This document shows, one piece after another, positions 1 through 64,000 of a stretch of DNA of 64,000 nt. The stretch comes from a virus. The notes under the pieces were generated by a model. It saw only the letters and a program-made list of their open reading frames with translations. It was not told the origin of the DNA and did no database searches. The position numbers were made by a program, and so were the translations under genes. The stretch covers positions 1 to 64,000 of the IMG/VR virus record IMGVR_UViG_3300033516_000084; one strand, given 5' to 3'. Positions within the stretch are counted from its first letter, which is position 1, and each line of letters opens with the position of its first letter.

Positions 1-1624
1 AAACCGGGTCACTCCATGTCTCTCTTACTGGCAAGCGTACCCGGTTATCTATCAGCAACACCCTGCGGCGTACCGGTGTACCCGGTAGCTGTCGCACTAT
101 ACCTAGTATTACCCCTGTACCGCCAAAATACACGTCTTTTGCCGCTGTATTCGCTGTCACTACATTAGATTGTGGACCGGTAGATAGTGCAGACTCTGGG
201 CAGGTACGACCATATCCCATAGCCAACGGCTGTCTGGTTACCGGTAGGAGGTCTGAGGATATTGGGTACTCACCAAGTGAACAGGGTATAGCCGTAGTAC
301 CGAGTGAAGTCCACGGGAACTCTGTTGTTGGGGGGGTAAAGGCAGGTACATTAACAGCATCACACTCTACAGGGGTAAAGTTTGCTGTGTATCTAACTGC
401 ATAGGTAAGGCGAACATCGTCTAGGTATCCAGTGAACTCATCTGAGCGGAGTGAGTAACTTCCCCCGATAACGGTATCAGTGGTGTAGTCTATCACGGCA
501 CCAGACAGACTAGACCCTTCAAGAACACCGTTAACAAATAGGTAGTTTGTAGTCCCCTTTTGGCACACTGCAACGTGCATCCATTGGTCCAATACTATGG
601 TACTGGTACTTGTAGCGCGAGTAGTCGTATTGCCATAGTCTAAAAAAGTGATCAGATCATTAGCTTGAATGGTTATACACGGTCCTTCTTGACCATTACT
701 AACCCACCTGCTTCCGATCAAAGTCTGCTTCACCCCAACCTGTGCTGGTCTGAACCACATCTCCCATGTATAACCCTTATCTAGGTAAAACTTACCAGAC
801 AGTGCAATGCCACCCATTAGCATAGAGCGTGTACCAAACTTACTTTGGGCGGTAGTTGGAGCCACTGCCGTATAAGGTGCGTTTCTATAAGAAAGTATGA
901 AGGTATTTTGGGGTGCAGGGTTGATATTAGAGTCCCCCTCAAACTTGAGCAACACGGCTACATGCATAAAAAGAGGGTCACTCGATAGTAGAGGGTACCT
1001 AGACACCCCCTTTGTTATCCTCACCCCACTCAAATATCCTGTGTAGTCATAAGTATCGTTCCTACTAGTCACTTGAGCGCCTATACCCAGTACAGAAGGT
1101 ACTACCGAGTAATTATAGTTATGGGATGTAGAGCCATCAAATACGCCATCTACAAATAGTGATAAAACCCCAGAACTTCTACACACTGCAACGTGGTGCC
1201 AGAGGCCATCGTTTACTGACACGGAGCCGGTGAGTACGTTAGAGTTGACTCCCCACCATACAAGTTTACCCGTAGCTGAAATACTGACCTGCCACGAGGT
1301 GCCTGAATAGAAGTCGATAAAAACAATTAACTTTGTACCCACGGTGTTAACAAACGCTTCTACCGTGAAATCTTCTACCCCAAACACACACCCCGTTGTA
1401 GGTAAAGTAAGGTAGTCCCCACTACCGTCAAAATAGATACTTGAGACACCGAACTTTACCTTGGTGCTACTAGCCTTGGTATCACCATAAACGCTGGATG
1501 GCGTTAAGCCAATCCTATTCTGGAAGCTGGTATTCCCGGCTACCCCAAACCCTTCTAACAACACCGTAGTAAAGTTGTAGTACGGGTCTATGGTATATAT
1601 ATCTGATATGCTTACGGCAGGCAT
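1..1624 (-). CDS. LamG/concanavalin-A-like domain tail or receptor-binding protein (3' end runs off the window)
   Basis: Not in the ORF track because there is no stop in the window. ATG at 1624 reads MPAVSISDIYTIDPYYNFTTVLLEG...KFGVSSIYFDGSGDYL...FTVEAFV...WHHVAVCRSSG...VRITKGVSRY; a second similar repeat follows (WMHVAVCQKG...GYLDDVRLT), the typical phage LamG pattern. Confidence 0.8.
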   Translation of the reverse strand, partial: MPAVSISDIYTIDPYYNFTTVLLEGFGVAGNTSFQNRIGLTPSSVYGDTKASSTKVKFGVSSIYFDGSGDYLTLPTTGCVFGVEDFTVEAFVNTVGTKLIVFIDFYSGTSWQVSISATGKLVWWGVNSNVLTGSVSVNDGLWHHVAVCRSSGVLSLFVDGVFDGSTSHNYNYSVVPSVLGIGAQVTSRNDTYDYTGYLSGVRITKGVSRYPLLSSDPLFMHVAVLLKFEGDSNINPAPQNTFILSYRNAPYTAVAPTTAQSKFGTRSMLMGGIALSGKFYLDKGYTWEMWFRPAQVGVKQTLIGSRWVSNGQEGPCITIQANDLITFLDYGNTTTRATSTSTIVLDQWMHVAVCQKGTTNYLFVNGVLEGSSLSGAVIDYTTDTVIGGSYSLRSDEFTGYLDDVRLTYAVRYTANFTPVECDAVNVPAFTPPTTEFPWTSLGTTAIPCSLGEYPISSDLLPVTRQPLAMGYGRTCPESALSTGPQSNVVTANTAAKDVYFGGTGVILGIVRQLPGTPVRRRVLLIDNRVRLPVRETWSDPV

Positions 1625-1625
1625 A

Positions 1626-2921
1626 TTAGTACCAAGGTCCTGTTATATCGAATGCATAGAAGGCACTGGGTGATAAACTGCCAGACAAACTATTACAGCT
1701 TTGTATTATGACAAAGGTTCTTCCAGGGTACCCGGCTACCCCCGTTATCTTGTCTAAGTGTTGAAGTCCTGGCGCGTCATTGAGTATCCAGTACATGCCT
1801 GGGACCTTGCCTCGTAAGTGGGTTCCCTCTTTAATTAGTACTGGGAACAGTAATAGACTATAGTCTGGTCCATTGGGCCAAGAAATACCGTTAGAGTATC
1901 CAGTGACTTGAGTGGCACTTATGGTATTTAATGTGGTGAAAGAGACCGGTACTCCGGGCCCAAGTTGTGAGTATGAGCGTAGGGCCACTTTACCTAAGGT
2001 TGACCCAGTTTGGCAAAAATGTGAACACCAGTCCCCAGAGTTGTACCCTGGGTTAGCTGCAACTGACCTAGCTTGCGAAGCGTGAATGTAGGACTCTTGG
2101 GCACTAAGAAGTGTATTAAACCCATCAGCCTGACGGTAACTACCAAAATCCGTAAAGCATTTTCCACCCCTACCACCACCCACACCCCCTTGAATAGACT
2201 CATTAAACAAAAAGAACCCACGGTCATCACCCACTATAGTCCACATCCGATTACCAGCTTGTGGAGCCACATTATCAAAGTCGTTATCTGCATTGCTTTG
2301 CGCGTAGTACCACTTAAACCATCCCCCATAAGCAGTAGTACCACTACCGGTACCTATCTCATTTTTTGTCGGATAAGAAGGGTCATAGGGTGCGCGTTGT
2401 CCTACAAACGTATCAATATCTGACATTCCCTGCGCCATTGTTACCTTGGCATACTTGGCGTAGGTGGTGGTCCAGGCCGGGTCTAGTCCATCGTCTACCC
2501 GTAGGAATGGTCGATTACTCTCTGGGTTTTTACTGCGGTAGGCGCGTTTACTTCCACTGGAGTACACCTTTTCAAACCCTAGGAATGCCACCTTGGAGGT
2601 TATTGTGCCGGTAGCCGGGGTAGCCAGGGTGTCGGATACTGCATAGGTAAAGGTGTTGGTGGTTATTGACAACACCTGTTGCTCACCGTTGTACTCCTCT
2701 GGCACTGCACCATCCACTAGAACAATCTGGCCAACCTCATACCCGTGGGTGGCCGCAGTAGCGGTAGCCACTGTACCAACTCGCTCAAGCAGGGTGATGG
2801 TGCGTGGATTGAACCCGTCTACTAGACAAGCATCTAATACTGCGGTCATACAACCCCAGGCATTAGAAAGCTGTGGTGCGCCTACATTTCCGTGGTGAAA
2901 TACTTTTACTGGGTAGCTCAT
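1626..2921 (-). CDS. Tail fibre/tail-tip protein, paralog of 11711-12991
   Basis: ORF 1626..2942; likely start MSYPVKVF at 2921. Collinear similarity to 11711-12991 (GAP..SN.WG...A.LD..LV.GF; WAKY/W; GDxR.F; FDITGPW). Lies in the tail module. Confidence 0.7.
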   Translation of the reverse strand: MSYPVKVFHHGNVGAPQLSNAWGCMTAVLDACLVDGFNPRTITLLERVGTVATATAATHGYEVGQIVLVDGAVPEEYNGEQQVLSITTNTFTYAVSDTLATPATGTITSKVAFLGFEKVYSSGSKRAYRSKNPESNRPFLRVDDGLDPAWTTTYAKYAKVTMAQGMSDIDTFVGQRAPYDPSYPTKNEIGTGSGTTAYGGWFKWYYAQSNADNDFDNVAPQAGNRMWTIVGDDRGFFLFNESIQGGVGGGRGGKCFTDFGSYRQADGFNTLLSAQESYIHASQARSVAANPGYNSGDWCSHFCQTGSTLGKVALRSYSQLGPGVPVSFTTLNTISATQVTGYSNGISWPNGPDYSLLLFPVLIKEGTHLRGKVPGMYWILNDAPGLQHLDKITGVAGYPGRTFVIIQSCNSLSGSLSPSAFYAFDITGPWY

Positions 2922-2951
2922 AATAGTTCCTAGTCTGTGCAATTGATTGCA

Positions 2952-3173
2952 CTAAATATCAATGGTTACAGTGGGTAGGGCAGGGGCATCACCCTGTATA
3001 ACACCACCTTTTACAAATACAGATTTGCCCACCTCCGCCTTACCTCGGGCGATAAGCCTACCACCACCCAATAGGTTTACCATGTGGGTGTCCCCTGAAC
3101 TTGAGTACACGGTACCTATCATAAGTGGCTCTTTTGGTAAAAGTGACTGAAATAAGGTAAAAGCATTAGCCAT
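2952..3173 (-). CDS. Small tail-tip protein
   Basis: 73-aa ORF overlapping the stop of the upstream tail gene; ARG...VG..VFVKGGVIQG.AP.LP pattern of small tail-tip proteins. Confidence 0.6.
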   Translation of the reverse strand: MANAFTLFQSLLPKEPLMIGTVYSSSGDTHMVNLLGGGRLIARGKAEVGKSVFVKGGVIQGDAPALPTVTIDI

Positions 3174-6100
3174 AATGGGTCTCCAGTTCTACTGACTGCC
3201 TAAGATTGACCTGATTGCTCATGCTAACACTAACCCCTCTGACTAATCCCAGTACATAGTCAGTACCTTGAACATACTTTATCATCTGTCCGGGCTTGAT
3301 AATTCCGTTGGTCAACGGTGACACTGGCATACTTAGGCTTAGGGTGGCTATCTTTCCTGTGCGTGCCAGGATAGGTCTAGCGTACTGCCTAGCAGCCATC
3401 TGGTCGGTTATCAACTGGTGGGTCTCCATGGGTGCTAGATATTGGTTCTCACTACCTACTGAGGCAAGTTTTACATACGCACTGATGCCCGTAGATACCC
3501 CTGCAACATATACCGAATTGTACCTTGGTAGGTCTTCCCAAGCTATCCCCTCAGTTTCGATAAAAGAGGTCGGTATTTCCAGTAACCCGGTAGTCAGCCC
3601 TGCCCAATCCCAGGGTAAGGTGTTGTACACCGGCTTTATGTACAGGGTCTTGGTCTCTGGGTGGGGGTATAGGAACCCCCCGCAGGCTTTCGCCAGCTTA
3701 GAGTACGCATCAATGTAGGTACCGGACATACTCCAGGTGTTGGCAGGAACAAGCCAGTCATCCACTGCATCCGAGTTGACTACCCACCCATCGAAAGGTT
3801 CAGTATCATTGTTTGCCCTCATGATCGACTGCCCAACTATTTGTTTGTAATCCTTGTCACCGTCCACATAAAAGTCTACCTGACCACAGTAAGGAGCCCC
3901 AAGCCCTGCGGACAATCCTCTACCGGATACGCTGATACTAGACTTACCAAAAGACCGGCTCAAGCTCACTTTTTCCGCAAGTAAACTGAACAGTTCACCG
4001 TTGACTGAGGCGGTTAGCGGCGTAGGGTCGTACACTATACCATTAAATACCCTATCCAACTGGTCTCCGGGCATGGACGCACTGAATCCCCAAGCCCATG
4101 AATCCATGTCCAAGGACACACTAAACTGGGTGATTGGTAGCTCAACCATTCCGGCAGTCACATACAGGTGTACATCATTCATGATCGTATAAGAGGGTTG
4201 AACCGGTACTACGATGTTGGGTACGGTAGTGGGGACACCCACCCACGTACCTTCGCACTTAAAGTACAGGTCGGTTGTTATAGGGTAATCTGTACCAAAC
4301 ACCAGATTGGGGTCTGGCAGGTAGCAGACTTGGTGTGGTGGCTTAGTTGGGCCGATAGGACTACCCGGTACAGGACGTATTGCGTTTTGGTGGAACTCTA
4401 GCCACCTGAGTGACTGATGGTCACCGGTTCCATAACGTCCTAGGTAATCCTTGGATACCCTATCTGCCACCTGATGATAGGTGTCGACTATGCGCCGTAA
4501 TAACGACTGTCCTTGGTGCCTAGCCTGTGAGAAATACTGTGCTAGTACAGCGGTCTGGTGTGGCAGTGACTTAGCGGCCACGCTTATCCGTAGGGCAGAA
4601 CCTTCGTGTTCAAAAGTATAAGCACTGCTCTTCTTAGCATTCTGGTAAACACTAGACACCGGGCCATACGTGTGTACTAGGTTATACGTGGTAATAGTCT
4701 GCGCCCCTGATTTCCTGGTATTCGCCTGCTGCCACCCAGCCTCAATTACCTGACGGAGGGTTGAACTACTTTGATTTGTACTATTGAAGCCAGTTTCAGC
4801 CGTAGAAGCTACTTGATGTTTATTGGTGGTCGCATTAACATGGGGCCTCGCTACCGCTGGGTCATACAGGATAGAGGCACCTACTAGCGGGGGCAGCAAA
4901 ATAGCGGAAAACTCTACGAACGCCGGGGCATAGACCAGGGCGGTATTGCTGTCCCCTACTTCAAGGCCAGTGCTACCGTCGAACCCCAAGGACTCAATGC
5001 CCTCGGGGTAAACCACCCTAGCCCATAGAATAGCCTCTGGAGTTCCAAACTTGGTGTCTGGCTCAATACCCGTAGTGGTTATCCGGCAGTAGGCATGGCC
5101 TGTACCAAACTCTGCGCTATCTATCCCGCTAACGGCTACCGAAGACCCTACCTTTGGTAGTCCAAACTCTGTTGTCGAGGGTGTGCCCTGGGCAAAGGCC
5201 ACATAGGTGGTGGTTGGTACGCCAAAGCGTTGGCTATCCTGTCCCTGGGCATGGACAACATACGTGGTACTCGGTGTACCAAACTCGGTATCTGCTATTG
5301 AGCCGGGGTACAGGGCATCTGCCAGCAACTCTAGTTCTGGTACACCAAAGGCCGTACTACTGCTAATACCTGTAGGGCGTATATTCCACTGGGTAGTGAG
5401 CGCAGCCTGACCAAACTTAGTAGCTGGGACTATGCTCCCAACGGTCACCAGTATGTAATCATTCGACCCGAATACAAACTTAGTACCGTCTACCGAGTTT
5501 GGTATGGTCTCGGGCAGGGTGAAGTTTATGGTGGTGTTGGAGATTACATACGCAGTGCCTGTAGAAAATGACGGTACTCCTACTGAGTACACTGGGCTAG
5601 GGGCATACCCATGCCCAAATACCAGATCAGTAGAATCAGTACCTGCGGCGGGTGTTTGATTGAATACGAGGCCGTAGCTAGGGCCTATGGTTGGTACACC
5701 AAATACAAGGCCTGTGCCTTCTACAGGCTTTATAAATGAAAGATCAGACGCACCTATACCAAAGGTGAAAACCGTCCTAGACTCTGGACTAGGGTTAGGC
5801 TGGTCAAACAGGAAATTGGTGCCAGAAAAAACTGCTGGCCTTCCTAGGTAGTGCGGTGGAATACCGGAAGGGTACACCAGTGTTGGTGCGTGTATGATTC
5901 TAGGTAGGCCGTAGGCTGTATCTGGTTCGCCTATCACCAGCACCTGCTGTGATGGTATCAACCCGACTACCACAGGCTGTCCAGCGCCCGCTGGTGGCAT
6001 CCCCATCACCGTTAGCATGGTGTCCGGTGGGCCATCAGTATAGTGTGAGCCAAACTCCAGATCATAGAAGTCTGCGGGTAGATCGTCTGCGTAAAACTCC

Positions 6101-7188
6101 AGTTCTAGGCCACCACACTCAGCAGACTGTAGGTCACCAAACTCTGTAGACAGTAGACCGGGCACTCCTAATACTCTAGCTGGGGGTCTAGCTATACCAG
6201 CAGTACCAAACTTAGAACTGGGTATGCCACTGGTGGTCGTGTGAGTGTCGTACAACCATACATTGGGTTGACCATAGGCAGCACTATCAAACCCATTTAC
6301 CTGTAAATAGGTTACCCCCTCTACATAGAAGGGTGTATTAAGGGCCGTGGGTATCCTATAGTCCTGTAAAAACGAAAACTCTACTAGTCCGCCATTGGAA
6401 AGGACATCGTAGACCCTGGGTGTACCTATGCCTAGAAACTGACTGCCGGTTTGTGCAATTGATTGCGCGAGGTTACGAACTCCAGGTTTCCCTACACCTG
6501 CGGGGGGTATGGGGGCAGCGGATGCTACCTGAGCCCCACCAAAGGTAAAAGAGGGGGTAGAAGGTAGTGTGTACTGGGAATCAAACGCAAATTCTATCGG
6601 GCCAGTACTGCCTACCCTAGAGGCTCCAAATCCCAGTAAGTCCCCTACTGTGTTTGTTGCCACCAGTCGGGCGTTGTTAACTACCTTGGTAAGGCCAAAC
6701 TTTAGGGTGTTTCCTAGGGTAAGACCGGTAGACACTAACCCGGTACCAAAATACAGGCCTATATTTTTTGAATTAGTTGGTAGGTACTCGGTGGTGAACT
6801 CGAAGTCCTGTATACCAGTATCATCACCACGATAGGCCCTAGGAATCCCCACCCGAGGTGGTGTAATACTGGACACCAGTAGCTGGCGTGCGACATTCCC
6901 TACCGTTGGTACACCTATTTTAGACTGATTACCAGCGGATGCACCACCGATATTGAAGTACCCTCCAAAGGTAACCCCTACGTTGTATGCGGTAGGGGGG
7001 GAATACTGACCTTCAAAAGCCATCCATACCGCTGCACCCGTAGCGTCTGCATAGAAAACGGCGTTTGAAAACCCGAGTTTGGTAGACACCCAACCAACGG
7101 GTGCCACCGTAGCGGATACGTTGGCTACCCCCGCAGTACCAAACCGCAGGGTATTGCCTACACTGGCCCCCGCGATAGGTATCGCCAT
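3166..7188 (-). CDS. Large tail-tip protein (repetitive beta-rich N-terminus plus hub-like C-terminal domain)
   Basis: 1340-aa ORF with many G(I/F).S..FG.P repeats. C-terminal SLDMDSWAWGFSAS...RYNSVYVAG...HQLITD...ARQ region resembles siphophage tail-tip proteins. Confidence 0.65.
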   Translation of the reverse strand: MAIPIAGASVGNTLRFGTAGVANVSATVAPVGWVSTKLGFSNAVFYADATGAAVWMAFEGQYSPPTAYNVGVTFGGYFNIGGASAGNQSKIGVPTVGNVARQLLVSSITPPRVGIPRAYRGDDTGIQDFEFTTEYLPTNSKNIGLYFGTGLVSTGLTLGNTLKFGLTKVVNNARLVATNTVGDLLGFGASRVGSTGPIEFAFDSQYTLPSTPSFTFGGAQVASAAPIPPAGVGKPGVRNLAQSIAQTGSQFLGIGTPRVYDVLSNGGLVEFSFLQDYRIPTALNTPFYVEGVTYLQVNGFDSAAYGQPNVWLYDTHTTTSGIPSSKFGTAGIARPPARVLGVPGLLSTEFGDLQSAECGGLELEFYADDLPADFYDLEFGSHYTDGPPDTMLTVMGMPPAGAGQPVVVGLIPSQQVLVIGEPDTAYGLPRIIHAPTLVYPSGIPPHYLGRPAVFSGTNFLFDQPNPSPESRTVFTFGIGASDLSFIKPVEGTGLVFGVPTIGPSYGLVFNQTPAAGTDSTDLVFGHGYAPSPVYSVGVPSFSTGTAYVISNTTINFTLPETIPNSVDGTKFVFGSNDYILVTVGSIVPATKFGQAALTTQWNIRPTGISSSTAFGVPELELLADALYPGSIADTEFGTPSTTYVVHAQGQDSQRFGVPTTTYVAFAQGTPSTTEFGLPKVGSSVAVSGIDSAEFGTGHAYCRITTTGIEPDTKFGTPEAILWARVVYPEGIESLGFDGSTGLEVGDSNTALVYAPAFVEFSAILLPPLVGASILYDPAVARPHVNATTNKHQVASTAETGFNSTNQSSSTLRQVIEAGWQQANTRKSGAQTITTYNLVHTYGPVSSVYQNAKKSSAYTFEHEGSALRISVAAKSLPHQTAVLAQYFSQARHQGQSLLRRIVDTYHQVADRVSKDYLGRYGTGDHQSLRWLEFHQNAIRPVPGSPIGPTKPPHQVCYLPDPNLVFGTDYPITTDLYFKCEGTWVGVPTTVPNIVVPVQPSYTIMNDVHLYVTAGMVELPITQFSVSLDMDSWAWGFSASMPGDQLDRVFNGIVYDPTPLTASVNGELFSLLAEKVSLSRSFGKSSISVSGRGLSAGLGAPYCGQVDFYVDGDKDYKQIVGQSIMRANNDTEPFDGWVVNSDAVDDWLVPANTWSMSGTYIDAYSKLAKACGGFLYPHPETKTLYIKPVYNTLPWDWAGLTTGLLEIPTSFIETEGIAWEDLPRYNSVYVAGVSTGISAYVKLASVGSENQYLAPMETHQLITDQMAARQYARPILARTGKIATLSLSMPVSPLTNGIIKPGQMIKYVQGTDYVLGLVRGVSVSMSNQVNLRQSVELETHYG

Positions 7189-7198
7189 GATCTACTGC

Positions 7199-9643
7199 CT
7201 AGGCGTTGCGGGCGGCGTAATGGGCGGCTATACGAGCAGCCGGTAGCACATACTGGTATATAGCCAGTTCCCCCAGGCCACCAGCAAATCGCTCACTAAT
7301 TACAGGGAGTATAGCTCCAGAAGGATTACACCCTATACCAAGATAAGGGGAGAAGGTTTCACCCGTATATGGGCTCACTGAATAAGTGTTGGCGTACACA
7401 TCTGGCAGAACTGTGGCGGGCTTTTCTACGTGAAGTACCCCGTTTACATACAACGCACAGGTCTTGGTATTCCAAGGGTCATACGTTACTGCAATATGGT
7501 AGGCTTGATTAGCTACTAAAGCGTACCCAAATGAAATATCAGAATACTGACCGGTAGTATCACATAGGGTAAGGTATACCACCCCATTCAAACACCATAA
7601 CCCCATAGGTGAGGCACCCACATGCCTTCTTGTAAAGATTAACCTCTGAGTACCCGCCACGCTTGTGGGTCGGCAGAAAAGCTCTAACGTGAACACAGTG
7701 CCTATGTTCACCCCTCGTAATATCGCACCCCCGTTAACAGTATATACAGACGTGCTGCCGGAAACAAACCCAAGACCCCCGTACTGAGCACCTATTTCAT
7801 AGGTACCATAGTAGTCACAAGCACCCAGTGTTACCGGTACTTTTGCAGGGGCAGACAGGTCATTTAAACGGGAGTAGAACGATGGACTATCTGCCTCTAC
7901 CTGAGCCATATACCCTGACTGTGTGCTTGGAACTACATGAGTATCCCAGTTAATCAGTGAGTCATAGAAGGAGGCTACTTCTGCGGCAGTAAAGCATGAA
8001 TAGTACTTACCCACAAAGGCCACTGCCCCACCCCATGCTGGAGGATAACTCAATTGATGATTGTCCGTACCCGGATTTCTACCGTAACCACCTATCAACA
8101 GGCTGGTAATCCTACGAATATACCCCAAATTCGCGTTGCTAGAAGCGGAGTTGTAGTCCCAGTCTTCAAAATCCTTGTTTCCATCTTTGGTCTGGTGGAT
8201 GCCATAACCAAAAAGCCGCCCTGCTCCGGGTATTAAGGTCTTTTGTACAGACACTCCATCTACATACAATTCAATGTCAGTGTCTTCTTTGTAGACCACC
8301 ATTACATGGTGAAAGGAGCCCGGTACTATGCTGTACGTACACCTAACAACAGACCTATTACGGACACTTAATGGGAACCGCACATTTATAACCCCTACAG
8401 GGGTTACTTCCAAGGTCGGACCCATACCCCTGTACGCATGGCTTATGCCACTCTGCTGAGAGTAATCATCAGAATCCCTAGTACCACCATGGACTATTAT
8501 CAACCCAGTTTCTGTAGAAGCGGGTGCCTTAAAAATGTACTCAAAAGTCAACTGTGAATAGTTCTCAGGCTGTCCTGGTAAATTAGTGGCAGAGGCCACG
8601 CCATCACTATCCCATAAACAAATGCCGTACAGGGGATCAGCCACTGACCTGTTTGAGGTCAGGTACTTTAGTGCGCCACCGGCTGTAACATTCCCGGTTG
8701 TTTGTGTAAAGTCAAAACCTTGTTGAATGGCATGGCTATTGTAATGGCGCTCTGACCCAAGTACATTACCACCAATCCATTTGTAGGTACCACCCGATAA
8801 ATAGTTAAGACAGCTAAACACACCACCAAGGCGCGGGTGCCTAGCTCTCCTGGCCCAAAACGCTTGGGCGGGTTGTAAATTACCTTTGGTGTTGATCGGG
8901 GTTATCCTGTCCCAGACAATGGCATTCTTATACGGTGGACCACTAGGATCAGTAGCCAGCACCATATAGGTTTTAAGCTCATTCAATCCGTTGAACGCAT
9001 AACCACCATACTGGTCAGTAGTCGTGTACCCTATGCGGGCCATTGTATCGCGGTCTAACAGGAACACCGGCCTATCTGGTAGGGCTACCCCATCTTCTGA
9101 AACAATACCATAAATGCCACCTGCACCCCCTAGCATAGAGCGTGAGGGAACCGGGTAGATACTAGACACCGTAGAGGCAGCCAACTTATGAATAGTGTTT
9201 ACCGATAGAATTGGCCTATGTGCCAGGGACTGTAAATACCATGTTATGTTGTCAGTAGACGACCAGATGTAAAAATCCAATGACGTGCAGTCCATTACAG
9301 TATTAGCATTATATACAGTAGATTTTACAGTCACTGCCGCAAAGTCAGGTAGCACAGTTACCCCTGTGCCAAAGTCAAATTGTACGTAGTTTAGGGTGGT
9401 TAATGTACTATTATAAGTTGGATAATTGAATACGTAGTCAGTAGTGGTGATACCGTCTACTAAATTTGTGATCGGATACCCAGCTATTACTGTGGCGTTG
9501 GTAGTGATGGCCGCAGCTAACAAGCCGATTGTCAGGTCTACTTTATTTATATCAAATAACGCTATCTGGCTAAATCCTAGTTGAGCATAGCTGTACTGGA
9601 TATTACTACGAAATCCAACCCTCCAATAACGAACTGGTGTCAT
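7199..9643 (-). CDS. Putative receptor-binding/tail protein with discoidin-like N-terminus and LamG-like domains
   Basis: 814 aa. N-terminal RYWRV...SSTDNITW; RPVFLLDR...TTDQYGGYAF segment; two HHV/YHIAVTYD...LYV(D/N)G LamG motifs; C-terminal ELAIY...RIAAHY. Confidence 0.65.
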   Translation of the reverse strand: MTPVRYWRVGFRSNIQYSYAQLGFSQIALFDINKVDLTIGLLAAAITTNATVIAGYPITNLVDGITTTDYVFNYPTYNSTLTTLNYVQFDFGTGVTVLPDFAAVTVKSTVYNANTVMDCTSLDFYIWSSTDNITWYLQSLAHRPILSVNTIHKLAASTVSSIYPVPSRSMLGGAGGIYGIVSEDGVALPDRPVFLLDRDTMARIGYTTTDQYGGYAFNGLNELKTYMVLATDPSGPPYKNAIVWDRITPINTKGNLQPAQAFWARRARHPRLGGVFSCLNYLSGGTYKWIGGNVLGSERHYNSHAIQQGFDFTQTTGNVTAGGALKYLTSNRSVADPLYGICLWDSDGVASATNLPGQPENYSQLTFEYIFKAPASTETGLIIVHGGTRDSDDYSQQSGISHAYRGMGPTLEVTPVGVINVRFPLSVRNRSVVRCTYSIVPGSFHHVMVVYKEDTDIELYVDGVSVQKTLIPGAGRLFGYGIHQTKDGNKDFEDWDYNSASSNANLGYIRRITSLLIGGYGRNPGTDNHQLSYPPAWGGAVAFVGKYYSCFTAAEVASFYDSLINWDTHVVPSTQSGYMAQVEADSPSFYSRLNDLSAPAKVPVTLGACDYYGTYEIGAQYGGLGFVSGSTSVYTVNGGAILRGVNIGTVFTLELFCRPTSVAGTQRLIFTRRHVGASPMGLWCLNGVVYLTLCDTTGQYSDISFGYALVANQAYHIAVTYDPWNTKTCALYVNGVLHVEKPATVLPDVYANTYSVSPYTGETFSPYLGIGCNPSGAILPVISERFAGGLGELAIYQYVLPAARIAAHYAARNA

Positions 9644-9668
9644 TCTCTTCTCCTACGTGTACACGACT

Positions 9669-9696
9669 CAGGGTGCGCCCTATCAAGGGCGATATA
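9669..9696 (-). terminator. Possible hairpin/weak terminator between tail genes
   Basis: Inverted repeat cgccct-atca-agggcg in an intergenic gap; no clear U-tract. Confidence 0.3.
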
Positions 9697-9715
9697 TCAT
9701 AATGGGATGAGGGAA

Positions 9716-10138
9716 TCAAAGTCTAAAAACTTTGTTAACCCCGTTATCCCAGGTCACGATAATGTCACCACCGTTGGGGGTGATCGGCAGTCCGGTAGCG
9801 CTGTCGATGTATGCCAGTAGTGTAGAAGCGGCCTCATCTACTGCGAGTGCCACGTCCAAGACCTCTACATAAATTACCAGGGCTTCAATCGTAGGGCCAA
9901 CAACAGCCGTGAACGTAACGTCCTTGGCATCCGCAGCACCATCAACGGTTGTTTTCTCGATCATCAGCGTGGGCGCGGTGATGCGGGCCACAGCCGGTAC
10001 ACTGGAAATGAATTGATGGGCCGCATCAAAAACATAGTTAGCAGTGTCCACCATAATTACTTTCGTAACTGCGGTAGCCCAAGAAAGTTGTCCTTCCAGA
10101 AAGCTCTGACGGGCCTTGTTATAGAGTGCGTTTGCCAT
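9716..10138 (-). CDS. Virion structural (tail) protein
   Basis: 140 aa, MANALYNKARQSFL...DAADVTFTAV...LPITPNGGDIIVTWDNG..KVFRL, a common phage tail-region protein pattern. Confidence 0.7.
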   Translation of the reverse strand: MANALYNKARQSFLEGQLSWATAVTKVIMVDTANYVFDAAHQFISSVPAVARITAPTLMIEKTTVDGAADAKDVTFTAVVGPTIEALVIYVEVLDVALAVDEAASTLLAYIDSATGLPITPNGGDIIVTWDNGVNKVFRL

Positions 10139-10189
10139 GATCGTATCCTAGTAAGTAGTTGATGGTAAGTTTAATCGGTAATCAGGCAT

Positions 10190-10603
10190 CTACCTAATTA
10201 CTGCCTGGGTAATGTACACATACCCACCTGCATATATTCTGGGCAGGGACAGTTTTAGCTCATGTCCACCTAGAATATCTGGGCCTCCCGCATCACAGTC
10301 AAAGGCCGTAGCCCCATTTCCGTTTATAAACCTAGCCCAGGTGGGCTCACCACTGATCATGACCATGCTCAGGTGGCTGGCGCTTTGTTCTAGGGTTAGG
10401 ACTCCGTTGGATACCAGTCCACAAGGTTTTTCAAGATAGAGTTCAACCAGCATAGGAGACATTATCGGAGGTATATCAATTACTGAGTACGGCCTTACCC
10501 CGGAGTACACCCTACACTTGGAGGGCGCTGTTCCAAGGTCTAAGAAGTCCACAACCGCCTGAAGCCGTAGGTCATTAAGACCTGAGGTTATGGCAATACT
10601 CAT
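10190..10603 (-). CDS. Virion structural (tail) protein
   Basis: 137 aa with YSG.RP...L.KPCG.V..GVLTL...PTWARF.NG.G...DCD pattern; translationally coupled to the upstream gene. Confidence 0.65.
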   Translation of the reverse strand: MSIAITSGLNDLRLQAVVDFLDLGTAPSKCRVYSGVRPYSVIDIPPIMSPMLVELYLEKPCGLVSNGVLTLEQSASHLSMVMISGEPTWARFINGNGATAFDCDAGGPDILGGHELKLSLPRIYAGGYVYITQAVIR

Positions 10604-11709
10604 ACCGGGCCCTCGGTTGGTGCAATCAATTGCAGAGGCTGTACAGTGGCCACTGCCTGTATCCGGTCAGCTACCACCGACCTGTAGGACTCACTGTAGT
10701 CATAGGCCATGACCGTCCACTCTTTGTACACGTTCAACATGTGAAATAGGTAGTTTCCTTGTGCATCAGACCATGTTTCCCGTACTACCGTGTTACCCTT
10801 TGGGTCTATCAACTGCACTCTGCGGGCCACCGGTATGTTGTCAGGGGCAGCGGCTATGTTCAGCGTACCAACTATTTCACCAGTACCCCGGTAATAGGAA
10901 CTGGCCTTACCTACAGAAAGGTCCATATACCGGTAATGGTGTTTTTTGCCACTCCAATCACCTACGGGGGCGTTGAGTCGGTCAAACTCGTACATCACCT
11001 TGTTCAAGGTGCCTGCGGATGGGCCATTAGGACTAAGCAGGGGGCTGAATTGTTTATCAATCCAAGTACTTGCCGGTGGGTCAACAAGTTGTAGGTCAAG
11101 GGGTATACCAGACGGACTTCCTGAGGATACACGGTGAATACGGATAATAGAATCATATGTACATACACAGGGGTACAGTACGTGTGTATGGTTGTACGTG
11201 TGTTGATGTTGAAAACACAGCTTACCGTCCACGTAGTACCGCATTACACGAAGTGTGGGGTCGGTAGGGCTGCCAAGATACTCTACCCGTAGTACCTGCC
11301 TGTTGCCCACAAGGTAGCTGGGCCATGTGTATGGGGCTGATACTCCAACCCCCCCTATCTTTGTTTCACCACTAAACGCAGTAGGCCAATAACTAGACAC
11401 CCACAGGTCTTTGGTGTTCCTAAACGCCCACCCGGCAGCACTGGAGCCAGATGTTAGAGAAATTCCTACATAAGTATACTGATTATTGTAGTACCACTGA
11501 TCTTCTCCCAAACTAGGGTTAATAACCTCAATATCAGCCTCAAACCAGAAGTCTAGGCCAAGCACCTCGTTAAATCTAATCAACGAGTAACTGGTGCCTC
11601 CTTGCACGTCCAGGGCCTGGGACTCTGGATTCCATGCAATTGATTGCAGACCACCCAGTGCCGTATAGGTGGGGGCAGCGGGCGCGGTGTCGAACTGATG
11701 GTCAAACAC
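10600..11709 (-). CDS. Tail fibre-associated protein (lectin-like N-terminus, C-terminal ARRVQL...TWSDAQGNY.F domain)
   Basis: 369-aa ORF in the tail operon; the C-terminal domain resembles the segment at aa ~170-250 of 7199-9643. Confidence 0.55.
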   Translation of the reverse strand: MFDHQFDTAPAAPTYTALGGLQSIAWNPESQALDVQGGTSYSLIRFNEVLGLDFWFEADIEVINPSLGEDQWYYNNQYTYVGISLTSGSSAAGWAFRNTKDLWVSSYWPTAFSGETKIGGVGVSAPYTWPSYLVGNRQVLRVEYLGSPTDPTLRVMRYYVDGKLCFQHQHTYNHTHVLYPCVCTYDSIIRIHRVSSGSPSGIPLDLQLVDPPASTWIDKQFSPLLSPNGPSAGTLNKVMYEFDRLNAPVGDWSGKKHHYRYMDLSVGKASSYYRGTGEIVGTLNIAAAPDNIPVARRVQLIDPKGNTVVRETWSDAQGNYLFHMLNVYKEWTVMAYDYSESYRSVVADRIQAVATVQPLQLIAPTEGPV

Positions 11710-11710
11710 C

Positions 11711-12991
11711 TTATCTCCACGGTCCAGTTATATCAAATGGGGTGTATGCCCCTTCGGTCTCATTACTGTATTGGCTGCGTACCAACATGAATTTACGGCC
11801 TTCCTGCCCAACCACATTGTCAATAATAGTTTGATCTGAATACCCGGTAGCCTGAGGCAACCAGCGCATACCCGGCATCATACCCCTCATATTGGAGTCG
11901 TCCTGTCGGCAATATACGGGCATTAACCAGATGCTGTAGTCCGGGGCGTTAGGAAACGGGATACTACCACGTCCATTGACCTGACTACTGTTGTTGGTGT
12001 TCAACGAACATACACTCCAGCCAACGGGATTACCTACTTGTGTATGGTTGCGTAGTAACAAATTACCGGCTCCATCGATGGAGGTTGTTATTCCACCGTA
12101 ACTATCATATTGTCCAGGATAGCTCCAGTAACTAGCGGAGGAATTACTCCAGTAATTAGGTGAGGCGTGCAGTACCGTACTGTACTTGTCTCCGGGCTTG
12201 AACGAGTTTATGTCACCAAAGCAATAGCAGTTGCGCCCATACCATCCATACTCTGCGGCATTGGTAATATACAGATAGAACATTCTACTGTCACCAACGA
12301 TCACCCAATTTCTTGCACCACTCCCACTATCACCACTATGGTCATAAGAACCAGTACGTCCGTAGTACCACTTATAGTAGCCGAACTGGTTTGGCTCCGA
12401 TGAGGTCCAGTTCTGGTTAGGTTTATTCGGGTCGAACGGGGCCTGTGGGCCGGTAACGGTGTCTATGTCCGACATACTCTCAACAATACCAACGGCCCCC
12501 CACTTAGCCCAGGTACTGTCGTACCCAGTGGCCTTAATACCATCATCGACCACCAGCATATTTCCTAGGGCATGGGGGTCAAGACTACGATAGGCCCTCT
12601 TATTCAGCTTTGTGTACACTATCTCGAACCCTAACGGAGCTACCACGATGGTGATAGATGACGTGGTGCTTGATGGGCTAGGGGGCGTACCCACTACCTC
12701 GAAGGTAAAGGAGTTAAAGGTCTTGGTCAACACCCGGTGCTCACCGTTGTAGTCCGCTTGGAAAGCGCCTGTGATCTTAACCACCTGCCCGATATTAAAA
12801 GCATGGCCGGTTGATATGTGGGCGGTAGCAATGTCACCTACTCGCGTAAGGGACTCTGCGGTTTTGGCCCCAAACCCGTACACCAGAACCGAGTCTAGTA
12901 AGGCTGTCAAGTTACCCCAGCTATTGGACACAGCGGGTGCCCCGGCCATTCCACTATTGTAGTATTTTACCGACATGTCATCCATGGTCAT
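11711..12991 (-). CDS. Tail fibre/tail-tip protein, paralog of 1626-2921
   Basis: 426 aa, collinear similarity with 1626-2921, ends FDITGPWR. Confidence 0.7.
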   Translation of the reverse strand: MTMDDMSVKYYNSGMAGAPAVSNSWGNLTALLDSVLVYGFGAKTAESLTRVGDIATAHISTGHAFNIGQVVKITGAFQADYNGEHRVLTKTFNSFTFEVVGTPPSPSSTTSSITIVVAPLGFEIVYTKLNKRAYRSLDPHALGNMLVVDDGIKATGYDSTWAKWGAVGIVESMSDIDTVTGPQAPFDPNKPNQNWTSSEPNQFGYYKWYYGRTGSYDHSGDSGSGARNWVIVGDSRMFYLYITNAAEYGWYGRNCYCFGDINSFKPGDKYSTVLHASPNYWSNSSASYWSYPGQYDSYGGITTSIDGAGNLLLRNHTQVGNPVGWSVCSLNTNNSSQVNGRGSIPFPNAPDYSIWLMPVYCRQDDSNMRGMMPGMRWLPQATGYSDQTIIDNVVGQEGRKFMLVRSQYSNETEGAYTPFDITGPWR

Positions 12992-13000
12992 TCCTAATTG

Positions 13001-16000
13001 TTATGGGATATACGGGGCATCTACGTCACCACGCACCAAAAGAGAAAAACTATCTTGCGATATAGTCTCGGGACCTTGTTGAACAGTTCGTACCACCCAG
13101 AAGGGGTACTGTAGACCTATGGTATTAAAGCGCAGTACATTACCATCTACCCACCCTGCACCCCAACCAAGGACTGGAATGCTGAAGTAAGGAACTCCTG
13201 TTATCGGGTTAAGAGGGGCAAACGGAACACCTTGTGGGTGCTCTACCGTAGGGGTATTAAAAGCCCCGGTAGTACTTAGTTGACCAATGTTCTGACCAAT
13301 TGCGACAAATCCGGTGGAGCCAGAGAATTTGATAATCCACTTCTCTGTGATAGCCCCGGCGTTGGTTACTACAATGGGGTAGACCGTTGAATTGTAGTTG
13401 GCAATACAGGCACTACCTATTAAGGTGTCAGACCATACCCCGGTCCATGTGTATTGGTCAAATACTACGGATACACGGGCCCTCATATCACCGGCAACCA
13501 AGGCCGAAGATACATAAGAACTCTCTGCCGGGTAGTCGTGGCTGAGTGGGCGTGTGAACCCTAGCTGTCCCGTGATCTGCACATCAGACAGTTGTACCAT
13601 ATCCTCAATCCTGTGCTCTACCACAACCGGGTGTGCCCACGTAGCGGTGTCTTCCATAAAAATGGAACCGGCATCAAGGTTTGGGGTGTACCCGGTGGTG
13701 ATAACTGCCCCATTGGAATCCACCAAACGTACACGACTAAGACGTTCACGGCCACACAATATGGTTTGATTATTGGAGTACGACTGAGCTGTTATTCTCT
13801 TGGTATTACCAACAACAGCAAATCCTCCGGGCATAAAAATAGGCACTTTACCGTCCTGAGTCAGTCTAACTGGGTCAATACCCAGAATATCAGCGTTCAA
13901 TGGCAAGTAGAAGTAACTAACCGCGTTGTACCTGATACTATTTGGGTCGATAGGCCATGGTCTCCACACCTTACCAGCGGCGGTAATTTGGGTAGCGGCT
14001 TTAGCGTACCACCATTCGGCCTTGTCATCGTCTGTAAGCGAGCTGTTGTCTACAAGATCACCAAAAATAAGGTCTACAGTACCTGTTTGATAATCAATGG
14101 TACCTAGGCAATGGTCTCCGGTTATAAGCCCATGTATATCCGAGGTACCAATAATCTGAGTACCTGCCACGTCTATGGCGCTAAGTACCAGACCTCCGGG
14201 TTTGATAGGCGCACTGGCTGTCCTAAAGAAAGCCCTAGAGGTTGTCCAATCACCTTTACTCACCCACAGTGAATCCAAAGATAAGGCAGTTGGTGACCCA
14301 CTAACCACGTAGTCGGTTAGGTGGGCCATACCCGTTATGTAGTCAATGATACCAGACAGTACCCCCGTGGTTGTAGTGCCTGGGTCTCGGTATAGCTTGC
14401 CATCTAGGTCTTGATAGACATGGCCCATCCATGTAAACCTTACAGAGTGCGGAGCAATCCTGCTAGTGGTGTATGGTGCTAGGTCTATAGTAACTACAGG
14501 GGGTACGTAGCTCTGGGTATGGGGGGTGGATACTGCCGCGCCTGTACGATAGATTACCTGTAAAGCAGTATTATCAAACGTCTCCTTCACCCCGGTAGTG
14601 CCATACGAACCACCTTGGCTAGAAGAACTACCTCCAGATGACGAACTAACCGAGGAACTAGAAGCAGGTATTAAGTTCACACCCCAACCTGCGGACTGCC
14701 CAGGGTCTGAGCTACTAGAGGACGCAGCAGCACCAAAGTCTCCCCCAGACTCGGTATCAGAAGAATAGGAGTTAGTGGTAGTCGATGGGTCAACCACTTT
14801 GACGGTAATGGTTTTACCTTGGTAGTTAATGGTTCCCATGGAGTTCATGAAACCACCCTCACCATCTTCTGTGAGGTTGTGGGATACGGCTATTACTTGA
14901 TTACTTACTTGGCTACTAGCGGTAGTATGCTTACTGCTAGAGCCTCCAGTAGAGGAACTTGTAACCGTAGTTGAGCTCACTCTGGCTGTGCTTATAGCAT
15001 AATCTACAGTAACTGTGGTAGATGGACTGTATGTACGACCAACCCCTCCAGCATAGCCAGACCCTGCGGGAGCGGCCCCACCACCACTGGAGTATGAACC
15101 CCCAGATGTGTAGCTATATGACATTGGTTTATAATCATTCAAGATTGTACCGTTAGTAGCAGAGTTTGACGATGAGCTTTTCATGCCGCTACCAGAAGAC
15201 ATTTTCCCACCCGAGGTACTGGACACCTGTCTAATGGTTATCCACTCTACGGACACGGAGCCTTCTACAGGAACTTCATCCGTTTGGAAGGTGACAAACC
15301 CACCAGTAGAGATGGAAAGAAGCTCCTTCGTCTCATATTTTACGGTATTCCATGTATAGGTTATACTAAACTCACCACCAGCATCTGGCATGGCCGATGG
15401 GATTATGTTCAAGCGACCTAGGGTATGGGATACAAACCCGGTAGCGTGGCCAGATAGGTACCCTTTAAGGTCTGCGGTAGCGGTCTTCAGTACACCGCCA
15501 GACAGCCATGTGACCACCAACGAGCCTGGGTCAATGCCCTCATTGTCTAGCTCAAGGCTAAACTCGGGCTGTCTGAAGGTGGCCAATCCACTCATGTTGG
15601 TGTATCCACGGGTCTCACCCCAGGCGTAGATAAGGCTGGTACTACTGTCTGGGTAGGATGGTAGGGTGATGGATATAGAACCGGTCAAGTAGTTGACTGT
15701 CCCCGTACCTTGGCCGGTAAAGCTACCTAGGCCATCATCTAGCAGCGAGTACCATTCTCCCAAGGCCATGAACGATACTTCTATTGAACCGGGGGCGGGT
15801 AGCGGGTTAAGTATTTGTACGTAGCTAAAGCTACGATTCTCCTGCCCAATACGAACACGCATACTGTGGGGGGATAGCCCAACTTCGATTAGCCTAGGGG
15901 TTGTGGCCAGGGTTTGGTTACGGGTAGCCGATGGTAGTACATCTACTTCAACCTTCTCAGTGGCCGCACTAGGCACTAGGCTGGTGTACACGGTGGTCAC

Positions 16001-16747
16001 CACGGCCTTACTGTCCCCCACTTTAGCCTCTAGCTTTAAGGGTACTACACCGCAATAAGAACCGGCATCCGCTACTGAAGTGTCTCGGGTCAGTGTCTTA
16101 TCTTTGGCCACAGTAAAGAACTCATTATCGGGTGAGCCGGGGAAAGCATACCGCAGGGCATCTGATATGTCACAGGATACCACTTTTGCCTGATAGGCCT
16201 CCCCATTAGTCCTGGTGAACGTGCGCTCAATTGAATCCACACGAATAATCCGTACATACTGAGACCTCTCAGTGGTCTTACCCTCATCGAACACTAGCAC
16301 CAGAGTGCGGCCAATGGTAGGGTTAGCTACTGATGGCCGTTGAAACAGTTGGATTATTCGCTGACCTGCTACATGGTTCTCAAATAGGAATCCAGGCCAC
16401 ATGGACGAGCTAATCAAGTACGACTCCACGGTGGCAGCAGCAGCCAAACGGGTGTCGAACGTATCTCTTGAGGGGAAAATGGTTACGCTTACCCTAGGGT
16501 CTTTGGGGGGTTCGGCGATGATCACGTTCACACCCAAGAACGGTGAAGTGTCATCCGTATGCACTACTGCGTGAACCTTACGCATTGACACGTTACCACC
16601 AGCGCGGGCTAGTTCACTTATGTCATCAAAGATAGCGTTTGACTGGGCATCAAGAATCACGTTGGCGCTAGGAGGGCCACCGCCCTCTGGTACGTCTAGC
16701 ATGACACTGGACTTAACCAGCTTTATATTCTGTTCTTGGATAGGCAT
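13001..16747 (-). CDS. Large tail-tip/baseplate-hub-like protein
   Basis: 1248 aa, MPIQEQNIKLVKSSVMLDVPEGGG...NAIFDDISELARAGG.VSMRK; repeated G.(I/V)(D/N)Y.TG motifs; C-terminal WVVRTVQQG...RGDVD; second gene after the TMP. Confidence 0.75.
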   Translation of the reverse strand: MPIQEQNIKLVKSSVMLDVPEGGGPPSANVILDAQSNAIFDDISELARAGGNVSMRKVHAVVHTDDTSPFLGVNVIIAEPPKDPRVSVTIFPSRDTFDTRLAAAATVESYLISSSMWPGFLFENHVAGQRIIQLFQRPSVANPTIGRTLVLVFDEGKTTERSQYVRIIRVDSIERTFTRTNGEAYQAKVVSCDISDALRYAFPGSPDNEFFTVAKDKTLTRDTSVADAGSYCGVVPLKLEAKVGDSKAVVTTVYTSLVPSAATEKVEVDVLPSATRNQTLATTPRLIEVGLSPHSMRVRIGQENRSFSYVQILNPLPAPGSIEVSFMALGEWYSLLDDGLGSFTGQGTGTVNYLTGSISITLPSYPDSSTSLIYAWGETRGYTNMSGLATFRQPEFSLELDNEGIDPGSLVVTWLSGGVLKTATADLKGYLSGHATGFVSHTLGRLNIIPSAMPDAGGEFSITYTWNTVKYETKELLSISTGGFVTFQTDEVPVEGSVSVEWITIRQVSSTSGGKMSSGSGMKSSSSNSATNGTILNDYKPMSYSYTSGGSYSSGGGAAPAGSGYAGGVGRTYSPSTTVTVDYAISTARVSSTTVTSSSTGGSSSKHTTASSQVSNQVIAVSHNLTEDGEGGFMNSMGTINYQGKTITVKVVDPSTTTNSYSSDTESGGDFGAAASSSSSDPGQSAGWGVNLIPASSSSVSSSSGGSSSSQGGSYGTTGVKETFDNTALQVIYRTGAAVSTPHTQSYVPPVVTIDLAPYTTSRIAPHSVRFTWMGHVYQDLDGKLYRDPGTTTTGVLSGIIDYITGMAHLTDYVVSGSPTALSLDSLWVSKGDWTTSRAFFRTASAPIKPGGLVLSAIDVAGTQIIGTSDIHGLITGDHCLGTIDYQTGTVDLIFGDLVDNSSLTDDDKAEWWYAKAATQITAAGKVWRPWPIDPNSIRYNAVSYFYLPLNADILGIDPVRLTQDGKVPIFMPGGFAVVGNTKRITAQSYSNNQTILCGRERLSRVRLVDSNGAVITTGYTPNLDAGSIFMEDTATWAHPVVVEHRIEDMVQLSDVQITGQLGFTRPLSHDYPAESSYVSSALVAGDMRARVSVVFDQYTWTGVWSDTLIGSACIANYNSTVYPIVVTNAGAITEKWIIKFSGSTGFVAIGQNIGQLSTTGAFNTPTVEHPQGVPFAPLNPITGVPYFSIPVLGWGAGWVDGNVLRFNTIGLQYPFWVVRTVQQGPETISQDSFSLLVRGDVDAPYIP

Positions 16748-16749
16748 AA

Positions 16750-17160
16750 TCAGACCTCAATCAATCTCAACACAATAGTCCACCACGAATCGGGCTCATG
16801 TTCTGGAAACCCTTTTACTGGTTTTGAGTCCAGTGCCCCGTCAGAATGTCTGAACATCACCGTAAACTCACGAACATCATCCGGGTATTCTAGCACCAGC
16901 GTCATCCTCCTACCCTGTACATTTGCCCATTCGTACAACTTCTCTACCGTTGACCGTTGAACCCACCCCATCTCTGCGTCGGCAGGCTCAAGGGTTATCT
17001 TCCTGCCTTTCTGCATGACCGCAGTTTCTATCAACAACGCCCCGGTAAGGGTGTAGGAGTAGGCAGATACTACGGGTGCCCACTGCATCTCATCGTTCCA
17101 CATCAGGGTGTCCGGTAGCTGTACCACATCCAGCGGGTTAAGGGCGTTGACCAGTTTCAT
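16750..17160 (-). CDS. Distal-tail-like protein
   Basis: 136-aa gene directly after the TMP; LPD.L.W.DE..W.PV...YTLTGAL......GR.ITL pattern. Confidence 0.65.
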   Translation of the reverse strand: MKLVNALNPLDVVQLPDTLMWNDEMQWAPVVSAYSYTLTGALLIETAVMQKGRKITLEPADAEMGWVQRSTVEKLYEWANVQGRRMTLVLEYPDDVREFTVMFRHSDGALDSKPVKGFPEHEPDSWWTIVLRLIEV

Positions 17161-17213
17161 AGAGTTTCCGTTTTTACGTTGGGGGCCTGTGCAATTGATT
17201 GCACAGACTTGGG

Positions 17214-20200
17214 TTACATTGACCGGGACTTCAGTTCACCCAGTAAGGCCAGTAGGTCGCTCGACTTGTTACTAGCCACTTCCACACTCACCTGTTTGCC
17301 GTTAGAGCGTAGATCGACCTGCACAATTTGTGATGGTGCTGGCGCATTAACAAGACCACCTTTTTCAAAAGCGAACCCTTGGGTAATGGGCATGGCGGGC
17401 ATGGTCATAAAGTCAAACTGAGACCCTATTCTATCAGCGTTCTGTAGACTTAGCGGGGATGGGAAAGACGCATTATCTACCATACCTCCAGTAGCATACC
17501 CCTTGGCATGGTCTCTAAACCAGTCCATCGGTGAACCGGCTGCGGCTATCTTAGAAAAGAAGTCTGACCCAAAATTACGAACCACGTCCTGTGGCACCAC
17601 GAACTCACCGGGTGTCAGCATCGCGGGTACGGTATCCGAGGCCGCTATGTTACCTCCCTCAGCAAATCCCTTCAGCCCTTTAAGCAGATCAAACACCGAC
17701 TCACCGGTGGCCAATCCCTTAGTACTGAATATACTTGGGAGTGTATCTTTCCACTTAGAAACAATGGTAGCCGCATCCCCTACATCAGTAGCTAATCCAG
17801 GTAGAGCCCCGGTATCGGGGGCAGCGGATTCGCCACCCACATCACCACCGGTAGCAAACACAGAGTACCCATCAGTAGCCTCAGGGTAAACTACCTTACC
17901 ACCCATAGCCAAACCAACCTTGGATTCCCTAAGCTCCTTTCTGGAAAGTTCAAGTTGAGCCCGGTCTTCGATGTCCTGAGCCTTGTACGTGTCCTCTATC
18001 TCCTGTAGACCATTAGTGAGTTGTACTGCGGCCTCTGTATCTCTAGACGAAGCATCCTCTGCTATCTGTCGTTGGCCCTCTTTGTACTGGACTGCCTCGG
18101 AATCCATGTTCTCAGTGTAAGCGGTTTGTAATGAGTCCAAGGCACTGGTGTTCTGGGCAATATCCTCTTTCTTCTTAGCCTCATAGTCGTTATCAACCGT
18201 TCTCTGGGTGATACCGTACTGTACCTCCCTCTCGGTTTTCTGGGCCACGTATCCGGTAGTCAAGTCTGTCTTATTGTCACTATAGGTCTTATAGCGGGCA
18301 GAAGTTTGGTCTTTGTACGAAGTTTCTATGTCCTCTTCAGAGTCCAAGTGGGCCGTTTTACCCTGGTCATAGGTAGCTTTGTAAGCAAGGTCAGTAGCAG
18401 CCTTGTCCTTGTCTTGTTGTACTTTATCTTCCTTGGCCTTGGCTGCGTAGGTCTCTTCAATCTCTGTTGCCGCATTTTTATACTGTATACCATCCTCAGT
18501 ATTCTTTTCGGCAAGGGCAATACCAGCTTCCTTATCGGACTCGTTGTGGGCCCTAAGCTCTTGAGCCAATTTAGCACTGTAATCCAGTGCGCGGGCGGTC
18601 TCAGAGCTTTGGTAGGACTTCTCGTCACTGGCTACCTTGGCCTGATACTCTTTTTCAACAGACTCTTCTTGCTGGCTCTTAGCTATACCATCCTCGCTAA
18701 TTCTGGCCTTATTGACAGTGGTAACGTCCTCGGTAGAAGTAGTTTTAGTGGTAGTCAGGTCCTGTACACTCTGGGTGTACGCTTGGTCGGCACTCGCCTC
18801 CCCAACGGTCATAGCTTTTGAGGCCTCAGTATCCTTTATAACGAGGTCTGTCTTCAACGCTTTTATAGCCTCGGCCTTGGCCACAGGGTCTTCTATCTTA
18901 TTAGCTTTACTCATGGCGGCTGAAGCCACCTTATTAGCGTCCCCCTTAGCGGTGTCCGTAGCCGCTGAGAGTTGGGATAGCGCACGCTCCTTCTGGACAC
19001 CTGCCGCCGCCACACCACGGTCAAAACTAGTACCTATACCGCTCAGACTTACAGCATAAGCCAGATCACCTTTCCTACCAGACTCTTTGAAGGCATCGTT
19101 GCTATCGGATACAGTCTTCTCCTTGGCAATTTTACCTGCGCTCACTGTCTCAGCATAGGAGGTTGCGGCATCAGAAGATGCCTTTGAGTTTGCTATCTGC
19201 TCTTCATTAAGGTTGGCAGCAAAAGACCGGTCATTATTACTAAGCCCGGTGTCGTAGCTCAACTTACTTAGTCTAGTTGTTTCGGAGTAACTCTTATCGT
19301 TGTTTTTGGTGTCCTTGGCATGGGCTATCCCATCTAGCCTAGCGGTATTGGCATAGGATTCTGTGCTGTCAGACAGGATTTTGTCGTAGTCCTTTGTGCC
19401 AGCGGCTACCGTGCGGGCATACGCCGTATCATTGTCCCGCAAAGTATTCTTATGCGAGGTGCTAGCAGCATCCGACTCCCTTGTATAGGAGGTCGTCATC
19501 CCGGTAGCAGACGTGTTATAGGCTAGCTGGGCTAGTCGTTGGGTCTCAGAGTCTGCATCACGATAGTCCTTTTCTGTTTTATCATGGGCAGTAGAACCAG
19601 CCTTTTTGGTGTCTGTGAAGTTCTTATCTTGGGCAGTCCTAGATTTATACAGCTCTTTATCATAGGCATCCACCGTGGCCTTGTGCGTGCGGTCTAGGTC
19701 TGCCGTTGATTTAGCCGTAGCCACATCAGCCACCCTATTGGCCTCGGTGTCTGCTTTTATCAGCGCATCCTTTGCCGCCTTCTTAGCTATCCAGGACTTG
19801 CGTTGCACCTCGTTAAAGGCATCAACAAGGTCCTTGTCCGTAACAGCTCCACCCTCAGCGTAGTACCCGACAGGCCCACCTTCAGCATGGTACTCTACCT
19901 CACCACCCTCGGCATAGGCCGGTTTCGCCCTAGCAGACGCTTTGGCACCAGTAGCTTTTTGGTAGGCAGAAGCCAAGTCCGCTTTGTTTTTCTCAAAGTT
20001 ATACAGGTCCTCATCAGATGGATTGCTACCCAACTTACTAAAGTCATCCTCCAAGTCCTTGTTAGCAAGGTCAAACCTATTCTGGGCAACCAGGTCTTCT
20101 AACTCTAATACCTCTGCCTTACTTCCATCAAACCCGGCAGATAGGGTGTCGGTGCGCTCTTGTTTCTCAGCAGCTAACTTTTCCTCATTTGTGGTTATAC

Positions 20201-23200
20201 CATTAAAGGCCTCTAGTTCCCCTCGTTTTGTATCAGCAGCTTGCTTATCTTTACCAGATTGAATAGTAGAACGCTCAGACTGTACATGCTCTTCACGTTG
20301 GTGACGTAGCGCGTCCTCTACCTTCTTAGCATCAGCACCTACTGAACCCCCCTCTGCATGATAGTCCACCTCACCGCCCTCGGCAAAGGCAGGGCGGGCC
20401 AAAGACCTGTTTATGATATTGTCCTTCCCTGTGCTCTTGAGCCACGTAAGGCGCTCAGCCTCTCTAGTGCTCTTACTCTTGTCATAGGAGTCATCTACAG
20501 ATTGTAGGTCTCCCTGTGGACTCCTAGAGCGGGCTTTTGTGTAGGCAGTATAGGCCGCACTATCTTGACCAGACCACGAAGACTGGTTCGTTATTAGACC
20601 GGCACCAAAAGACGAGCTATCACTTGAACCCCCCTCTTCAAAGAACAGTGAGTCTACTTGGCCTCCGGTGGCAAACGCCTGCACCTCCCCCCCGGTAGCG
20701 AAGCCGTTGTACTTGGCAGTAATCTCTTTCTTGCCAAGCTCGAACTGGTACTGGGCCTCGATGGACCTGGCCTTGTCGTCTTCTTTTAAGGAGGTTATGG
20801 CGTTATTGGTTTGAATAACCAACTCAGTTGCTCTAGCCTGGTCATTAATATCCAGGGTTTCGTTATCGAATCTGAACTTGGAGGAATCAGACTGCCTCTT
20901 GGTATCGAATGAATCGGATAGGTCGGTATGTGCCCTAGCCACTAAGCGGGCATCCTCTACCTTCTTAGCCTCATTCTCAGAGTCCACTCTCTTACGTTGT
21001 AGATCAATCTGGTAAGAGTCTTCGATTGTTTTAGCAGCTAACTGGGTGGTAGCATCTTGAATAGAGTACCCTTTGGTTACCCCTAGTTGAGCTACGGTAT
21101 CCGAGTATGCTACATCAGCCCTTTCTACTTGGGCAGTTGTACCGGAGGAAATGGATTCCTTTGTCTGGGTCAAGGTGTCCATGAGCGTGGATATTGCCGA
21201 AGACCTGCTAGTAGGGTCGTCCATCTGCATGGCCTGCTTGTACTCAGTAGAGGCCGTGGTCTCTGCATCACGTACTGCCCTAGCGGACTCCAAGGCTATC
21301 TGGTCCTTACTACGTACTGTCTGTACCCCGGTATCGGTCACCTGACGTGTGTACCCGGTCTCAATACTTTGATAGGCCGTGGTCAAAGCCACGTCATTGA
21401 GTCTTGAGGACTCCTGTCTAGCTATCTCAAGGTTTGTTTTGACAGTCTCTACCGCCCTAGCACCTGAATCCACTAGGTCTTTGTAGTCCTTATCAATTTT
21501 GTTAGAGGCTGCTGACTGCTGTATCTGGTCTTCTGACTTAATGAAGTCAAAAGATCGTACTGCCGCCTTCTTAGTAGAGTCAAGGGTTACAGCGGCTACC
21601 CTGCTAGACTCTGAGCTATCTTTTTGAATTTTTGTTTCCGCTTTAGCGAGTTCAATTCTAGCTTTACGTTCATCCTCATTATGAGCCGTTTTTAGGGCAG
21701 ATAGGTCTGAGTTATAGGAACCCACAGCACCCCCGGTAGCAAACTTAGCCGGGGCTTTACCATCCTTAGGATGCTCTCTTGCCCAGCGGTCATCGTACCC
21801 CGTTCCACCCATAGAGCCGGGTGTTACTTTACCTCCAAAAGCATACCCACGTATTGGCCCGAGTATGGGCGGGGTAGCCCTCCTATTTCTAGACTCATTA
21901 AGGTAGTCAAAATCCACAGCCCTACCAAATCCTGGGTCTCCGGTAAATCCAGACCCCCTTGCATTACGGCTAACCTCTCCTACGTCCTCACCAACCCCAG
22001 CCCTACCAAATCCTGGGTCTCCGGTAAATCCAATGCCTCTTGTATAGTTATTACTATGTCCTGGGTCACCAATACCCACAAATCCAGGGCTCCCTGTTAG
22101 TACTGGACTTTTTTCATAGTGTTTCCTAAGTCCATCATCGCGCTTAGCCTCATTATCAACAACGGTACGGTTATATTTTGCACTGTGATTCTGATAGGCT
22201 TTCTGGTTTGCATACTCGCTTTCAAAATATGCCCTACCATTGGTATCCGCTGGCCACCAAGAGTTGGAGCCTGCGTAGCCACCGGTAGCAAATTTAGCAG
22301 GGTCACCTAGCCTAGCTTGATAACCACCCGTGGAGGAAGGTTGAGTCCAGCCAATCCTAGCCTTGTACCCAGTACCGGAGTCGGTGGTAGCCCCTAGCTG
22401 TCCAGGACCCTTGGCCCCTAACATACCAGGGCCAGTGGCTCCTAGGCGTGCAATTGATTGCACGGACACCCCGGCGGCACGGTTCTTTTCTTCCTCTTCC
22501 CGTATTTTCTGGTAAAGTTCACCCGCCTTTTGATCGTCACCTTTGGCTTTAGCATCATCATAGGCTGAATTTAGGTCGTCTAACTGGCTTACTACACCCC
22601 CTATAGCGAACTTACGTACAGGTGTTATACCTTTACCCGCATTGGCCTTATCCAGGGCCTTTTCATCGGCTATAATCTCGTCCCAAGTCTGGGGCGCTTT
22701 TTGTCCTGAGGCAACCATTATCTCCGCATTAGTCATCGGGGTCAGCAAAGATTGCTGATACGTTAAATCGGCAAAGTTGGCGGTTTTGGCTTGTACTTTT
22801 TTCGGGTCTTTATGGTTCCCCTTAGAATCTAGAGGGTTTTGTGCCTCTATCATAGCCTCATCAAACGTGCCCAAGGCTTCTGGCGGCGGTGGTAAGTAGA
22901 ATGTAGGTATCCCTGGAATTACCTTATACTCCTGCTTAGGCTCTTCTTTACCACTCCTACTAGAGGCTCTAGCACTCTTTGCGGTGGTGTAGGCTGTGGT
23001 AATAGCCGTTAGGGGTGCTTCATAGGTGGATGCGTAGTTACGCCTTATAGTCTCCTCTTCTGAGGGGGCAGTGGCTAGGGCAGCAGCTAGGTTGCTCTCT
23101 AATCTAGCCTTCCTAGCAGACAGCGCAGTTGAATAAATACGCTCAGCGGCAGCGTCCTCGGCAGCCCATGCCTTCGGGTCTTTGCTGGGGGAAGGAAAGA

Positions 23201-26200
23201 ACTCTGGTACTTTGTCCGGGGCGGGGGAATATGGAGTTAACGCATTTTTAGCGTTATTACCAACTGCCTCACCTTTGTCAGTAAGAGGCTTCCATCCGTT
23301 AGGTCCACCCACTGAGGCCATGCCTCCATCAGCAAACCCTTGGAAACCCTCTAGGGCTTTTAAGAGCATAGACTGGTCTGGCATTGACCCAGAGCTAAAC
23401 AGCTCAGGGAATGCTGTTTTGTACTTACCTAGAAGCCCTTCAATAATACTAGACTCCTCGGGGCTCAGAGTGCCAGCCTTGGCCTTAGCCTCTAAGGCTT
23501 TTAGCAGGTCACGATCTTTTAACACGTCACCTGTATTTGACGCTAGGCTGGGCTTCACATCTGGATTTTCGGGCGTACTCAGCTTTGGTAAGGCTATACC
23601 ACCAGTGGCAAACTGACTAGCCCTACTCGGGTCTTTTACATCAGACAATGGTACAGGTTTACCGTTCTCATCAACGGCTGTACCATAGGACTTTAGGGGT
23701 GGCATTACCTTGCCACCTGTAGCGTAATTTTTGACGCTGCTCTCTATACCCTCTTCTATGTCTGCTATCCTGAACTTTTGAGGACTGGCCGAGGAATGCC
23801 CTACAACAGTGGGGAGGTAGCCTTTCCACTTGTTGAGTATAGCCTCAGCTCTCAAAAAGTCACTTGCCTTTGGCTTTCTAGACGGTTGGAAAACCTGTTC
23901 CTTTAGAAAATTGAGTTCCTCACCATAGCTGGTGCCTCCATCGGCCCCACCGTACCATGACGCTTCACTCCTACTAACAAATCCCAGACTAGTACTCCCT
24001 GCCGGACCCTCAGACTGCCGTATGTGTTGGGCCACCATCGGCTGTACTGCTTCTATGTAGGCCTCTGCCCTTTTGAACACCGACATATCTACTGGCTTTT
24101 CTACCTCGGTATTCGCTGGTGCATCAGTACTACCCCCAGTGGCATAGTGCCCTACTTCTTCTGGGTCGGCAGCTCTTTGTGCATTCACCCTAGACTTCAT
24201 GGCCTCAAAGTCTTCCTTTAGCTCGGCTAGACGTTTATTTATAGCTATGGTGGGGTCTGGCCTAAAAGCAGCGCCAATATCCGAAAAATACACAGTCCTA
24301 GTAGCGGCCTTTGTTATCTCCTCCACCTCGTTATTATAAGTGTCCTGAAGTCTCTTATCAAAAGCGGCACGTGCTTGGTATATCTCATCTTTCTGGCCGG
24401 GGGTTAGGTCAACCTCTCCACCGGTAGCAAACTTACGTACCCTTCCACCGGCCAAAGCCGATGGTGCCATGCTACTGTTATTGATATTGTTAAAGAAGTT
24501 TGTACCGTATTTGGCTACCATGCGTGGGCTGATAACTATCTCACCCGGTGTGAGCATGGCAGATACCGGCCTAGCAGAGCCTCCACGGGCGTAATAGGCC
24601 ACTTCCTGGGGTTGTACTTGTCCACCTACAGCGTACCCAATAAATTGGTTTAGCAAGTTACTGCCGTACTTACCTACAGCAGAGTTTCTAAGTACAAATG
24701 AACCACTTTCTAACGTGCGTGGAACGGTGTCACCAAACCCGGAGCCGGGAACAACCCCGGTGGTCATACGTGGGAAGTTTACTGAACCTCCTCTAGCAAA
24801 CTCGGATGGGGCGCTACCAGACATACCTACCACATCTACACCAGACAACCCTGAGGATGAACTGGGGCCAGAGTACGTATTGGAGCCACTAGAACTACTA
24901 GAACTACTAGAACTAGACCCGCTACCAATGGCAGTAAGGCTACCACCAGTGTACTCAACCATGCCAGCCTCACCACCGGTCTTGTTGTCTTCTACCTTCA
25001 CTATGTGAATGGTGTGCGTCGAACTGGTGTTCATCCCACTCAGGGCATTGATATTTCCTGCGGCTTCACTAGCGTTGTCATTAACTTGGTGTTGGCTACT
25101 GGTGCTCAACCCACCCAAAGCAGACTGTACGGTGCTGACAACTTCACTAGAGTTCTCGGTAATGGTAAGGGTTGCTGACTCGTCTTCTACCGCTGTTAGC
25201 TTGGCAGGTGCAGCCTCTACCTGCGCCATATCAGCAACGCCGGTAAGGGTAACTGTCTTGTCTGGTACAGCATCCACTGATGCTTTAGCAGCCCAGGCCG
25301 GGGGTGACACGTTGTCCACAGCATCCAAGGATACGGAGGTGCCAGTCAATCCACTTACAGACCCCTGTGCAGTAGACACTACGGGGGACACATTATCCGT
25401 TCCATCCAGAGATACGGTGGTTCCGGTCAAACTAGATACCGCTCCCTGTGCTGTAGTAACGGTGGGTGATAGGTTATCCGTACCGTTTATGTCTGTATTG
25501 GTTTCTGTAGGTATGGCTTTTGCTGCATCTGCTGCTGCTATTGCCCCCTCCACTAGATCACCAGAGGCATTCATTTCCGTGGTTACTTCAGGTGGTATGT
25601 CGCGTAAGGCCGTGGTAGCCTCTTCTGCCTTATCAGGCACATCTGAGGTTGCGGCTATATCTACAGTTGCAAGGTCTGGAACCGCTTCCACGGCGGCGGT
25701 AGCAGCAGCAGCCACAGGCTCTACCGTTGAGGTAGCAGATATATCTACGGTCTCGGAATCCGGGATACTGCCCAAAGAGGTCACTACTGCTGGCACTACC
25801 TGCCCATCATTAGAAGACACGGTTACCGTAGCTGTGGTATCTGATTTTACCGTCCCAAGGGCGGCATTTACCGAGTCCACAGCAGGCCCTACAGCGGCTG
25901 TGTCAGGGATGATCGCTGGTGCTGCATCTTGAGCCGCACCCATTGCTGCATCAGATTCGGCAACTGCTGGCACTACAGCCGTAATATCCGGTGTGATAGC
26001 AGGGGATGCACCTTGCGCTGCTGTAACAGCCGCATTGGAGGCATCTACTGCCGGTTGTACAGCAGTGGTGTCTGGAACAATGTCAGGTGTTGCACCTTGG
26101 GCAGCACCAACAGCCGCATTGGAGGCATCTACTGCCGGTTGTACAGCAGTGGTATCTGGAATAATGTCAGGTGTCGCCCCTTGCGCTGCTGTAACTGCTG

Positions 26201-29200
26201 CATTGGAGGCATCTACGGCGGGTTGTACCCCGGTGGTATCTGGAATAATGTCAGGTGTTGCACCTTGGGCTGCTGTAACTGCTGCGTCAGAAGCGGCTAT
26301 AGCCGGTTGTACAGCCGTAGTATCAGGGATTATGTCAGGGGATGCACCCTGTGCAGCAGCTAATGCTGTATCTGAGGCGGCTACAGCCGGGGATACTGCA
26401 TCAGTATTTGGTGTGATGGCTGGTGTAGCCCCATGTGCAGCCGCAATGGTGGTGTCAGATGCGGTTACAGCCGGGGCAACACTATCAATGTTCGGTGTAA
26501 TGGCGGGCTCAGCTCCTTTTGCCGCACCCAAGGCGGTATCAGAGGACGTAACTGCTGGGCTTACCGCATCAATGTTCGGTGTAATAGCAGGGTCTGCGCC
26601 CTTGGCAGCACCCAAGGCGGTATCAGATGCGGCTACGGAGGGCTGAACTGCACTTGTATCGGGTGTAATAGCAGGGTCTGCGCCTTTTGCCGCATCCAAG
26701 GCAGTATCAGAAGCACTGACTGCTGCTGCCACACCAGAGGTGTCTGGTTCAATGGCAGGCTCTGCCCCCTTGGCCGCACCCATTGCGGTATCAGACGCTG
26801 CTACAGCCGGTCCAACAGCAGAATCATCAGGATTGATTTTGGGGGTTACATCAGGTACGCCAGTTACTGCTTCGGTAGAAGTCTGAGCTACTTCTGGGGC
26901 GTTGGTAGCAGTTTCAATTTTTACCGGGGTTATCGGGGGCATTGCCGCTAGGGCAGCATTCGACAGGTCTACTTTACCTGGAACATCAGATGCACCACTA
27001 ATTTTTGCCTCAGTCTCTACGGGGACGCTTGCTATAGCTAAGTTAGCCCCTGACGCAGCTTCCTCGGCTGATTTGGGGTTACCCATGAAGTCAGTATTTA
27101 TTTTCGTAGGAACACTAGCAGCCGCTACATTTGCCGCTTGTGCAACTGGTCCCATATTAGACGTTGCCGCTATATCAACCGGTACGGTGGGTTCTACAGT
27201 GGCTATATCCTTGTTTACACCGGCTATTGCCGGGGATACATCGTTGTCATCAACAGCCACTTTCGGTGTTGCGTCAGGTATTCCTTTAAGGGCGGTGTCA
27301 ATGGCCTTAGCCTGTTCTGGTGCGTCAGTAGTTACCGGGGCAGGAATCGGCATCTCAGCCGCCACATCCTTTTTCAGCTTCTTGGCGGTAGCTAGGGTAG
27401 CGTCTGCTACCTGTTTGGCGTTACCTTCTAGCGGGAACTGTGGTGACGGTTCAGAGGCTTTGGGTGCAATTGATTGCACAGGGGGCGTAACCGGATTGTA
27501 TTGACTAGGATTATTCTGGTCTTGGGGTACTGATTTTGAGGCTTTTAGATTATCCAAAACCGTTGGCTTATACCCATTGGCCTTAGCCTGTGCAGCCAAC
27601 GTCTGATTGTTCTTAGCCTCAGACGCATCTACCCTCATTTTTTCATCGTACCAGGTACCAAGGGCATCGGCAGGTGGGCGATTAACAGCATCAGCCATGC
27701 GCTCTGCCGGGCCTTTTGGCCCAACCTCTACGGGACCTCTACGGGGTCTACCAGCCTCATCATCACGCTGGTCTTGCGTAACTATAGGGGGTAGTGGCGC
27801 TGCTTCAGGTTTGGGCTTAGACAAGTCCATGGGCTTAGACAAGTCCACAGGCTTAGCATCTGCACTAGGACGTTGATTGGAGTACGTTACTTTTCCGTCG
27901 CTATCCACCACCTTAAAAATGGTCTTGGATGGGTCTTCAGCAGCCTTACTAGGTGTTTTATTTCCAGTCTGGTTATTTCTGTTGCTAGGGGATGAATCAC
28001 TTGCAGGTGGTACATACTTACCACTGTCCTGATGCATGGAAGGCATCCCTGTCCTAGACCCAGACTCACCAGGGGCAAGGCCAGTGGCATCAGGTGTGGG
28101 CTTGGGCTTAGGCTTGTTAACTGGGGTCTTGGCAAGGTCAGGGTTGGCCTTATCAGCAGCGGCGATCTTGGCAGCATTAGCGGCCTCTACCTCAGCGGGG
28201 GTTGGTCCATTAAGCTGTTTGAGGGCTTTAATAGAGGCAGCAATGGTATCCGCATCTTTTACATCCTGAGCGGCCTCTCTAGCCTTCCGGGACACCTCTT
28301 CGGGGGTAGGGGCAACGGGCTTTTTAGGCTCGGAAGGTTTTTTTAGCGGGAAATAGTCGTTTACATCTGAACTGGTCTCTGGCGCGTTAGGAGAATCTGG
28401 CTTTTTAGGCAGATTTGGCATAGGGAAGGTATCATCTATGCCACCTTTTGCCTCCCCAAGTTTTCTCCACCAATCTAGGGCAGATTGAACTTTGGAGATA
28501 AACCCATCTATGGGCATAGTATTAACAGACGGAGCTACAGTTTGCCCATTTATAGTGTTAATGGCAGAAGATGCCCCTTCTAGGCCCTTCTTAATCCCGG
28601 CAATGGCGGGTTCACCTTCTACTTTAACAATAGTGGTCTTCCCATTCACCGTATCTTGTTGTACGACCACTCCTTTAAGAGCCTTCTCAACAAGGTTGAC
28701 CTCTACCTCACCCTCTATGGTGGCCTTTATAGCTAAATCTTTTTTAGCCTGTGCCTCAAGGGCAACTAACTTGGCTTGAAGCGTATTTGTACGTTCTGTC
28801 GCTTGCTCGGTAGTGAGGCCAACTGGGACAGGCTTCTTTATCTCTTCCTGTATCAGCTTGATAGCCGCTAGGTCTGTATTTACCTTGTCGGTAATAACCA
28901 CCATGGCAGGGGTGTTTAGCATTGCCTTATCTAGGGCATCCTTAGCGTCCTTTACACTATTGACGTTTTTGAGAGCATCATTTACGTCCACCTTCACTAC
29001 CGTAAGAAGGCCTACAGCCCCCTGCATGGTGGTGCTCTGGGTAGTTATCTTATTGAGTTCATTAGTAGCTGTATCAATGCCTATCTTCAGTGAAAGCTCG
29101 GTAGCCAGAGCCATACCCAGCTCTTTTTGCTTTGTCTTTACCGTCTCTATAGCGGCTGAGGCGTTGGCACCGGATAGCTCCAGTTCCTTTTTAGCCTTTA

Positions 29201-32200
29201 CCGCATCGTCAAACTCTTTCTGCTTAACCATCACATCGGCCATTGCCAGCTTCAGGGCGCTGGTATCAACATTGATGGTTTTCTGTAGGTCAAGAGCTTT
29301 ATCCAGCGACTCTTTTGCAGTTTTTGCTGCATCTATGGTGGCAATAGCCTCTTTAGAGCCGACTACTAACTTCTTCTCCTTCTCTAACAAGGCCTTGAGG
29401 TTGGCATCAGCCGCTTTGACTGCCTCTATAGCGGTTTGAGTTGCAGCAGTTTCTGCTTTAATGGTTACCGTGCCGCCTTTTTCCAGGTCTAGCACTTTGG
29501 CCTTCAGACCAGTGACACTAGCTTCTACGTCCTTGGCGTTATCCTTGATGGTAAGCTCAATGGCTTTCATCTTAGCCGTTTCTTCAATGGCAAGGGTAAC
29601 AGCCCTAACATCCTTGAGTGCTTGCGCGGCACTCACACGCATCTCCATTGGTAGGGACAAGTCAGTACGTATATTGTCTAGCGCAGCTTCAACCGCAGTC
29701 ACAACAGGGTGTAACTTGAAGGGTCCACCTTTCTCCACATCAGCCCGCATTACATTCAGGGCCTCAGTAGCCTCATCAACTTTCAGCTTGACTGACTTGA
29801 CGTACTCTTGCTTCCCCAGCAAAGCCTGTAGGTCTTTGGCTTTCTGCATCGCATCCGCAGAGTTCAGGGAGATATTGCCTTTAATACCGGACTCTAAGGA
29901 AGTTCTAAGTTCTTTTAGTTTATCAACCACCCCGGCAGACATGCTCCTCATCTGAGATAAGTTACCAATAACAGTATTTAGACCGGAATTGATACTGGAG
30001 TTGGAATTAGCATAAGCTGTAGCCAATGCGGCGGCACCTTCTGCTACGGCATCTCCTCCACGTCTAGCGCCATCCGTTGCAGCGACTATCACTTTACCGT
30101 TTTCAGAATACCCTGCGGTCAAGGTCTGGGCTAGAGAGGTTACATCACCGTACAACTTCTCAGCTACCTTAGTATCCCCTTTAGCCGCAGCAGCCACCAA
30201 CTCTGACTGCTTCTTAGCCAAATCAGACACATTAGCGTAATACTTTTCAGCATCCTTCATCGCCCCTTTTTCCATACTACGGATAAGGTCTGCTGACGAC
30301 ATTTTTAATTGTTTTACCGCCTCATCATTGCTCTTGATTTGGTTTAGTAACTCGGCCTCTTTAGCCATTAAGGCGTTTATGTACTGGTCGTAGCTGGCTT
30401 TACGGGACTCCAAGGCCGTTATCTTGTCCTGCGTGGTCTTGGAGTTGAAGTCGTTAAGCAGGTTTTTCTTCTTGAGTGCCAAGTCAGCAATCTGCTGGTC
30501 GTGGGTGGCCTGAGAGGTAAGTTTCTTACCCAGGGCCTCGCCTACCTTAATCTCCTCTTGGGTTAGAGCAGCAAGTTTTACGTCTAACGCTGACTTAGCA
30601 GCAGCAGCGGCTTTTGCGTCAAATCCGGCCTGTGCGTCTGCGCCTTTAGTCAGTGCCGCAATTTTATCGTTCTCACAGTTTATGAAGGATTCCAACTTCC
30701 TCTTATCAGCCTCTGTCGCACTCGTAGCAGACGCTGTTATTTTTGCGTCCTGTTGTTTGTAGTATGCCTCTATCTCGGATAGGGCAGTTTTTGTAAAGTC
30801 CCCTGCCAGTTTACTAAGCTGCTCAAAACCTTTGCTCATAGCACCATAGGAGGCCTCGGCCTGTGCTGCGGTCTTGCCGACTGTCTCATTGATCAGCTTT
30901 AGCTGGGTGTCCAAGGCCTTGGCTACTGGCTCAAGAGCTTCTATGGCCTTACCTACGGCAATATATTCTGGGGACATTTGCCGTAGTTTTATAATCATCT
31001 GGTCGGTAGCCACCACGATTGCATCAGAGGATATTTTCCCTTCTGACCCTAATCGTACTACCGAACCTATGAGAATATCCCACTCGTTCTTAGTGCTTAC
31101 GGCCTTTAGCTGGGCCGCAAATACTTCGTCAAACTTCTGTGCCAGTTGAACGGAGGCTATCGCTGCTTGTTGTATAGCCTCACCACCTGCCTTTAGTTCA
31201 CCAATGTTGAGTAGGTTGTTACCCTTCTCCCGGACAGCATCTACGGCCTTACCCAGCCCTTCGAGCATGGACACATTTTTTGTCTGGTCCAGGGCTTTCT
31301 CAAAGTACAGAGAGAAAGTGTTGCCGGTGGCCAGCACACTACCTGCAATTGTTTCCAGGCTAGCAACGATGGCGGCTGACTTGGCTTCAACCCCTGTTTT
31401 AAGCTCGGACATGTTAGAGCCCATGCCCTTCATAGCCTCATCAAACTTGGTTTGTAGGATGGCACCTACAGCAGACACTGCTTTAGAAAACTCAAATACC
31501 TCTTTGGTAGTAAGTTTAGTTGTTGCGGCTATAACTTTTTGGGAGTTATCCAACTGCAACATCTTAACGGACGCAAGTGAGGCAGATATTGCACCATCCG
31601 ATACGGCACGTTGTAACTGGTTTGTTTGGTCGGTCAAATCTTTTATATTGGTACCAGTACCAATCGTATCTACAGACTTTTTAACTTCTGCCGCTTTCAC
31701 CTTCAGTGCTTCCATTGCACTAACGATGTTCTGGAATTGTTTTGGAAGCACTACCCCGGCAGACATGGCGGTAGTTATCAGCTTTTCTAGGTCTTCCTTA
31801 GATAGCTTAGTCTGGGTGATAAGTTTTACGGTCTGATCGGTTACCAAGGTGTTGGCTTTAGCCAGGTCCTGGAACGTCAGGGAGTTGCGAACCGTTGCCT
31901 CCTGTAGCAGGGCCATCTCCTTGGTAAGCATGACGATATTGCCAGCCTTACCAAAATCGCCCAAGACAATGGTAGCCTGTTGAACCGCTCCCATGAACTT
32001 CATGGTAGCAGAGTTACCCTCTGCCATATTTTGGATTATCTTCTCACCACGATCTATGATATTGTTACCGGCTAACTTCCATTTATCACCAACCTCCTGA
32101 ATAGAGGCCCCAATATCACCAAGTCCGGGTACTAGCCCGATAAAGTACCCAAAAACCTTAATAACGTCACCCATAACGTCAATAACTGCCCCAAAAACCG

Positions 32201-34751
32201 CGTTAGTCACGGCATGAAATATAGAAACTCCGTCTTTCAACCCAGCTACACCTAAGGCTACGGTACCGATAATTCCGTCAAAAACACCTAGCTCATCCCC
32301 TACCGCTATCAGGTCGTTAATAAACGCCGCTATTTCAATACCTACGCCAATAAATCCGTCAACAATAGTCCCCAAGGACCTTACATTATCGGAGGCCAGT
32401 TTGGCCACAGATACTCCCATTTCTGTAAGCTCTGAGGAAAACTTCCTAACTTCCTCACCTGTAGACTTGGCCACATTCCCGGCTTTACCGGTGGCTTTTC
32501 CGTATTTATCTACAGCCTCCCCCGTAAGGTCAGTAGATTTGGCTATGGCATCAAAAGACTTCAGAAGGAAGGTGGCCTCATCTACCAGCGCACCGTAGGC
32601 GGGTAAAAGTTGTTTGCCTAAACTGTCTGCTAGGGTCTTGGTGTACCGTTCTAGAGAGCCTGCCTTTTTACCCACTGCCTCCATTGACTGTTCATAAGCC
32701 CCGGACAGTTTAGCGGCTTCAATCAAGGCCGCATTATTTACGGCCAATATCTTTTCTTGCTGTGAAAGGGCCGTTGATGCCTTTCCTACAGAGATTGCGT
32801 ACTTATTTTGGGCGGCTTCTATGTCAACAGCCAATCCCATGAACCGCATACCCATAGTATCCAACTGCTGGATATTGACTATCAACCTAGCAAAGGTTTG
32901 GGAGGAACCTTCTCCGGTAACAACAGCCAAATCTTGGGCAGCGCGGGCTAGGCGTTCCACATTGGATGCCGAACCCTCAGACTGGGGACCTAATGGTAGG
33001 CCAGCCTGAATCATCTTGGTCATTGAGTCAGCGGCATCTTGGGTGGTGATACCCTGCTTCTCTACGGCCTTCTGAAACCCTTTAATCTCCTTCTCAGAGT
33101 ACCCAGCATTCTGACCAACCACTTTAAGAGTAATACCCAGCACTTCTGTTCTAGCCGCATACTCTGCGGTCTTGGCTACACCATAAACAGCGGCTAGGGA
33201 CATTAGAGTACCGGCCAAGTCTTTTAATTGACCTTTTACAGAGCCCACCGGGTCTTTTAGGGCCTTTACAGAGCCCAACACATCATTTAATCCCCCTTTT
33301 GCTTTACCTGCCCCGCCACCAGCAGCGGTTAGCGCACCACCCATGGCACCAGCACCCCCTGCTACTGAAGACAAGGAGCTAGCCACATCTTGTGAGGTAC
33401 GGGCAATGGCTGTCATAGCCTGTGCATTACTCAGGGCCGCGCCTGATGCGGTTGCCAGTGCCTGTGCTGAACTACGTTCTGCGGTAGCCAAGCTCTCAGC
33501 GGATACAGCAGCAGACTCTGCGCTTGTGGCAGCGGTAGTTAGGGCCGTAGCCGCACTTGTAGCTGAAATTGCCTGCCCCTCTAAGGCGGTAGCGGTGGCA
33601 GTGGCAGAAGTGGCGGCACTCTCTGCGGAAACTGCCAGTGATTCAGAGGAAACGGCTGTAGCCTGTAAGGACGTAGCTAGGCTATTGGCCCCAACGTCTA
33701 GGCCTCCTAGGGCGGTGGCGGTGGCAGCAGCGGCTGTCGCAAGGGACTGGTCTGCTGTAGCCTTAGCTCTTGCTGCTACAGCAGCCGCTTCCAATTGAGT
33801 AGAAGTTGTAGTTGCAGCGGTTGCCTGGGACTGCAATGTGGTTGCTGCTGTAGTTGCAGCAGTAGCCGCATCAGCATCAGAAGCCGCTTTGCTTTTTGCA
33901 GCAACAGCGGCACTTTCCATTGACGTGGCTGCATTGTTTGCGGAAACCGCTAGTTCTTCTGCCGCTTTTGCAGCAGATACAGCAGCAATGGCGGCGTTAT
34001 TATCTGTCACAGCCATTGCCTGGGACGCTTCAGCCTTGGCCTTGGCTGACTTTGTAAATGACGAAACAATACCACCAAGTATTGAATTACCAGAGATAGA
34101 AGTTTGTAAGGCCTTAGCCTCAGCATCTAGGGCGGTAGCATTGGAGTTGGCAGCAGTGGCTAAAGTTTTATAAGCAGTTGCTGCATCCTGGGCACTTTTA
34201 CCGGATGCGAATAGGGCGGTGGCCTCGTCCTGCATGGCCTTGGCCGTGGCGGTCATTGTCGTAGCCAAGGAGTTGGCAGCGACATTTGTACCACCTAGGG
34301 CGGCGGCATCCTCCCTAGCCGCTGTAGCCAGTAGTTGGTAGGCGTTGGTTGCGGTCTGGGCCTTAGCAGCCGCATCTGTGGACGATGTAGCACTGGTCTG
34401 CATCGTCTTGGCCTGCTCAAGCATGGCCTTTGAGTTTGCAGTAGCCGCATCAGCCACGTTACGTAGAGTAGTAGCGGCTTCTTGAGCGGTAGCAGTTAGA
34501 CCAGCGTTAGTATTGGTAGCAGCGGATGCGGCGGCGGCATTAGCAGCTACCTGTAGGGCCGCAGCATTGGCCGCAGCACCCATATTGGTCATCCCCGTGG
34601 ACAGGGATTGTGTAGCTGTAGTTGCGGACGTTATACCGGCACCGGCTGTTGACCCCGCAGTACCTGCTCTGGTTATTGAATCAATAACCTTTTGCAGGTC
34701 TGTCAGACCCTCGACAAGCAGTTTAATCTTAATTTCAAGGGTGGATGCCAT
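17214..34751 (-). CDS. Giant tape measure protein (5845 aa)
   Basis: Position after the tail tube and chaperone genes; Ala-rich helical N-terminus; TMP core (LARAAQDLAVV...QQLDTMG); C-terminal FAxGG...DTVPAMLTPGEFV motif typical of TMP C-termini. Confidence 0.9.
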   Translation of the reverse strand: MASTLEIKIKLLVEGLTDLQKVIDSITRAGTAGSTAGAGITSATTATQSLSTGMTNMGAAANAAALQVAANAAAASAATNTNAGLTATAQEAATTLRNVADAATANSKAMLEQAKTMQTSATSSTDAAAKAQTATNAYQLLATAAREDAAALGGTNVAANSLATTMTATAKAMQDEATALFASGKSAQDAATAYKTLATAANSNATALDAEAKALQTSISGNSILGGIVSSFTKSAKAKAEASQAMAVTDNNAAIAAVSAAKAAEELAVSANNAATSMESAAVAAKSKAASDADAATAATTAATTLQSQATAATTTSTQLEAAAVAARAKATADQSLATAAAATATALGGLDVGANSLATSLQATAVSSESLAVSAESAATSATATATALEGQAISATSAATALTTAATSAESAAVSAESLATAERSSAQALATASGAALSNAQAMTAIARTSQDVASSLSSVAGGAGAMGGALTAAGGGAGKAKGGLNDVLGSVKALKDPVGSVKGQLKDLAGTLMSLAAVYGVAKTAEYAARTEVLGITLKVVGQNAGYSEKEIKGFQKAVEKQGITTQDAADSMTKMIQAGLPLGPQSEGSASNVERLARAAQDLAVVTGEGSSQTFARLIVNIQQLDTMGMRFMGLAVDIEAAQNKYAISVGKASTALSQQEKILAVNNAALIEAAKLSGAYEQSMEAVGKKAGSLERYTKTLADSLGKQLLPAYGALVDEATFLLKSFDAIAKSTDLTGEAVDKYGKATGKAGNVAKSTGEEVRKFSSELTEMGVSVAKLASDNVRSLGTIVDGFIGVGIEIAAFINDLIAVGDELGVFDGIIGTVALGVAGLKDGVSIFHAVTNAVFGAVIDVMGDVIKVFGYFIGLVPGLGDIGASIQEVGDKWKLAGNNIIDRGEKIIQNMAEGNSATMKFMGAVQQATIVLGDFGKAGNIVMLTKEMALLQEATVRNSLTFQDLAKANTLVTDQTVKLITQTKLSKEDLEKLITTAMSAGVVLPKQFQNIVSAMEALKVKAAEVKKSVDTIGTGTNIKDLTDQTNQLQRAVSDGAISASLASVKMLQLDNSQKVIAATTKLTTKEVFEFSKAVSAVGAILQTKFDEAMKGMGSNMSELKTGVEAKSAAIVASLETIAGSVLATGNTFSLYFEKALDQTKNVSMLEGLGKAVDAVREKGNNLLNIGELKAGGEAIQQAAIASVQLAQKFDEVFAAQLKAVSTKNEWDILIGSVVRLGSEGKISSDAIVVATDQMIIKLRQMSPEYIAVGKAIEALEPVAKALDTQLKLINETVGKTAAQAEASYGAMSKGFEQLSKLAGDFTKTALSEIEAYYKQQDAKITASATSATEADKRKLESFINCENDKIAALTKGADAQAGFDAKAAAAAKSALDVKLAALTQEEIKVGEALGKKLTSQATHDQQIADLALKKKNLLNDFNSKTTQDKITALESRKASYDQYINALMAKEAELLNQIKSNDEAVKQLKMSSADLIRSMEKGAMKDAEKYYANVSDLAKKQSELVAAAAKGDTKVAEKLYGDVTSLAQTLTAGYSENGKVIVAATDGARRGGDAVAEGAAALATAYANSNSSINSGLNTVIGNLSQMRSMSAGVVDKLKELRTSLESGIKGNISLNSADAMQKAKDLQALLGKQEYVKSVKLKVDEATEALNVMRADVEKGGPFKLHPVVTAVEAALDNIRTDLSLPMEMRVSAAQALKDVRAVTLAIEETAKMKAIELTIKDNAKDVEASVTGLKAKVLDLEKGGTVTIKAETAATQTAIEAVKAADANLKALLEKEKKLVVGSKEAIATIDAAKTAKESLDKALDLQKTINVDTSALKLAMADVMVKQKEFDDAVKAKKELELSGANASAAIETVKTKQKELGMALATELSLKIGIDTATNELNKITTQSTTMQGAVGLLTVVKVDVNDALKNVNSVKDAKDALDKAMLNTPAMVVITDKVNTDLAAIKLIQEEIKKPVPVGLTTEQATERTNTLQAKLVALEAQAKKDLAIKATIEGEVEVNLVEKALKGVVVQQDTVNGKTTIVKVEGEPAIAGIKKGLEGASSAINTINGQTVAPSVNTMPIDGFISKVQSALDWWRKLGEAKGGIDDTFPMPNLPKKPDSPNAPETSSDVNDYFPLKKPSEPKKPVAPTPEEVSRKAREAAQDVKDADTIAASIKALKQLNGPTPAEVEAANAAKIAAADKANPDLAKTPVNKPKPKPTPDATGLAPGESGSRTGMPSMHQDSGKYVPPASDSSPSNRNNQTGNKTPSKAAEDPSKTIFKVVDSDGKVTYSNQRPSADAKPVDLSKPMDLSKPKPEAAPLPPIVTQDQRDDEAGRPRRGPVEVGPKGPAERMADAVNRPPADALGTWYDEKMRVDASEAKNNQTLAAQAKANGYKPTVLDNLKASKSVPQDQNNPSQYNPVTPPVQSIAPKASEPSPQFPLEGNAKQVADATLATAKKLKKDVAAEMPIPAPVTTDAPEQAKAIDTALKGIPDATPKVAVDDNDVSPAIAGVNKDIATVEPTVPVDIAATSNMGPVAQAANVAAASVPTKINTDFMGNPKSAEEAASGANLAIASVPVETEAKISGASDVPGKVDLSNAALAAMPPITPVKIETATNAPEVAQTSTEAVTGVPDVTPKINPDDSAVGPAVAASDTAMGAAKGAEPAIEPDTSGVAAAVSASDTALDAAKGADPAITPDTSAVQPSVAASDTALGAAKGADPAITPNIDAVSPAVTSSDTALGAAKGAEPAITPNIDSVAPAVTASDTTIAAAHGATPAITPNTDAVSPAVAASDTALAAAQGASPDIIPDTTAVQPAIAASDAAVTAAQGATPDIIPDTTGVQPAVDASNAAVTAAQGATPDIIPDTTAVQPAVDASNAAVGAAQGATPDIVPDTTAVQPAVDASNAAVTAAQGASPAITPDITAVVPAVAESDAAMGAAQDAAPAIIPDTAAVGPAVDSVNAALGTVKSDTTATVTVSSNDGQVVPAVVTSLGSIPDSETVDISATSTVEPVAAAATAAVEAVPDLATVDIAATSDVPDKAEEATTALRDIPPEVTTEMNASGDLVEGAIAAADAAKAIPTETNTDINGTDNLSPTVTTAQGAVSSLTGTTVSLDGTDNVSPVVSTAQGSVSGLTGTSVSLDAVDNVSPPAWAAKASVDAVPDKTVTLTGVADMAQVEAAPAKLTAVEDESATLTITENSSEVVSTVQSALGGLSTSSQHQVNDNASEAAGNINALSGMNTSSTHTIHIVKVEDNKTGGEAGMVEYTGGSLTAIGSGSSSSSSSSSSGSNTYSGPSSSSGLSGVDVVGMSGSAPSEFARGGSVNFPRMTTGVVPGSGFGDTVPRTLESGSFVLRNSAVGKYGSNLLNQFIGYAVGGQVQPQEVAYYARGGSARPVSAMLTPGEIVISPRMVAKYGTNFFNNINNSSMAPSALAGGRVRKFATGGEVDLTPGQKDEIYQARAAFDKRLQDTYNNEVEEITKAATRTVYFSDIGAAFRPDPTIAINKRLAELKEDFEAMKSRVNAQRAADPEEVGHYATGGSTDAPANTEVEKPVDMSVFKRAEAYIEAVQPMVAQHIRQSEGPAGSTSLGFVSRSEASWYGGADGGTSYGEELNFLKEQVFQPSRKPKASDFLRAEAILNKWKGYLPTVVGHSSASPQKFRIADIEEGIESSVKNYATGGKVMPPLKSYGTAVDENGKPVPLSDVKDPSRASQFATGGIALPKLSTPENPDVKPSLASNTGDVLKDRDLLKALEAKAKAGTLSPEESSIIEGLLGKYKTAFPELFSSGSMPDQSMLLKALEGFQGFADGGMASVGGPNGWKPLTDKGEAVGNNAKNALTPYSPAPDKVPEFFPSPSKDPKAWAAEDAAAERIYSTALSARKARLESNLAAALATAPSEEETIRRNYASTYEAPLTAITTAYTTAKSARASSRSGKEEPKQEYKVIPGIPTFYLPPPPEALGTFDEAMIEAQNPLDSKGNHKDPKKVQAKTANFADLTYQQSLLTPMTNAEIMVASGQKAPQTWDEIIADEKALDKANAGKGITPVRKFAIGGVVSQLDDLNSAYDDAKAKGDDQKAGELYQKIREEEEKNRAAGVSVQSIARLGATGPGMLGAKGPGQLGATTDSGTGYKARIGWTQPSSTGGYQARLGDPAKFATGGYAGSNSWWPADTNGRAYFESEYANQKAYQNHSAKYNRTVVDNEAKRDDGLRKHYEKSPVLTGSPGFVGIGDPGHSNNYTRGIGFTGDPGFGRAGVGEDVGEVSRNARGSGFTGDPGFGRAVDFDYLNESRNRRATPPILGPIRGYAFGGKVTPGSMGGTGYDDRWAREHPKDGKAPAKFATGGAVGSYNSDLSALKTAHNEDERKARIELAKAETKIQKDSSESSRVAAVTLDSTKKAAVRSFDFIKSEDQIQQSAASNKIDKDYKDLVDSGARAVETVKTNLEIARQESSRLNDVALTTAYQSIETGYTRQVTDTGVQTVRSKDQIALESARAVRDAETTASTEYKQAMQMDDPTSRSSAISTLMDTLTQTKESISSGTTAQVERADVAYSDTVAQLGVTKGYSIQDATTQLAAKTIEDSYQIDLQRKRVDSENEAKKVEDARLVARAHTDLSDSFDTKRQSDSSKFRFDNETLDINDQARATELVIQTNNAITSLKEDDKARSIEAQYQFELGKKEITAKYNGFATGGEVQAFATGGQVDSLFFEEGGSSDSSSFGAGLITNQSSWSGQDSAAYTAYTKARSRSPQGDLQSVDDSYDKSKSTREAERLTWLKSTGKDNIINRSLARPAFAEGGEVDYHAEGGSVGADAKKVEDALRHQREEHVQSERSTIQSGKDKQAADTKRGELEAFNGITTNEEKLAAEKQERTDTLSAGFDGSKAEVLELEDLVAQNRFDLANKDLEDDFSKLGSNPSDEDLYNFEKNKADLASAYQKATGAKASARAKPAYAEGGEVEYHAEGGPVGYYAEGGAVTDKDLVDAFNEVQRKSWIAKKAAKDALIKADTEANRVADVATAKSTADLDRTHKATVDAYDKELYKSRTAQDKNFTDTKKAGSTAHDKTEKDYRDADSETQRLAQLAYNTSATGMTTSYTRESDAASTSHKNTLRDNDTAYARTVAAGTKDYDKILSDSTESYANTARLDGIAHAKDTKNNDKSYSETTRLSKLSYDTGLSNNDRSFAANLNEEQIANSKASSDAATSYAETVSAGKIAKEKTVSDSNDAFKESGRKGDLAYAVSLSGIGTSFDRGVAAAGVQKERALSQLSAATDTAKGDANKVASAAMSKANKIEDPVAKAEAIKALKTDLVIKDTEASKAMTVGEASADQAYTQSVQDLTTTKTTSTEDVTTVNKARISEDGIAKSQQEESVEKEYQAKVASDEKSYQSSETARALDYSAKLAQELRAHNESDKEAGIALAEKNTEDGIQYKNAATEIEETYAAKAKEDKVQQDKDKAATDLAYKATYDQGKTAHLDSEEDIETSYKDQTSARYKTYSDNKTDLTTGYVAQKTEREVQYGITQRTVDNDYEAKKKEDIAQNTSALDSLQTAYTENMDSEAVQYKEGQRQIAEDASSRDTEAAVQLTNGLQEIEDTYKAQDIEDRAQLELSRKELRESKVGLAMGGKVVYPEATDGYSVFATGGDVGGESAAPDTGALPGLATDVGDAATIVSKWKDTLPSIFSTKGLATGESVFDLLKGLKGFAEGGNIAASDTVPAMLTPGEFVVPQDVVRNFGSDFFSKIAAAGSPMDWFRDHAKGYATGGMVDNASFPSPLSLQNADRIGSQFDFMTMPAMPITQGFAFEKGGLVNAPAPSQIVQVDLRSNGKQVSVEVASNKSSDLLALLGELKSRSM
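21917..22032. repeat. 35-bp direct repeat inside the TMP (encodes GFTGDPGFGRA twice)
   Basis: cagccctaccaaatcctgggtctccggtaaatcca at 21917-21951 and 21998-22032. Confidence 0.9.
25860..26860 (-). repeat. Tandem ~84-nt (28-aa) repeat array inside the TMP
   Basis: About 12 units of P(D/A)I(I/T)PDTTAVQPAV(D/A)AS(N/D)(A/T)A(V/L).AA(Q/K)GA(T/D/E); DNA units are near-identical around 26000-26330. Confidence 0.9.
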
Positions 34752-34752
34752 G

Positions 34753-35384
34753 TTAATCTCGCAAAGTTTGGATTATTTCCTGGAGCTTTTTTCCGTCTGC
34801 GTTGGTGCCTACGAAATTAGCCCAAGTTAAGTCACTTAGTTCATTGGCCCAACCCCTGCCTATGGCCTTTAGAAAGGCCTTAAACTGGGGGTAGGTATAC
34901 AACAGAATGTCGTTATACCTGTGGCCGTTTCTTATCAGGGTTTGGAAAGAGTTGGACCAGCTTGCGGGGTCTTGAACAGCTTTCCGCTTACTCCCGCTAC
35001 CAGCCCTGATAACAAGGGGAGCACTCTCTGGGTAAAAAAATCGAGGTTTACCTCTACTATCGCCCCAAACAGTTGTACCAGTTCATCCACACCAAGGTCG
35101 TCCACCCAGTCGCGGGGTTTGTTTACCAGCAAGGCCACGAGTTCTAGCACGGTGTCACTGTTCTCCATGACCAACGAGTAAATATCGAACCCATAGGTGT
35201 TTTCCTCTTCTGACTTGGCGCTCTTTGCCTTGTCTTTTGCAGACTTTAGCTGCTCATAGAAGGGGTGGGTAATACGCATGGCCTTAGAAAGTTGGCCCAC
35301 ACGAATTTGCTTGATTTCAAAGGTTTCACCGCGAAGGGTAACCATGATCGGCTCAGGCATAACCGCCAACATATCATCACTCAT
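34753..35384 (-). CDS. Tail assembly chaperone, long (G-T-like) form produced by -1 ribosomal frameshift
   Basis: Slippery T TTT TTT (plus-strand A7 at 35034-35040, in NLDFF). The -1 frame stays open (YPESAP...WSNSFQTLIRNGHRYNDILLYTYPQFKAFL...TLRD) to TAA at 34753-34755, 1 nt before the TMP start. Confidence 0.8.
34935..35384 (-). CDS. Tail assembly chaperone, short (G-like) form
   Basis: ORF 34935..35426; likely start MSDDML at 35384 after GGAG. W.DDL..DELVQL...IVEVNLDFF motif; lies between the tail tube gene and the TMP. Confidence 0.8.
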   Translation of the reverse strand: MSDDMLAVMPEPIMVTLRGETFEIKQIRVGQLSKAMRITHPFYEQLKSAKDKAKSAKSEEENTYGFDIYSLVMENSDTVLELVALLVNKPRDWVDDLGVDELVQLFGAIVEVNLDFFTQRVLPLLSGLVAGVSGKLFKTPQAGPTLSKP

Positions 35385-35528
35385 CTCGTTCTCCACACAG
35401 GTTAAAGGGTTTGTGTCTTTCAACACGCCCCTATCTTAGCACCCGTGGCACATACCTTTGAAATACTATGTGCAATTGATTGCACTAGGCCATAAAAAAA
35501 GGCCACTGGCTTTGGGTACGACACGGTT

Positions 35529-36000
35529 CTAAGCCGGGTGAGCTTGCCCCTTATCTCTGTACCGTTCTTTTTGGGCAGCACTCATTTTTGCACGGGTCTC
35601 GTCGCTCATATTTTTCTTTGCCACACTCATTTTTGCACGGGTTTCTTCTGAAAACCTTTTCCCTTTGTTTGCTTCACTCAATTTTTTACGAGTCTCTTCT
35701 GAGGGGGGAGATACCTTTTGAACCGTCACCACCTACAGTAAGATTACAAAGTTTGGCTCCACTGATGGCACGATACTGCGCAATCAATTGCACTTCTATG
35801 GCACAAGCAGCTTCCCAAGACAGGTTTTCATGCAGAATGGTGACTGTATAGGCGTACTTTTCTGTTGTGTTGTGCCAGTGCTGAGTGCGTTTAACCTCAG
35901 AGTAGGGCCTTCTGGGGTTGCCTATGCCCACGTAAAACACTATTCCATCTGAACGGGTGTGAGTGTACACGCAGGTATCACCTTTAGTTGATACTGACAT
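35529..36000 (-). pseudogene. GIY-YIG-like/NUMOD3 homing endonuclease, frameshifted
   Basis: 35686-36000 (CVYTHTRSDGIVFYVGIG...LCNLTVGGDG) and 35529-35732 (SEETRKKLSEANKGK NUMOD3-type repeats) together match intact 49440-50132; one extra base in the C6 run near 35703-35708. Confidence 0.8.
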
Positions 36001-36144
36001 TTTTTAGTCCTAGTACCCAAGAGCTACGCGGCCTTCCAAGCCGGAATTGCTAACCGGTGGGATTTCTCCCAACCCCGTAACCCTTTAATTCTTTAGCAAC
36101 GAACAAGACCTTGGAAAGCCTTACCACCCCGGTGTTGGTAGTTA

Positions 36145-36155
36145 CATTATAGCAT
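36145..36155 (-). promoter_or_regulatory. Extended -10 promoter (TGcTATAAT) upstream of the GIY-YIG-like gene
   Basis: Minus strand reads atgcTATAATg just downstream of a terminator U-tract. Confidence 0.5.
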
Positions 36156-36169
36156 AGTAGTGCTAAAAA

Positions 36170-36200
36170 TAAAAAAGGCCGGAATGACCGACCTTTTTTG
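36170..36200 (-). terminator. Intrinsic terminator after the HNH gene
   Basis: aaggtcggtcattccggcctttttt (stem-loop plus U6). Confidence 0.75.
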
Positions 36201-36238
36201 ACCCAGACTTTTGATCTGGGCATAAAGTAAAGCTGAGT

Positions 36239-36790
36239 TTAATTGAGCCACTTCCATGTACGGAGGTGCTTAATTGATTGTATCGCAGTAGGGGTGCTCT
36301 TGTATATAGCAGCTAGGGTATGGTGGCTTACTCCGGCCTTCAACTGTACCCTTATTTCCCTCACCTGGGTTTCTGTAAGGGCGGCGTTGGGGTGCTTTGA
36401 ACCCTGTAGGATAGTGCCATTCTTTATCATATCCTCATGGTTTTGCTTGCTGGTTCCCCAATACAGGTTGTCCAGTGTGTCGTTAGCCCGGTTGTCGTCC
36501 CTGTGCAGGGCCAGCCTGCCGTTGGCGGGGCCTACAAAGGCTTCCAGAAGTAATCTTGCTACAGTACTAGACTTTGTTTTGCCATCCTTGCATAGAACAA
36601 CACCCCTACGACCACTCTTTTGCAGTCCAATGGATAACAAGGTTCCTTTCAACTCTTTCAGAACATCACCAGTACCCTTCTTTGTGGGGTGATTTCTATG
36701 TAGAACTACACGGGTGACAGACTTTACCCTGCCTAGGTCTGATACCTCATACAACCCCTCGTACCCAACAACAGGTTTCCACTTCTCCAT
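36239..36790 (-). mobile_element. NUMOD4 + HNH homing endonuclease gene
   Basis: Start MEKWKPVVGYEGLYEVSDLGRVKS (NUMOD4) at 36790; LHRDDNRANDTLDNLYWGT..QNH HNH motif; C-terminal HTH-like segment. Confidence 0.88.
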
Positions 36791-36802
36791 TCTGTGCTCC
36801 AT

Positions 36803-36828
36803 AAAAAAGGCCGGAATGACCGGCCTTA
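36803..36828 (-). terminator. Intrinsic terminator after the tail tube gene
   Basis: aaggccggtcattccggcctttttt (stem-loop plus U6). Confidence 0.8.
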
Positions 36829-36854
36829 ATTTTAACACAGATTTTTGGTCTATA

Positions 36855-37607
36855 TTAATTGAGCTTCTGAACTTGGAAGAACTTCGAGCCCGTAGCACGC
36901 AGGCTGTCCGACAACACCGAGCCTTCGAGCGTGAACTGCTGAATAGCGTCGGAGATAAGAGCCAGCTCTTTCAACGGGTCAGTCAGGAACTTGAACACTT
37001 CAACCACAACCGGCACATTGCCTTCGGCGGTGTTCAGACCTTCAAAGCGCATGTACAGCTCACTGGTAGGTGCAGTAAGGGCATCAACCTTCACCTGGGT
37101 AGCGAAGGTGTAGTCAACGGTAACGACACCGCCATCAAGCAGACCTGTAATGGCAGGTGCAAACTTGAGTGAACCGGCTTCCAGGTTCACTTCGTAGTCC
37201 GTACCGTCAACCAGGGTAGCAGCGCCGTTCTTGACCACAACTGCCGACACCTTGAGGTTCTTCAACGAAGAAATCTTACCCAGATACACCGTAACAGCCT
37301 CACCGGTAACAGAGCCACCGGCGATAGTGACTGTCTCACCGCGCAGTGCATCAGCCAAATTAGCGGCCAAAAAGTTTTCCACGGTCATCGACAGGCTGGA
37401 CTTGGTTTCAGTAGTCAAACGCAGGTCGATAGCGCGTTGACCAGAACGGCTTTCCTTGTGTTCGATGTTGGACACCGCGACACTGATTTTCAGATCAGAG
37501 ACGTTACCAACGGGGATAAAGCCCATAGGCAGGCCTGTGGTGGGGGCGCGTTTTGCCAGAAGCACTACGCCCTGACCCGAGAAATAGCTATTGGTGGTAT
37601 CCCACAT
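36855..37607 (-). CDS. Major tail (tube) protein
   Basis: 250 aa, YFSGQG.V...GNVS.L......EHKESRSGQR..D...LRFEGLNTA...LALI.D....F.LEG.VL.D; strong RBS, own terminator, highly biased codon usage. Confidence 0.88.
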   Translation of the reverse strand: MWDTTNSYFSGQGVVLLAKRAPTTGLPMGFIPVGNVSDLKISVAVSNIEHKESRSGQRAIDLRLTTETKSSLSMTVENFLAANLADALRGETVTIAGGSVTGEAVTVYLGKISSLKNLKVSAVVVKNGAATLVDGTDYEVNLEAGSLKFAPAITGLLDGGVVTVDYTFATQVKVDALTAPTSELYMRFEGLNTAEGNVPVVVEVFKFLTDPLKELALISDAIQQFTLEGSVLSDSLRATGSKFFQVQKLN

Positions 37608-37749
37608 GATGTAACTCCTAGATTGAAAATGTTAACCGAAAAAGTCCTGTACGAACTACTTACTAACCTACCAGCCCGTCTCAGTTAGGATGCCTACCCG
37701 TTGGTGTTGGCAGTACCTAAATTATAGCCACCCTTTATGCACCTACTAA

Positions 37750-38181
37750 TTACCGGACAATGATCTTTGTTGACCACCGTTGTACCCACAAGGCTTTATC
37801 TGGAAAACTGTCTGAATATCCCTCTGATAGGAACTCCCAAGGGTGTCCTGCGGGTGAACTTTTTCCTTCTAGGGCAGTCCCCATTGCGTCCAATATATTG
37901 ATGCCCGGTATCTCCTGCACCACGTTGTCGGATAAGGATGTACTGTCTATTGCCATGTACAGACCAAAGTGTGCGGTCTTGGACACAGCTCTTTTGGTGC
38001 CACCGGGCTCAGGATTCCCTGTCATTCCCTCGTACACTATGCCTACTTGAGGCCCTTTTGCCCCTTTTATCATCCGTACCAGTTTCTCTGGGGTGTAGAC
38101 AATATGGGCCCTACCCTTTAGCTCTGCAATTGATTGCAGGGACTCCGTAATGTGCTGTAGGCACTGTTCAATTTTGGGCAC
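37750..38181 (-). CDS. Tail terminator-like protein
   Basis: ORF 37750..38331; probable GTG start at 38181 after CAGGAG; lies immediately before the tail tube gene. Confidence 0.6.
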   Translation of the reverse strand: MPKIEQCLQHITESLQSIAELKGRAHIVYTPEKLVRMIKGAKGPQVGIVYEGMTGNPEPGGTKRAVSKTAHFGLYMAIDSTSLSDNVVQEIPGINILDAMGTALEGKSSPAGHPWEFLSEGYSDSFPDKALWVQRWSTKIIVR

Positions 38182-38635
38182 TGATAATCTCCTGTACTTT
38201 CTTCTCAAAAATAGATAAAGCCATCGAAGCGTGTTCGGGGGTAATTGCCAAGAACTCCCGTTTAACCATCCCATCGGTGCCAAGGTTGTGCTTATTGGCG
38301 TAAGGCACATCTGTAAAGATACTGGCCTCACCCAAGTTAGGCAAGGTGGCTAGCTGTATTGACCTGAACAACCTGCCACTGTCAAACAGAGTACCTGTAC
38401 CACCACGTTTCCTGCGGGCAATACCAGACCTACTGGGAATCCAAGGGGCACCAGCCGGGTCTTGCTCTGCCAAGTACGTGGTACGTAGGCGGTTAAGGAT
38501 AGCCGCTGTGGAAGCTGCCATCTCCCTATCGAACAGCTTATTCAGGTCCCCATCTAGGCCCCCAAATAAACTGCCTTCTTTACCTGCTATGGTAAAGGTG
38601 ATAGGGCCATCACTGGCCTTAGTAAGGTTGATCAC
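38168..38635 (-). CDS. Virion morphogenesis/tail completion protein (Mu gpG-like)
   Basis: DP.G.PW.PS......R.....L.DSGRL.RSI...YA..HNLG.....REFL motif. Confidence 0.8.
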   Translation of the reverse strand: MINLTKASDGPITFTIAGKEGSLFGGLDGDLNKLFDREMAASTAAILNRLRTTYLAEQDPAGAPWIPSRSGIARRKRGGTGTLFDSGRLFRSIQLATLPNLGEASIFTDVPYANKHNLGTDGMVKREFLAITPEHASMALSIFEKKVQEIISAQN

Positions 38636-39222
38636 AGTGCGGCCTGAGAGTGTACAAAGGGCCGGAAAGAAAAGTCTGACACCTTGCGGTAAGAAGCGGC
38701 CATAGCCAAAGCCAATTCATTAACCCCCGGCGCGGGGGCAGGTGCCGACTTGTCGGGTTGGTTCTCGGCAAAGATAAGGGCAGTGTACACCAGTAACGCC
38801 TGTCTAATGGTGTCCGGTACTTCCTTGGGGTCGATACCTGACTCATAGACGATGGTCAGGTACTTGTTGTCTAGGTCCAGCGGGAAGTACACTGTGCCCT
38901 GCTCACCATCAACCAGCACAGGCTTTACCTTGGTGCTTACCCCGCCCACGGCATCGGCGTAGGTGGCGCGTACAGAGGATGGACTCACAAACAGGTTTGC
39001 CAGCTTCACCTTCAACATACCGTGGGGTACTACCCCCGAGTACAAGTCTGAGTTGAGGTGTACCACGTCGATACACGAAAACTGCTCTATAGAACACCCT
39101 AGGTCTGCACCTAGTTTGTTCTGAGCCTTTTTGATCGTACTGGTGATGGTATCTGATAGGTCGGTCTTCAGATGGGATGCAAGCCCCATAGAGGCAATTA
39201 CTTCATCCACAGTTATCAGCAT
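38632..39222 (-). CDS. Head-tail adaptor/connector protein
   Basis: 196 aa, MLITVDEV...; IVYESG....VPDTIRQA motif; position between capsid and tail genes. Confidence 0.6.
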   Translation of the reverse strand: MLITVDEVIASMGLASHLKTDLSDTITSTIKKAQNKLGADLGCSIEQFSCIDVVHLNSDLYSGVVPHGMLKVKLANLFVSPSSVRATYADAVGGVSTKVKPVLVDGEQGTVYFPLDLDNKYLTIVYESGIDPKEVPDTIRQALLVYTALIFAENQPDKSAPAPAPGVNELALAMAASYRKVSDFSFRPFVHSQAAL

Positions 39223-39235
39223 ACCATTCTCCAGA

Positions 39236-39643
39236 TTACACCACTATGGCAACTTCTTTGACCTCGTTGTCCGCATCAGCTTGCGCTAGGCGGGCAGTAA
39301 TCTCCGGGTCATCATCACCTAGTTCAAGCCTACCAACCGGGGTTACCTTTCGGGTATCACCACTGTCAATCATAGGAGACTTGACTTGGCGCATGGCCAC
39401 GGTCTGGAGTTCTTGGGGGATTTGAACTAGCTTGGTACGGGGTTTAGCCAGACCGAACACGGGGACTCCCTGGGGGTCAACCTGCGACAGTACTACCTTG
39501 GCCGACTCGGCATCAAACACGTACACCACGCCTTTTTCATACAACATACCGTTGTACATATAGCGTTTGACCTTGAACATCTCCAAGTTAACGTCCGTGG
39601 CCTTAGCTTTTACGGGCGATTCTACTTTAGTGGTTACAGCCAT
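39236..39643 (-). CDS. Hypothetical protein (head-completion region)
   Basis: 135-aa ORF with CAGGAG RBS and an upstream ggtgTACACT -10-like box. Confidence 0.6.
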   Translation of the reverse strand: MAVTTKVESPVKAKATDVNLEMFKVKRYMYNGMLYEKGVVYVFDAESAKVVLSQVDPQGVPVFGLAKPRTKLVQIPQELQTVAMRQVKSPMIDSGDTRKVTPVGRLELGDDDPEITARLAQADADNEVKEVAIVV

Positions 39644-39752
39644 TTAATACTCCTGTGGGTGAAAGACTTAGAGTGTACACCAGTATCGGGTACTGCAATT
39701 GATTGCGCTCAAAATAAGGGCAAGCCCCAAGTGTACCGGGCTTATCCACACC

Positions 39753-40448
39753 TTACAAACTAGGCAGGTTGCGGTGTAGGCTAATGTGTTGCCCATGGGT
39801 CAACAACTGTAGGTTCTCTAGTCGATTATCACCCTTATCTAGGTTTATGTGGTGTACTATTTCGTCATCCCTGGTGTTCGGTTTGTGTAGGTCTTTCTTA
39901 TACAAATACCTGCCTATGTGCTTTTCCATCACTAGGATATGCTCCTTAACGTAGCCTGTCTTATCTGTGCGAGGGTGGTTTCCTTTGCCCACAAAAATAA
40001 GTCGGTAACCAAAGGGGTCTACGTGGTCTCCTTTGAAAAACTGGGACGCTGTACCCTCGGCAGTATTGGGCTGGTGTCCGTCTATCCACTTCAAGGGTAG
40101 CCCCAGTACTGTCCAGTAGGTACCGTCATCTTTGGGGCGTGTTTTTAGGGCTAGTTCAGTTACTAGGCCACCGCAGCCACAGTGACAGGTACCATCAAAA
40201 TCTTTCCGAAGTTCCGGTAGCCTCAACTCAAAGTCTTTATTATGACTACCCTTGGTACGGTGTGAGTTAGGGCTAGGCACCTTATCTGGGGCGTGCCCCC
40301 TAGAGTACTGATAATAGTTACCCCGCAAAACCACCCTACCCGCCTTAGTGACGGTATTAGCCGTTACCTTTTTAGTCATAGTACCGCAGCCACAATGGCA
40401 GTGAGCGTACATACCGCAGCTTGGTACACCACAAATACAACGTTCCAT
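39753..40448 (-). mobile_element. HNH homing endonuclease with CxCGCG zinc-binding motifs
   Basis: Two CHCGCG motifs; EHILVMEKHIGRYL...IVHHINLDKGDNRLENLQL HNH signature. Confidence 0.85.
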
Positions 40449-40480
40449 AAAAAACCCCTTCTGTTTAGGAAGGGGTTAGC
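40449..40480 (-). terminator. Intrinsic terminator after the major capsid gene
   Basis: aaccccttc-ctaaaca-gaaggggtttttt; the U-tract runs directly into the HNH ATG. Confidence 0.8.
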
Positions 40481-40517
40481 TTAACATGAAACCTTTTAGG
40501 TGTCAATGTTTATATAT

Positions 40518-41453
40518 TTAACCGCCGATATTTTGGTAGTGAACAACAGCATCGGTCTCTTCTATCTGGAAGCCAACACGGGCAGTCAGCACGATCACGA
40601 AGGTACGGGCGCGAATGTCCTTGTCGTATTCGATCTGAATGTTGCGCCAGATACCGAACAACAGATTCAGCGGGTCGCAATACAGGCCACTGGCTGTAGG
40701 CATACGGCTGGCACCACGAACCTTGGAACCGTGCATATAAATGTCCTGCACACCAACCAACATGCTGTCACCCAAGGCCGTATTACGGTTGGAGTACAGA
40801 TCACGCAGTTCGGTTTCGTTGTCCACCGACATGTACTGAATCATCTGTGCGCGGTTACGCAGGTACTTATCAGGCATGGCCTTGACACCGGCCTTCAGAA
40901 TGTCCTTGCTAATGGAGGCAGCGGATGCATTCACGATGTTCGACTGAGCCAGTTTCAACCAGCCGTTGGTCAACGCCAGATACGGGTCAGCGGATGCGCT
41001 ATCACCGAGCAAGCCAAGCTCTTCCAAGTCAACAGCAGCACGCTCTGCCATCATGTCAACCAGCGTCTGGTGCAAGCCACCGGGGCCACCTTGCAGGGCG
41101 GCATCAGTACCGGCACGCTCAATGTTGTCTTCCAGAACATCGTAAGGAAGATTGATTTCAGCGATCACCTCGTCGGTGTTCATGATGATCTGGCTCAAGT
41201 CAGCCTTGTAGCGTTGGGCTTCGGTCAGGGCAACACCCTGGGTACCAGCACGCAACATACGTGAGCCAAAGCCGATCTTGTTGATCTTGCGCTGTGGGCT
41301 GTTCATGGTAACCGTGCGGCAATTTTGCAGCATGGTCGGTGTGTCCATCAGCTTGCGAATGAAACGATCAGTTTGTTCGTCATTCAGCTTACCAGCGGTA
41401 GCGAGGTCGCCCAGTGCGAGGTCTGCCTTTTGGATAAGTTCTTGGTTGTTCAC
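40518..41453 (-). CDS. Major capsid protein (HK97 fold)
   Basis: 311 aa, GTG start with AGGAG. G.LN.EQ.DRFI...AEINLPYDVLEDNIE...DLEEL.L.GD...MPDKY...NLLFGIWRNI.IE..KDI pattern; follows the protease and scaffold genes. Confidence 0.92.
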   Translation of the reverse strand: MNNQELIQKADLALGDLATAGKLNDEQTDRFIRKLMDTPTMLQNCRTVTMNSPQRKINKIGFGSRMLRAGTQGVALTEAQRYKADLSQIIMNTDEVIAEINLPYDVLEDNIERAGTDAALQGGPGGLHQTLVDMMAERAAVDLEELGLLGDSASADPYLALTNGWLKLAQSNIVNASAASISKDILKAGVKAMPDKYLRNRAQMIQYMSVDNETELRDLYSNRNTALGDSMLVGVQDIYMHGSKVRGASRMPTASGLYCDPLNLLFGIWRNIQIEYDKDIRARTFVIVLTARVGFQIEETDAVVHYQNIGG

Positions 41454-41483
41454 GGTTTAGCTCCTAATTTCAAAAAGAATGGG

Positions 41484-42944
41484 TTAACGGTTACGGGCGA
41501 TCATCGCAGAATCAAAAACCCCTGTGCGGGGGTCATTATCTACCTTCTTGATCTTGGCGATGGGTTGAGGGTCGCCAGCGGTCTCAGAAGCTAGAACAGT
41601 TCCACGAACCGCATGGGTTGCAGTTTCGGCTTTTTTCGCCAGTACGTCAATTTTTTCTTCGGTGGATTTCTTGATCATGGTAATGTCGGCAGATAGGGTA
41701 CCAACATTCTTTGTCAGATTAGCCACTGCACTTGCCATTTCTGACATAGCTTTCAGTACTTTTTCAATCTGAACATTATTTTCAGCCTGTTCGCTCTTCT
41801 TGGTGGCAGCGGGGGCCGCCTTGCTCATTTCAGCAGCACGTTCCTCGGTGGTCATACGCATGAATGCGAACTTCTTAGCACCATCAGCAATATCTGCCAT
41901 GAACGTCTTCTCTTCAGGGGTCATACTGCCCTTGAGAATTTCATCGGCCTTTTTGATCTTGTCACCCGTGGAAGTGCATTCACCGGTAACAGGCACCTTT
42001 TTCTTAGGGCCGGTAGCAGTGTCTTCAATACCTTCGGTGTTGTCGGTGGTATCGCTCTCAGCAGCAGCGGCGGCTTCAGCACCAACAGCGGCTACTTGTG
42101 CCTCGGGGACAGCGACAGCCGGGTTTTTCACCGCTTTTTTGGTCTTGGTGCGATCACCCTTTCCAGCGGCTACTTCAGCATCTTCCTCTTCGGTAGACTC
42201 GTCTACTTTCTCTTCAGCAGTGCCTTCGACAGGTTTCTTTTTGGCGAAAGGATTGACACCCTTTTTGCCTGGAACAAACTCGGCCTTGACCAGGGTCTCC
42301 AGTTCAGCCTCGACCTTCATAACAGCAGACGGGATAGCCATAGTCAAATAACCCAGGTATTGTTGAACACTTTCCATGCTGTCACGCATGATCGTAGAAG
42401 CATCAGCAGGAGACTCTGCCTTTTGCACACCCTCACGGATAGCCTCAGTCGCGGTCTCCATGACCAAACTAGGGCCATCAAAATAACCGTTTGATTCTGC
42501 AATTTCACCGAATGCCGATTTTTTCAAGTTGGTGAGGTGGCTACCCATGTTGCCCAACACCACGGCAGTGGTAGAGTTGAGGCGAACGATAGTACCGTTG
42601 TCGATAAAAGCCTCGTCCTCTTTGTGGATAGCAATGGTGCCATCTTCAAACTCAGTGTGCTGAGTAAGGTTGATGCCATGTGCTGACAGCAGGCCCTGGG
42701 CCTTGGCTACCAGTTCGTCATTTCCAGACGACAAGATGATGGCCGACACCGAAGCGGTATCCACCTTGGATTGTTCTGCTGCGGATTTCCTTACTCGAAA
42801 ACCCAATTTTGAGAGGTCTAGGCTCATATCTTTCTCCTGTGACTTGATAATGCGAAACGGTATGCGGTTGGCCCCACGGTCAACCAACGACACGAATTTT
42901 ACATCCAAGTCGGACAGTTTGCGGAGGGAGGTTAATACTTTCAT
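41484..42944 (-). CDS. Scaffold protein with N-terminal protease-like strand
   Basis: 486 aa, low-complexity/coiled, many K-(A/S) sites; N-terminus LSDLDVKFVSLVDRGAN..F.IIKS. Confidence 0.7.
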   Translation of the reverse strand: MKVLTSLRKLSDLDVKFVSLVDRGANRIPFRIIKSQEKDMSLDLSKLGFRVRKSAAEQSKVDTASVSAIILSSGNDELVAKAQGLLSAHGINLTQHTEFEDGTIAIHKEDEAFIDNGTIVRLNSTTAVVLGNMGSHLTNLKKSAFGEIAESNGYFDGPSLVMETATEAIREGVQKAESPADASTIMRDSMESVQQYLGYLTMAIPSAVMKVEAELETLVKAEFVPGKKGVNPFAKKKPVEGTAEEKVDESTEEEDAEVAAGKGDRTKTKKAVKNPAVAVPEAQVAAVGAEAAAAAESDTTDNTEGIEDTATGPKKKVPVTGECTSTGDKIKKADEILKGSMTPEEKTFMADIADGAKKFAFMRMTTEERAAEMSKAAPAATKKSEQAENNVQIEKVLKAMSEMASAVANLTKNVGTLSADITMIKKSTEEKIDVLAKKAETATHAVRGTVLASETAGDPQPIAKIKKVDNDPRTGVFDSAMIARNR

Positions 42945-43089
42945 AAGGGTCTATCGTAGTTGTTGTTGGAGTACCTAACAAATCCGGCGTGTGGTGTTTT
43001 ATAGGAGGGTCAAGGGGTCTAGTATCGGAGGTATAGGGCTTTACCATGTGAGAGTACACAACTCTACCATTTAAGCTCTTATACATAGA

Positions 43090-43686
43090 TTACTCGATAG
43101 TAATTTTCAGGTCGTCTACCGCAGAAAATCGGTGGCTGTGGTTTCTCTCGGTCTCGGTAACCGTACCACCCTTTATAAGATGGGCGTGCCCATCATCCAT
43201 AGAGGTGCGGCCACCAAGGAATTTTCCTTCGCCGCTGTAGGTGACAAAAAACTGGTGTTCGTGCTTATCGCTCTTGCTGGTCATACCCGTTACTACTGAA
43301 GGTATGTCAATTTCTACTTTACCCATACTGGTTGTCGCCATGGCCTCAAGGGAAAATCCGTTTATCTCACCCTTTTTGATTTTTTGCCACATCTCATCAT
43401 TGTCGATGTGCATACCAACTACCCAGCTACCGGGGATAAAAAGAGGGTCTCCCTTGCGGGCAATAAAGGACTCGACAATGGTAGCGCCTTTAACTAATAC
43501 ATTTCCGTGCTGGCAGTCAACTTGATTTAGACGCTGGTTTTTCATAAACCTATAAGCAGCTTTTTGAATATCCTCGGCCAGCATATAGTCACCCCCAGAA
43601 TCAACGCGGTCAGGCGCATATACCTCCCCAAATACTAGCTGCTGTTCAGGTTCACCATCTTCTGTTTTCAGAATAACTAATTCCAT
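43090..43686 (-). CDS. XkdF-like prohead serine protease
   Basis: LVFGEVYAPD.VDS.GD.M..EDIQKAAY.FM...D.QH...VESFIAR...GSWV.G....D.E.W..IKKGEINGFS; His-rich C-terminal H.H repeats. Confidence 0.88.
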   Translation of the reverse strand: MELVILKTEDGEPEQQLVFGEVYAPDRVDSGGDYMLAEDIQKAAYRFMKNQRLNQVDCQHGNVLVKGATIVESFIARKGDPLFIPGSWVVGMHIDNDEMWQKIKKGEINGFSLEAMATTSMGKVEIDIPSVVTGMTSKSDKHEHQFFVTYSGEGKFLGGRTSMDDGHAHLIKGGTVTETERNHSHRFSAVDDLKITIE

Positions 43687-43739
43687 ACTGCCTCCTAGAT
43701 TGAATACGCAACTGATTGCACTGGTCGCAGCAACCTCTT

Positions 43740-43852
43740 TTTTTCACGCCTAACTTTTGAGACAAAATAAGGGGCGTTTCGGTGACCCAATACCAACGTA
43801 AAACACCCACACCGTCTGATCTGGTGTGGGTGTAAACGCAAGTGTCATACAC
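43740..43852 (-). pseudogene. 5' remnant of a third GIY-YIG-like homing endonuclease
   Basis: MYDTCVYTHTRSDGV matches the start of the 36000 and 50132 genes; the FYVGIG-coding DNA follows out of frame, then similarity is lost. Confidence 0.7.
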
Positions 43853-43861
43853 ATGTTACCC

Positions 43862-44170
43862 CTAAGAAAAGCTGGCGTAAGAATGGGTACCTGTGCTAGC
43901 TCTACGCTCAGGCTCTTTGCTCTCAGCCCCGCTGCTGCCTAGTCGGGCATAGGATTGACTACTGCCACCTTTGGCTGGTTTTTGTAGGTACTTAGAAAAT
44001 CCACCAAATTGTTTTTTGGGTGGACCTTCTTTGTCACCCAACCGGGCGTAGGAGTGGGTAGCCTGTTTACCAGCACCTCCCATATTATGGGGGCCCTCGG
44101 CGTTGTCATTACCCACTGGGGCCCCTACGGGGTTACGTTTGAACAAGGCAGCTACTTGGGGCTTATGCAT
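43862..44170 (-). CDS. Small head-associated protein with (H/Q)SYA(R/S) repeats
   Basis: Likely start MHKPQVAALFKRNP at 44170 (GGAG RBS, overlaps upstream stop); GAPVGNDNA motif; three SYA repeats. Confidence 0.6.
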   Translation of the reverse strand: MHKPQVAALFKRNPVGAPVGNDNAEGPHNMGGAGKQATHSYARLGDKEGPPKKQFGGFSKYLQKPAKGGSSQSYARLGSSGAESKEPERRASTGTHSYASFS

Positions 44171-44624
44171 ACTGAGGACTCCGGGTGGCGGCGTGCAATT
44201 GATTGCACAGGTCTTCGACTCTGAATATCTTAGAAAATCCGGTGAAAGGTTTCTTTGATTTACCAAAGTCCTTGGCAGCGGTACTAGCGTTCATTGCCTT
44301 CAGGTTAGCCCCTGAGTAGGTAGCTGGGTCATGTGTACCCTCCAGCACACCATACGCATGGGTGGCCGCATTGATGTGCGCTACGGCTGCATCAGAGTGG
44401 GCTTTCCTATTAGGAGAACCGCTCGGGTGCTTATCACCTGAGCTAATATGCCCGTTGATAGCCTTCTCATGCCCAGCAGCTTGGAGCTTCCAGCCCCCCA
44501 CCTCATGTGCAGGTAGTAGGTCACTGTATCGGGCTTTACCAGCGTGGGCCTTATTCCAGGCAGTCCAGTCCTTACGAACTAGCTCCAGTGGTTCATTAAA
44601 CAGGGTAGATATTAATGACTTCAT
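44163..44624 (-). CDS. His/Ala-rich head-associated protein
   Basis: 153 aa with strong AGGAGG RBS; KAHSDAAVAHINAA helical motif shared with 44633-45229. Confidence 0.65.
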   Translation of the reverse strand: MKSLISTLFNEPLELVRKDWTAWNKAHAGKARYSDLLPAHEVGGWKLQAAGHEKAINGHISSGDKHPSGSPNRKAHSDAAVAHINAATHAYGVLEGTHDPATYSGANLKAMNASTAAKDFGKSKKPFTGFSKIFRVEDLCNQLHAATRSPQYA

Positions 44625-44632
44625 AAGGCCTC

Positions 44633-45229
44633 CTAGTTAACAAGACGACTAGCGGATGCTAGGTTAGCGGTTATGGAGTTCTCCACCGATGGGTAGTCTA
44701 TAGCCTCTTGATGCGCCTGCATAGCGTGTTCGTGGGCAGACTTCTTAACCCCTACCGCAAACTCTGAGGCTATCCTGTGGATATTGGTCATCTGCTGGTG
44801 GTAGGGTTCACCATTCATACCCGGCAGGTTGAAGGGGTTATGTTTACCATCTTCGGCCTTGGTGATACGGGTGTCTCCGGTGAACACCGGGTGGTACAAC
44901 TGAGAGGATTGTTTTTTGGGGGCAGCGCGGATATGCAACTCCATACTGGCGCAGTATGCCTCCTCCTCATACTTCTGTACTTTGAACGAGGTTGGGTTAG
45001 CGCGGGCTAGGGCGATACTTGACTCCTTGATGGCAGCAAGTCGGTCATTAGACTCGTCTCGCATCTTAGCCACCAACTGGGTTCTCGGGTCTTCGGACTT
45101 CAGCTCGCGCTGGTGAGTCTGCTCTTCCATCGCACTACGCTGTATAGAGTCCTGGTGGGCGGTGGTTACCAATGGTTTTGTCTTGGTTTTATCGGCTTTG
45201 AATACGCGAGTCACGTCTGCATTAAACAT
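44633..45229 (-). CDS. Head-associated hypothetical protein
   Basis: Likely start MFNADVTRVFKAD at 45229; several xxK-(A/S) sites; C-terminal His/Ala helix. Confidence 0.6.
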   Translation of the reverse strand: MFNADVTRVFKADKTKTKPLVTTAHQDSIQRSAMEEQTHQRELKSEDPRTQLVAKMRDESNDRLAAIKESSIALARANPTSFKVQKYEEEAYCASMELHIRAAPKKQSSQLYHPVFTGDTRITKAEDGKHNPFNLPGMNGEPYHQQMTNIHRIASEFAVGVKKSAHEHAMQAHQEAIDYPSVENSITANLASASRLVN

Positions 45230-45304
45230 CTTTGGTTCTTCCGTGAAATTGATTGCACAGGCAGGGCCGGTGGTACCCTGGTATTTTACATACACCTTTG
45301 GGTA

Positions 45305-48205
45305 TCACGATAGCCCTGTTTCGTCAAAATAATAAATACCTTCATACCGTACACCATTAAGCAGTAAGTCCAAGGTATTTTTAGACAAACCAATACTGCC
45401 AAGTTGTTTGATAGAGGATGGATTTACTGACAAAGTGACAGCCATGATCGCCGCCTCTTGCGCTGCTGTCAGCCTGCCTTTGGGTATGGATACCATGCCC
45501 GTGAGTAGGTCAGCCTGTACCTTGGCCCAATCACCGGCTTCTGGTACAAACCCTGCCATACTAAGCTCTACGGCGTTACCCGCTTGTACCTTTGCCGTGG
45601 CGTAGGCCGCACCCATACTGGGGTGTAGTTTTTTCAGCGTCTCCCACTCACCGGTAGTCAGCATAGTGGCTACCAACTCAGGGTGTAGCTCCATCCCACC
45701 TGTGCCAGTTCTAAACAAGAACCCCTTTTCTTTGGACTCACCCCATGCAAAGGCTATGTTATTACCACGGGTCACCCTGATCATCCCAGTTGCTGCGCCA
45801 AGTAAGGACGTTATCTTTGCACCGGTAAGGGACGATAGCAAGGTAACCGGGTCTACTCCGATGTATGAGTTCCACAGAGACAACTGGCGTGGGGTAACAC
45901 CTATGCCCAGGTCAGTAAAGGTTGTTTTAGTAGCAGTAAAGTCCGGTAGCACTTGGTTGACAGGCTTTGGCTTGGGGGCTTCCACAGGGTTTACCTGAGT
46001 GAGACCAGTAGCAGGGTTTACCGTTACCTCTACCGGGCGAATACTTGGCGGCGGTGGGGTTTGAGGCACGGTATTAACAGACGGTACCAAGGCCGTGGGT
46101 GTTGCGCTAGGTTTGGGCTTTTCCAACCTGCCTACGTGATCTAGCCTAACCATCAGCGTTCGGCAGTTTGACCCCCAGCTAATACGACCATTGTGGTTTA
46201 TGAGCAGGGTGTGGTTCTTTTCAAGAGTGACATCATACACAACCCCATCGTATTCACGAACCTGCAATTGATTGCACTTCTTAAATACGGTAGTCCCATC
46301 CCCCACTACCCAGTTATCGTGATTACACGCATACAACCCATTACCATGCTGGGTGTAAGTCCCTTTTGCAGAGCCTAATCTAATTGAGGGAGTATGTCCT
46401 AGTCTTATCAGTAACTCGCACAAGTCATCTCGCATACGAATAGACGAGGTAAAAAACACCCGTTCTGTGCTTTTATAGCCCAAAAACTTAGAGCCAGTCT
46501 CCCTAACGTGCCCATCCCCCAAGGCATAGGCTGCTAAGAACACGTCTATCAATTCTGGGCTTAAATTCTTAATAAATTGTGGCACAAACTTCTGGTGAGA
46601 TTTGCCGTACTGAAGGCACACTGCCCCGATATAGGTATCAGATACCACTATCTTGTGTCCGTATTTGCTTTCGTGCTTTCGTGCCTTTGGACACAATCTA
46701 AGCACATCCATAAACATCTTGTTTGCGTGTTTTGTTTGCGATATGACAGGGTAGTACGTGCCATTCACGTGAGGCTGTACGCTACCTTCCGATAGGTAGT
46801 AACCTAAGAACTTCAACAAGGATGGGGTATCCCTTTCACTCCCGGCAAACATAATTGACTGTGGCGATTCCCCTTTGTGTTTTGAGGATGTGTATAGTCT
46901 ATTTTCTACTTTGTTGGATAGGAATCCAGGTATGCCTCCGAACATTAGTTCAGTGCTTCTGCCAGCCTTACCATGGTCCACCCTTCTACCCCAAAACATT
47001 TGATGGTCTGGGGTTACCTCTAAACTAGCATCACCCCGTTTGTTGTAGAACTTAAAAACGTCCCCCTTATGAACATAGGCTATGTTCTTCACAGCGGATA
47101 CCCATTCAAGCTGGTGAGTGTTTGGATTCAATGACAAAAACTTGTCTACAGCTATGTCCACATCCTTAAAGTCTATAAACCCTCTTGAGGTGTAGACCTG
47201 TGTCCCTTCAACATAGCATCCGGGGTGGAAGGGTGGTGTCCCCAGACCCTTATCCTGTAGCTGCTGGGGGGTCATACGTTCATAGGCTTCCATGCTAGGT
47301 GTACTTTGATCTGGCCACGGGTGGATGGTCTTCAAGTCGTTGGGGTCATCAACGTACACCGCAGAGTCTAGGATTCTTTTGGCACTGTCTATGGTAAACA
47401 CCTTTCCATGTACCAGCCTACAAAATCGTGAGGTCCTGTTATCTAGCTGTGCGCTTAGTTTGTAGGTCTTGTGTCCCCGCATCTCAGACTCGGCCACAAA
47501 ACCCCATCCTGATAACCGGCTGGTGTGCAGGTTACTGATCATCTGGGCCATTGAATTGCTGTCGTCTTTGAATGGTACGAACAGTCTAATGGGGTCTGCC
47601 TTAGATAGGTTCGATACAGCTTTGGTTACAAGTAAGCCGTGCTTCCTAGCATTGGACTCAGACTCTGCGTCCATCGACACAGGAATTGATTCCACTCCTT
47701 GGTCTCTAAGCCACGCATAGCGGTGTCTTCCGTTCGAGAAACCCACCTCACCGTTGGCATCCACTCCAACATAAGGAGCTTCCATGTTGTCGTGGGGCTT
47801 TACCGTGAACGAGGTCTTATCATCAAACGGTTCCTGCCCACCATTGATGTACCTGCCAAACCGCTCGTACCGGTCTTTGATCTGACCATCACCATTTGGG
47901 CCGATGTAAAAATCCTTTGACTCGGAAAACTTGCGGTCAAACGCTGGAACCTTGAGGTGTACCAGCGGGTGGCCCATTACTGGGTCTACTCTTACCTGTT
48001 TGCCAGCTACATCAACGTATTGATTGCCTTGGAAAGGGTGGCCTTCTGCTTCTTTCTTTACAGAGGTTGCCATCCCATAGCGTACCTCTCCATCTTCAAA
48101 AACAAGGCGTACCATTTCATAGTCGTCCTTCTTGGCGGGTGTACCGTCTTTATTCAAATACTGAGCAATAGCTGCACGGCCCTCTATCTCCACATCTTCT
48201 ATCAT
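45305..48205 (-). CDS. MuF-type minor head protein (C-terminal part) with ParB-like insert and intein
   Basis: LDNRTSRFCRLVHGKVF...PPFHPG[intein]CRT MuF signature; upstream SNGRHRYAWL...G...IPV ParB/Srx-like motif. Confidence 0.8.
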   Translation of the reverse strand: MIEDVEIEGRAAIAQYLNKDGTPAKKDDYEMVRLVFEDGEVRYGMATSVKKEAEGHPFQGNQYVDVAGKQVRVDPVMGHPLVHLKVPAFDRKFSESKDFYIGPNGDGQIKDRYERFGRYINGGQEPFDDKTSFTVKPHDNMEAPYVGVDANGEVGFSNGRHRYAWLRDQGVESIPVSMDAESESNARKHGLLVTKAVSNLSKADPIRLFVPFKDDSNSMAQMISNLHTSRLSGWGFVAESEMRGHKTYKLSAQLDNRTSRFCRLVHGKVFTIDSAKRILDSAVYVDDPNDLKTIHPWPDQSTPSMEAYERMTPQQLQDKGLGTPPFHPGCYVEGTQVYTSRGFIDFKDVDIAVDKFLSLNPNTHQLEWVSAVKNIAYVHKGDVFKFYNKRGDASLEVTPDHQMFWGRRVDHGKAGRSTELMFGGIPGFLSNKVENRLYTSSKHKGESPQSIMFAGSERDTPSLLKFLGYYLSEGSVQPHVNGTYYPVISQTKHANKMFMDVLRLCPKARKHESKYGHKIVVSDTYIGAVCLQYGKSHQKFVPQFIKNLSPELIDVFLAAYALGDGHVRETGSKFLGYKSTERVFFTSSIRMRDDLCELLIRLGHTPSIRLGSAKGTYTQHGNGLYACNHDNWVVGDGTTVFKKCNQLQVREYDGVVYDVTLEKNHTLLINHNGRISWGSNCRTLMVRLDHVGRLEKPKPSATPTALVPSVNTVPQTPPPPSIRPVEVTVNPATGLTQVNPVEAPKPKPVNQVLPDFTATKTTFTDLGIGVTPRQLSLWNSYIGVDPVTLLSSLTGAKITSLLGAATGMIRVTRGNNIAFAWGESKEKGFLFRTGTGGMELHPELVATMLTTGEWETLKKLHPSMGAAYATAKVQAGNAVELSMAGFVPEAGDWAKVQADLLTGMVSIPKGRLTAAQEAAIMAVTLSVNPSSIKQLGSIGLSKNTLDLLLNGVRYEGIYYFDETGLS
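46166..47218 (-). mobile_element. Intein with LAGLIDADG homing endonuclease in MuF (351 aa)
   Basis: Starts CYVEGTQVYTSRG; block B VTPDHQM; LAGLIDADG-like FLGYYLSEGS and YALGDG; ends VYDVTL..NHTL...GSN followed by Cys. Removal restores PPFHPGCRT. Confidence 0.92.
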
Positions 48206-49443
48206 GCTTTTGGCCCCTGTACATAGCTGGTGTTTAGCTTGTCATACAAATCCTGCCACTCTTTACCCAGCCCTTTACGGGCAACAGGTCCTAAGGTTGC
48301 CATCTCTGCTAGAGTCTCGTTTATGGCATGTATGATATGTCTAGAGTTTGTTTCAGAAGACTTCCACCACTCTCGACTATAAGCAGTAACCCCATCCGAC
48401 ACCTTTAAGGTCTCGTAGTTTACAGCAAATTGATCAGTAAAATCTGTGTCCATTTGAGCCACCCTGAACTTGTGGTGGGTGAACTCATGTTGCAATACCT
48501 GAGCTATAGCCGTTGGGTTATCCATTTTTGATGGGTACACGGTTATCCTGGGGGGAGAATCTTTACTAGCTCGCGTATAGGAACCGCCATAGACCAAGCT
48601 CTTCCCATTCAGGTTAAACATTTTTGTTTCGTAGTCTGGCACCACCTCAATACCGTCAGGAATACCAAGAGTTTTAGCTACTGCTTTTACATAGCGCTCT
48701 ATGCCTTCTTCAGAAGACATATCGTGGGAATGATGCGCCCATCCATACTCTGACACCGTACAACCGAGGGCTTTTCCCACAGGCCCTGCCCATTTTTCGG
48801 CATTTAGCTCAGGCTCCTCCAAAATGTCCTGCTTGTCCATGTCCGAGTACAGGGGGTTATCTGCTACCTCTTTGTCATACCAATCCTTAAAGGCTTTTTT
48901 AACTAATCCGGGGTCTATCTTCGGGTAGGCATCAACCGCTTTTCTAGCCAACTCAGTAGGGGAGCCTTCAAACCCACCAATACCCCCTGTGTATTGATTT
49001 CCGTGAAAAGAATGACCCTTAGCCTCTTTTTGAATCTGAACTTGGGTACCAGCTTCTCTAGCTCGTGCAATTGATTGCAGTAGCTTGCGTTGGGTCTGTA
49101 ACGTACCGTTGTACTGTAGGTACTGTCGTAAATGGCTTAAAGACTTATCCACCGTCTTATCCAATGGTAGGCTGGCTATCATACTGGCCCTACCTCCTGC
49201 CGCCATTGATGCCCCGTATTCTATGGCAGCTCTCATCAAAGCCCTAGAAAAACTCACTACAATCGAAAATACTGGCTCTAATGTAAAAGATTCTGCTGCC
49301 ATGATCGCAAGATCAAAGTCATTATTTTTTAGATGTTTTGCATTGGTATTCCAAGCCTCGGATATAAGTGGATGTAGAGCACTCTGGAGTTTTTCAGACA
49401 ACATACGTTCTATATCCAAAAAATCTTCTATTCGCGTAGTCAT
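48202..49443 (-). CDS. Minor head protein N-terminal-like region fused to HExxH metallopeptidase-like domain
   Basis: Helical N-terminal ~140 aa, then KEAKGHSFHGNQYTGG, then VLQHEFTH...GVTAYS...NETLAE zincin-type motifs; coupled (ATGA overlap) to the MuF gene. Confidence 0.65.
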   Translation of the reverse strand: MTTRIEDFLDIERMLSEKLQSALHPLISEAWNTNAKHLKNNDFDLAIMAAESFTLEPVFSIVVSFSRALMRAAIEYGASMAAGGRASMIASLPLDKTVDKSLSHLRQYLQYNGTLQTQRKLLQSIARAREAGTQVQIQKEAKGHSFHGNQYTGGIGGFEGSPTELARKAVDAYPKIDPGLVKKAFKDWYDKEVADNPLYSDMDKQDILEEPELNAEKWAGPVGKALGCTVSEYGWAHHSHDMSSEEGIERYVKAVAKTLGIPDGIEVVPDYETKMFNLNGKSLVYGGSYTRASKDSPPRITVYPSKMDNPTAIAQVLQHEFTHHKFRVAQMDTDFTDQFAVNYETLKVSDGVTAYSREWWKSSETNSRHIIHAINETLAEMATLGPVARKGLGKEWQDLYDKLNTSYVQGPKA

Positions 49444-50132
49444 ACGGATACCTCTGCCAATTGTGCAGCTTTGCGCTTTAGCCAGTAGGCCTTGTTAGAG
49501 GCCCTCATTTTTGCAAGAGTTTCGTGGGAATGGGTCTTACCTAGATTAGCATCCCGTAACTTTGCTTTATGCGCCTCGGACTTAAGTACTCCCATACTAG
49601 CGGCACTCATTTTTGCTCGGGTTTCCTCTGAACGGTTGGTACCTTTTTGGGCAGCACCTATTTTTGCTCGGGTTTCTTCTGATGCGGGTGCTCTAAATAC
49701 CCAAGCAGCCTTTACTTTAGCGACAGCCTCTGCGGACATTTTTCTACCTAAATTTGTGGCACTGATCTTCGCACGAGTTTCCTCGGAGTGCATTTTTCCT
49801 TTTTGAGAAATACTCTTTCTTTTTTTGGTCTCCTCAGAGTGAATAACACCCTTTGCACCCTCACCCCCCTCAGTAATGTTACACAGCTTGTCACCACTTA
49901 TTGCCCGGTATTTTTTGATCAACTCTACCTCTAACACACAAGCGGCCCCCCAAGATAGGTTTTTGTACAGAATTGTTACCATGTACGCATACTTACTTGT
50001 GGTGTTGTTCCAATGCGGGTTACGATTGGAATCAATGTAGGGGCGTTTTGAATTTCCTATACCCACGTAAAACACTACTCCGTCTAAGCGGGTGTGTAGG
50101 TAAACGCAGGTGTTGTTAGTGATTGTGGGCAT
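49440..50132 (-). mobile_element. GIY-YIG-like homing endonuclease with NUMOD3 repeats
   Basis: CVYLHTR.DG.VFYVGIG...R...E..LI......LCN.T.GGEG followed by several SEETRAK(I/M)S repeats; overlaps both flanking genes. Confidence 0.88.
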
Positions 50133-53064
50133 TGATGCTTTCTGGTGTACAGTATGAGCTTAAAAGTTGGTCAAAAAGGGCTTTAGTTTCAGGCTCTAGG
50201 GCATCAACGCTTTTCTGTACCAGTGCCTTATCCGCATCAGTCATTGAAATTAGAGGTTCTACCAAATTTTCAGCTTCTGCTGTACGTCTCACCAATTTCA
50301 GTAGTTGTAAAGTAGATACTTCAGACTTAGTGACTTTCACGGGGGTATGAGCCTTTGGCCCTTCTTTTTCTGAGTCACCCGGTTTTGGTAAAATAGTTCC
50401 TGGAGGCAATGGAGTTGTGTAAGGAAGGTTTGTGTGCGGATCGACTTTTGGCTCTGGCAACACCGGGGCTTCTGGCGCGGGCGCTTCTTCGGGGGCAGCG
50501 GGCGCTTCTTTGTATTTAAGGTCGGTGCCTAGGGCGGCATTAACTGCGGACACAAAGTCTTTCTTCTCCACCATCTCGGCCACCAGTGGTAAGCCCTTGA
50601 ACAACTCCTCAACGGACTTCATGGTAATCGGCAGGCTACGGAATTTGATGGTCTTGTACCCAAAACCTTTCATCAACGTCTTGTTGATAATCTCATCAAA
50701 CTCAGTGCGTTCGGGCTGGAATACCTGTGCCTCTGCCACTTGGTAAGCGATTACTGCCGTTGCGTAGGAGTAGTCGGTAGAGTTCCCAGAGACTAGCACC
50801 TTTCCATTTCTACGAGTGACTAGAGTACCTTTAGGCATGGTAAAGCAGTGTACTTTCCCGGTGTAGGGTACTGCGTACATTTGCTTAGAAGGTTTTAACA
50901 TGTGGCACTCATCAGTATGAACCCCCACATTCCAAATAGCATGCCACCCCTCCTGCCTTTTATACCTCTTAGCCGTAGAGGTCATACCCAACCTGAAACA
51001 CAACTCCTGAACATCCCCCGCCAACCCCTCGGAGGTAGTGGAGTATGTAAAGGAACCGGGTGATGCGGTGCTAGAGCAGTCCGAATGAAGGCTACCGTCC
51101 CCTTCTACAAGAGCATTTAAAATAATTTTCAACTGTCTAGTTGATAGACTGAAAACGAACCTGGGTATTCTTTTATTGGAGGAACCCCCACCACACTCTT
51201 CTCGTAGCCAATCATACAGACCGCCGTGGCATACAGACACACTTTGTTGATTTCCCCTAGATACAATTAACCCCGGAGTAAACCCCATACTGGATAGACA
51301 CCTAACCATCTTGGTTGCAACTTCTCCAGTATTCTGTGATAGGGATATAGGGCCTCGTACATCCACGGGAGTGCTTCCCTCAGCTATAAAGTAGCCTAAG
51401 AAAGCAAGGAAGTCGTCCATAGGCACCTGATAACCACTGCCAGTTGCCAGAGACTTGTAGTACCTCTTCAAATCTCGGGTAGGGTTTTTTGAAGGCATCC
51501 CAGGAGTCCACGCATTAGTTCTGGTGTTGGTGGGTATATTAAAGTAAGAAACCTCGTCACCCTCCCACCCTGCTGAAGTGGGGAACTCAATATGGCCCCC
51601 TAAACCACCCTTAATTGATAACAAGGAATCGGCGTGTACCTTACCCCAAGGCATGGCATCACCCCCCCTAGTGGAAACATGGCGCACTACCATAGCGTGA
51701 TTAGGGGTTATCAAAGCATCAATTCCCCTATTTTTCAAATGTACTAAATCACCTTCGTAATCATAAGAATGGTGGGCTGTGGGCGTATCGAAAGACATTT
51801 TATTAGTGTTCAAATCTACTTGCGCTAACTGTAGCCCAATGGCCTCATCAAACATCCTCCAGCCCTCAGAGGTTAGATATTCGGTATCCTCAGAATGACA
51901 CCTACCTATAAACAGCGGGGGTAGTCTAAAGCCAACTCGTACATGCTCCTCTGCGCGGGTGTCGTATTGGGCGTACAGGGCATCCCCTTGGTTGGTGAAC
52001 CGTTCTACCCGTGCGCTTACTGTGCCACTACTATCCAGTGACCCACTATTGGACATGAGTTCAACCACTACTGCCCTGCCCTTTTTGCGGTTGCTGGAAC
52101 TCAAGTAGGTACGCAATTGATTGCTGGCATCCCCAACCATCTGTCCACCTTGGATAAAGATGATCGCAGGCGGCATACCACCGGCATCAAACAGTTCAAG
52201 ATTGGCCTCCTCAGCTTTTCTGGAACCCAGTACGGACGGTAATTGATTTATCCACCGGGGTATGGAGTAGGGACTTGTTGGGTCTTTGTCCACCCCGAAG
52301 GCCAGTACCTCTGAAGCACGTTTATCCGCTGGCAGGGTAGTACCTTCCTTGGCCCAGGCCCCAGTATGTCGGTCTAGGTCGAGCGGTACACCAAACTCTT
52401 TGAAATACTGGCGACTAACCCCATTAAACGTCTGCATGTACTTGCGTGGGCGTTCCTTGATGGATATAGTAATGTCGTTACCCCCTCTGGATACCACGTA
52501 CTTCGTATCCACGGGGTCTCCCAAGCGGACTAGGCGTAAGGTCTGCCCCTCTAGGTAGCGAGTACCGACGATAGAACCGTCCATAGTTCTCAGTACCTCT
52601 AGGAACCCATAGCCCATGGATTCAAGGTCTTGCCTGATCAACCGGCGTTGGGTAATGAATGACTTACCGGGGTAGGGCTCTGCAAAGAAGGCTCTGGCCT
52701 GTACCAGTTCTTCTTCATTAATTTCAGTATTGTCATCCATCTTGACAAACTCATGCCCTGTGCCATCAATGTTCACCTCCATCGCTTGGATACACTGATT
52801 CAAGATATTGTTCTGTTTTGCCAGTAGTTTAAGGGTTTTAGGCGGGTAAGGTGGCATAACTGCCAAGTTACTACCCCCTGTTCCTTGGGTGAAGTACAGG
52901 TTGACAAACTCGTCCTCTATGAGTCTCTCTGCATCCGCCATAACAAGGTAGGTGTCGCCTTTAATAACGCGAGAAACCACAGTTAACTCTGGCTGTTTAA
53001 TAGTTTTGGTAATAGGCTTAGCTGTCTTTATAGGGGGTGTAGGGGTCTTGATAGAGATTGACAT
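50116..53064 (-). CDS. Portal protein (PBSX-like) containing an intein
   Basis: PPYPP..L......N.IL.QCI.AMEVNIDG.G; DLE..G.G.LEV.R; Y..PRWI.QLPSVLGSRKAEE.N...FD.GG.P; FRLPPLFIG[intein]STDYSYATA. Confidence 0.9.
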   Translation of the reverse strand: MSISIKTPTPPIKTAKPITKTIKQPELTVVSRVIKGDTYLVMADAERLIEDEFVNLYFTQGTGGSNLAVMPPYPPKTLKLLAKQNNILNQCIQAMEVNIDGTGHEFVKMDDNTEINEEELVQARAFFAEPYPGKSFITQRRLIRQDLESMGYGFLEVLRTMDGSIVGTRYLEGQTLRLVRLGDPVDTKYVVSRGGNDITISIKERPRKYMQTFNGVSRQYFKEFGVPLDLDRHTGAWAKEGTTLPADKRASEVLAFGVDKDPTSPYSIPRWINQLPSVLGSRKAEEANLELFDAGGMPPAIIFIQGGQMVGDASNQLRTYLSSSNRKKGRAVVVELMSNSGSLDSSGTVSARVERFTNQGDALYAQYDTRAEEHVRVGFRLPPLFIGRCHSEDTEYLTSEGWRMFDEAIGLQLAQVDLNTNKMSFDTPTAHHSYDYEGDLVHLKNRGIDALITPNHAMVVRHVSTRGGDAMPWGKVHADSLLSIKGGLGGHIEFPTSAGWEGDEVSYFNIPTNTRTNAWTPGMPSKNPTRDLKRYYKSLATGSGYQVPMDDFLAFLGYFIAEGSTPVDVRGPISLSQNTGEVATKMVRCLSSMGFTPGLIVSRGNQQSVSVCHGGLYDWLREECGGGSSNKRIPRFVFSLSTRQLKIILNALVEGDGSLHSDCSSTASPGSFTYSTTSEGLAGDVQELCFRLGMTSTAKRYKRQEGWHAIWNVGVHTDECHMLKPSKQMYAVPYTGKVHCFTMPKGTLVTRRNGKVLVSGNSTDYSYATAVIAYQVAEAQVFQPERTEFDEIINKTLMKGFGYKTIKFRSLPITMKSVEELFKGLPLVAEMVEKKDFVSAVNAALGTDLKYKEAPAAPEEAPAPEAPVLPEPKVDPHTNLPYTTPLPPGTILPKPGDSEKEGPKAHTPVKVTKSEVSTLQLLKLVRRTAEAENLVEPLISMTDADKALVQKSVDALEPETKALFDQLLSSYCTPESINAHNH
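50782..51900 (-). mobile_element. Intein with LAGLIDADG homing endonuclease in the portal (373 aa)
   Basis: Starts CHSEDTEYLTSEGW; block B ITPNHAM; FLGYFIAEGS and ALVEGDGS; ends VHCFTMP.GTLVTRRNGKVLVSGN followed by Ser. Confidence 0.92.
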
Positions 53065-53318
53065 AGCATAGTCCTGTTGGGGTATGGGTAGATTCTACTA
53101 TGCATACACCTACCTGCTACCACAGTAATTCTGTACGTCTTCTAGCTTGCTGTGATAGGCGCATTTTCAACTTTCACCCACTTCGCTGCCCTACAGTGGA
53201 TTACATACTGGCAACATGCACTTGTCGAACTCTTTGAAAGATGGCTACTTCTAGGCCTACTTCCTGAGTTATCAAAACTTTTGAGAATATATTTTCAGCC
53301 TACTGCAATTGATTGCAG

Positions 53319-53534
53319 TTACTCTTTCTCAAGGCCTGCCGGGAACAAGGAATCCAAAGTTTCGGGCGACAGGTCTTTGCAAAATTCGCGGGCGAAGTTG
53401 ACACCAAGACCAACAGGGACAATGCTACCGTCATTATCTACTTCCTGTTTCACTGGCAGGTAACCACGGTCTGGTGGGGCTACGGGGCCAGGGGTACTTA
53501 CAACAGGGATACCTTTGAAAACATTTTTGAACAT
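53319..53534 (-). CDS. Small hypothetical protein (71 aa, MFKNVFKG...)
   Basis: AAGGAG RBS and a canonical promoter directly upstream. Confidence 0.65.
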   Translation of the reverse strand: MFKNVFKGIPVVSTPGPVAPPDRGYLPVKQEVDNDGSIVPVGLGVNFAREFCKDLSPETLDSLFPAGLEKE

Positions 53535-53554
53535 AAATTTCTCCTTAATGTGAC

Positions 53555-53583
53555 ATCCTACCACATCGGAATTGATTTGTCAA
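53555..53583 (-). promoter_or_regulatory. Sigma70-type promoter
   Basis: TTGACA (53583-53578), 17-nt spacer, TAGGAT (53560-53555). Confidence 0.75.
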
Positions 53584-53610
53584 GCCTTTTTTACACAAAT
53601 TTCGTGTAAA

Positions 53611-55875
53611 TTAAGACCTATTCCTGGGCCTTGGAGAAACCGTAGTACGAGTACCGTCTGGGGCGTGGTAAGGCATATCCGCACCAAGGTAGTCGGCAAG
53701 GTGTTGCATCTGTTCCTTATCACTAAATTTCACACTACCATACCAATTACCATTAGCAAGGGCATCGAATTTGAATTTAGAGTCTGCTCCTTGGCTACCA
53801 TTGCCGCTATCAGCCCATGCCTTATCCAAGTGGGGTGTCTGTGCAGAGGTATACAGGCGCGGGAACTCCTTCAGGTGTCCGTACTTCTTATCTAGCTCAT
53901 CCAGCTCATCCAGCTCCCTCTTAACATCAGGGGTGTGCAAGTGGGCTGGTATGGTACCCAGGGCGGCCTTAGCCTTTTGTAATGCCTGCCTCCTCCATGC
54001 TGGTGGATTATCGTCATTAAACCCATACCGTGCCCAGGTGTGGAAACCACCTTCCAAAGCACCGTGAACGTGAAACCCGTTCATCCCCATCTTGTCGTAA
54101 ACTGGTATAGATTTGGCAAAGTTCTTCTTAACCGCACCCATACCACGGTCTGCTTTTTCTAAGTTTAGAAACCCGTGTTCAACAACACCGGTAGATTTGT
54201 TAAACCCCCTACTCAAAGCCGTTTGTACCTTAGCCCCGTGTACGGTACTACCCCCTCGTGCCCCTACAGACAAGTTTCCACTACTATCTATGGAAAGTGT
54301 CCCACCTACTATCTTGGCATTTGTACCCATCAACGCATCTATTATTTCGTGAGGCGTTACATTTGGATAATGCTTACTTATGGCTGTAGCTACTTGAGGT
54401 GGAGTCTGACCCCACTCCCCACTGACGGTCATACCCCTGGCATTTAGCTCCTTCATCTGGGTATGCACTTGACGACCATGATCGGTCATATTGGCCTCAG
54501 TGGCCCTGTTAACATCATCTTGGACCGCTTGTGCGGCGGCTGCGGCTGCTGTGGCCCTAGTTGCGGCTGCGGCTCTATCTGCCTCCTGCTGGGTGTGGGC
54601 CCTCTCTTGTACAGCGTGACTATCTCTATCTTCTTGAGTAAAGGAAGCCTCCACAGCTCTACGCTGCCTATCCGGCATACTGGCTAGCCTCGCGGCCCTT
54701 ACCGAATGTTCTTGGCTGTTCAGCCTATCAGCCAGACTTCTAGCGTGGGAGGCTTCCGAAGCAACAGCACTTGCTCTTTGTGAGCTTGATAGGTGCTTCA
54801 TCGCATTGGCATGACTCGCGTCATCTAGGCCATGTAACTCGGCACCGGTATTAGGCCCCTCTCTTGCCCGACGCTCCTCTTCTCTCACGGTGGTGGCATG
54901 GTGAGTAGCCGCATCACTCCACCTACGGCGCTGATCAAACTCTTGGTTATCTTGGATAGCCTGCTTCTGCCCCACGGACATAGTATCTAGAACAGCCTGC
55001 CTATCTGGGTGGCTAAGCCTATCCAGTGGGTCGGTAATAGTACGTACATGGTCAGTTAAGGCTGTTCTAGCGGCTGATCTTGCTTGGCGTGATAGACCGC
55101 CAAGATGACTATCCCGCTCTCGCTGGCTCATATCAAACAATGAGGCCCCAACAACAGCGTTTCTAGCGGCTACAACACCGGCCACCCGTGTAGCATTAGC
55201 CCGATTAAGGTCTGTTAAAGAGCGCCCGAACGAATCTGGTGTAAGATGGTGGGATGGCACTCTAGCCGCTGTAGCACGGGTGCTGCTCAAAGTCAGGCCA
55301 TGCTCAGCCAACTGCCTACCATGTGCATCCCCTGCTAGTCTAAGGGTAGCATCGTCACGAGCCCAATCAGGGGAGTCATGGGTATCTACGATTGTCTGGA
55401 GCCTATTCCTCTCATGCCCTGAAAGTATCGACACAGTTCTTGAGTTGTATAGGTGGTTGTTATCAACAAGGGCCGTTCTTTGAGCTACTAGTTCTTCTCT
55501 ACGTGCTGCCATCGCCTCTCTAGCTGTGGCAGTTGCGGCTCGGGCGGCTGCGGTCCTTACTGCGGCGGCTGTAGGCGGTCTTGCGGGGGGTCTTGCGGGG
55601 GCAGGGGGCGGAATTGCGTCATTAAACTTCTGGTCAACGGTCTGCTGGATACCAGACATACGTTGCTCTTTATGCTTATTGAATAAAGGCTTCAGGTCCC
55701 TCCCTATAGCCGTTTGTTCTACTCCAAATTGAGTCCTATCTCTATCATTACTCCTAGAGAACTTACCACCCACACTAACAAAGGTGTGGGTATTCGGTGC
55801 GTCTTTACGGGCAAACTTCCCATTGGCATCATGGTATGGGTTGGCTTTAAGTATGTGAAATAGGTGTGCAAACAT
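53611..55875 (-). CDS. Putative head-packaged protein with C-terminal GNAT-like acetyltransferase domain
   Basis: Start MFAHLFHILKANPYHDANGKF; Arg/Ala/His helical repeats; C-terminal EHGFLNLEKADRGMG...Y..MG...V.G...G..TWARYGF GNAT-like motifs. Confidence 0.6.
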   Translation of the reverse strand: MFAHLFHILKANPYHDANGKFARKDAPNTHTFVSVGGKFSRSNDRDRTQFGVEQTAIGRDLKPLFNKHKEQRMSGIQQTVDQKFNDAIPPPAPARPPARPPTAAAVRTAAARAATATAREAMAARREELVAQRTALVDNNHLYNSRTVSILSGHERNRLQTIVDTHDSPDWARDDATLRLAGDAHGRQLAEHGLTLSSTRATAARVPSHHLTPDSFGRSLTDLNRANATRVAGVVAARNAVVGASLFDMSQRERDSHLGGLSRQARSAARTALTDHVRTITDPLDRLSHPDRQAVLDTMSVGQKQAIQDNQEFDQRRRWSDAATHHATTVREEERRAREGPNTGAELHGLDDASHANAMKHLSSSQRASAVASEASHARSLADRLNSQEHSVRAARLASMPDRQRRAVEASFTQEDRDSHAVQERAHTQQEADRAAAATRATAAAAAAQAVQDDVNRATEANMTDHGRQVHTQMKELNARGMTVSGEWGQTPPQVATAISKHYPNVTPHEIIDALMGTNAKIVGGTLSIDSSGNLSVGARGGSTVHGAKVQTALSRGFNKSTGVVEHGFLNLEKADRGMGAVKKNFAKSIPVYDKMGMNGFHVHGALEGGFHTWARYGFNDDNPPAWRRQALQKAKAALGTIPAHLHTPDVKRELDELDELDKKYGHLKEFPRLYTSAQTPHLDKAWADSGNGSQGADSKFKFDALANGNWYGSVKFSDKEQMQHLADYLGADMPYHAPDGTRTTVSPRPRNRS

Positions 55876-55939
55876 ACCCCGAGTGTATCCCACCTACGCC
55901 CAGGCAGCTAGACCCTTGTCAGTGCAATTGATTGCACGC

Positions 55940-56191
55940 CTAACTGGGTAATTTCTCTGGCATGGGTTGGTGTGGCTCCACGATCAAACAGTATCGGCAC
56001 TGGAAAGAAAAGCTGTCTTTCGTGTTCTCTGGCTGGCTGAGGCCCTTGTATGTTACCCACCCATCTTTTAGGCCGATAAGGTGTACGATGCTACCGCTTG
56101 AATCCTGCCAGCGTGAGCCTACTTTCAACACCTCTGGTGGGTAGATATGTTCGCATACGATATTGTTACCGTGGCTGGCCTGTATTCTCAT
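55940..56191 (-). CDS. Hypothetical protein (83 aa)
   Basis: Compact ORF (KVGSRW...KDSFSFQCRY) co-oriented with its neighbours. Confidence 0.6.
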   Translation of the reverse strand: MRIQASHGNNIVCEHIYPPEVLKVGSRWQDSSGSIVHLIGLKDGWVTYKGLSQPENTKDSFSFQCRYCLIVEPHQPMPEKLPS

Positions 56192-56242
56192 GCTGGTCTC
56201 ATTAATTTAAGGGGTTAAGGGGTAGCTACCTACCCCGGTTAT

Positions 56243-56548
56243 TTACAGGCTGCGGGTCGTTACGACAATATCACTGTCTTCCCATTGGGCATTAATCCAC
56301 ACCCCCGAATCGAGGTGTTCCATCCTGCCAAGTTTTCCGAGTAGCCGGGTGTGCCGGGTTTCTGAAATGCTCTCAAATTGGATTGTCCACCCTTTACCGG
56401 CTTTGAATACCTGACGTTGCTTAGCAAGCACCGCTTCCTTCAACCAATTTTGGCGTGTGGGGTGCAGGGTGAGTGTAGCCGACGCTTCCGTCACCACCTC
56501 CTCGGGGAACAGCATCAACGTGGGGAAGGGGGTGATGGCATTAAGCAT
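56243..56548 (-). CDS. Cassette hypothetical protein, paralog of 61490-61732
   Basis: Preceded by the cassette promoter/RBS; shares PT...WL..A.L..QR.VF..G.GWTIQ.E.IS.T.....GK.GR....DSGVW..AQ with 61490-61732. Confidence 0.8.
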   Translation of the reverse strand: MLNAITPFPTLMLFPEEVVTEASATLTLHPTRQNWLKEAVLAKQRQVFKAGKGWTIQFESISETRHTRLLGKLGRMEHLDSGVWINAQWEDSDIVVTTRSL

Positions 56549-56630
56549 TTTCAGTCCTTTGAAATTGGTTGGTAAGCCTGTATTATATATCAGTTTATCA
56601 AGGTTTACAGGCTTTTGGAAAATATATTTT
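56549..56630 (-). promoter_or_regulatory. Repeated early expression cassette header (copy a)
   Basis: AAAATATATTTT...AACCTTGATAAACTG-ata-TATAAT...GGCTTACCAACCAA-TTCAAAGGACTGAAA-ATG. Confidence 0.85.
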
Positions 56631-56862
56631 AGGCCCGTTCGCAGTGCAGGCCACCTGCCTTACCCAGGCTAAGAACGTAGTCCGGGTACTCATTGATTTG
56701 GTCAAGGTCCTTGGCGATATGAATCGCGGCTTCATATCCCTGACCGTAGCGGTGTAGTTCTGTAGCGGCCTTCAGGAATACCTCCTTGGCCTCACCGATA
56801 CTACGGTATTTGTTGTAGTAGGGGTAGCCACACAGCGGGGCCATCAGGAAACAAGCAGCCAT
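56629..56862 (-). CDS. Cassette hypothetical protein (77 aa)
   Basis: Cassette header upstream; TAA stop overlaps the next AAAATATATTTT box. Confidence 0.75.
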   Translation of the reverse strand: MAACFLMAPLCGYPYYNKYRSIGEAKEVFLKAATELHRYGQGYEAAIHIAKDLDQINEYPDYVLSLGKAGGLHCERA

Positions 56863-56944
56863 TTTTCAGTCCTTTGAAGTTTGTGGTAAGCCTGTAGTAT
56901 ATCGCAGTTTGACAAGGTTTACAGGCTTTTGGAAAATATATTTT
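56863..56944 (-). promoter_or_regulatory. Repeated early expression cassette header (copy b)
   Basis: Same layout with TTGTCAAACTG-cga-TATACT; 32 bp identical to copy a. Confidence 0.85.
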
Positions 56945-58137
56945 CACCCCAGCCTGAGGCCCAACAGGTCTTCTAGCTTGAATGCATGGTGTCTTCTCCA
57001 GCGTTTAGCAAGACCGAAGAATGCGGTCATGTCAGTCGAGGCCAAGGTATCCACGTCCGGGTGCCCTAGCTCTTTTGCCCGTTCGCCCAACCACTTGGTT
57101 TGATCACGCATGTCATCGTCAAACGAGGTGGTGGTTACAGCCTTTTCCTTGGAACAGTACCTCTTTTTTGCGTCACGGTAGGGATTGGCTTTTAGTACGG
57201 ATGAGGGACTACTAGGGTAACTCTTGAACATCGACATAATCTCTTCTTCCTCCGTGGTAACAGTAATTCCATGGGCCTTAACCACGTCCCAAGCCTCCTT
57301 ACTGAGAGAATTTTTGTCCGGTACAACAATGGACTGAATATCCTTGACAGATACGCCTCCATGAACTTGAGCCTCCATGTATGCAGCGGCCCGTGCCTCA
57401 TTTACTGTTTTTGCCTCTGAAACCCTTGAGGCCACCGAATCTACATTAAATGCCCCTCTATAAACGTCCAGCCCAATCACACTGGCTAACTTTGGGTCAG
57501 TTACCTTTGAGGGCGGGTAAGCCACTTTGGTGTCGTTGTTGGAGGTCATCCCATTTACTGAGTCCCCACCGGTAAAGGTGGTGCGATCACGAACCTCGGG
57601 TTTGAGAGTCACCCTACTTCTTCCGTAGACCACAGCCCCAGAATTAGCCATCTCCATGGGTTTAGCCCCAGCACTGTGCAACACCCCATAGATTATGCTA
57701 TGGGGTTTTTTAGCATCACCAAACATCAGCTTTTCGGCATTGGCCATTGCCTCTAAGATCGAGGGATTCTTAGACTGTAGCTCCTGGGAGGTCTTAAAAC
57801 CTCCACTTGTAAGTATGGTATTCAAGTCATCCTTGCCCGTATGTATCACCACCTTGGCATCCTTCATCAGGGCAGAAAGGCTTTCCTGGGCTTTGTGTAG
57901 ACCCTCTACATCTACCTCAGCTAGCTTATGCATCATGTTGGCCCGCTCCGCTAGCAAGTCCTTGTTTATGGGTGGCTCATTTTTTGTAGCCCCCTTTTTA
58001 GGGGCACCAAACATACTCACAAAGCCAGCCTTATCGCCTGTAGAGAACCTGCCTAGCCCGTCGTGATACGGGTTGGCCTTTACTATGGTTTCCTGGGCGG
58101 GCAACAGGCTCTTATTTTGGAACAAAAAGCTATACAT
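56944..58137 (-). CDS. Putative head-packaged protein with DUF3626-like (possible ADP-ribosyltransferase-fold) domain
   Basis: Likely start MYSFLF at 58137; KANPYHDGLGRF; IH......IL.SG.FKTSQE...IYG.L...YG...V.LKPEVR.RTTFT.GDS...YMEAQVHGGV...DI; second KANPY module near the C-terminus. Confidence 0.6.
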   Translation of the reverse strand: MYSFLFQNKSLLPAQETIVKANPYHDGLGRFSTGDKAGFVSMFGAPKKGATKNEPPINKDLLAERANMMHKLAEVDVEGLHKAQESLSALMKDAKVVIHTGKDDLNTILTSGGFKTSQELQSKNPSILEAMANAEKLMFGDAKKPHSIIYGVLHSAGAKPMEMANSGAVVYGRSRVTLKPEVRDRTTFTGGDSVNGMTSNNDTKVAYPPSKVTDPKLASVIGLDVYRGAFNVDSVASRVSEAKTVNEARAAAYMEAQVHGGVSVKDIQSIVVPDKNSLSKEAWDVVKAHGITVTTEEEEIMSMFKSYPSSPSSVLKANPYRDAKKRYCSKEKAVTTTSFDDDMRDQTKWLGERAKELGHPDVDTLASTDMTAFFGLAKRWRRHHAFKLEDLLGLRLG

Positions 58138-58314
58138 GGTAGTGCGGTGGATTAGGGTGTTAGAGTCTCCATTGTCCCACGCTAAGGCCCTCATAGCACG
58201 CGCTAATCCGGTGCTGGCATATCGGTAAAGGAGTCTATGCAGTGGGCGTGTATAGCCATGTTTTCCCAGATGGTCAACTGCCCCTGGGGCGTGGGGCGTG
58301 GGGCCGGGGTTTGG

Positions 58315-58524
58315 TTATGCGAGGGCGCGAGACTCAGCAGCCTTGGCTTGTTTTTGGTAATACAAAAAGTCTTCAGTACCAACCACGGCATTGGCTGTCT
58401 GGATGTAGTAATCAGCGGCATCGGAATAGGCTGCGAAGATAGCCCAGTTCTCATCGCAGGCGTAGAGACCAGCGGCTGAGTTGCAGTCGTTGGCCTTACA
58501 CATGTAATATTCGTAATCAGTCAT
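58315..58524 (-). CDS. Small helical cassette protein, family A copy 1
   Basis: MTDYEYYMCKANDCNSAA...VGTEDFLYYQKQAKAAESRALA; paralog of 58741-58959 and 63169-63375. Confidence 0.8.
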   Translation of the reverse strand: MTDYEYYMCKANDCNSAAGLYACDENWAIFAAYSDAADYYIQTANAVVGTEDFLYYQKQAKAAESRALA

Positions 58525-58589
58525 TTTCAATCCTTTGAAGGTGGAGGGTTTTGGTTGGTAAGCCATTAGTATAACACAGTTTATCAAGG
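58472..58589. repeat. 118-bp exact direct repeat (second copy 63323-63440)
   Basis: Identical promoter, leader and first ~17 codons of the two MTDYEYY genes. Confidence 0.9.
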
Positions 58590-58616
58590 ATTACATATAT
58601 TTTAAAAATATATTTT
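58525..58616 (-). promoter_or_regulatory. Repeated early expression cassette header (copy c)
   Basis: AAAATATATTTT...CCTTGATAAACTGTGtTATACT...GGCTTACCAACCAA...TTCAAAGGATTGAAA-ATG. Confidence 0.85.
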
Positions 58617-58680
58617 CAGCCCAGGGTAGTGCATGGTGGGGCTATTTTCTCTGGCACTGGCAGGGCTTGCACTTGGGGGG

Positions 58681-58742
58681 GGGGTAAGGCTTTATTACAT
58701 CAGGTTTTTACCGTTTGTCAAGATATTTACAAAATATATTTT
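58681..58742 (-). promoter_or_regulatory. Variant header with canonical -35 and no ORF of its own (copy d)
   Basis: AAAATATATTTT-gtaaatatc-TTGACA-16 nt-TGTAAT-aaaGCCTTACCCCCC. Confidence 0.6.
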
Positions 58743-58959
58743 AGAAAGCGAGAGCACGTTCCTCAGCCGACCAGGCTTGTTCTTGGTAGTACGAAAAGTC
58801 TTCAGTACCGATGGATGCGGCGGCTTGCTCAAAAGAAGCAGCGGCTTGTTCATAGGCACTGGCCGGTTTGGGTTGATCTTCCAACCGGTATTTGATGGCG
58901 GCAGCCGCACATTCTTTAGCTTTGCCAGTGTAATACTGGAAATCAGTAATCTCAGCCAT
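58741..58959 (-). CDS. Small helical cassette protein, family A copy 2
   Basis: MAEITDFQYYTGKAKECAAAA...IGTEDFSYYQEQAWSAEERALAF; GGAG RBS. Confidence 0.8.
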   Translation of the reverse strand: MAEITDFQYYTGKAKECAAAAIKYRLEDQPKPASAYEQAAASFEQAAASIGTEDFSYYQEQAWSAEERALAF

Positions 58960-59222
58960 TTTTCACTCCGTTGAAAGGTTAAGGGGTTATTGAAGCCAAT
59001 CCCTTGTGTTTTTTAGCCAGATCACCCACCACACCGGGACGGTAGGGTTTTTTTCGGCTTAGGTAATCAATTCGTCGCTCACTCCTTTGAGTTGGTTAAA
59101 AAAGGGGGGTATCACCCCCGGTGGCCGTTTATGTATGCCACTTTACCCCCCCGCCTTCTACTCAGTTTCCACTCGGCAGGGGGGCCGCGAGGAAGCGTTG
59201 AGTCCAATTACTTCATTTTCAT

Positions 59223-59313
59223 GTACTCCTTTTTAGGTTAGTGGGTTTTTGCTGGGATGCAGCTATTATAGCGCAGTTTGACAAGGTTTTACACGTTTTT
59301 GAAAATATATTTT
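59223..59313 (-). promoter_or_regulatory. Repeated early expression cassette header (copy e)
   Basis: AAAATATATTTT...AACCTTGTCAAACTG-cgc-TATAAT...AAAAGGAG; followed only by ATG AAA ATG AAG TAA. Confidence 0.8.
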
Positions 59314-59348
59314 CAATCCTCGTATTCGTGTTCTTCCTCAGCAGCCTA

Positions 59349-59741
59349 TTAGTAGTCAGACTCAAAAATGGTTGAGATTTGGGCGTATCCGGTGACATAG
59401 ATCATCCCATCTGAATACCCGAAGGTCGTTGGCGCGGTGATCACCAGCTTGTGCATCGACTGCTCGACACCCTCACGGGTTCCGTATTCGACTGGTACCA
59501 GACCAATCAGGCCAGCATCCACCCCGTACTCACGTCCGTGGTCATCATCGAAGCTGCCATCACCGTAAGCGGTGCTGCTGGCGTACACCTTGAAGCCCTT
59601 GATCGCCCCCTCTGGCTGCTCAAAATACTCACAGGATTCCAATAGGTCACTCCAGTCCTCTGAGGGCACGGCATAGCACGGGTCACCTAAATAATACTCA
59701 CCAGCGGGGATAACGATTTCAAAATTTTTGGTTTGTGACAT
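59349..59741 (-). CDS. Cassette hypothetical protein (130 aa; GDPCY / YGDG / VDAGLIG motifs)
   Basis: Start MSQTKNF after the cassette RBS; the motif set recurs in phage hypothetical proteins. Confidence 0.8.
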   Translation of the reverse strand: MSQTKNFEIVIPAGEYYLGDPCYAVPSEDWSDLLESCEYFEQPEGAIKGFKVYASSTAYGDGSFDDDHGREYGVDAGLIGLVPVEYGTREGVEQSMHKLVITAPTTFGYSDGMIYVTGYAQISTIFESDY

Positions 59742-59828
59742 TTTCAATCCTTTGAAGCTGTTTGGTTGGTAAGCCTTGAGTATAGCACGGTTTATCAAGG
59801 TTTTTACACGATTTGAAAATATATTTTT
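59742..59828 (-). promoter_or_regulatory. Repeated early expression cassette header (copy f)
   Basis: AAAATATATTTT...AACCTTGATAAACCGTGcTATACT...GGCTTACCAACCAA...TTCAAAGGATTGAAA-ATG. Confidence 0.85.
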
Positions 59829-60171
59829 CTACTTCTGGCTGGCGTAGTACTTCTGGCGGGCACGAATCTCTTGGTTAGCTAGGTCGATAATGTCTTCATG
59901 GCCGTTGTCTGTGATGTACTTGGTAGCTCTAACTACCCCCTTAGGGCGGCTAGTGATGCTATGGGCAAATCCTTGTACCTGGCAATGACACTGACGGTAT
60001 TTCTGCTGGCCAAGGCAACGATGTGTGCGGCCTCTTGTTCTTCAGTGCGTGGGGGTAGGAGGCAAAAACTCCTGGGGATGCATGGTGTGGTCTGTGTGGT
60101 TCATAATAATCATTATAGGGGTCGGTAGTTTACTACCAACCACAGCCCCGTTTCCGGGGCGTTGGCGTGGC

Positions 60172-60525
60172 CTAGGACTCGTCTTGTTCTTCAGCGGGTT
60201 CGCTGGAAAGGTCGGTCCAGTAAAGGATTATGTCACGACCCATACTGTCTTGTTTGAAGTCGAGCAAGACTTCCACCGCTTTATTGAAGTCGTAAAGGGA
60301 GCGATCACCCTTACCATCATCTACCCCTCGTACCAGATCATCGGCCATTTTCTTGACAACCTCGGTAATGAGGTTCATGCAGTTGGATAATGAGCCGGTA
60401 ATGCCTACGCACTCGGAGCCGTACATCCCACGTCCGCTGTAGGAGTCGCGGAACTGCACGTCCTCGGTTTCGCCGCACAGGGCTTCAAGGTTTACGAGCA
60501 GAGTGGCAGTGGTGTTTGCATTCAT
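60172..60525 (-). CDS. Cassette hypothetical protein (117 aa; YSGRGMYG..C / DSMG motifs)
   Basis: Cassette header upstream; hairpin gccccggaaacggggc downstream. Confidence 0.8.
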   Translation of the reverse strand: MNANTTATLLVNLEALCGETEDVQFRDSYSGRGMYGSECVGITGSLSNCMNLITEVVKKMADDLVRGVDDGKGDRSLYDFNKAVEVLLDFKQDSMGRDIILYWTDLSSEPAEEQDES

Positions 60526-60526
60526 C

Positions 60527-60628
60527 TTCAGTCCTTTGAAAGTTTGGGGGGGGTAAGCGGCTTTTTAGGGCCTGGGGTAATTATATATCAGTTTGCCAAG
60601 GTTTTAACTGATTTTGAAAATATATTTT
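60527..60628 (-). promoter_or_regulatory. Cassette header (copy g); 102-bp exact repeat of 62170-62271
   Basis: Identical from AAAATATATTTT through TTGGCAAACTG-ata-TATAAT, C8 tract and TTCAAAGGACTGAA; an extra AAAATATATTTT box lies at 60639-60650. Confidence 0.88.
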
Positions 60629-60738
60629 TCAGGCTTTGAAAATATATTTTCGCCCACCTACGGCTGTCTGTACCCCAAGTGCATGGTGGGGGCTAAAAAC
60701 CATGCCCCGGATTTCCGGGCTTTGGTCTGGGGGCAGGA

Positions 60739-61053
60739 TTAGACGAATCCAAGAACGGCAGTGACATGGCCTTCTGCGTTGCGGATAGCGTCCTTTCCGG
60801 TGTCGGGGCCGACAACATCTGGGCGTGTGCCGCGAAGTTCGCCCAAGACCATGCCGCTGACAACATAGATCGTGTCGTCAGCCGGTGCTGGCAGGTCGAT
60901 GACTGGGCCGATTACTTGGCGTGTGAGCCGGATGCCGCCAATGTCAGGGCAGGGTGTACGGGTGACTGAACAGCGGGCGATGATGCCCGACTTTTCCAGC
61001 GTGCCGAGGCCGACAACGGTGATGGCGTGGGGTGTGCAGTTGATGAAGTTCAT
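60739..61053 (-). CDS. Hypothetical protein (INCTPH.I...PDTG..AIR family)
   Basis: Start MNFINCTPH after AAGGATTGAAT; hairpin gcccggaaatccgggg downstream. Confidence 0.75.
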   Translation of the reverse strand: MNFINCTPHAITVVGLGTLEKSGIIARCSVTRTPCPDIGGIRLTRQVIGPVIDLPAPADDTIYVVSGMVLGELRGTRPDVVGPDTGKDAIRNAEGHVTAVLGFV

Positions 61054-61121
61054 ATTCAATCCTTCTAGGGTTGTGCAATTGATTGCAGCCCATTTTGTGG
61101 GCCGCGAGTAGGGTAGTGAGG

Positions 61122-61337
61122 CTACGCCTTCTTGGTGAGTTTTGGGGCCTGTTTAGGGGCTGGCGTGGTGGGTTTTGGAGTCGGAATCGCTTTCACTATG
61201 TTGAATGACCGGATGGCCCCCACGGTATTCACCGCCAATCCGCTGCAAGCGGTATCCCGAAACTCGGTAGTACCGTCCGGGTGCTTGCACTGGTAAATGT
61301 TTGCGCTGGCTGCGCTGGACGCGAGGGATTTACGCAT
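61122..61337 (-). CDS. DUF4124-like small protein
   Basis: ASANIYQCKHPDGTTEFRDTAC motif; cassette header upstream. Confidence 0.6.
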   Translation of the reverse strand: MRKSLASSAASANIYQCKHPDGTTEFRDTACSGLAVNTVGAIRSFNIVKAIPTPKPTTPAPKQAPKLTKKA

Positions 61338-61422
61338 TTTTCAGTCCTTTGAAGGTTTTGCTGGGATGCCGCTAGTATAGCGCAGTTTGCCAATGTTTTA
61401 ACTTATTTTGAAAATATATTTT
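61338..61422 (-). promoter_or_regulatory. Repeated early expression cassette header (copy h)
   Basis: AAAATATATTTT...AACATTGGCAAACTG-cgc-TATACT...TTCAAAGGACTGAAAA-ATG. Confidence 0.85.
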
Positions 61423-61459
61423 CAACCCACCACCGGGTGCATGGTGCGGCCCTGGGTGC

Positions 61460-61484
61460 AAAAAAACCCGGTTGTCCGGGCGGG
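61460..61484 (-). terminator. Intrinsic terminator
   Basis: gcccgg-acaa-ccgggttttttt. Confidence 0.75.
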
Positions 61485-61489
61485 GGCGG

Positions 61490-61732
61490 TTAGCGTAGCG
61501 GCTGAGTGCCGGTGATGATAGACCCCGAGCGGGTGTATTGAGCGGTTACCCACACCCCGGAGTCCTCTTGTTGGGTGCGTCCGATTTTGCCGATGCAGCG
61601 GCGAATAAGCGTGTCCGATATATGTTCGGATTGGATTGTCCACCCACGACCCGGTTGGAATACCCGGCGTTGCTCCTCAAGCAAGGCCAAAAAGAGCCAC
61701 TGGGCTTTGGTGGGTGTGTCGTTTGCTTGCAT
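61490..61732 (-). CDS. Cassette hypothetical protein, paralog of 56243-56548
   Basis: Start MQANDTPT after AAGGACTGCA; alignment as given for 56243-56548. Confidence 0.8.
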   Translation of the reverse strand: MQANDTPTKAQWLFLALLEEQRRVFQPGRGWTIQSEHISDTLIRRCIGKIGRTQQEDSGVWVTAQYTRSGSIITGTQPLR

Positions 61733-61822
61733 TGCAGTCCTTGGTAGTGGTTGGTAAGCCTTGATTATACGCCAGTTTGACAAGGTTTTACTCATTTTTT
61801 TGGGTGGTAGAAAAGATATTTT
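61733..61822 (-). promoter_or_regulatory. Repeated early expression cassette header (copy i)
   Basis: AAAATATCTTTT...AACCTTGTCAAACTG-gcg-TATAAT-caaGGCTTACCAACCA. Confidence 0.8.
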
Positions 61823-61881
61823 CGCCCTCTGTGGCTGTAGTGGACTCCTCCTATGGCTTGCATGGTGCGTGCCTGGGGCAC

Positions 61882-61906
61882 AAAAAAGCCACCGACAGGT
61901 GGCTAG
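61882..61906 (-). terminator. Intrinsic terminator
   Basis: agccacc-tgtc-ggtggctttttt. Confidence 0.8.
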
Positions 61907-61916
61907 TTGGGAGAGC

Positions 61917-62168
61917 TTAGACTCTTACGGTGTCTTCGCTGTAGCCGAAGCTGCGGAGGTGTTTGCAGTCATTTTTGCGGCCAGTTGCCGGGTTAATCTT
62001 TGCAAAGACCCAGCCCTTGCAAGAGCAACGCCTGTTAGTGGTGTCCACCCGGTACTCGGCAGTGCCGGAGGCACTGGGAATTGTGAAGACCGCATAGCTG
62101 GGCTGACCAGCGTAAGCGCTGTTCACGATTTCGGTGGAGATAATCCGGGGGGTGTAAGAAGTAGCCAT
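61917..62168 (-). CDS. SWIM-type zinc-finger protein
   Basis: YRV......CSCKGW...........CKHL = CxC-xn-CxH SWIM signature. Confidence 0.75.
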   Translation of the reverse strand: MATSYTPRIISTEIVNSAYAGQPSYAVFTIPSASGTAEYRVDTTNRRCSCKGWVFAKINPATGRKNDCKHLRSFGYSEDTVRV

Positions 62169-62169
62169 T

Positions 62170-62271
62170 TTCAGTCCTTTGAAAGTTTGGGGGGGGTAAG
62201 CGGCTTTTTAGGGCCTGGGGTAATTATATATCAGTTTGCCAAGGTTTTAACTGATTTTGAAAATATATTTT
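62170..62271 (-). promoter_or_regulatory. Cassette header (copy j); 102-bp exact repeat of 60527-60628
   Basis: Direct sequence identity to copy g. Confidence 0.88.
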
Positions 62272-62599
62272 CACTTCTTCTGGCTGGCGGCATCCTCTCC
62301 TCAAGGGTGTTGCATGGTGCAATTAATTGCACTCGTCCACACCCAAAATGCGTGGGTATTCTCCACCAAAACGTGGCTGTGTTCTGGTTTTCAGTGCTTA
62401 AAAATTAGGCAGAAAACACGGGGTTTTGACTTCCAGTGCTACGGCTTGCATAGCACTAATTGAAGCGCACCCAAATCGCGTTGGGGGCAGCAGGTGGCAG
62501 TCGGTGGGAGATATTAGGACAGGTGCTTATTTTTTTGTGTGCCGGGCTTGTACACCCCTTGCCAGTGCAATTAATTGCAGTTGGCAAGTGCAATTAATT

Positions 62600-62878
62600 T
62601 CACATCAGGCGCAGGTAGTTCTTGATCGTCCTCTTGCGGGTAGGGGTGTCGCTAAGTCTCACCCAGCCCTCGGTGTACTTCATATCCTCTGCAAAGGCGG
62701 CAATAAAGTCGCGGGGGGTAAGCCAGCTTTTACCTGCATTGTTTTTGTGGTCTCCCAATATGTCGGCACCCGCTAGTTGCAGTTTGTCGATCTTCTCCAT
62801 GGCCCTGGCCTTGGCATCATCAAGCAATTCCGTAACCCTTTTTTTCAAATCGTCCATAGATTCTTGGTCGTAGTCCAT
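62600..62878 (-). CDS. Hypothetical protein (92 aa, MDYDQESM...)
   Basis: The protein-like part of ORF 62600..63022 starts at Met49; weak RBS. Confidence 0.6.
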   Translation of the reverse strand: MDYDQESMDDLKKRVTELLDDAKARAMEKIDKLQLAGADILGDHKNNAGKSWLTPRDFIAAFAEDMKYTEGWVRLSDTPTRKRTIKNYLRLM

Positions 62879-62958
62879 GAGCTTCTTTCGTGTGTGGGTG
62901 GTGGGGTAGGGTGGGCAGGTGGACTGGGTGTCGCTGTGGGCCTTTGTAGGCCCTTGGA

Positions 62959-63081
62959 CTACTTGCGTACAAACCCGGATATGCAAAATTTTCCGCGTGG
63001 CAGGTTGTAGTCGAACTCTCACGTCACGTCAATTTCCTCATCGTTGATTGTCACGGTTTCAACGCTTGTATATGTACTCAT
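62959..63081 (-). pseudogene. Decayed cassette ORF
   Basis: After header copy k: MSTYTSVETVTINDEEIDVT*EFDY... with in-frame TGA at codon 21. Confidence 0.55.
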
Positions 63082-63165
63082 TTTGCATTCCTTTGCTTTT
63101 TGGTTGGTAAGCCTTGATTATAGCGTAGTTTTTCAAGGTTTACCATCTGTTTGAAAATATATTTT
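63082..63165 (-). promoter_or_regulatory. Repeated early expression cassette header (copy k)
   Basis: AAAATATATTTT...AACCTTGAAAAACTA-cgc-TATAAT-caaGGCTTACCAACCAA...AAAGGA. Confidence 0.82.
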
Positions 63166-63168
63166 CTA

Positions 63169-63375
63169 TTATGCGAGAGCGCGGTACTCAGCCGACTGAG
63201 CTTGTTCTTGCAGGTAGGAAAATTCGGGAGTGCCCACGGCTCCAGCAGCACGTGTGTAATAGTGGGCAGCGTCCATCCACACGCTGGCGCTGGCATGGTC
63301 ATCCGACATGCTGGCATCGGCGGCGGCTGAGTTGCAGTCGTTGGCCTTACACATGTAATATTCGTAATCAGTCAT
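63169..63375 (-). CDS. Small helical cassette protein, family A copy 3
   Basis: MTDYEYYMCKANDCNSAA...VGTPEFSYLQEQAQSAEYRALA. Confidence 0.8.
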   Translation of the reverse strand: MTDYEYYMCKANDCNSAAADASMSDDHASASVWMDAAHYYTRAAGAVGTPEFSYLQEQAQSAEYRALA

Positions 63376-63468
63376 TTTCAATCCTTTGAAGGTGGAGGGT
63401 TTTGGTTGGTAAGCCATTAGTATAACACAGTTTATCAAGGTTTTAACTGCGGTTGAAAATATATTTTT
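63376..63468 (-). promoter_or_regulatory. Repeated early expression cassette header (copy l)
   Basis: Identical to copy c from the CCTTGATAAAC box to the ATG. Confidence 0.85.
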
Positions 63469-63506
63469 CAACCCCCTGAGGCAGTGCATGGTGCGGTCTG
63501 GGGCGT

Positions 63507-63530
63507 AAAAAAAGCCCGGACAATCGGGCT
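63507..63530 (-). terminator. Intrinsic terminator
   Basis: agcccga-ttg-tccgggctttttt. Confidence 0.7.
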
Positions 63531-63537
63531 GGTGGGG

Positions 63538-63723
63538 TTAGGTGTGTTTAGCGCAGGGTGTCCACCCGGTGGTCAGGGTCACCATCTTCTTTTCGGTGCG
63601 TGGTGCGGGCCTGCCGTTGATGTGGCGAACCACGCAGGTAGGGCAGATGCTGGTGTACCGGTAGCGTACAGCAGCATCTGCTGTGGGCCCTTGCGGGTTG
63701 ATTATATCGTGTATTGTTGGCAT
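63538..63723 (-). CDS. Small hypothetical protein (61 aa)
   Basis: Conserved TTCAAAGGACTGAA-ATG RBS; terminator downstream. Confidence 0.65.
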   Translation of the reverse strand: MPTIHDIINPQGPTADAAVRYRYTSICPTCVVRHINGRPAPRTEKKMVTLTTGWTPCAKHT

Positions 63724-64000
63724 TTCAGTCCTTTGAAAAAGTGAGATAAACCCACCCGGTGGGTGGGTGGGTGTGGGGATTAAGAAGGGATAAGGTTAGC
63801 GGTAACCCAGGCTTTAGCAGCAGTGAGGTTTTCGAGTTTGGGGGAAATAGGGTGGAGCGCATTATTGCGGATTGTGGGGCCGCAAACCTCGCAGTTAGGG
63901 GAAGCAGGGTAGAGGAAAATTTTGGCGTGGATTTCACCGGAGTCGGTTGAGCACACTTGGATTTGCGGGTCGCTGGTTGGGTAAAATGAAAAAAGGGCGC

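Follow-up and report, generated by a model that had tools for sequence, protein, structure and literature searches.

The genome of this phage carries a 14-base near-palindrome, TGCAATTGATTGCA, that recurs through it at steps of about 3 kb and whose copies are under selection. We favor the possibility, to which we would give roughly an even chance of being correct, that these 14-mers are dispersed sites for a phage-encoded symmetric binder that organizes or controls phage DNA; the best candidate for this binder is an unannotated protein family of about 265 residues, here called X, represented by DLP05_067 of Stenotrophomonas phage DLP5.

A 14-bp site under selection as DNA

In the window, by which we mean the whole 64-kb stretch of DNA that was analyzed, the 12-mer GCAATTGATTGC at the heart of the site occurs exactly 18 times (16 on the plus strand and 2 on the minus strand, the latter at 10622 and 35780). 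This recount reproduces the original prediction of at least 18 copies, 16 of 18 in one orientation, and 100 dinucleotide-preserving shuffles of the window contained no exact copy. The claim that the site is genome-wide extends to the complete record of 100,966 bp, where we counted 30 copies (28 plus, 2 minus) and where the 12-mer read backwards does not occur. The window also holds one-mismatch variants of the 12-mer at 43708, 45245, 62319 and 62567 and two-mismatch variants at 31345, 47682 and 62590 (Table 1). The core can be written as T-GCAATTGATTGC-A/G, with inverted arms of 6-7 bp flanking a TG center; position -1 is T in 29 of the 30 sites, and position +12 is A in 22/30 and G in 7/30. 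Further out there are preferences only, for G at -2 (18/30) and C at +13 (21/30). Thus, of the 12-16 bp site first described, a 14-bp core stands, whereas the full 16-mer is the commonest form and not a rule.

Selection on the site is evident from the genes that contain it. When synonymous codons were permuted gene by gene with amino-acid sequences unchanged, a control proposed along with the original prediction, 0.43 in-gene sites were expected (maximum 4 in 300 shuffles) and 20 were observed, and codon choice therefore appears bent toward writing the site. In-gene sites are read in every stop-free frame (xQSIA, CNQLx, AINCx, xQLIA and AIDCx), which bears out the earlier view that the constraint is on DNA and not on protein. 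In the papers searched, the 12-mer did not appear on either strand in any relevant setting, and we found no mention of the site for the cultured phages DLP5, DLP3 and Summit; the papers on DLP3 and on R. capsulatus phages do not mention palindromes.

Table 1. Copies and variants of the 14-bp site in the window
Feature	Position	Strand	Context
Site TGCAATTGATTGCA	2938..2951	+	Intergenic
Site, A/G variant at +12	6454..6467	+	Within tail gene 3166-7188
Site, reverse orientation	10621..10634	-	Within gene 10600-11709
Site	11635..11648	+	Within gene 10600-11709
Site	17190..17203	+	Intergenic; 11 nt past stop of 5845-aa ORF, next start 30 nt on
Site	22449..22462	+	Within 5845-aa ORF
Site	27465..27478	+	Within 5845-aa ORF
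Site	35471..35484	+	Gap or small ORF 35420-35581
Site, reverse orientation	35779..35792	-	308 bp from site at 35471..35484
Site	38125..38138	+	Within gene 37750-38331
Site	39694..39707	+	Intergenic
Site	44194..44207	+	Within gene 44163-44624
Site	46263..46276	+	Within head-morphogenesis (MuF-like) gene 45305-48205
Site	49066..49079	+	Within gene 48202-49443
Site, outer bases C..T (sole exception to T..A/G)	52112..52125	+	Within portal gene 50116-53064
Site	53304..53317	+	546-bp gap 3' of portal gene
Site	55923..55936	+	Intergenic; 4 nt past stop, next start 30 nt on
Site	61074..61087	+	Intergenic; 15 nt before start of gene 60739-61059
One-mismatch variant GCAACTGATTGC, main form in some related contigs	43708..43719	+	
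One-mismatch variant GAAATTGATTGC	45245..45256	+	
Perfect-palindrome variant TGCAATTAATTGCA	62318..62331	.	Non-coding stretch, early region
Perfect-palindrome variant TGCAATTAATTGCA	62566..62579	.	
Degenerate variant TGCAATTAATTTCA	62589..62602	.	23 bp from variant at 62566..62579

Placement and spacing

About one third of the sites lie in short intergenic gaps, yet these gaps make up less than 10% of the DNA. Such copies mostly follow the stop codon of the preceding gene by 1-20 nt and precede the next start by 15-50 nt. They had been described as sitting just upstream of gene starts or -10-like boxes, but we found no fixed relation to promoters. We rejected a promoter reading of the site: the early promoters are a separate repeat, consisting of a -35/-10 pair with an A/T-rich upstream element, GAAAATATATTTTC, and including a 12-mer, AAATATATTTTC, that occurs 23 times, and the 14-mer holds no fixed position relative to them. 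The sites are evenly spaced: the gaps between them have a coefficient of variation of 0.46-0.68, whereas randomly placed sites would give about 0.95, and in 5 of 6 genomes the difference reaches P < 0.005. The three TA-center copies of the window (62318, 62566 and 62589) cluster in 285 bp.

Distribution in related phages

The search of related phages suggested with the original prediction showed that many phage genomes in IMG/VR contain the same 14-mer, at a density of one copy per 2-4 kb. There are 20-50 copies in each of ten related genomes (G001-G010; G000 denotes the contig of the present phage), and cultured Stenotrophomonas phages carry it at conserved positions (27 copies in DLP5, 26 in Summit and 24 in DLP3). 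These belong to a large, very diverse clade of tailed phages with genomes of about 95-100 kb; site-bearing genomes range from 47 to 62% GC and their mutual protein identity is just 25-60%. Variants that keep the TGCAA/TTGCA arms are present in G005 (CG center), RcZahn (TA center), Rhizobium phage TM16 (GTGCAACATATTGCAC, 14 copies) and Vibrio phage 1 (TAATTGCAA, 17 copies); in further contigs the form is GCAACTGATTGC or GCAATTGGTTGC, or the outer pair is G..C. The site is clade-wide, with lineage variants, and the pattern of these variants would fit a site specificity that evolves along with the phage.

Orientation and the asymmetric center

Strong co-orientation of the sites, intergenic copies included, was seen only in G000 (28/2) and G006 (2/35). 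Orientation is mixed in most relatives (23/17, 33/17, 11/13, 32/15 and 8/19), being near random in G001, G003 and G008 and leaning merely 2:1 in G002, G007, G010 and the DLP5 group. The polarity first reported for the site consequently holds in this genome but is not a feature of the system as a whole. A mild lean is universal because the other orientation has TGA in one reading frame, which by itself predicts a lean of about 60:40. In G000 and G006 orientation tracks transcription, but almost all genes there are on one strand (by codon scores, the minus-strand ORFs of G006 are mostly shadow ORFs), and in G001, G002 and G003 it does not follow gene direction. The center is strictly asymmetric, with 0 TA or CG among the 24-50 sites of each strict-motif genome. 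No known system explains either this strict asymmetry or the switch between polar and non-polar genomes.

An asymmetric center would be expected if the site were an enzyme target, with a phage nickase or base-modifying enzyme acting on one strand at TG/CA. Strand-specific nicking in T5 and Pseudomonas phage tf provides a precedent, in that a conserved short sequence is repeated on one strand of a siphophage genome of about 100 kb; the site described here, a putative nick site on this reading, differs in occurring on both strands in most relatives. In line with an enzyme target, 28 of the 30 sites here would put the event on one strand, the TM16 variant is likewise a palindrome broken by one transition, and these genomes encode many HNH endonucleases. 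The clade also appears to modify its own DNA, because DLP3 DNA is reported to have withstood 15 restriction enzymes (PMC7326821). We nevertheless think this reading unlikely, given that most relatives have sites on both strands in near-equal numbers, that the center is a symmetric CG in G005 and TA in RcZahn, that we found no conserved nickase or methyltransferase tied to the site and that a 14-bp signal is not required for hypermodification of a general kind.

Co-orientation could also reflect a polar signal for a DNA-tracking machine, either Chi-like (taming an exonuclease or loading RecA) or setting the direction of replication, packaging or ejection. The one-way genomes G000 and G006 would fit such a signal, as would even spacing; relatives encode RecA, RuvC and helicases, a ParB-like gene adjoins the terminase gene, and islands that encode terminase subunits also carry sites. 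This idea, which we consider unlikely, is at odds with the near-random or 2:1 orientation of the other genomes, where the TGA effect already accounts for a lean, and with the form of known Chi and KOPS sites, which are 5-8 bp and non-palindromic. The site is in any case not the Chi of the host, because host genomes lack it.

In cluster A mycobacteriophages, a monomeric repressor (gp71 in L5) recognizes stoperators, which are fully asymmetric and invariably point in the direction of transcription. DLP5 is reportedly temperate and maintained as a plasmid. DLP3 is described as temperate (PMC7326821). A stoperator-type function, in which an immunity repressor on sites all over the prophage blocks transcription in lysogeny, would suit such phages, and the likeness extends to dozens of 13-14-bp sites per genome, located in genes and short gaps and, in G000 and G006, co-oriented with transcription. 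However, the present site is palindromic save for its center, its orientation is mixed in most relatives and is independent of gene direction in G001, G002 and G003, and we saw neither a repressor nor an integrase on this contig. In addition, the 14-mer core is identical in phages with almost no genes in common, whereas immunity specificities usually diverge, and islands keep the sites where there is no resident phage. We regard this explanation as quite improbable.

The pair next outward from the core is symmetric and genome-specific: G..C in G000 and G003, C..G in G001 and G006, and T..A in G002 and G007. In seven genomes these flank pairs did not covary within the genome, their complementarity being no higher than that of shuffled pairs. 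Symmetric, genome-specific flanks that do not covary speak for a dimeric protein encoded by the phage, rather than for a hairpin or for a factor of the host, and the dimeric phage protein proposed originally would still be the best reading. A hairpin in RNA or single-stranded DNA, serving as a processing, priming or termination signal, would have arms able to pair over 5-6 bp around a 4-nt loop, and the T..G outer position of 7/30 sites would form a wobble pair on the plus strand only. We find it scarcely credible: apart from the flanks, compensatory changes never occur in the arms, most genomes use both orientations, no T-run follows the site and half of the sites are deep within genes. REP-like, terminator and hairpin-promoter readings were rejected on the same lack of compensatory pairing in the seven genomes.

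Islands in Paraburkholderia chromosomes

Candidate hosts were also searched, as had been advised. Most of 151 Paraburkholderia genomes had 0 copies, with clusters confined to low-GC integrase islands of about 15-18 kb, or 10-18 kb across this set, and a scan of the genome collection gave mostly single chance matches. The sampled host chromosomes otherwise lack the site, which is neither a host-wide word nor an artefact. Chi, KOPS, an uptake sequence and an iterated palindrome were rejected as host-wide words since the sequence is not abundant in host chromosomes.

It could be argued that a conserved host protein recruited by phages and islands binds the site. This would account for the same 14-mer in elements of Stenotrophomonas, Burkholderia/Paraburkholderia and unknown hosts at 47-62% GC, and for its presence in islands having no protein in common with the phages. 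We judge it very unlikely, however, as chromosomes are essentially free of copies outside the islands, the site differs between phage lineages and the outer base preferences are phage-specific.

Some islands are satellite-like, with genes for an integrase, an excisionase-like protein, TerS, TerL and a replication initiator. Five of seven islands have sites but no X, and their hosts have no X-bearing phage, which counts against X (see below) as the binder. Judging from their gene content and the shared site, the islands may be satellites of these phages. There is precedent for such an arrangement in SGI1, an island that hijacks the parABS system of its helper IncC plasmid by carrying the helper's ParB-binding sites (PMC10954446).

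Candidate binding proteins

Neither X nor the second candidate, an orphan ParB-like (ParB_N) protein resembling DLP05_107 whose gene lies beside the large terminase gene, is encoded on this 66%-complete contig, in keeping with the earlier statement that the window holds no cognate gene. Their presence in this phage is therefore assumed from relatives: X was found in all 10 of the other phage genomes that we inspected, Vibrio phage 1 and 2 islands also encode it, and every complete relative has both proteins. Sites (at most one mismatch) were present at 31 of 36 X-bearing IMG/VR loci, against 0.04 expected per 10 kb, a co-occurrence that is not independent of common descent because X served to fetch those loci. 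The closest X lies on a 98.8-kb Burkholderia ubonensis contig.

The core of X is predicted to have the DNA-binding domain fold of ParB, KorB and SopB. In the structural model (pLDDT 82), residues 1-30 are disordered and there is no ParB N-terminal nucleotide-binding domain. Residues 41-167 matched the DNA-binding domains of ParB-parS (Z 8.1), Spo0J (Z 7.5), KorB-operator (Z 7.1), SopB (Z 5.0) and P1 ParB (Z 4.5). The match is middling, with Z 7-8 for a helical domain and a Foldseek E of about 1, and a RuBisCO assembly factor scores as high against X as the ParB-type domains do. Conservation within X is highest in a basic helix-turn-helix, RKAxYL..IY, and in GWTKxK; these two segments persist even where overall identity is 25%. 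Profile searches with X against PDB sequences gave no match, and a protein-atlas search gave weak leads only (DUF3102 and a ParB HTH cluster at 0.84). Pfam and PHROGs returned nothing for X, and nothing either for further conserved hypothetical proteins encoded in the replication module or for small genes of the early region beside the TA-center cluster.

The degree of divergence of X and that of the site do not run in parallel; G003 combines the standard site with a highly divergent X (26% identity), and RcZahn combines variant sites with a closer X. In 6 of 10 genomes gene X is preceded by a site at a distance of 20-105 bp, and these upstream sites include the sole TA-center copy of DLP5 and one RcZahn copy. 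We rejected autoregulation of X through this site, as only about 7 of 35 further loci have the arrangement, rates are similar at other gene families and the rate is no higher than intergenic enrichment predicts.

The ParB_N protein matches the N-terminal and DNA-binding domains of ParB, Noc and KorB with a Foldseek E of about 1e-8. A CTP-binding N-domain with the GERRxRA arginine box of ParB and KorB is found in neither candidate; the ParB_N protein has a conserved GGHHRWE in its place, which we take to be closer to the sulfiredoxin and serine-kinase branch. Orphan ParB-like proteins of this type may bind ATP or GTP (PMC12704722). The parS-type analogy drawn originally gains from both candidates having predicted ParB-superfamily DNA-binding folds.

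A model and its relation to known systems

Our working model is that a phage-encoded, two-fold symmetric protein, X in the first instance, would bind the 14-mers with each subunit reading one TGCAAT arm; the ParB-like protein may act alongside X or in its place. We infer all four elements of this model, namely that a protein binds the sites, that X is the binder, that X is a dimer and what the binding is for. Selection holds one site per 2-4 kb or so across the genome, in genes and between them, so that every stretch of phage DNA would carry a bound protein landmark. The most likely use would be genome-wide organization or control of phage DNA as nucleoprotein, possibly for global transcription control, counter-silencing or the handling of a plasmid-like phage genome. 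Paraburkholderia islands would copy the sites, plausibly so that the protein of a helper phage treats the islands as phage DNA. A symmetric dimer leaves the invariable TG center and the 28:2 polarity of this genome unexplained.

A related idea, and one that we consider unlikely, is that the sites and a ParB-domain-like binder mark DNA as phage DNA, separating it from host DNA during infection, and that the islands forge this mark. The mark might serve to spare DNA from a phage nuclease, to exclude host silencers or to feed modification or packaging machines; a directional step would then lie behind the asymmetric center and behind the one-way orientation seen in some genomes.

There is precedent for the model of a symmetric binder at dispersed sites. 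RK2 (IncP) carries 12 KorB operators (O_B) in 60 kb, located in promoters, far from promoters and within genes. As with KorB, a short palindrome is repeated over the replicon and the binder would have a ParB-type helix-turn-helix (predicted in the case of X); both X (1r71) and the ParB-like protein (8qa9) have the DNA-binding domain of KorB among their best structural matches. The phage sites differ in being 2-3 times denser, evenly spaced, mostly in genes and asymmetric at the center, and the candidates differ from KorB in the N-domain features described above. Noc of Bacillus, ParB-parS and SopB-sopC of N15 (four dispersed centromeres) also involve 14-16-bp palindromes read by ParB-superfamily dimers, and N15 is a plasmid prophage, as DLP5 is said to be. 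A short palindromic site in multiple copies is what we found here, though with far more copies per kb and with a sequence unrelated to parS or Noc sites.

Implications

If the model is correct, a large and widespread clade of siphophages of about 80-120 kb, spanning DLP5, DLP3 (which has been proposed for therapy), RcZahn, Rhizobium TM16-like and Vibrio SSP002/VHS1-like phages, would share an unnoticed genome-wide DNA-protein system. The system is directly testable because its sites are exact, numerous and present in cultured phages. A function would be found for an unannotated family of proteins that numbers hundreds of members, and the ParB/KorB world would be extended to a protein that has the DNA-binding domain only and 25-50 sites per genome. 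The site would also provide a sequence tag by which candidate satellite islands could be matched with the phages that are likely to be their helpers.

Results

A selected site with constraint on DNA

The original prediction had counted at least 18 exact copies of the 12-mer GCAATTGATTGC in the window, 16 of them in one orientation. Our scan confirmed 18 copies, the + strand carrying 16 and the - strand 2, together with a handful of variants with one or two mismatches; 100 dinucleotide-preserving shuffles of the window gave 0 copies. The whole IMG/VR viral contig (100,966 bp, with an estimated completeness of 66%, the window being its first 64 kb) holds 30 copies, 28 on + and 2 on -. From the aligned copies the core is 14 bp, T-GCAATTGATTGC-A/G; position -2 favours G and position +13 favours C, both less strongly. 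The site (TGCAATTGATTGCA in its TG-centre form) is a palindrome with arms of 6-7 bp around a centre, TG, that is non-palindromic. Practically all genes of the contig lie on the - strand, and in-gene copies are translated as xQSIA, CNQLx, AINCx, xQLIA or AIDCx. When synonymous codons were shuffled and amino-acid sequences kept, 0.43 in-gene sites were expected and 20 were observed; the constraint therefore acts on DNA and not on protein, as had been claimed. The site is real and strongly selected. It is also apparently undescribed, and we found no mention of it in the literature searched.

About one third of the copies fall in short intergenic gaps, which make up less than one tenth of the DNA, usually just 3' of a stop codon. 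Stoperator-like repression is one reading of such dispersed sites that keeps real weight. Inter-site gaps in this contig are far more even than random (coefficient of variation 0.57 versus 0.95 expected, P ~0.001), and even spacing was also found in four of the five other genomes tested. The two reversed copies in the window are each a partner in one of the two shortest gaps (308 and 1,014 bp).

The claim of polarity stood in part: the bias is strong in this contig (28:2) and in the related IMG/VR genome G006 (2:35; its genes lie on the opposite strand, so that the sense is the same), whereas orientation is mixed in the other genomes (23:17, 33:17, 11:13, 32:15, 9:11, 7:19 and 8:19), none of which matches that bias. 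Every genome leans the same way relative to its main coding strand. We attribute this mild common lean to the TGA that GCAATTGATTGC holds in one frame, its complement being stop-free in all frames; approximately 60:40 is expected for in-gene sites. The near-total bias in this contig and in G006 extends to intergenic copies and is therefore real. ORFs on the opposite strand of G006 are mostly shadow ORFs by score. The possibility that the site is a direction signal for a translocating machine keeps real weight.

Distribution and lineage variants

Related phages, where the original prediction had suggested looking, do carry the site. In an IMG/VR scan the site recurred several times in each of many 93-99-kb contigs, and whole-record counts in seven relatives ran from 20 to 50 (G001 40, G002 50, G003 24, G006 37, G007 47, G008 20, G010 26), the reversed-word control in those records being 0. 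Site-bearing IMG/VR genomes have 47-62% GC, and few of their proteins have counterparts in this contig, at 25-60% identity. The cultured Stenotrophomonas phages DLP5, Summit and DLP3 have 27, 26 and 24 copies, with positions and orientations largely alike, and Rhodobacter phage RcZahn has 5 plus TA-centre variants. The site is a character of a clade and not an oddity of one genome, and its range is far broader than could be seen from the window. In its major capsid protein the phage shows ~61% identity to DLP5, DLP3 and Summit (genus Delepquintavirus) and 46-55% identity to RcZahn, Rhizobium phage TM16 and Vibrio SSP002/VHS1-like phages.

The TGCAA/TTGCA arms are kept across lineage variants. 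A CG centre is favoured in G005; TM16 has the variant GTGCAACATATTGCAC (14 copies); Vibrio phage 1 has TAATTGCAA (17 copies, one half perfect and the other loose); and other contigs show GCAACTGATTGC, GCAATTGGTTGC or a G..C outermost pair. The strict TG centre is accounted for by none of the evidence that we gathered. That the asymmetric centre is the target of an enzyme that nicks or modifies DNA keeps real weight; DLP3 DNA is reported to resist 15 restriction enzymes, which indicates that the clade modifies its DNA (PMC7326821).

The preference at the outer base pair is symmetric and genome-dependent (G..C, C..G or T..A), and its two sides vary independently within a genome. This is as predicted for a protein of two-fold symmetry whose specificity drifts slightly. 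A conserved stem was also considered; independent variation of the two sides is not what such a hairpin predicts, and we rejected it.

Other features of the contig

Features with their coordinates are collected in the table. The N-terminal part of the 5,845-residue ORF is ~37% identical to much shorter proteins at the tape-measure position in G001 and G002. An HDAC-like gene and a truncated PPDK-like kinase gene lacking its barrel domain lie near the ADP-ribosyltransferase genes. The helicase-primase-RecA-RuvC module and the terminase genes of relatives are absent from the contig, which fits the completeness estimate.

Features of the contig and of bacterial islands that carry the site
Feature	Location	Strand	Remark
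ORF of 5,845 residues, tail region	window 17214-34751	-	two 14-mer sites inside
Portal gene with intein/HNH insertions	window 50116-53064	-	
AAA ATPase and DNA polymerase A genes with intein/HNH insertions	contig 66999-69050 and 71076-76130 (L009)		
Two large ADP-ribosyltransferase (exoenzyme-type) proteins	contig 89287-93590 (L010:5287-9590)		one fused to an anti-CBASS Acb1 domain
TA-centre copies of the site	window 62318-62602		3 within 285 bp, 2 of them perfect palindromes; apparently non-coding early-region DNA
Early-promoter repeat unit	window 61340-61425, 61760-61830, 62225-62275, 63100-63170 and further along the contig	-	
Paraburkholderia islands	L249+L250 (Paraburkholderia elongata C163:47-66 kb); L309-L320		15-18 kb

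TA-centre copies occur nowhere else in the contig, and the cluster may serve in nucleation, as a centromere-like element or as a set of operators; the small genes beside it gave no informative Pfam match. The early-promoter unit consists of an A/T-rich upstream element (GAAAATATATTTTCAAAA...), a -35-like GTTAAA or AGTAAA, a 17-nt spacer and a TATACT-like -10, and its 12-mer AAATATATTTTC occurs 23 times in the contig. Outside the window, the 14-mer abuts the promoter upstream element at contig 66412 and 85134.

Host genomes and Paraburkholderia islands

Candidate hosts, which the original prediction had also proposed to search, do not use the word. With each prokaryotic species represented by one genome, a scan turned up hardly anything beyond single chance matches, the exceptions being a Comamonas scaffold end and a Paraburkholderia genome. 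Most of 151 Paraburkholderia genomes sampled have 0 copies, and approximately 10 hold 3-12 copies clustered within 1.5-18 kb. The lack of the word in host chromosomes speaks against a host factor, a Chi-like role or an uptake sequence. The last 5 kb of Comamonas testosteroni SWCO2 scaffold 10 (L251) hold 5 sites and a gene homologous to the head protease/scaffold gene, and look like a related-phage fragment joined to, or assembled with, a bacterial scaffold.

The seven Paraburkholderia clusters that we fetched lie in low-GC islands (53-57%) with a common integrase (7/7), a small excisionase-like ORF (6/7) and 5-12 exact 14-mer copies each. Among the genes of several islands are those for both terminase subunits (small, TerS; large, TerL), for a replication initiator and for an endonuclease VII-like protein; the cargo of one other comprises ADP-ribosylglycohydrolase, DUF4145, NOV_C and Sel1 genes. 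Judged by gene content, the islands look like phage satellites and are candidate satellites of DLP5-like phages.

Discussion

In searching for a binder, we clustered the proteins of eleven genomes to find universal families. These are few: polymerase, portal/MuF, helicases, RecA, terminase, a ParB_N-domain protein and an unannotated family, X, typified by DLP05_067 of DLP5. X is present in all ten other genomes and in Vibrio phage 1, and two islands hold a divergent form. The homologues of X number more than 270, many of them on contigs of 95-120 kb; every one is annotated as 'hypothetical' and lacks Pfam domains, and the closest is on a 98.8-kb Burkholderia ubonensis contig. In the AlphaFold model of X (pLDDT 82) the N-terminus is disordered and the fold entirely helical. 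Foldseek returned nothing significant for X, its most probable rows being ParB structures. By VIA-align, residues 41-167 match the DNA-binding domains of ParB-parS (Z 8.1), Spo0J (7.5) and KorB-operator (7.1 and 6.2), and more weakly SopB (5.0) and P1 ParB (4.5), with a RuBisCO assembly factor scoring similarly; for a helical domain, such scores are suggestive and not proof. The best-conserved stretches, a basic helix-turn-helix RKAxYL..IY followed by a GWTKxK helix, are kept in members only 25% identical overall, a persistence that parallels that of the TGCAAT arm.

Gene X is closely preceded by a site in six of ten genomes; these sites include DLP5's only TA-centre copy and one in RcZahn. 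In 35 further loci the fraction is about one fifth, roughly as intergenic enrichment gives, and other gene families have upstream-site rates as high. Near-exact sites occur in 31 of 36 X-bearing loci, which is not independent evidence because X itself served to find the loci, all within one clade. Most islands have sites without X, in hosts without an X-bearing phage; this fits satellites awaiting a helper and, equally, another binder.

In DLP5 the gene for the ParB_N protein (DLP05_107-like, ~280 residues) neighbours that for the large terminase, and in the RcZahn record it is the first gene. Over its N-domain and DNA-binding domain the protein aligns with truncated ParB, Noc and KorB structures (E ~1e-8); its nucleotide box is GGHHR and not GERRxRA, and its putative recognition helix is acidic. 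Orphan ParB-fold proteins of unknown role are common in phages (PMC12704722). The X and ParB_N genes are neighbours in two divergent relatives, adjacent in G003 (49483-53948) and ~1 kb apart in G004 (43792-46568); this proximity hints that the two proteins work together.

We consider it about an even bet that the sites are evenly spaced landing places for a dimeric, phage-encoded DNA-binding protein of ParB/KorB type, the leading candidate being X. With their binder, the sites would then make up a nucleoprotein system spanning the genome, comparable to KorB operators and Noc sites. The cultured Stenotrophomonas phages make the putative function of the site directly testable.

Follow-up and report, generated by a model that had tools for sequence, protein, structure and literature searches.

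Tape measure protein (TMP) cleavage has been established for phages lambda and T5, and it is suspected to be general because TMP copies in several phages are six-fold N-terminally and three-fold C-terminally (PMC12617516, PMC11972413). In lambda, gpH matures to gpH* and gpHC through a cut in a Gly-rich, AxGG-rich stretch that adjoins, just upstream, the conserved unit considered below (PMC12617516). A gpH* of 78–79 kDa fits a cut at residues 710–733, and A.GG sequences occur at residues 707, 711, 718, and 734. In T5, a cut behind R1127 divides pb2 into pb2* and pb2C (Linares et al. 2023, PMC10038345), and the released piece was reported to carry a metallopeptidase motif and muralytic activity (PMC10038345). 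The T5 site reads FVPR↓AEGGMM (arrow, cut), which fits [RKFYH]-A-x-G-G-x-[VIM], in a protein with only two A.GG sequences in 1,219 residues. To our knowledge, this is the only TMP cut that has been mapped, and we know of no protease for the cleavage of either the lambda or the T5 protein. Here we describe a TMP of an uncultured phage in which a peptide of this kind recurs about 25 times. It is encoded in a window of 64,000 nucleotides (positions 1 to 64,000 of IMG/VR virus record IMGVR_UViG_3300033516_000084, which is 100,966 bp long with a completeness of ~66%).

A giant tape measure gene

The reading frame at 17214–34751 on the minus strand is a single open frame of 5,845 codons plus a stop, and its 5,845-residue product is a giant siphovirus TMP. 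Neither half of the protein matched a family in Pfam or PHROG scans. By phmmer and BLAST, residues 995–1817, 3168–3379, and 5248–5845 align with TMPs bearing PF20155, its N- and C-terminal parts matching such proteins of 1,300–1,370 residues, and a profile made from an alignment of the query with PF20155-type TMPs matches the TMP chains 9occ_M, 8rk3_A, and 8zdo_S. The gene is flanked by a tail assembly chaperone on one side and by distal-tail/hub genes on the other, among the following neighbors.

36855..37607, minus strand: major tail protein with an Ig-like domain (phrog_807, E 6e-71)
34935..35426, minus strand: tail assembly chaperone, upstream of the TMP gene (phrog_1442, E 4e-24)
34753–35082, minus strand: possible frameshift extension of the chaperone, an overlapping 109-residue open frame that stops just before the TMP start
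13001..17160, minus strand: downstream tail-tip genes (phrog_4408, 136 residues; hub-like phrog_6128, 1,248 residues)

The major tail protein is ~40% identical to those of Stenotrophomonas DLP_5 and Vibrio SIO-2-type siphoviruses. Megablast against cultured phages gave no match, tblastn gave two Ralstonia phage fragments and nothing else, and no close relatives were found in IMG/VR and JGI metagenomes with two query sequences each. A search for giant homologues of 3,214–10,229 residues returned the query TMP itself as the sole match. If fully extended, a TMP of 5,845 residues would imply a tail of ~0.9 μm. Its only hydrophobic stretch lies at residues 793–874.

The conserved unit

The repeated motif is a flanking, mostly closing, element of a conserved TMP unit that consists of a motif, a DTVPxxLxxGEFV-type core, and a second motif. 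A profile of this unit matches the query TMP three times (residues 3317–3396, 3396–3448, and 5690–5762), and each of the three cores has Phi-AxGG on both sides. Among the 122 sequences scanned, which include lambda gpH and the query, 92 are matched twice; the profile also matches lambda gpH at residues 752–779 (E 1e-7) and JBD30 gp46 at residues 1015–1088 (E 4e-10). The number of units is one in lambda gpH and in JBD30 gp46, two in most related TMPs, and three in the query. A preliminary description of this DNA had listed a DTVP element occurring three times; this holds for the unit as the profile defines it, but the second copy reads RPVSAMLTPGEIV rather than DTVP. The distal part of the protein is laid out as follows.

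24801..25250, minus strand: conserved pre-unit segment, residues 3168–3317, containing NTSSTHTI and a Ser/Gly run
24408..24803, minus strand: units 1 and 2 in tandem, of the lambda gpH type, residues 3317–3448 (profile E 3e-17 and 6e-15)
17685..24407, minus strand: expanded slot between units 2 and 3, residues 3449–5689 (2,241 residues), with 16 strict (19 loose) isolated motifs
17466..17684, minus strand: unit 3, residues 5690–5762, reading FAEGG, SDTVPAMLTPGEFV core, YATGG (profile E 1e-28)
17217..17465, minus strand: C-terminal docking piece, residues 5763–5845, a predicted β-hairpin and terminal helix (pLDDT 81–85)

The pre-unit segment aligns with residues 919–1040 of Ralstonia-type TMPs at 33–36% identity. 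Unit 3 is followed by 83 residues to the C terminus, as in lambda, and its core helices (pLDDT 77–87) are the sole part of the unit that MSA-based AlphaFold2 models with confidence. Units 1 and 2, whose cores are flanked by motifs at residues 3318, 3373, 3387, and 3441, lie 2,400 residues farther upstream and come after the Ser/Gly run rather than after a hydrophobic stretch. A Foldseek comparison of the C-terminal model with the PDB returned nothing, and PDB searches with single sequences gave chance-level matches only. By eye, the last ~35 residues resemble the C termini of six motif-less TMPs (from four hub-family loci and two further loci). More broadly, 38 TMPs (36 of 38 hub-family loci plus the two further loci) are almost without the motif, one of them having a single copy. 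Neither tail-tip docking nor basic TMP function thus depends on the motif, and we rejected the idea that docking requires it.

The motif and the expanded slot

Residues 3318 to 5752 contain 22 copies of the strict motif, [FYH]AxGG, and residues 1–3300 contain none; a looser form occurs 25 times between residues 3318 and 5799 (window positions 17355–24800). The preliminary count of about 25 copies in the C-terminal ~2,500 residues is borne out, as is every variant then listed: FARGG, YAVGG, YARGG, FATGG (seven times), YATGG (three times), FADGG, FAIGG, YAFGG, FAEGG, HAEGG, and YAEGG (twice each), LAMGG, FEEGG, and FEKGG. When the C-terminal 2,545 residues were shuffled 5,000 times, the motif count averaged 0.16 and never exceeded 4. 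The extended consensus is Phi-A-(T/E)-G-G-x-V, with Val at position +6 in 18 of the 25 copies, and no other six-frame reading frame of at least 80 residues in the 100,966-bp record (53,831 residues) contains the motif. We found no mention of such motif strings in the searchable open literature.

The codons of the 25 copies differ synonymously, and G-G is unchanged even between duplicates with no more than 25–38% identity. Selection therefore acts on the peptide: Phi-A-x-G-G-x-V is a short linear motif that is itself selected. We rejected a repeat or recombination site acting at the DNA level, since codons are not conserved among the motif copies and TRF detects no tandem repeat in the DNA of 17214–24810; an assembly artefact, since the internal duplicates are so diverged; and a general phage head protease site, since no other reading frame carries the motif.

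Most copies lie in the slot between units 2 and 3. In homologues, the linkers between units span 110–1,246 residues (n = 124, median 130) and are ~120 residues long in close homologues. Isolated motifs occur in the slot at 0.71 per 100 residues compared with 0.027 in the homologous linkers (10 in 36,642 residues), a 26-fold difference, and related TMPs carry a median of three and at most six copies compared with 22 here; the earlier suggestion that the motif had been amplified is upheld. In alignments, the isolated slot motifs match the unit's closing motif. As first described, the motif also lies at the ends of modules: four of the five paralogous module pairs end at a motif. The slot expanded through old duplications of helical modules that have since diverged, every module closing with one to three motifs. 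Its main modules and motif clusters are these.

20700..21743, minus strand: charged helical module, residues 4337–4684, ending in a FATGG/FATGG/FEEGG cluster
20628..20702, minus strand: motif cluster, residues 4684–4708, with motifs at 4684, 4693, and 4704 (spacings of 9 and 11 residues)
20346..20387, minus strand: motif cluster FAEGG, HAEGG, residues 4789–4802, 9-residue spacing (4789/4798)
19848..19916, minus strand: motif cluster YAEGG, HAEGG, YAEGG, residues 4946–4968, 9-residue spacing (4946/4955/4964)
17922..19844, minus strand: largest helical module, residues 4970–5610, with an aromatic periodicity of 11/22/33 residues

The charged module is a colinear paralogue of residues 5157–5656 (25–32% identity) and is predicted by AlphaFold2, at low confidence, to be helical; in the cluster that closes it, synonymous codons vary from copy to copy. 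The segment preceding the cluster at 4789–4802 is a paralogue of residues 4905–4957, and the 9-residue AEGG doublet is also present in other IMG/VR tail and ejection proteins. In the largest module, aromatic pairs at lags of 11, 22, and 33 residues number 15, 14, and 16 compared with 1.8–1.9 expected, and internal repeats are offset by multiples of 22 residues. The 11-residue aromatic periodicity of this ~650-residue module is a feature that we take to be associated with ruler sequence. The K(W/Y)K..(L/F)P element noted earlier is present three times (residues 3641, 3776, and 5666), each 30–35 residues upstream of a motif.

The AlphaFold2 models are of low confidence overall (mean pLDDT 43–56); a single-sequence model of residues 3441–4640 consists of helices and coil (mean pLDDT 43), and the motifs sit in predicted coil or at helix ends without an intrachain partner. 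Four inter-motif segments scanned singly against Pfam and PHROG matched no family even at E ≤ 1, the ESM Atlas gave no usable match for inter-motif segments, and no slot homologue was found among 5.8 billion and 1.84 billion proteins; a full HMMER scan of residues 3441–4640 against 1.84 billion representatives gave zero matches. The inter-motif pieces look like spacer helices, not enzymes.

Possible roles of the motif and comparison with known systems

The motifs are probably joints, serving either for cutting or as hinges. By analogy with T5 and lambda, they could be maturation cleavage joints at which the distal TMP is cut. We favor this reading, tentatively and at slightly short of an even chance, because the published T5 cut directly precedes AEGG. 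Sites resembling x↓A-E-G-G-x-(V/I/M) are present in the query sequence (25 sites, seven of which have the AEGG form). The tail tube would polymerize around full-length TMP, after which the distal 43% would be cut into ~20 pieces of 9 to 650 residues; these pieces, mainly spacer or ruler helices and Gly-rich coil rather than effectors, would remain in the tube lumen and be the first out when the tip opens. Such cutting may help a ruler of possibly ~0.9 μm to exit. Several observations count against cleavage. The residue that precedes AEGG in T5 is Arg rather than an aromatic one, and since the unit profile misses T5 pb2, the link to T5 spans four to seven residues. Cutting at tandem copies spaced by 9 residues would release nonapeptides of no use, and such copies look more like a structural repeat or avidity site; 38 TMPs almost lack the motif. 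No peptidase domain was found in the TMP or in the 13 tail genes scanned of this ~66% complete record.

Next in likelihood, though on balance unlikely, is that the motifs are structural joints that stay uncut. Each would form a short strand or hinge from a hydrophobic anchor, a Gly-Gly turn, and Val, and in a trimeric or hexameric TMP such joints might staple chains in register, break and restart coiled coils, or dock onto the lumen of the tube or onto the assembly chaperone. In that case, the C-terminal 2,500 residues would simply be more ruler. The 9-residue clusters (4684/4693, 4789/4798, and 4946/4955/4964) resemble a structural repeat, the doublet recurs in other phage proteins, and the missing partner in monomer models is as expected of an intermolecular contact. 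The inter-motif modules are ruler-like helices, one with the 11-residue aromatic periodicity, and other TMPs place their main ruler body, up to 1,246 residues, between two units. However, a ruler does not need motifs, as the N-terminal 3,300 residues of the query, including a canonical helical body of ~1,600 residues, have none, and the long inter-unit rulers of other TMPs are almost free of them. The coincidence of the T5 cut with the motif likewise speaks for cleavage joints and against uncut ones. That the isolated motifs are functionless passengers, copied along with duplicated spacer segments, would agree with the clear expansion of the slot by duplication of helix-plus-motif blocks; this reading is very improbable, given that Phi, A, G-G, and V have been kept in 25 copies whose synonymous codons are scrambled, although the duplicates have fallen to 25–38% identity, and that 53,831 residues of other reading frames have no motif.

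The preliminary description had gone further, proposing a possible ejected polyprotein that carries many peptides delivered at infection; in its full form, this reading makes each inter-motif segment a separate bioactive peptide or effector freed in the host. The segments do vary in composition, the motif fences recognizable domains in other TMPs and ejection proteins (SLT in P0075, DUF6321 in L062), and T5 pb2C is a released muralytic fragment (PMC10038345). In the query, however, no distinct functional domain was found between motif sites: no segment gave a Pfam, PHROG, sequence, or Atlas match, and AlphaFold2 shows only low-confidence helices and coil with no confident fold. The two largest modules are paralogous to each other, diverged duplicates of a repetitive, charged, ruler-like helix, and a scan of residues 3300–5845 revealed no hydrophobic or TM-like stretch. 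We consider a carrier of many functional peptides unsupported and improbable.

A conserved peptide that coincides with the mapped T5 site, flanks the lambda and JBD30 unit, and is multiplied about eight-fold here is a concrete and mutable candidate processing signal. Domain ends also carry the motif in other proteins that transit the tail (phrog_4287 DNA ejection proteins, a DUF6321 protein, and an SLT-bearing TMP). It is conceivable, if rather doubtful, that Phi/Arg-A-x-G-G-x-(V/I/M) is a general processing code for tail-travelling proteins, TMPs and ejection proteins alike, and that the query ruler is matured into ~20 fragments expelled ahead of the DNA. If so, no example so far would be as heavily segmented as this TMP, and the code would open a direct route to the cut site of lambda gpH and to its protease.

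Among known systems, T5 pb2 differs from the query in its Arg before the cut, its single site, and the absence of homology to the unit core detectable by profile. The lactococcal tail lysin Tal (Tuc2009/TP901-1), which self-cleaves at a Gly-rich peptide of the GGSSGGG type, is likewise a tail-lumen or tip protein processed at a Gly-rich peptide, but it is not a TMP and has another motif and a single site. The tail of Thermus phage P74-26, at nearly 1 μm, has been described as the longest known (PMC10034513); the giant TMP of this phage is an extreme ruler like the query, a likeness in size. Ralstonia prophage-type TMPs (PF20155, ~1,366 residues, e.g. P0007) and JBD30 gp46 are the closest detectable homologues of both query ends. 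They share with it units A and B, the segment that precedes the units, and the hairpin and helix at the C terminus, but have a linker of ~120 residues, three to four motifs in all, and one quarter of its length. In the solved virions of JBD30 and Douge, only the last 33–42 TMP residues are ordered (PMC11445458, PMC13033339). A cut at R1066 given by the JBD30 authors was set aside as evidence because it is an Arg-C prediction and falls inside the unit core (PMC11445458). Lambda gpH has the same unit, with FATGG (residue 733), an HRGEFVF core, and YATGG (residue 778), upstream of a tip-docking C-terminal helix; where gpH has one unit and two motifs in 853 residues, the query has three units, ~19 more isolated motifs, and a slot of 2,241 residues.

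Identity and architecture of the tape measure protein

The gene under study lies in an IMG/VR virus record of 100,966 bp that is ~66% complete. The major tail protein and chaperone genes lie upstream of it and the hub-like and further tail genes downstream, which is where a siphovirus has its tape measure gene.

Features of the tail locus
17214-34751, minus strand: tape measure protein (TMP) gene, single open frame, 5,845 codons
34935-35426, upstream of the TMP gene: tail assembly chaperone (phrog_1442)
35686-36000: small GIY-YIG-like gene, homing-endonuclease-like
36239-36898: HNH/NUMOD4 gene, homing-endonuclease-like
36855-37607, upstream of the TMP gene: major tail protein with Ig-like domain (phrog_807)
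Downstream of the TMP gene: 136-aa protein (phrog_4408)
Downstream of the TMP gene: hub-like protein, 1,248 aa (phrog_6128)

A 109-aa frame overlaps the chaperone end and extends to the TMP gene start. The two homing-endonuclease-like genes (35686-36898) separate the major tail protein gene from the chaperone gene.

The TMP was not recognised by Pfam or PHROGs. A search with its last 245 aa brings up 212 longer proteins, most of them TMPs of 1,300-2,000 aa with PF20155 or PF10145, and by BLAST the TMP's blocks 995-1817, 3168-3379, and 5248-5845 are colinear with a 1,366-aa Ralstonia prophage TMP. Residues 1-500 (window 34751-33252; 32% Ala, 25% Ser+Thr, aromatics almost absent) and residues 2151-2520 (window 28301-27192; rich in Pro and charged residues) are both unlike the canonical TMP body at 501-2150. 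The sole cysteine is residue 1359, and no hydrophobic stretch was found beyond residue 874.

The motif and the lambda-type unit

The strict motif [FYH]AxGG occurs 22 times between residues 3318 and 5752 and is absent from residues 1-3300. With LAMGG, FEEGG, and FEKGG added there are 25 copies, in agreement with the ~25 that the preliminary description had placed in the C-terminal part; when the C-terminal 2,545 aa are shuffled, 0.16 copies are seen on average (maximum 4). Val stands at +6 in 18 of the 25 copies, and the motif is therefore written Phi-A-(T/E)-G-G-x-V. No copy was found in other ORFs of >=80 aa across the whole record (53,831 aa scanned). Selection acts on the peptide rather than on the DNA, because synonymous positions vary freely among the codons of the copies and TRF found no DNA tandem repeat in the motif region.

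Two motifs flanking a DTVPxxLxxGEFV-type core form a unit. A profile made from the third copy in our protein and Ralstonia-type homologues matches the protein three times (3317-3396, 3396-3448, and 5690-5762), and in the 122 proteins scanned with it, two units were found in 92, three in 17, and one in 13. Ralstonia-type endings start with a conserved NTSSTHTI segment, then FAxGG, DTVPRTLxxGxFV, and FAxGG, followed by a helical linker of ~120-150 aa, xxDGG, SDTVPAMLTPGEYVV, YATGG, and the terminal hairpin plus helix. Lambda gpH (sequence from NC_001416) carries FATGG (733), 14 aa, AGIVHRGEFVF, and YATGG (778), with a profile match at E 1e-7; JBD30 gp46 (L162, residues 1015-1088; E 4e-10) has one unit, FASGG 1019, SDSIPILASNDEFM, and HATGG 1081. 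Since both proteins match the profile, the motif is the peptide that flanks a lambda-type unit widespread among TMPs.

In the solved virions of JBD30 and Douge, the ordered TMP part is the last 33-42 residues only (PMC11445458, PMC13033339), and in lambda it is residues 818-849 only (PMC10721106, PMC12617516). The 38 TMPs that we read came from 36 of the 38 IMG/VR loci encoding relatives of the hub protein (L004-L041; 31-57% identity) and from two other loci. The motif is absent in 37 of these TMPs and present as a single copy in one; those adjoining hub relatives are 815-1,355 aa long where complete, and all but one lack it. In the six C-termini compared (four from L004-L041), the last ~35 aa read by eye as strand, strand, helix, as in our protein. 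The motif is thus dispensable for docking. One Ralstonia phage fragment encodes both a TMP with the unit and a hub protein of this family. Unit and motif together are therefore an accessory that a TMP may have or lack ahead of its docking piece.

An expanded slot between units 2 and 3

Having three units is not out of the ordinary; what sets the protein apart is the slot that separates unit 2 from unit 3 (residues 3449-5689). This slot measures 2,241 aa, whereas 124 homologous linkers have a median length of 130 aa and reach at most 1,246. Within the slot lie 16 isolated motifs of the strict form, 0.71 per 100 aa versus 0.027 per 100 aa in those linkers. The amplification proposed in the preliminary description is upheld, as the total per related TMP is 3 motifs at the median and never exceeds 6, against 22 strict copies here. 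In alignments the isolated copies fit best with the motif that closes the unit, (K/R)(G)-Phi-A-x-G-G-x-V.

Self-comparison, in which 4340-4720 is colinear with 5157-5656 and matches join 4744-4800 to 4905-4957, 4087-4162 to 4286-4345, and 3773-3810 to 5663-5700, shows that the slot grew through internal duplication. Identity within every pair is 25-38%, and in four of five pairs a motif stands at the end. Upstream of the motif region, an 84-nt (28-aa) tandem repeat array (window 26000-26804, residues ~2650-2920, 70-83% matching) encodes PDTTAVQPAVDASNAAVTAAQGATPDII-like units; it is much younger than the slot duplications.

Aromatic periodicity at lags 11/22/33 is associated with TMP ruler repeats, and in the 650-aa module 4970-5610 aromatic pairs at these lags number 15/14/16 versus ~1.9 expected. 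There is no sign of the modules as cargo. Four inter-motif segments scanned singly gave no Pfam family at E<=1, residues 3446-5610 have no homologue among proteins <3,214 aa, residues 3441-4640 matched none of 1.84 billion representatives, the Atlas holds no look-alike for the segments, and no relatives turned up among contigs of IMG/VR or JGI. The single-sequence AlphaFold2 model of residues 3441-4640 (mean pLDDT 43) has helices of 15-50 residues with coil between, a 260-residue Gly-rich stretch as coil throughout, and seven of nine motifs in coil or at helix ends. For the last 245 aa (alignment of 35 sequences), the predicted structure is confident only in the helices of the unit core and in the hairpin and helix at the terminus, with all four motifs in coil at pLDDT <50. 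In these models, such placement fits a linear motif that could be read by another chain or protein.

Cleavage joint or structural joint

T5 pb2 is cut after R1127 (PMC10038345), at FVPR|AEGGMM, and A.GG occurs only twice in its 1,219 residues; the chance of the cut falling exactly before one is ~0.002. Lambda gpH is cut in the Gly-rich stretch next to its unit (PMC12617516); A.GG occurs there at 707, 711, 718, and 734, and a cut somewhere in 710-733 would agree with the 78-79 kDa of gpH*. For JBD30, the published model places the cut at R1066 on the basis of a generic Arg-C prediction (PMC11445458); R1066 is inside the conserved unit core, and the JBD30 motif positions are F1019 and H1081.

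An IMG/VR pattern scan for AEGG pairs with a nine-residue spacing yielded >118 loci. Of the 86 sites read, ~30 follow the pattern (R/K/F/Y)AEGGxVxxYAEGG; one such doublet lies near the C-terminus of a phrog_1293 TMP. In three IMG/VR proteins (L045:2111-4522, L061:4340-6529, and L066:946-3429), the end of the phrog_4287 'DNA ejection protein' domain falls at residues 272-331 and a (R/K/F)AEGGxV..YAEGG doublet begins <=6 residues from it, so the same joint motif appears also outside TMPs. In the 397-aa L062:6156-7346, KAEGGMI (235) and FAEGGMV (328) lie on both sides of the linker between DUF6321 (160-232) and phrog_17747 (341-396), and in the database TMP P0075 motifs at 1238 and 1459 flank an SLT domain (1369-1438). 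Because it recurs at the ends or flanks of these domains, the motif is a joint at domain ends in proteins whose exit route is the tail, and one instance of it, in T5, is a proven cut site.

Our leading reading, held tentatively and at slightly under even chances, is that the motifs are cleavage joints. Against it, the T5 link is a matter of few residues, with Arg in place of Phe/Tyr ahead of the cut, T5 pb2 goes undetected by the unit profile, and we know of no protease. Copies nine residues apart would also make poor cut sites; a repeat serving structure or avidity would suit them better. A joint that stays uncut and serves as a staple, hinge, or lumen contact comes close behind as an explanation, at somewhat lower odds. 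Against this one, 3,300 aa of the protein and 36,642 aa of other TMPs' linkers are almost motif-free. The many delivered bioactive peptides envisaged in the preliminary description are improbable, as the segments, with neither family, homologue, nor look-alike, offer them no support. That the isolated motifs are passive hitch-hikers is more improbable still, given a motif peptide conserved across old duplicates.

Motif strings are absent from the searchable literature. The case belongs to a known kind, the C-terminal TMP module of the lambda/T5 type with its maturation, and stands out within it by copy number and by modules that are spacer-like, not enzyme-like.

Follow-up and report, generated by a model that had tools for sequence, protein, structure and literature searches.

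A repeated promoter-like header before small orphan genes in a DLP5-related phage resembles the PeSL cassettes of T4-type phages

Promoter-early stem-loops (PeSLs) are regulatory cassettes of T4-type myoviruses that have been shown by experiment to shuffle genes (Arbiol, Comeau and Krisch 2010, PMC2839356; Comeau et al. 2014, PMC4122927), and promoter-cassette gene shuffling is thus already known from these phages. The array described here appears to resemble it closely; a preliminary description had chosen PeSLs as the analogue, rightly in our view, and its interpretation as a whole is supported in part. The array lies in a metagenomic tailed phage that is a distant relative of Stenotrophomonas phage DLP5 (the major capsid proteins are 61% identical). 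The window, by which we mean the entire 64-kb stretch of DNA analysed, is the first part of a 101-kb contig, itself a product of metagenome assembly whose right end falls inside a header (100964).

We confirm that the repeated-header array is a real feature of this genome. Between 56.2 and 64.0 kb the minus strand carries headers of 80-105 nt, eleven intact and one decayed, each before a small gene. The array had been placed at 56243-63740; it is present there and is not limited to that range, with header copies continuing past the window to 70.5 kb and about 20 of them genome-wide, including those at 64089, 64586, 66384, 70503, 84662 and 85106 and variant headers at 86856, 96242 and 100964. 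The genes behind the headers are small, and nearly all are ORFans; the host-takeover or anti-defence roles proposed for them in the preliminary description are putative.

The most gene-distal part of the header proper is an AT box, AAAATATATTTT, present in 12 exact copies in 56619-63467 against about 0.1 expected in the whole window, with one further copy at 61811 that has a single mismatch. Its 12 bp form a perfect palindrome, which several copies lengthen to 14-18 bp. The box is located at about -55 to -44, and without exception it ends 31 nt before the -10. The 17-nt E. coli UP-element consensus is AAAWWTWTTTTNNNAAA (quoted in PMC2412878), and with at most one mismatch this consensus, which is that of E. 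coli and may not be the host's, has 13 matches against 0.14 expected, 11 of them inside the array and on the minus strand. The AT box with its linker matches it at 17/17 positions in three copies and at 16/17 in eight more. Closer to the gene are a weak -35-like element (TKWAAA, matching at 3-4/6 positions with proper spacing), a conserved CCTTGAYAAACTG block within the spacer, a near-consensus -10 (TATAAT or TATACT), a conserved, CA-rich and unstructured leader that starts GGCTTACC, and a 4-5 bp hairpin directly 5′ of the ATG with an AAGGA ribosome site in its loop. A 72-nt unit recurs in 10 copies as a repeat family, and in the aligned copies the leader and ribosome-site block are common as well. 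Terminators of the intrinsic type lie ahead of five cassettes, and the minus strand of 56.9-64.7 kb holds a CACCATGCA element 10 times. Of the repeated unit as first drawn, the shared header stands and the start does not, since an intrinsic terminator and the CACCATGCA element often come first in the unit, ahead of the AT box. In the same five places as given previously, a stop codon runs into the AT box or adjoins it: 56629, 56944, 58741, 59829 and 63169.

The header reads as a putative sigma70-type promoter, and its start sites, their timing and the polymerase that uses it are what we infer from these motifs. The poor -35 counts against a plain sigma70 model, as does the strongly conserved CCTTGAYAAACTG spacer block, for which such a model does not account. 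Another view is that a factor encoded by the phage binds CCTTGAYAAACTG and either is required by the header or silences it, much as in the T4 MotA/AsiA middle promoters or at a repressor operator, and that the array is a separately timed regulon, a view compatible with the main explanation. About 17 copies show no variation in the block, which occupies -29 to -16, only 8 nt from the -10, where sigma70 needs no sequence; the proper -35 is weak, and the block's CTTGACAAAC word is the true -35, with 16-18 nt spacing, in other promoters of this genome and in the related genomes G001, G002 and G006. We nonetheless regard such a factor as quite improbable: two headers, one in a metagenome contig discussed below (L088 header 2) and one at 66384, are missing the block's TTG and keep all else, its conservation may reflect common descent and gene conversion alone, and no regulator was found in this incomplete genome.

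The cassettes, all on the minus strand, are described here in order of coordinate. The first (56243-56630) has a class I header at 56549-56630, with its AT/UP box at 56619-56630, and a 101-aa gene (56243-56548) of paralogue family B that is 50% identical to 61490-61732; the second (56629-56944) has its header at 56863-56944 and a 77-aa ORFan (56629-56862) whose stop overlaps the next AT box. The 416-aa gene at 56944-58194, with a weak DUF3626/phrog_8314 match, has no class I header of its own; its 3′ end runs through a CACCATGCA element into the following AT box, and over the C-terminal 87 aa its product shares 59% identity with G006 24492-24749. A cassette at 58315-58616 (header 58525-58616) carries a 69-aa gene of paralogue family A. 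Beyond it are an empty or decayed unit (58617-58742) that has an AT box (58731-58742) followed by a promoter of canonical spacing (TTGACA-N18-TAATAA), a leader remnant and no ORF, and a further family A gene of 72 aa (58741-58959) with a ribosome-site hairpin and no class I header. An intrinsic terminator-like hairpin and T run (59105-59119) lies 3′ of an empty cassette (59208-59313) in which a complete header precedes only a 4-codon ORF (59208-59222). The cassette at 59349-59827 (header 59742-59827) contains a 130-aa phrog_20074 gene; next to it is a decayed gene (59829-60171), its frames interrupted by stops, the last of which adjoins the AT box at 59827. The cassette at 60172-60650 joins a header (60526-60628) to a 117-aa phrog_14658 gene, and beside that header a second, truncated AT box with linker (60629-60650) forms a recombination scar.

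No class I header precedes the 104-aa gene at 60739-61053, which is followed by a weak terminator-like hairpin (60706-60719); the two span 60706-61053. Three cassettes come next: 61122-61422, with header 61338-61422 and a 71-aa gene that has a weak DUF4124 match; 61466-61822, with header 61733-61822 (its AT box carrying one mismatch and an insertion), an 80-aa family B gene (61490-61732) and a terminator (61466-61481); and 61887-62271, with header 62169-62271, an 83-aa gene (61917-62168) and a terminator (61887-61904). A 92-aa ORF without a header (62600-62878) has on its 3′ side 330 nt of non-coding DNA (62272-62599) that contains two variant copies of a genome-wide 14-mer. In the decayed cassette at 62959-63165 the ORF (62959-63081) behind the header (63082-63165) is broken by an in-frame TGA, and the cassette at 63169-63467 places a 68-aa family A gene behind its header (63376-63467). 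The unit at 63513-63723 comprises a 61-aa gene (63538-63723) with a hairpin ribosome site and no promoter of its own, and a terminator (63513-63530). The 3′ part of an 80-aa gene (63780-64022) fills 63780-64000, its class I header, terminator and CACCATGCA element lying past the window end (to about 64200). Well to the left, a degenerate header remnant (53284-53330, minus strand) retains the 14-mer site, an AT box with one mismatch and TTGATAAC, and sits 230 nt upstream of the portal gene at a synteny breakpoint relative to the related phages. Every cassette element listed in the preliminary description, the empty and decayed cassettes among them, was found where it had been placed, and its view of the array as one-gene expression cassettes with a shared header is supported. 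The pseudogenes and empty cassettes point to gene turnover.

The relationships among the headers are seen most clearly in long identical blocks. Two had been reported, and both are borne out. The 102 nt at 60527-60628 are exactly those at 62170-62271, with a mismatch at -1 and then the ATGs of unrelated genes; the 118 nt at 58472-58589 and 63323-63440 are likewise identical, starting at the core box and continuing as far as codon 17 in two paralogues whose overall identity is just 58%. In addition, 62 nt of header 59742-59827, from the core box to the ATG, recur 25 kb away, at 84599-84660, where the gene behind them is an unrelated one, and one further block extends for about 170 nt at roughly 90% identity. 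Because identical blocks of 62-118 nt cross the non-consensus linker and end at the ATGs of unrelated genes, the copies are homologous rather than convergent. They are also mosaics, for they group differently in each of three header segments, and a PHI-type statistic of 0.627, against 0.910 ± 0.043 in 5000 permutations (p<0.0002), upholds the claim that they recombine. These patterns show that the header copies derive from one another and apparently keep swapping segments by homologous recombination or gene conversion, an ongoing exchange that would amount to concerted evolution within the genome.

Comparison with relatives gives a second line of evidence. The distance between the DNA polymerase and portal genes is 0.6-2.7 kb in five relatives (G001-G005) and 18 kb here, and G001-G005 contain no homologues of the window genes behind class I headers, while three genes of the wider 18-kb block do have homologues there. 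The closest relative, G006, has about 20 cassettes with a repeated header class of its own that has canonical spacing, and shares six genes with the array region at a different genome position and in a different order. The region is thus lineage-specific and lies between conserved modules, as previously proposed, and the relatives do not have the same genes in the same order with no breakpoints at headers, the arrangement named beforehand as counting against the cassette interpretation. For two array genes, among them the 130-aa gene, the only homologues lie in unrelated phages (T4-like Acinetobacter phages, DLP6, Gordonia and Rhizobium phages). Metagenome contig L088, which carries no core gene, has a class I header before unrelated genes and with unrelated flanks; its header 1 matches header 56549-56630 at 88/94 positions, from 8 nt before the AT box to the ATG. 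The relatives, at 44-93% amino-acid identity, are too diverged for nucleotide-level placement of most rearrangement breakpoints, and the sharp edges come only from L088 and the within-genome pairs.

Could the 18-kb polymerase-portal block, or the order of its cassettes, be partly an artefact of assembly across repeats of 60-170 nt? The contig does terminate inside a header at 100964, and the homologous genes in G006 and G001 sit upstream of the early block. We think this very unlikely, however, as the junctions (about 71.1 kb and about 53.1-53.3 kb) lie in unique sequence that has only a 12-14 nt site in common, all relatives too have lineage-specific genes at the polymerase-portal junction, and the headers and identity blocks are independent of cassette order.

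Sharp edges could also be yielded by gene conversion of headers alone, which counts against gene movement. The corresponding explanation is that the headers are mere promoters, kept alike by conversion and by selection for strong early expression, and play no causal part while accessory genes turn over by illegitimate recombination. A 108-aa gene that stands behind a class I header here has an orthologue in G006 (76% identical) whose header is of class II, and headers are therefore replaceable in place; a conversion tract would stop where homology does, at the AT box and the ATG, and the block is bordered on its polymerase side by an HNH endonuclease-like gene (70531-70830), which could itself drive insertions. 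Against this, there is a header remnant at the portal-side breakpoint, L088 has unrelated genes right behind a class I header, and PeSL repeats do shuffle genes in experiments. Moreover, where direct repeats lie 0.3-25 kb apart, the same crossovers also delete or duplicate the DNA between them or release it as circles, making conversion and rearrangement hard to separate mechanistically. On balance we judge it unlikely that the headers are passive.

The array had further been likened to an integron, with the AT palindrome as the general cassette edge, and in this the preliminary description is not supported. There is something to be said for site-specific capture by an unrecognised recombinase acting on the palindrome: the 12-bp symmetry is perfect and is extended in several copies, upstream stops overlap the box in five places, and one identity block begins exactly at it. 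Other blocks begin elsewhere, two pairs at the core box and another upstream of a terminator, a scatter that fits homologous exchange anywhere in the header. The 101 kb gave no match to Phage_integrase, Resolvase or YqaJ, neither a tyrosine or serine recombinase nor a YqaJ nuclease being found, and it has no attC-like site. A promoter in every cassette is the reverse of what an integron has, and the cassettes of G006 behave alike without the palindrome. The palindrome would be simply explained as a UP element about the right distance from the -10, given its match to the UP consensus and its fixed spacing, and we consider integron-like capture extremely improbable.

Our preferred interpretation is an array of PeSL-like regulatory cassettes rather than an integron. 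We think it probable that this is a hyperplastic early-gene region in which small, mostly orphan genes exist as autonomous units behind a shared composite cassette. Host sigma70 RNA polymerase would fire strongly from every header early in infection, the AT box, by its consensus match, serving as a UP element for the alpha C-terminal domain, and terminators would insulate part of the units. The 60-170 nt header homologies would act as portable crossover sites, and crossovers at headers may bring about gene gain, loss, duplication and reordering, as PeSL cassettes do in T4-type phages; a dedicated site-specific recombinase would be unnecessary.

How, then, does the array compare with known systems? 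Integrons likewise hold single-gene cassettes of unknown or adaptive function and high turnover, whereas the array has no integrase, attI or attC, spreads its breakpoints over the header, and gives each cassette a promoter where integrons use a common one. The early promoters of the lytic coliphages T4 and T5 are many, strong and read by the host polymerase, are conserved well beyond the two hexamers, and have an AT-rich block at about -40 to -57. The putative promoters here are similar in number, apparent strength, extended conservation and AT-rich upstream block, but the copies are near-identical over 60-170 nt and mosaic, which implies duplication and conversion and not only selection for a consensus. 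The AT box, a predicted alpha-subunit site by an E. coli consensus, lies upstream of the -35 position as does the E. coli UP element, 1-2 bp nearer the -10 than in rrnB P1. The genome described here encodes two proteins with an ADP-ribosyltransferase domain (89287-93590), and in T4 phage-encoded ADP-ribosyltransferases target the alpha subunit. As for PeSLs, the array differs in belonging to a DLP5-related genome rather than a T4-type myovirus, in its unrelated sequence, in its added 35-60 nt leader and hairpin-presented ribosome site, in the odd conserved block in place of the -35, in having a terminator in only about 5/12 units, and in that its mini-circles and crossovers are deduced from sequence alone. 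Yet both are small composites in which a terminator stem-loop is combined with a ribosome site and with a strong, sigma70-like early promoter whose upstream part is AT-rich. In each system many copies are interspersed with small orphan genes, in hyperplastic regions that lie between conserved modules; the same element can stand before genes that are unrelated, the places where crossovers fall are between AT-rich part, -10, ribosome site and ATG, and insertion, deletion and replacement distinguish related phages.

The window covers the leftmost 64 kb of a linear 100,966-bp IMG/VR virus record in which the minus strand carries almost all of the genes. Its major capsid protein and that of Stenotrophomonas phage DLP5 (Delepquintavirus) share 61% identity, and the gene order is DLP5-like, with a terminase-like gene, a truncated dikinase, phosphatases, an intein-rich DNA polymerase A, and the portal and head genes. 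The polymerase (contig positions 71076-76130) is 1684 aa long with an intein and HNH insertions, and an AAA ATPase (66999-69050) likewise contains an intein with HNH. A single 5845-aa ORF occupies 17214-34751 on the minus strand in the tail region, an extraordinary length for a tape-measure-like protein, and has partial homologues (31-40% identical) in three relatives, G001, G002 and G003. The early region includes two large proteins with ADP-ribosyltransferase domains (89287-93590), one of them fused to an Acb1 (anti-CBASS) domain, and near them a histone-deacetylase-like gene and a dCMP deaminase. The first 1.6 kb of the contig (1-1600) contain only tiny ORFs and may lie near a physical genome end.

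Small minus-strand ORFs in the array are preceded by a shared header of 80-105 nt, recovered by both repeat finding and alignment and referred to here as the class I header. At its 5′ end is an AT palindrome (the AT box), a 12-nt word with 12 exact copies in 56619-63467, against 0.1 expected in the whole window. The preliminary description placed the array at 56243-63740, and although an array is indeed present there it is not confined to that range: class I headers continue beyond it at 64089, 64586, 66384, 70503, 84662 and 85106, with variant headers at 86856, 96242 and 100964, of which the third lies where the contig ends. The contig stops inside a class I header (100950-100966, at the right end beyond the window); the assembly probably broke at this repeat, and it is likely that there are more cassettes beyond the right end. 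As described previously, some stop codons overlap the AT box, and empty or decayed units are interspersed, several units being pseudogenes or lacking a gene altogether.

Eleven intact header copies and one decayed copy in the window have a promoter-like layout. When the AT box and the bases following it are compared with the 17-nt E. coli UP-element consensus quoted in PMC2412878, three copies match perfectly and ten have one mismatch (13 versus 0.14 expected). The distance from the end of the AT box to the −10 hexamer is a constant 31 nt, so that the box spans roughly −55 to −44. Every copy has TATAAT or TATACT as its −10, and the hexamer 16 nt from it is TTAAAA or TGTAAA, with only 3-4 of 6 positions matching TTGACA; a perfect TTGAYA is present, yet just 8 nt from the −10. 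The spacer contains a strongly conserved block, CCTTGAYAAACTG (the core box), and downstream of the −10 there is a conserved initial transcribed sequence beginning GGCTTACC, followed by a CA-rich leader and then a 4-5 bp hairpin whose loop contains the ribosome site. A promoter using TTGAYA as −35 and GGCTTA as −10 was ruled out because there is no A at position 2, and a divergent plus-strand promoter via the palindrome was ruled out by its spacer of 13-14 nt. From this layout we infer that the host sigma70 polymerase would use the headers, and that their transcription would be early.

A second promoter class, with CTTGACAAAC as a true −35 at 16-18 nt from the −10, occurs in other parts of the genome and also in G001, G002 and G006; class I headers contain nearly the same word, but 8 nt from the −10. 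In this genome the class II promoters are at 53584, 58722, 77650, 79457, 80002, 83447, 89003, 89291 and 95025, and the three relatives have promoters of this class only. The word common to both classes is CTTGAYAAAC, to which class I adds the UP box upstream. The displaced −35 word may be a remnant of class II ancestry that the UP element rescued, or it may be a site for a regulator; its TTG is missing from the copy at 66384 and from the second of two class I headers on L088, a metagenomic contig. As a promoter-leader module the header is a compact and very strong candidate. Its architecture poses a small question of promoter recognition: the UP element is perfect, the −35 is weak, and the −35 word typical of the lineage stands displaced, 8 nt from the −10.

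Directly upstream of five headers in the window is a terminator-like hairpin with a T run (59119, 60719, which is weak, 61481, 61904 and 63530), and there is another at ∼64170 just beyond the window; some units lack one. Between the terminators and the AT boxes is the element CACCATGCA, with 10 minus-strand copies in the array (56983-64647), at varying distances of 14-46 nt ahead of the AT box, and only one copy elsewhere in the genome. Three of these copies come after a variant of a 14-mer, the palindromic word GCAATCAATTGC, usually TGCAATCAATTGCA. The 14-mer has 38 minus-strand and 4 plus-strand copies (≤1 mismatch), about one per 2.7 kb both within and between genes (for example at 2950, 17202, 38137, 53316, 55935 and 61086), and in several places it is directly upstream of an AT box. 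It is common to all relatives examined, namely G001, G002, G006, L088 and the cultured phage DLP5 (L122), which has 14 copies in 48.5 kb.

We considered whether the leader is a structured riboregulator, but its folding is no more stable than that of shuffled sequence (z +0.2 to +0.8), leaving the 4-5 bp hairpin alone, and Rfam searches of 53-64 kb (E≤0.1) matched no family. The hairpin-presented ribosome site is a genome-wide feature, found at 26 of 55 candidate starts versus 8 of 97 control sites. A short hairpin with a covarying stem (UCA/UGA, GCA/UGC, ACA/UGU, CUA/UAG) presents AAGGA or ACGGA in its loop as the ribosome site; the arrangement is also found in G006, G001 and, in a related form, DLP5. 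Hairpins of the CsrA-binding type are similar, but a search of the contig with the Pfam CsrA model recovered no CsrA-family gene. Scanning IMG/VR for the ribosome-site hairpin with an ATG returned 29 stretches, of which the related ones come from one record only (G006), and a leader-plus-hairpin scan of 185,579 bacterial and archaeal genomes returned nothing and hence no prophage or host clue.

The genes behind the headers are almost all orphans. Comparison of 20 array proteins with Pfam and PHROG gave almost no matches, and for two genes the only homologues are in unrelated phages (T4-like Acinetobacter phages, DLP6, and Aeromonas, Gordonia and Rhizobium phages). There are two small paralogue families, for which the protein atlas provided no usable lead. 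About 15 of these early orphan genes are candidates for host-takeover or counter-defence screens.

GenBank phages include no megablast match to the region and no close DNA-level relative, and the adjacent 760-aa protein led to none. A search with the RNA ligase at 64896-65867 returned 24 loci with the ligase alone in common, without synteny or header, and was dropped as a route to relatives. With the capsid protein as query, relatives were identified, with capsid identities of 92% for G001 and 72% for G002; G003-G005 are near-complete genomes of 90-96 kb. The gap between polymerase and portal is 0.6-2.7 kb in all five of these relatives versus 18 kb here (71076 to 53064), a lineage-specific expansion, and none of the genes behind class I headers in the window has a homologue in any of the five. 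G001 has a few genes at this junction, all unique to it, and DLP5 has three small genes, indicating that the junction is a variable spot across the lineage. The synteny breakpoint has a degenerate header, 230 nt upstream of the portal gene. The polymerase-side edge of the block has a 99-aa HNH endonuclease-like gene (70531-70830), with a paralogue at 97908-98567.

A sixth relative, the 49.9-kb contig G006, shares its sample of origin and its G+C content with G001 and is collinear with 100.6-88.2 kb of this genome; G006 and G001 are probably adjoining pieces of one phage. It contains ∼20 one-gene units behind its own repeated class II header, with stretches of 55-95 nt identical before unrelated genes. 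Homologues of six genes from the 18-kb block are present in G006 (the 760-aa gene, 64207-64509, the C-terminus of the 416-aa gene, 70111-70437, 69737-70111 and 69121-69312), but there they follow a different order and are positioned upstream of the early block. One 108-aa gene has its orthologue (76% identical) in G006, and its header is class I here but class II there. Identical genes in identical order among related phages would have spoken against the preliminary description; order and header class differ in G006, and the block is expanded relative to G001-G005. The relatives are too distant for breakpoints to be placed at the nucleotide level across the array, and in comparisons between genomes sharp edges at header ends are seen against L088.

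The headers are homologous and mosaic, as is evident in four pairs whose identity runs through non-consensus positions and has sharp ends. Two were recognized earlier and are borne out by alignment: a 102-nt repeat (60527-60628 and 62170-62271) begins with the first AT-box base and stops 2 nt short of the ATG of unrelated genes, and a 118-nt repeat (58472-58589 and 63323-63440) starts at the core box and ends in codon 17 of two paralogues whose identity is otherwise 58%. In the third pair, 59739-59800 and 84599-84660 lie 25 kb apart and match exactly between core box and ATG, again before unrelated genes; in the fourth, the units at 64089 and 63442 have ∼170 nt in common from terminator through AT box and leader, but not around the −10. 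Three header segments each group the copies differently, and a PHI-type test on 32 informative sites gives 0.627 versus 0.910 ± 0.043 in 5000 site-order permutations. At 60629-60650 a truncated AT box and linker are fused to a second box, which looks like the scar of an unequal exchange. The headers presumably have a causal part in gene movement, and their mosaics provide a natural series for short-homology recombination in phages.

A metagenome scan for the −10 and leader identified the two class I headers of L088 (JFJP01046472.1, 6150 bp). Its first header is identical to 56549-56630 at 88 of 94 positions, from 8 nt before the AT box to the ATG, with unrelated flanks on both sides; L088 has no core gene. 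An exact IMG/VR scan with AT box and core box gave six matches only, all chance occurrences in unrelated AT-rich contigs. In a reading that we consider very improbable, although the 94% identical copy in the unrelated DNA of L088 hints at it, the header would propagate itself as a mobile regulatory cassette, spreading between co-infecting phages and recruiting orphan genes via a phage protein that recognizes the AT palindrome or the CCTTGAYAAACTG block; were this so, it would be a dedicated gene-capture and expression system, not a by-product of general recombination.

The array is not integron-like, contrary to the preliminary proposal. An integron has the tyrosine recombinase IntI by its array, whereas no match to Phage_integrase or Resolvase (E≤0.1) was found in the 101 kb of this incomplete genome, by searches that recovered these families in control genomes, and YqaJ had no match in the same 101 kb. 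Integron cassettes are promoterless, bounded by attC sites and served by one common promoter, whereas here each unit has its own promoter and leader and no imperfect inverted-repeat site bounds the cassettes. Nor is there support for the AT palindrome as a general cassette edge, as had been proposed; the edges of identity vary in position between pairs, which argues for homologous exchange and not a fixed site.

The feature is best read, by analogy, as an array resembling the promoter-early stem-loop (PeSL) cassettes of T4-type phages, promoter and terminator units in a hyperplastic region between conserved modules (PMC2839356, PMC4122927), and the preliminary choice of these as the analogue is well founded. 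Composite cassettes of terminator, promoter and leader would make up a hyperplastic early region and evolve in concert, with the header repeats acting as crossover homologies. PeSL elements combine a strong sigma70-like early promoter with an adjacent terminating stem-loop; here the headers are promoter-like and terminators precede only some of them. Hyperplastic regions of T4-type phages hold small non-essential or orphan genes between core modules, as does the 18-kb block from polymerase to portal. Insertions, deletions and replacements that distinguish related T4-type phages, phi1 and RB49 among them, end within the PeSL elements; here the corresponding signs are the header-end edges against L088, the header remnant by the portal gene, and the altered order and header class in G006. 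Neighboring PeSL elements recombine to give deletions and mini-circles, whereas the sequence signs of exchange here are indirect. PeSLs are found in T4-type myovirus genomes and this is a DLP5-related phage; with phage group and sequence both differing, the array is an analogue and not a strict PeSL array. The shuffling of orphan genes by promoter-terminator cassettes has so far been described essentially for T4-type myoviruses, and the same logic with unrelated sequence in a DLP5-related lineage suggests a general route by which large lytic phages acquire and express accessory genes.
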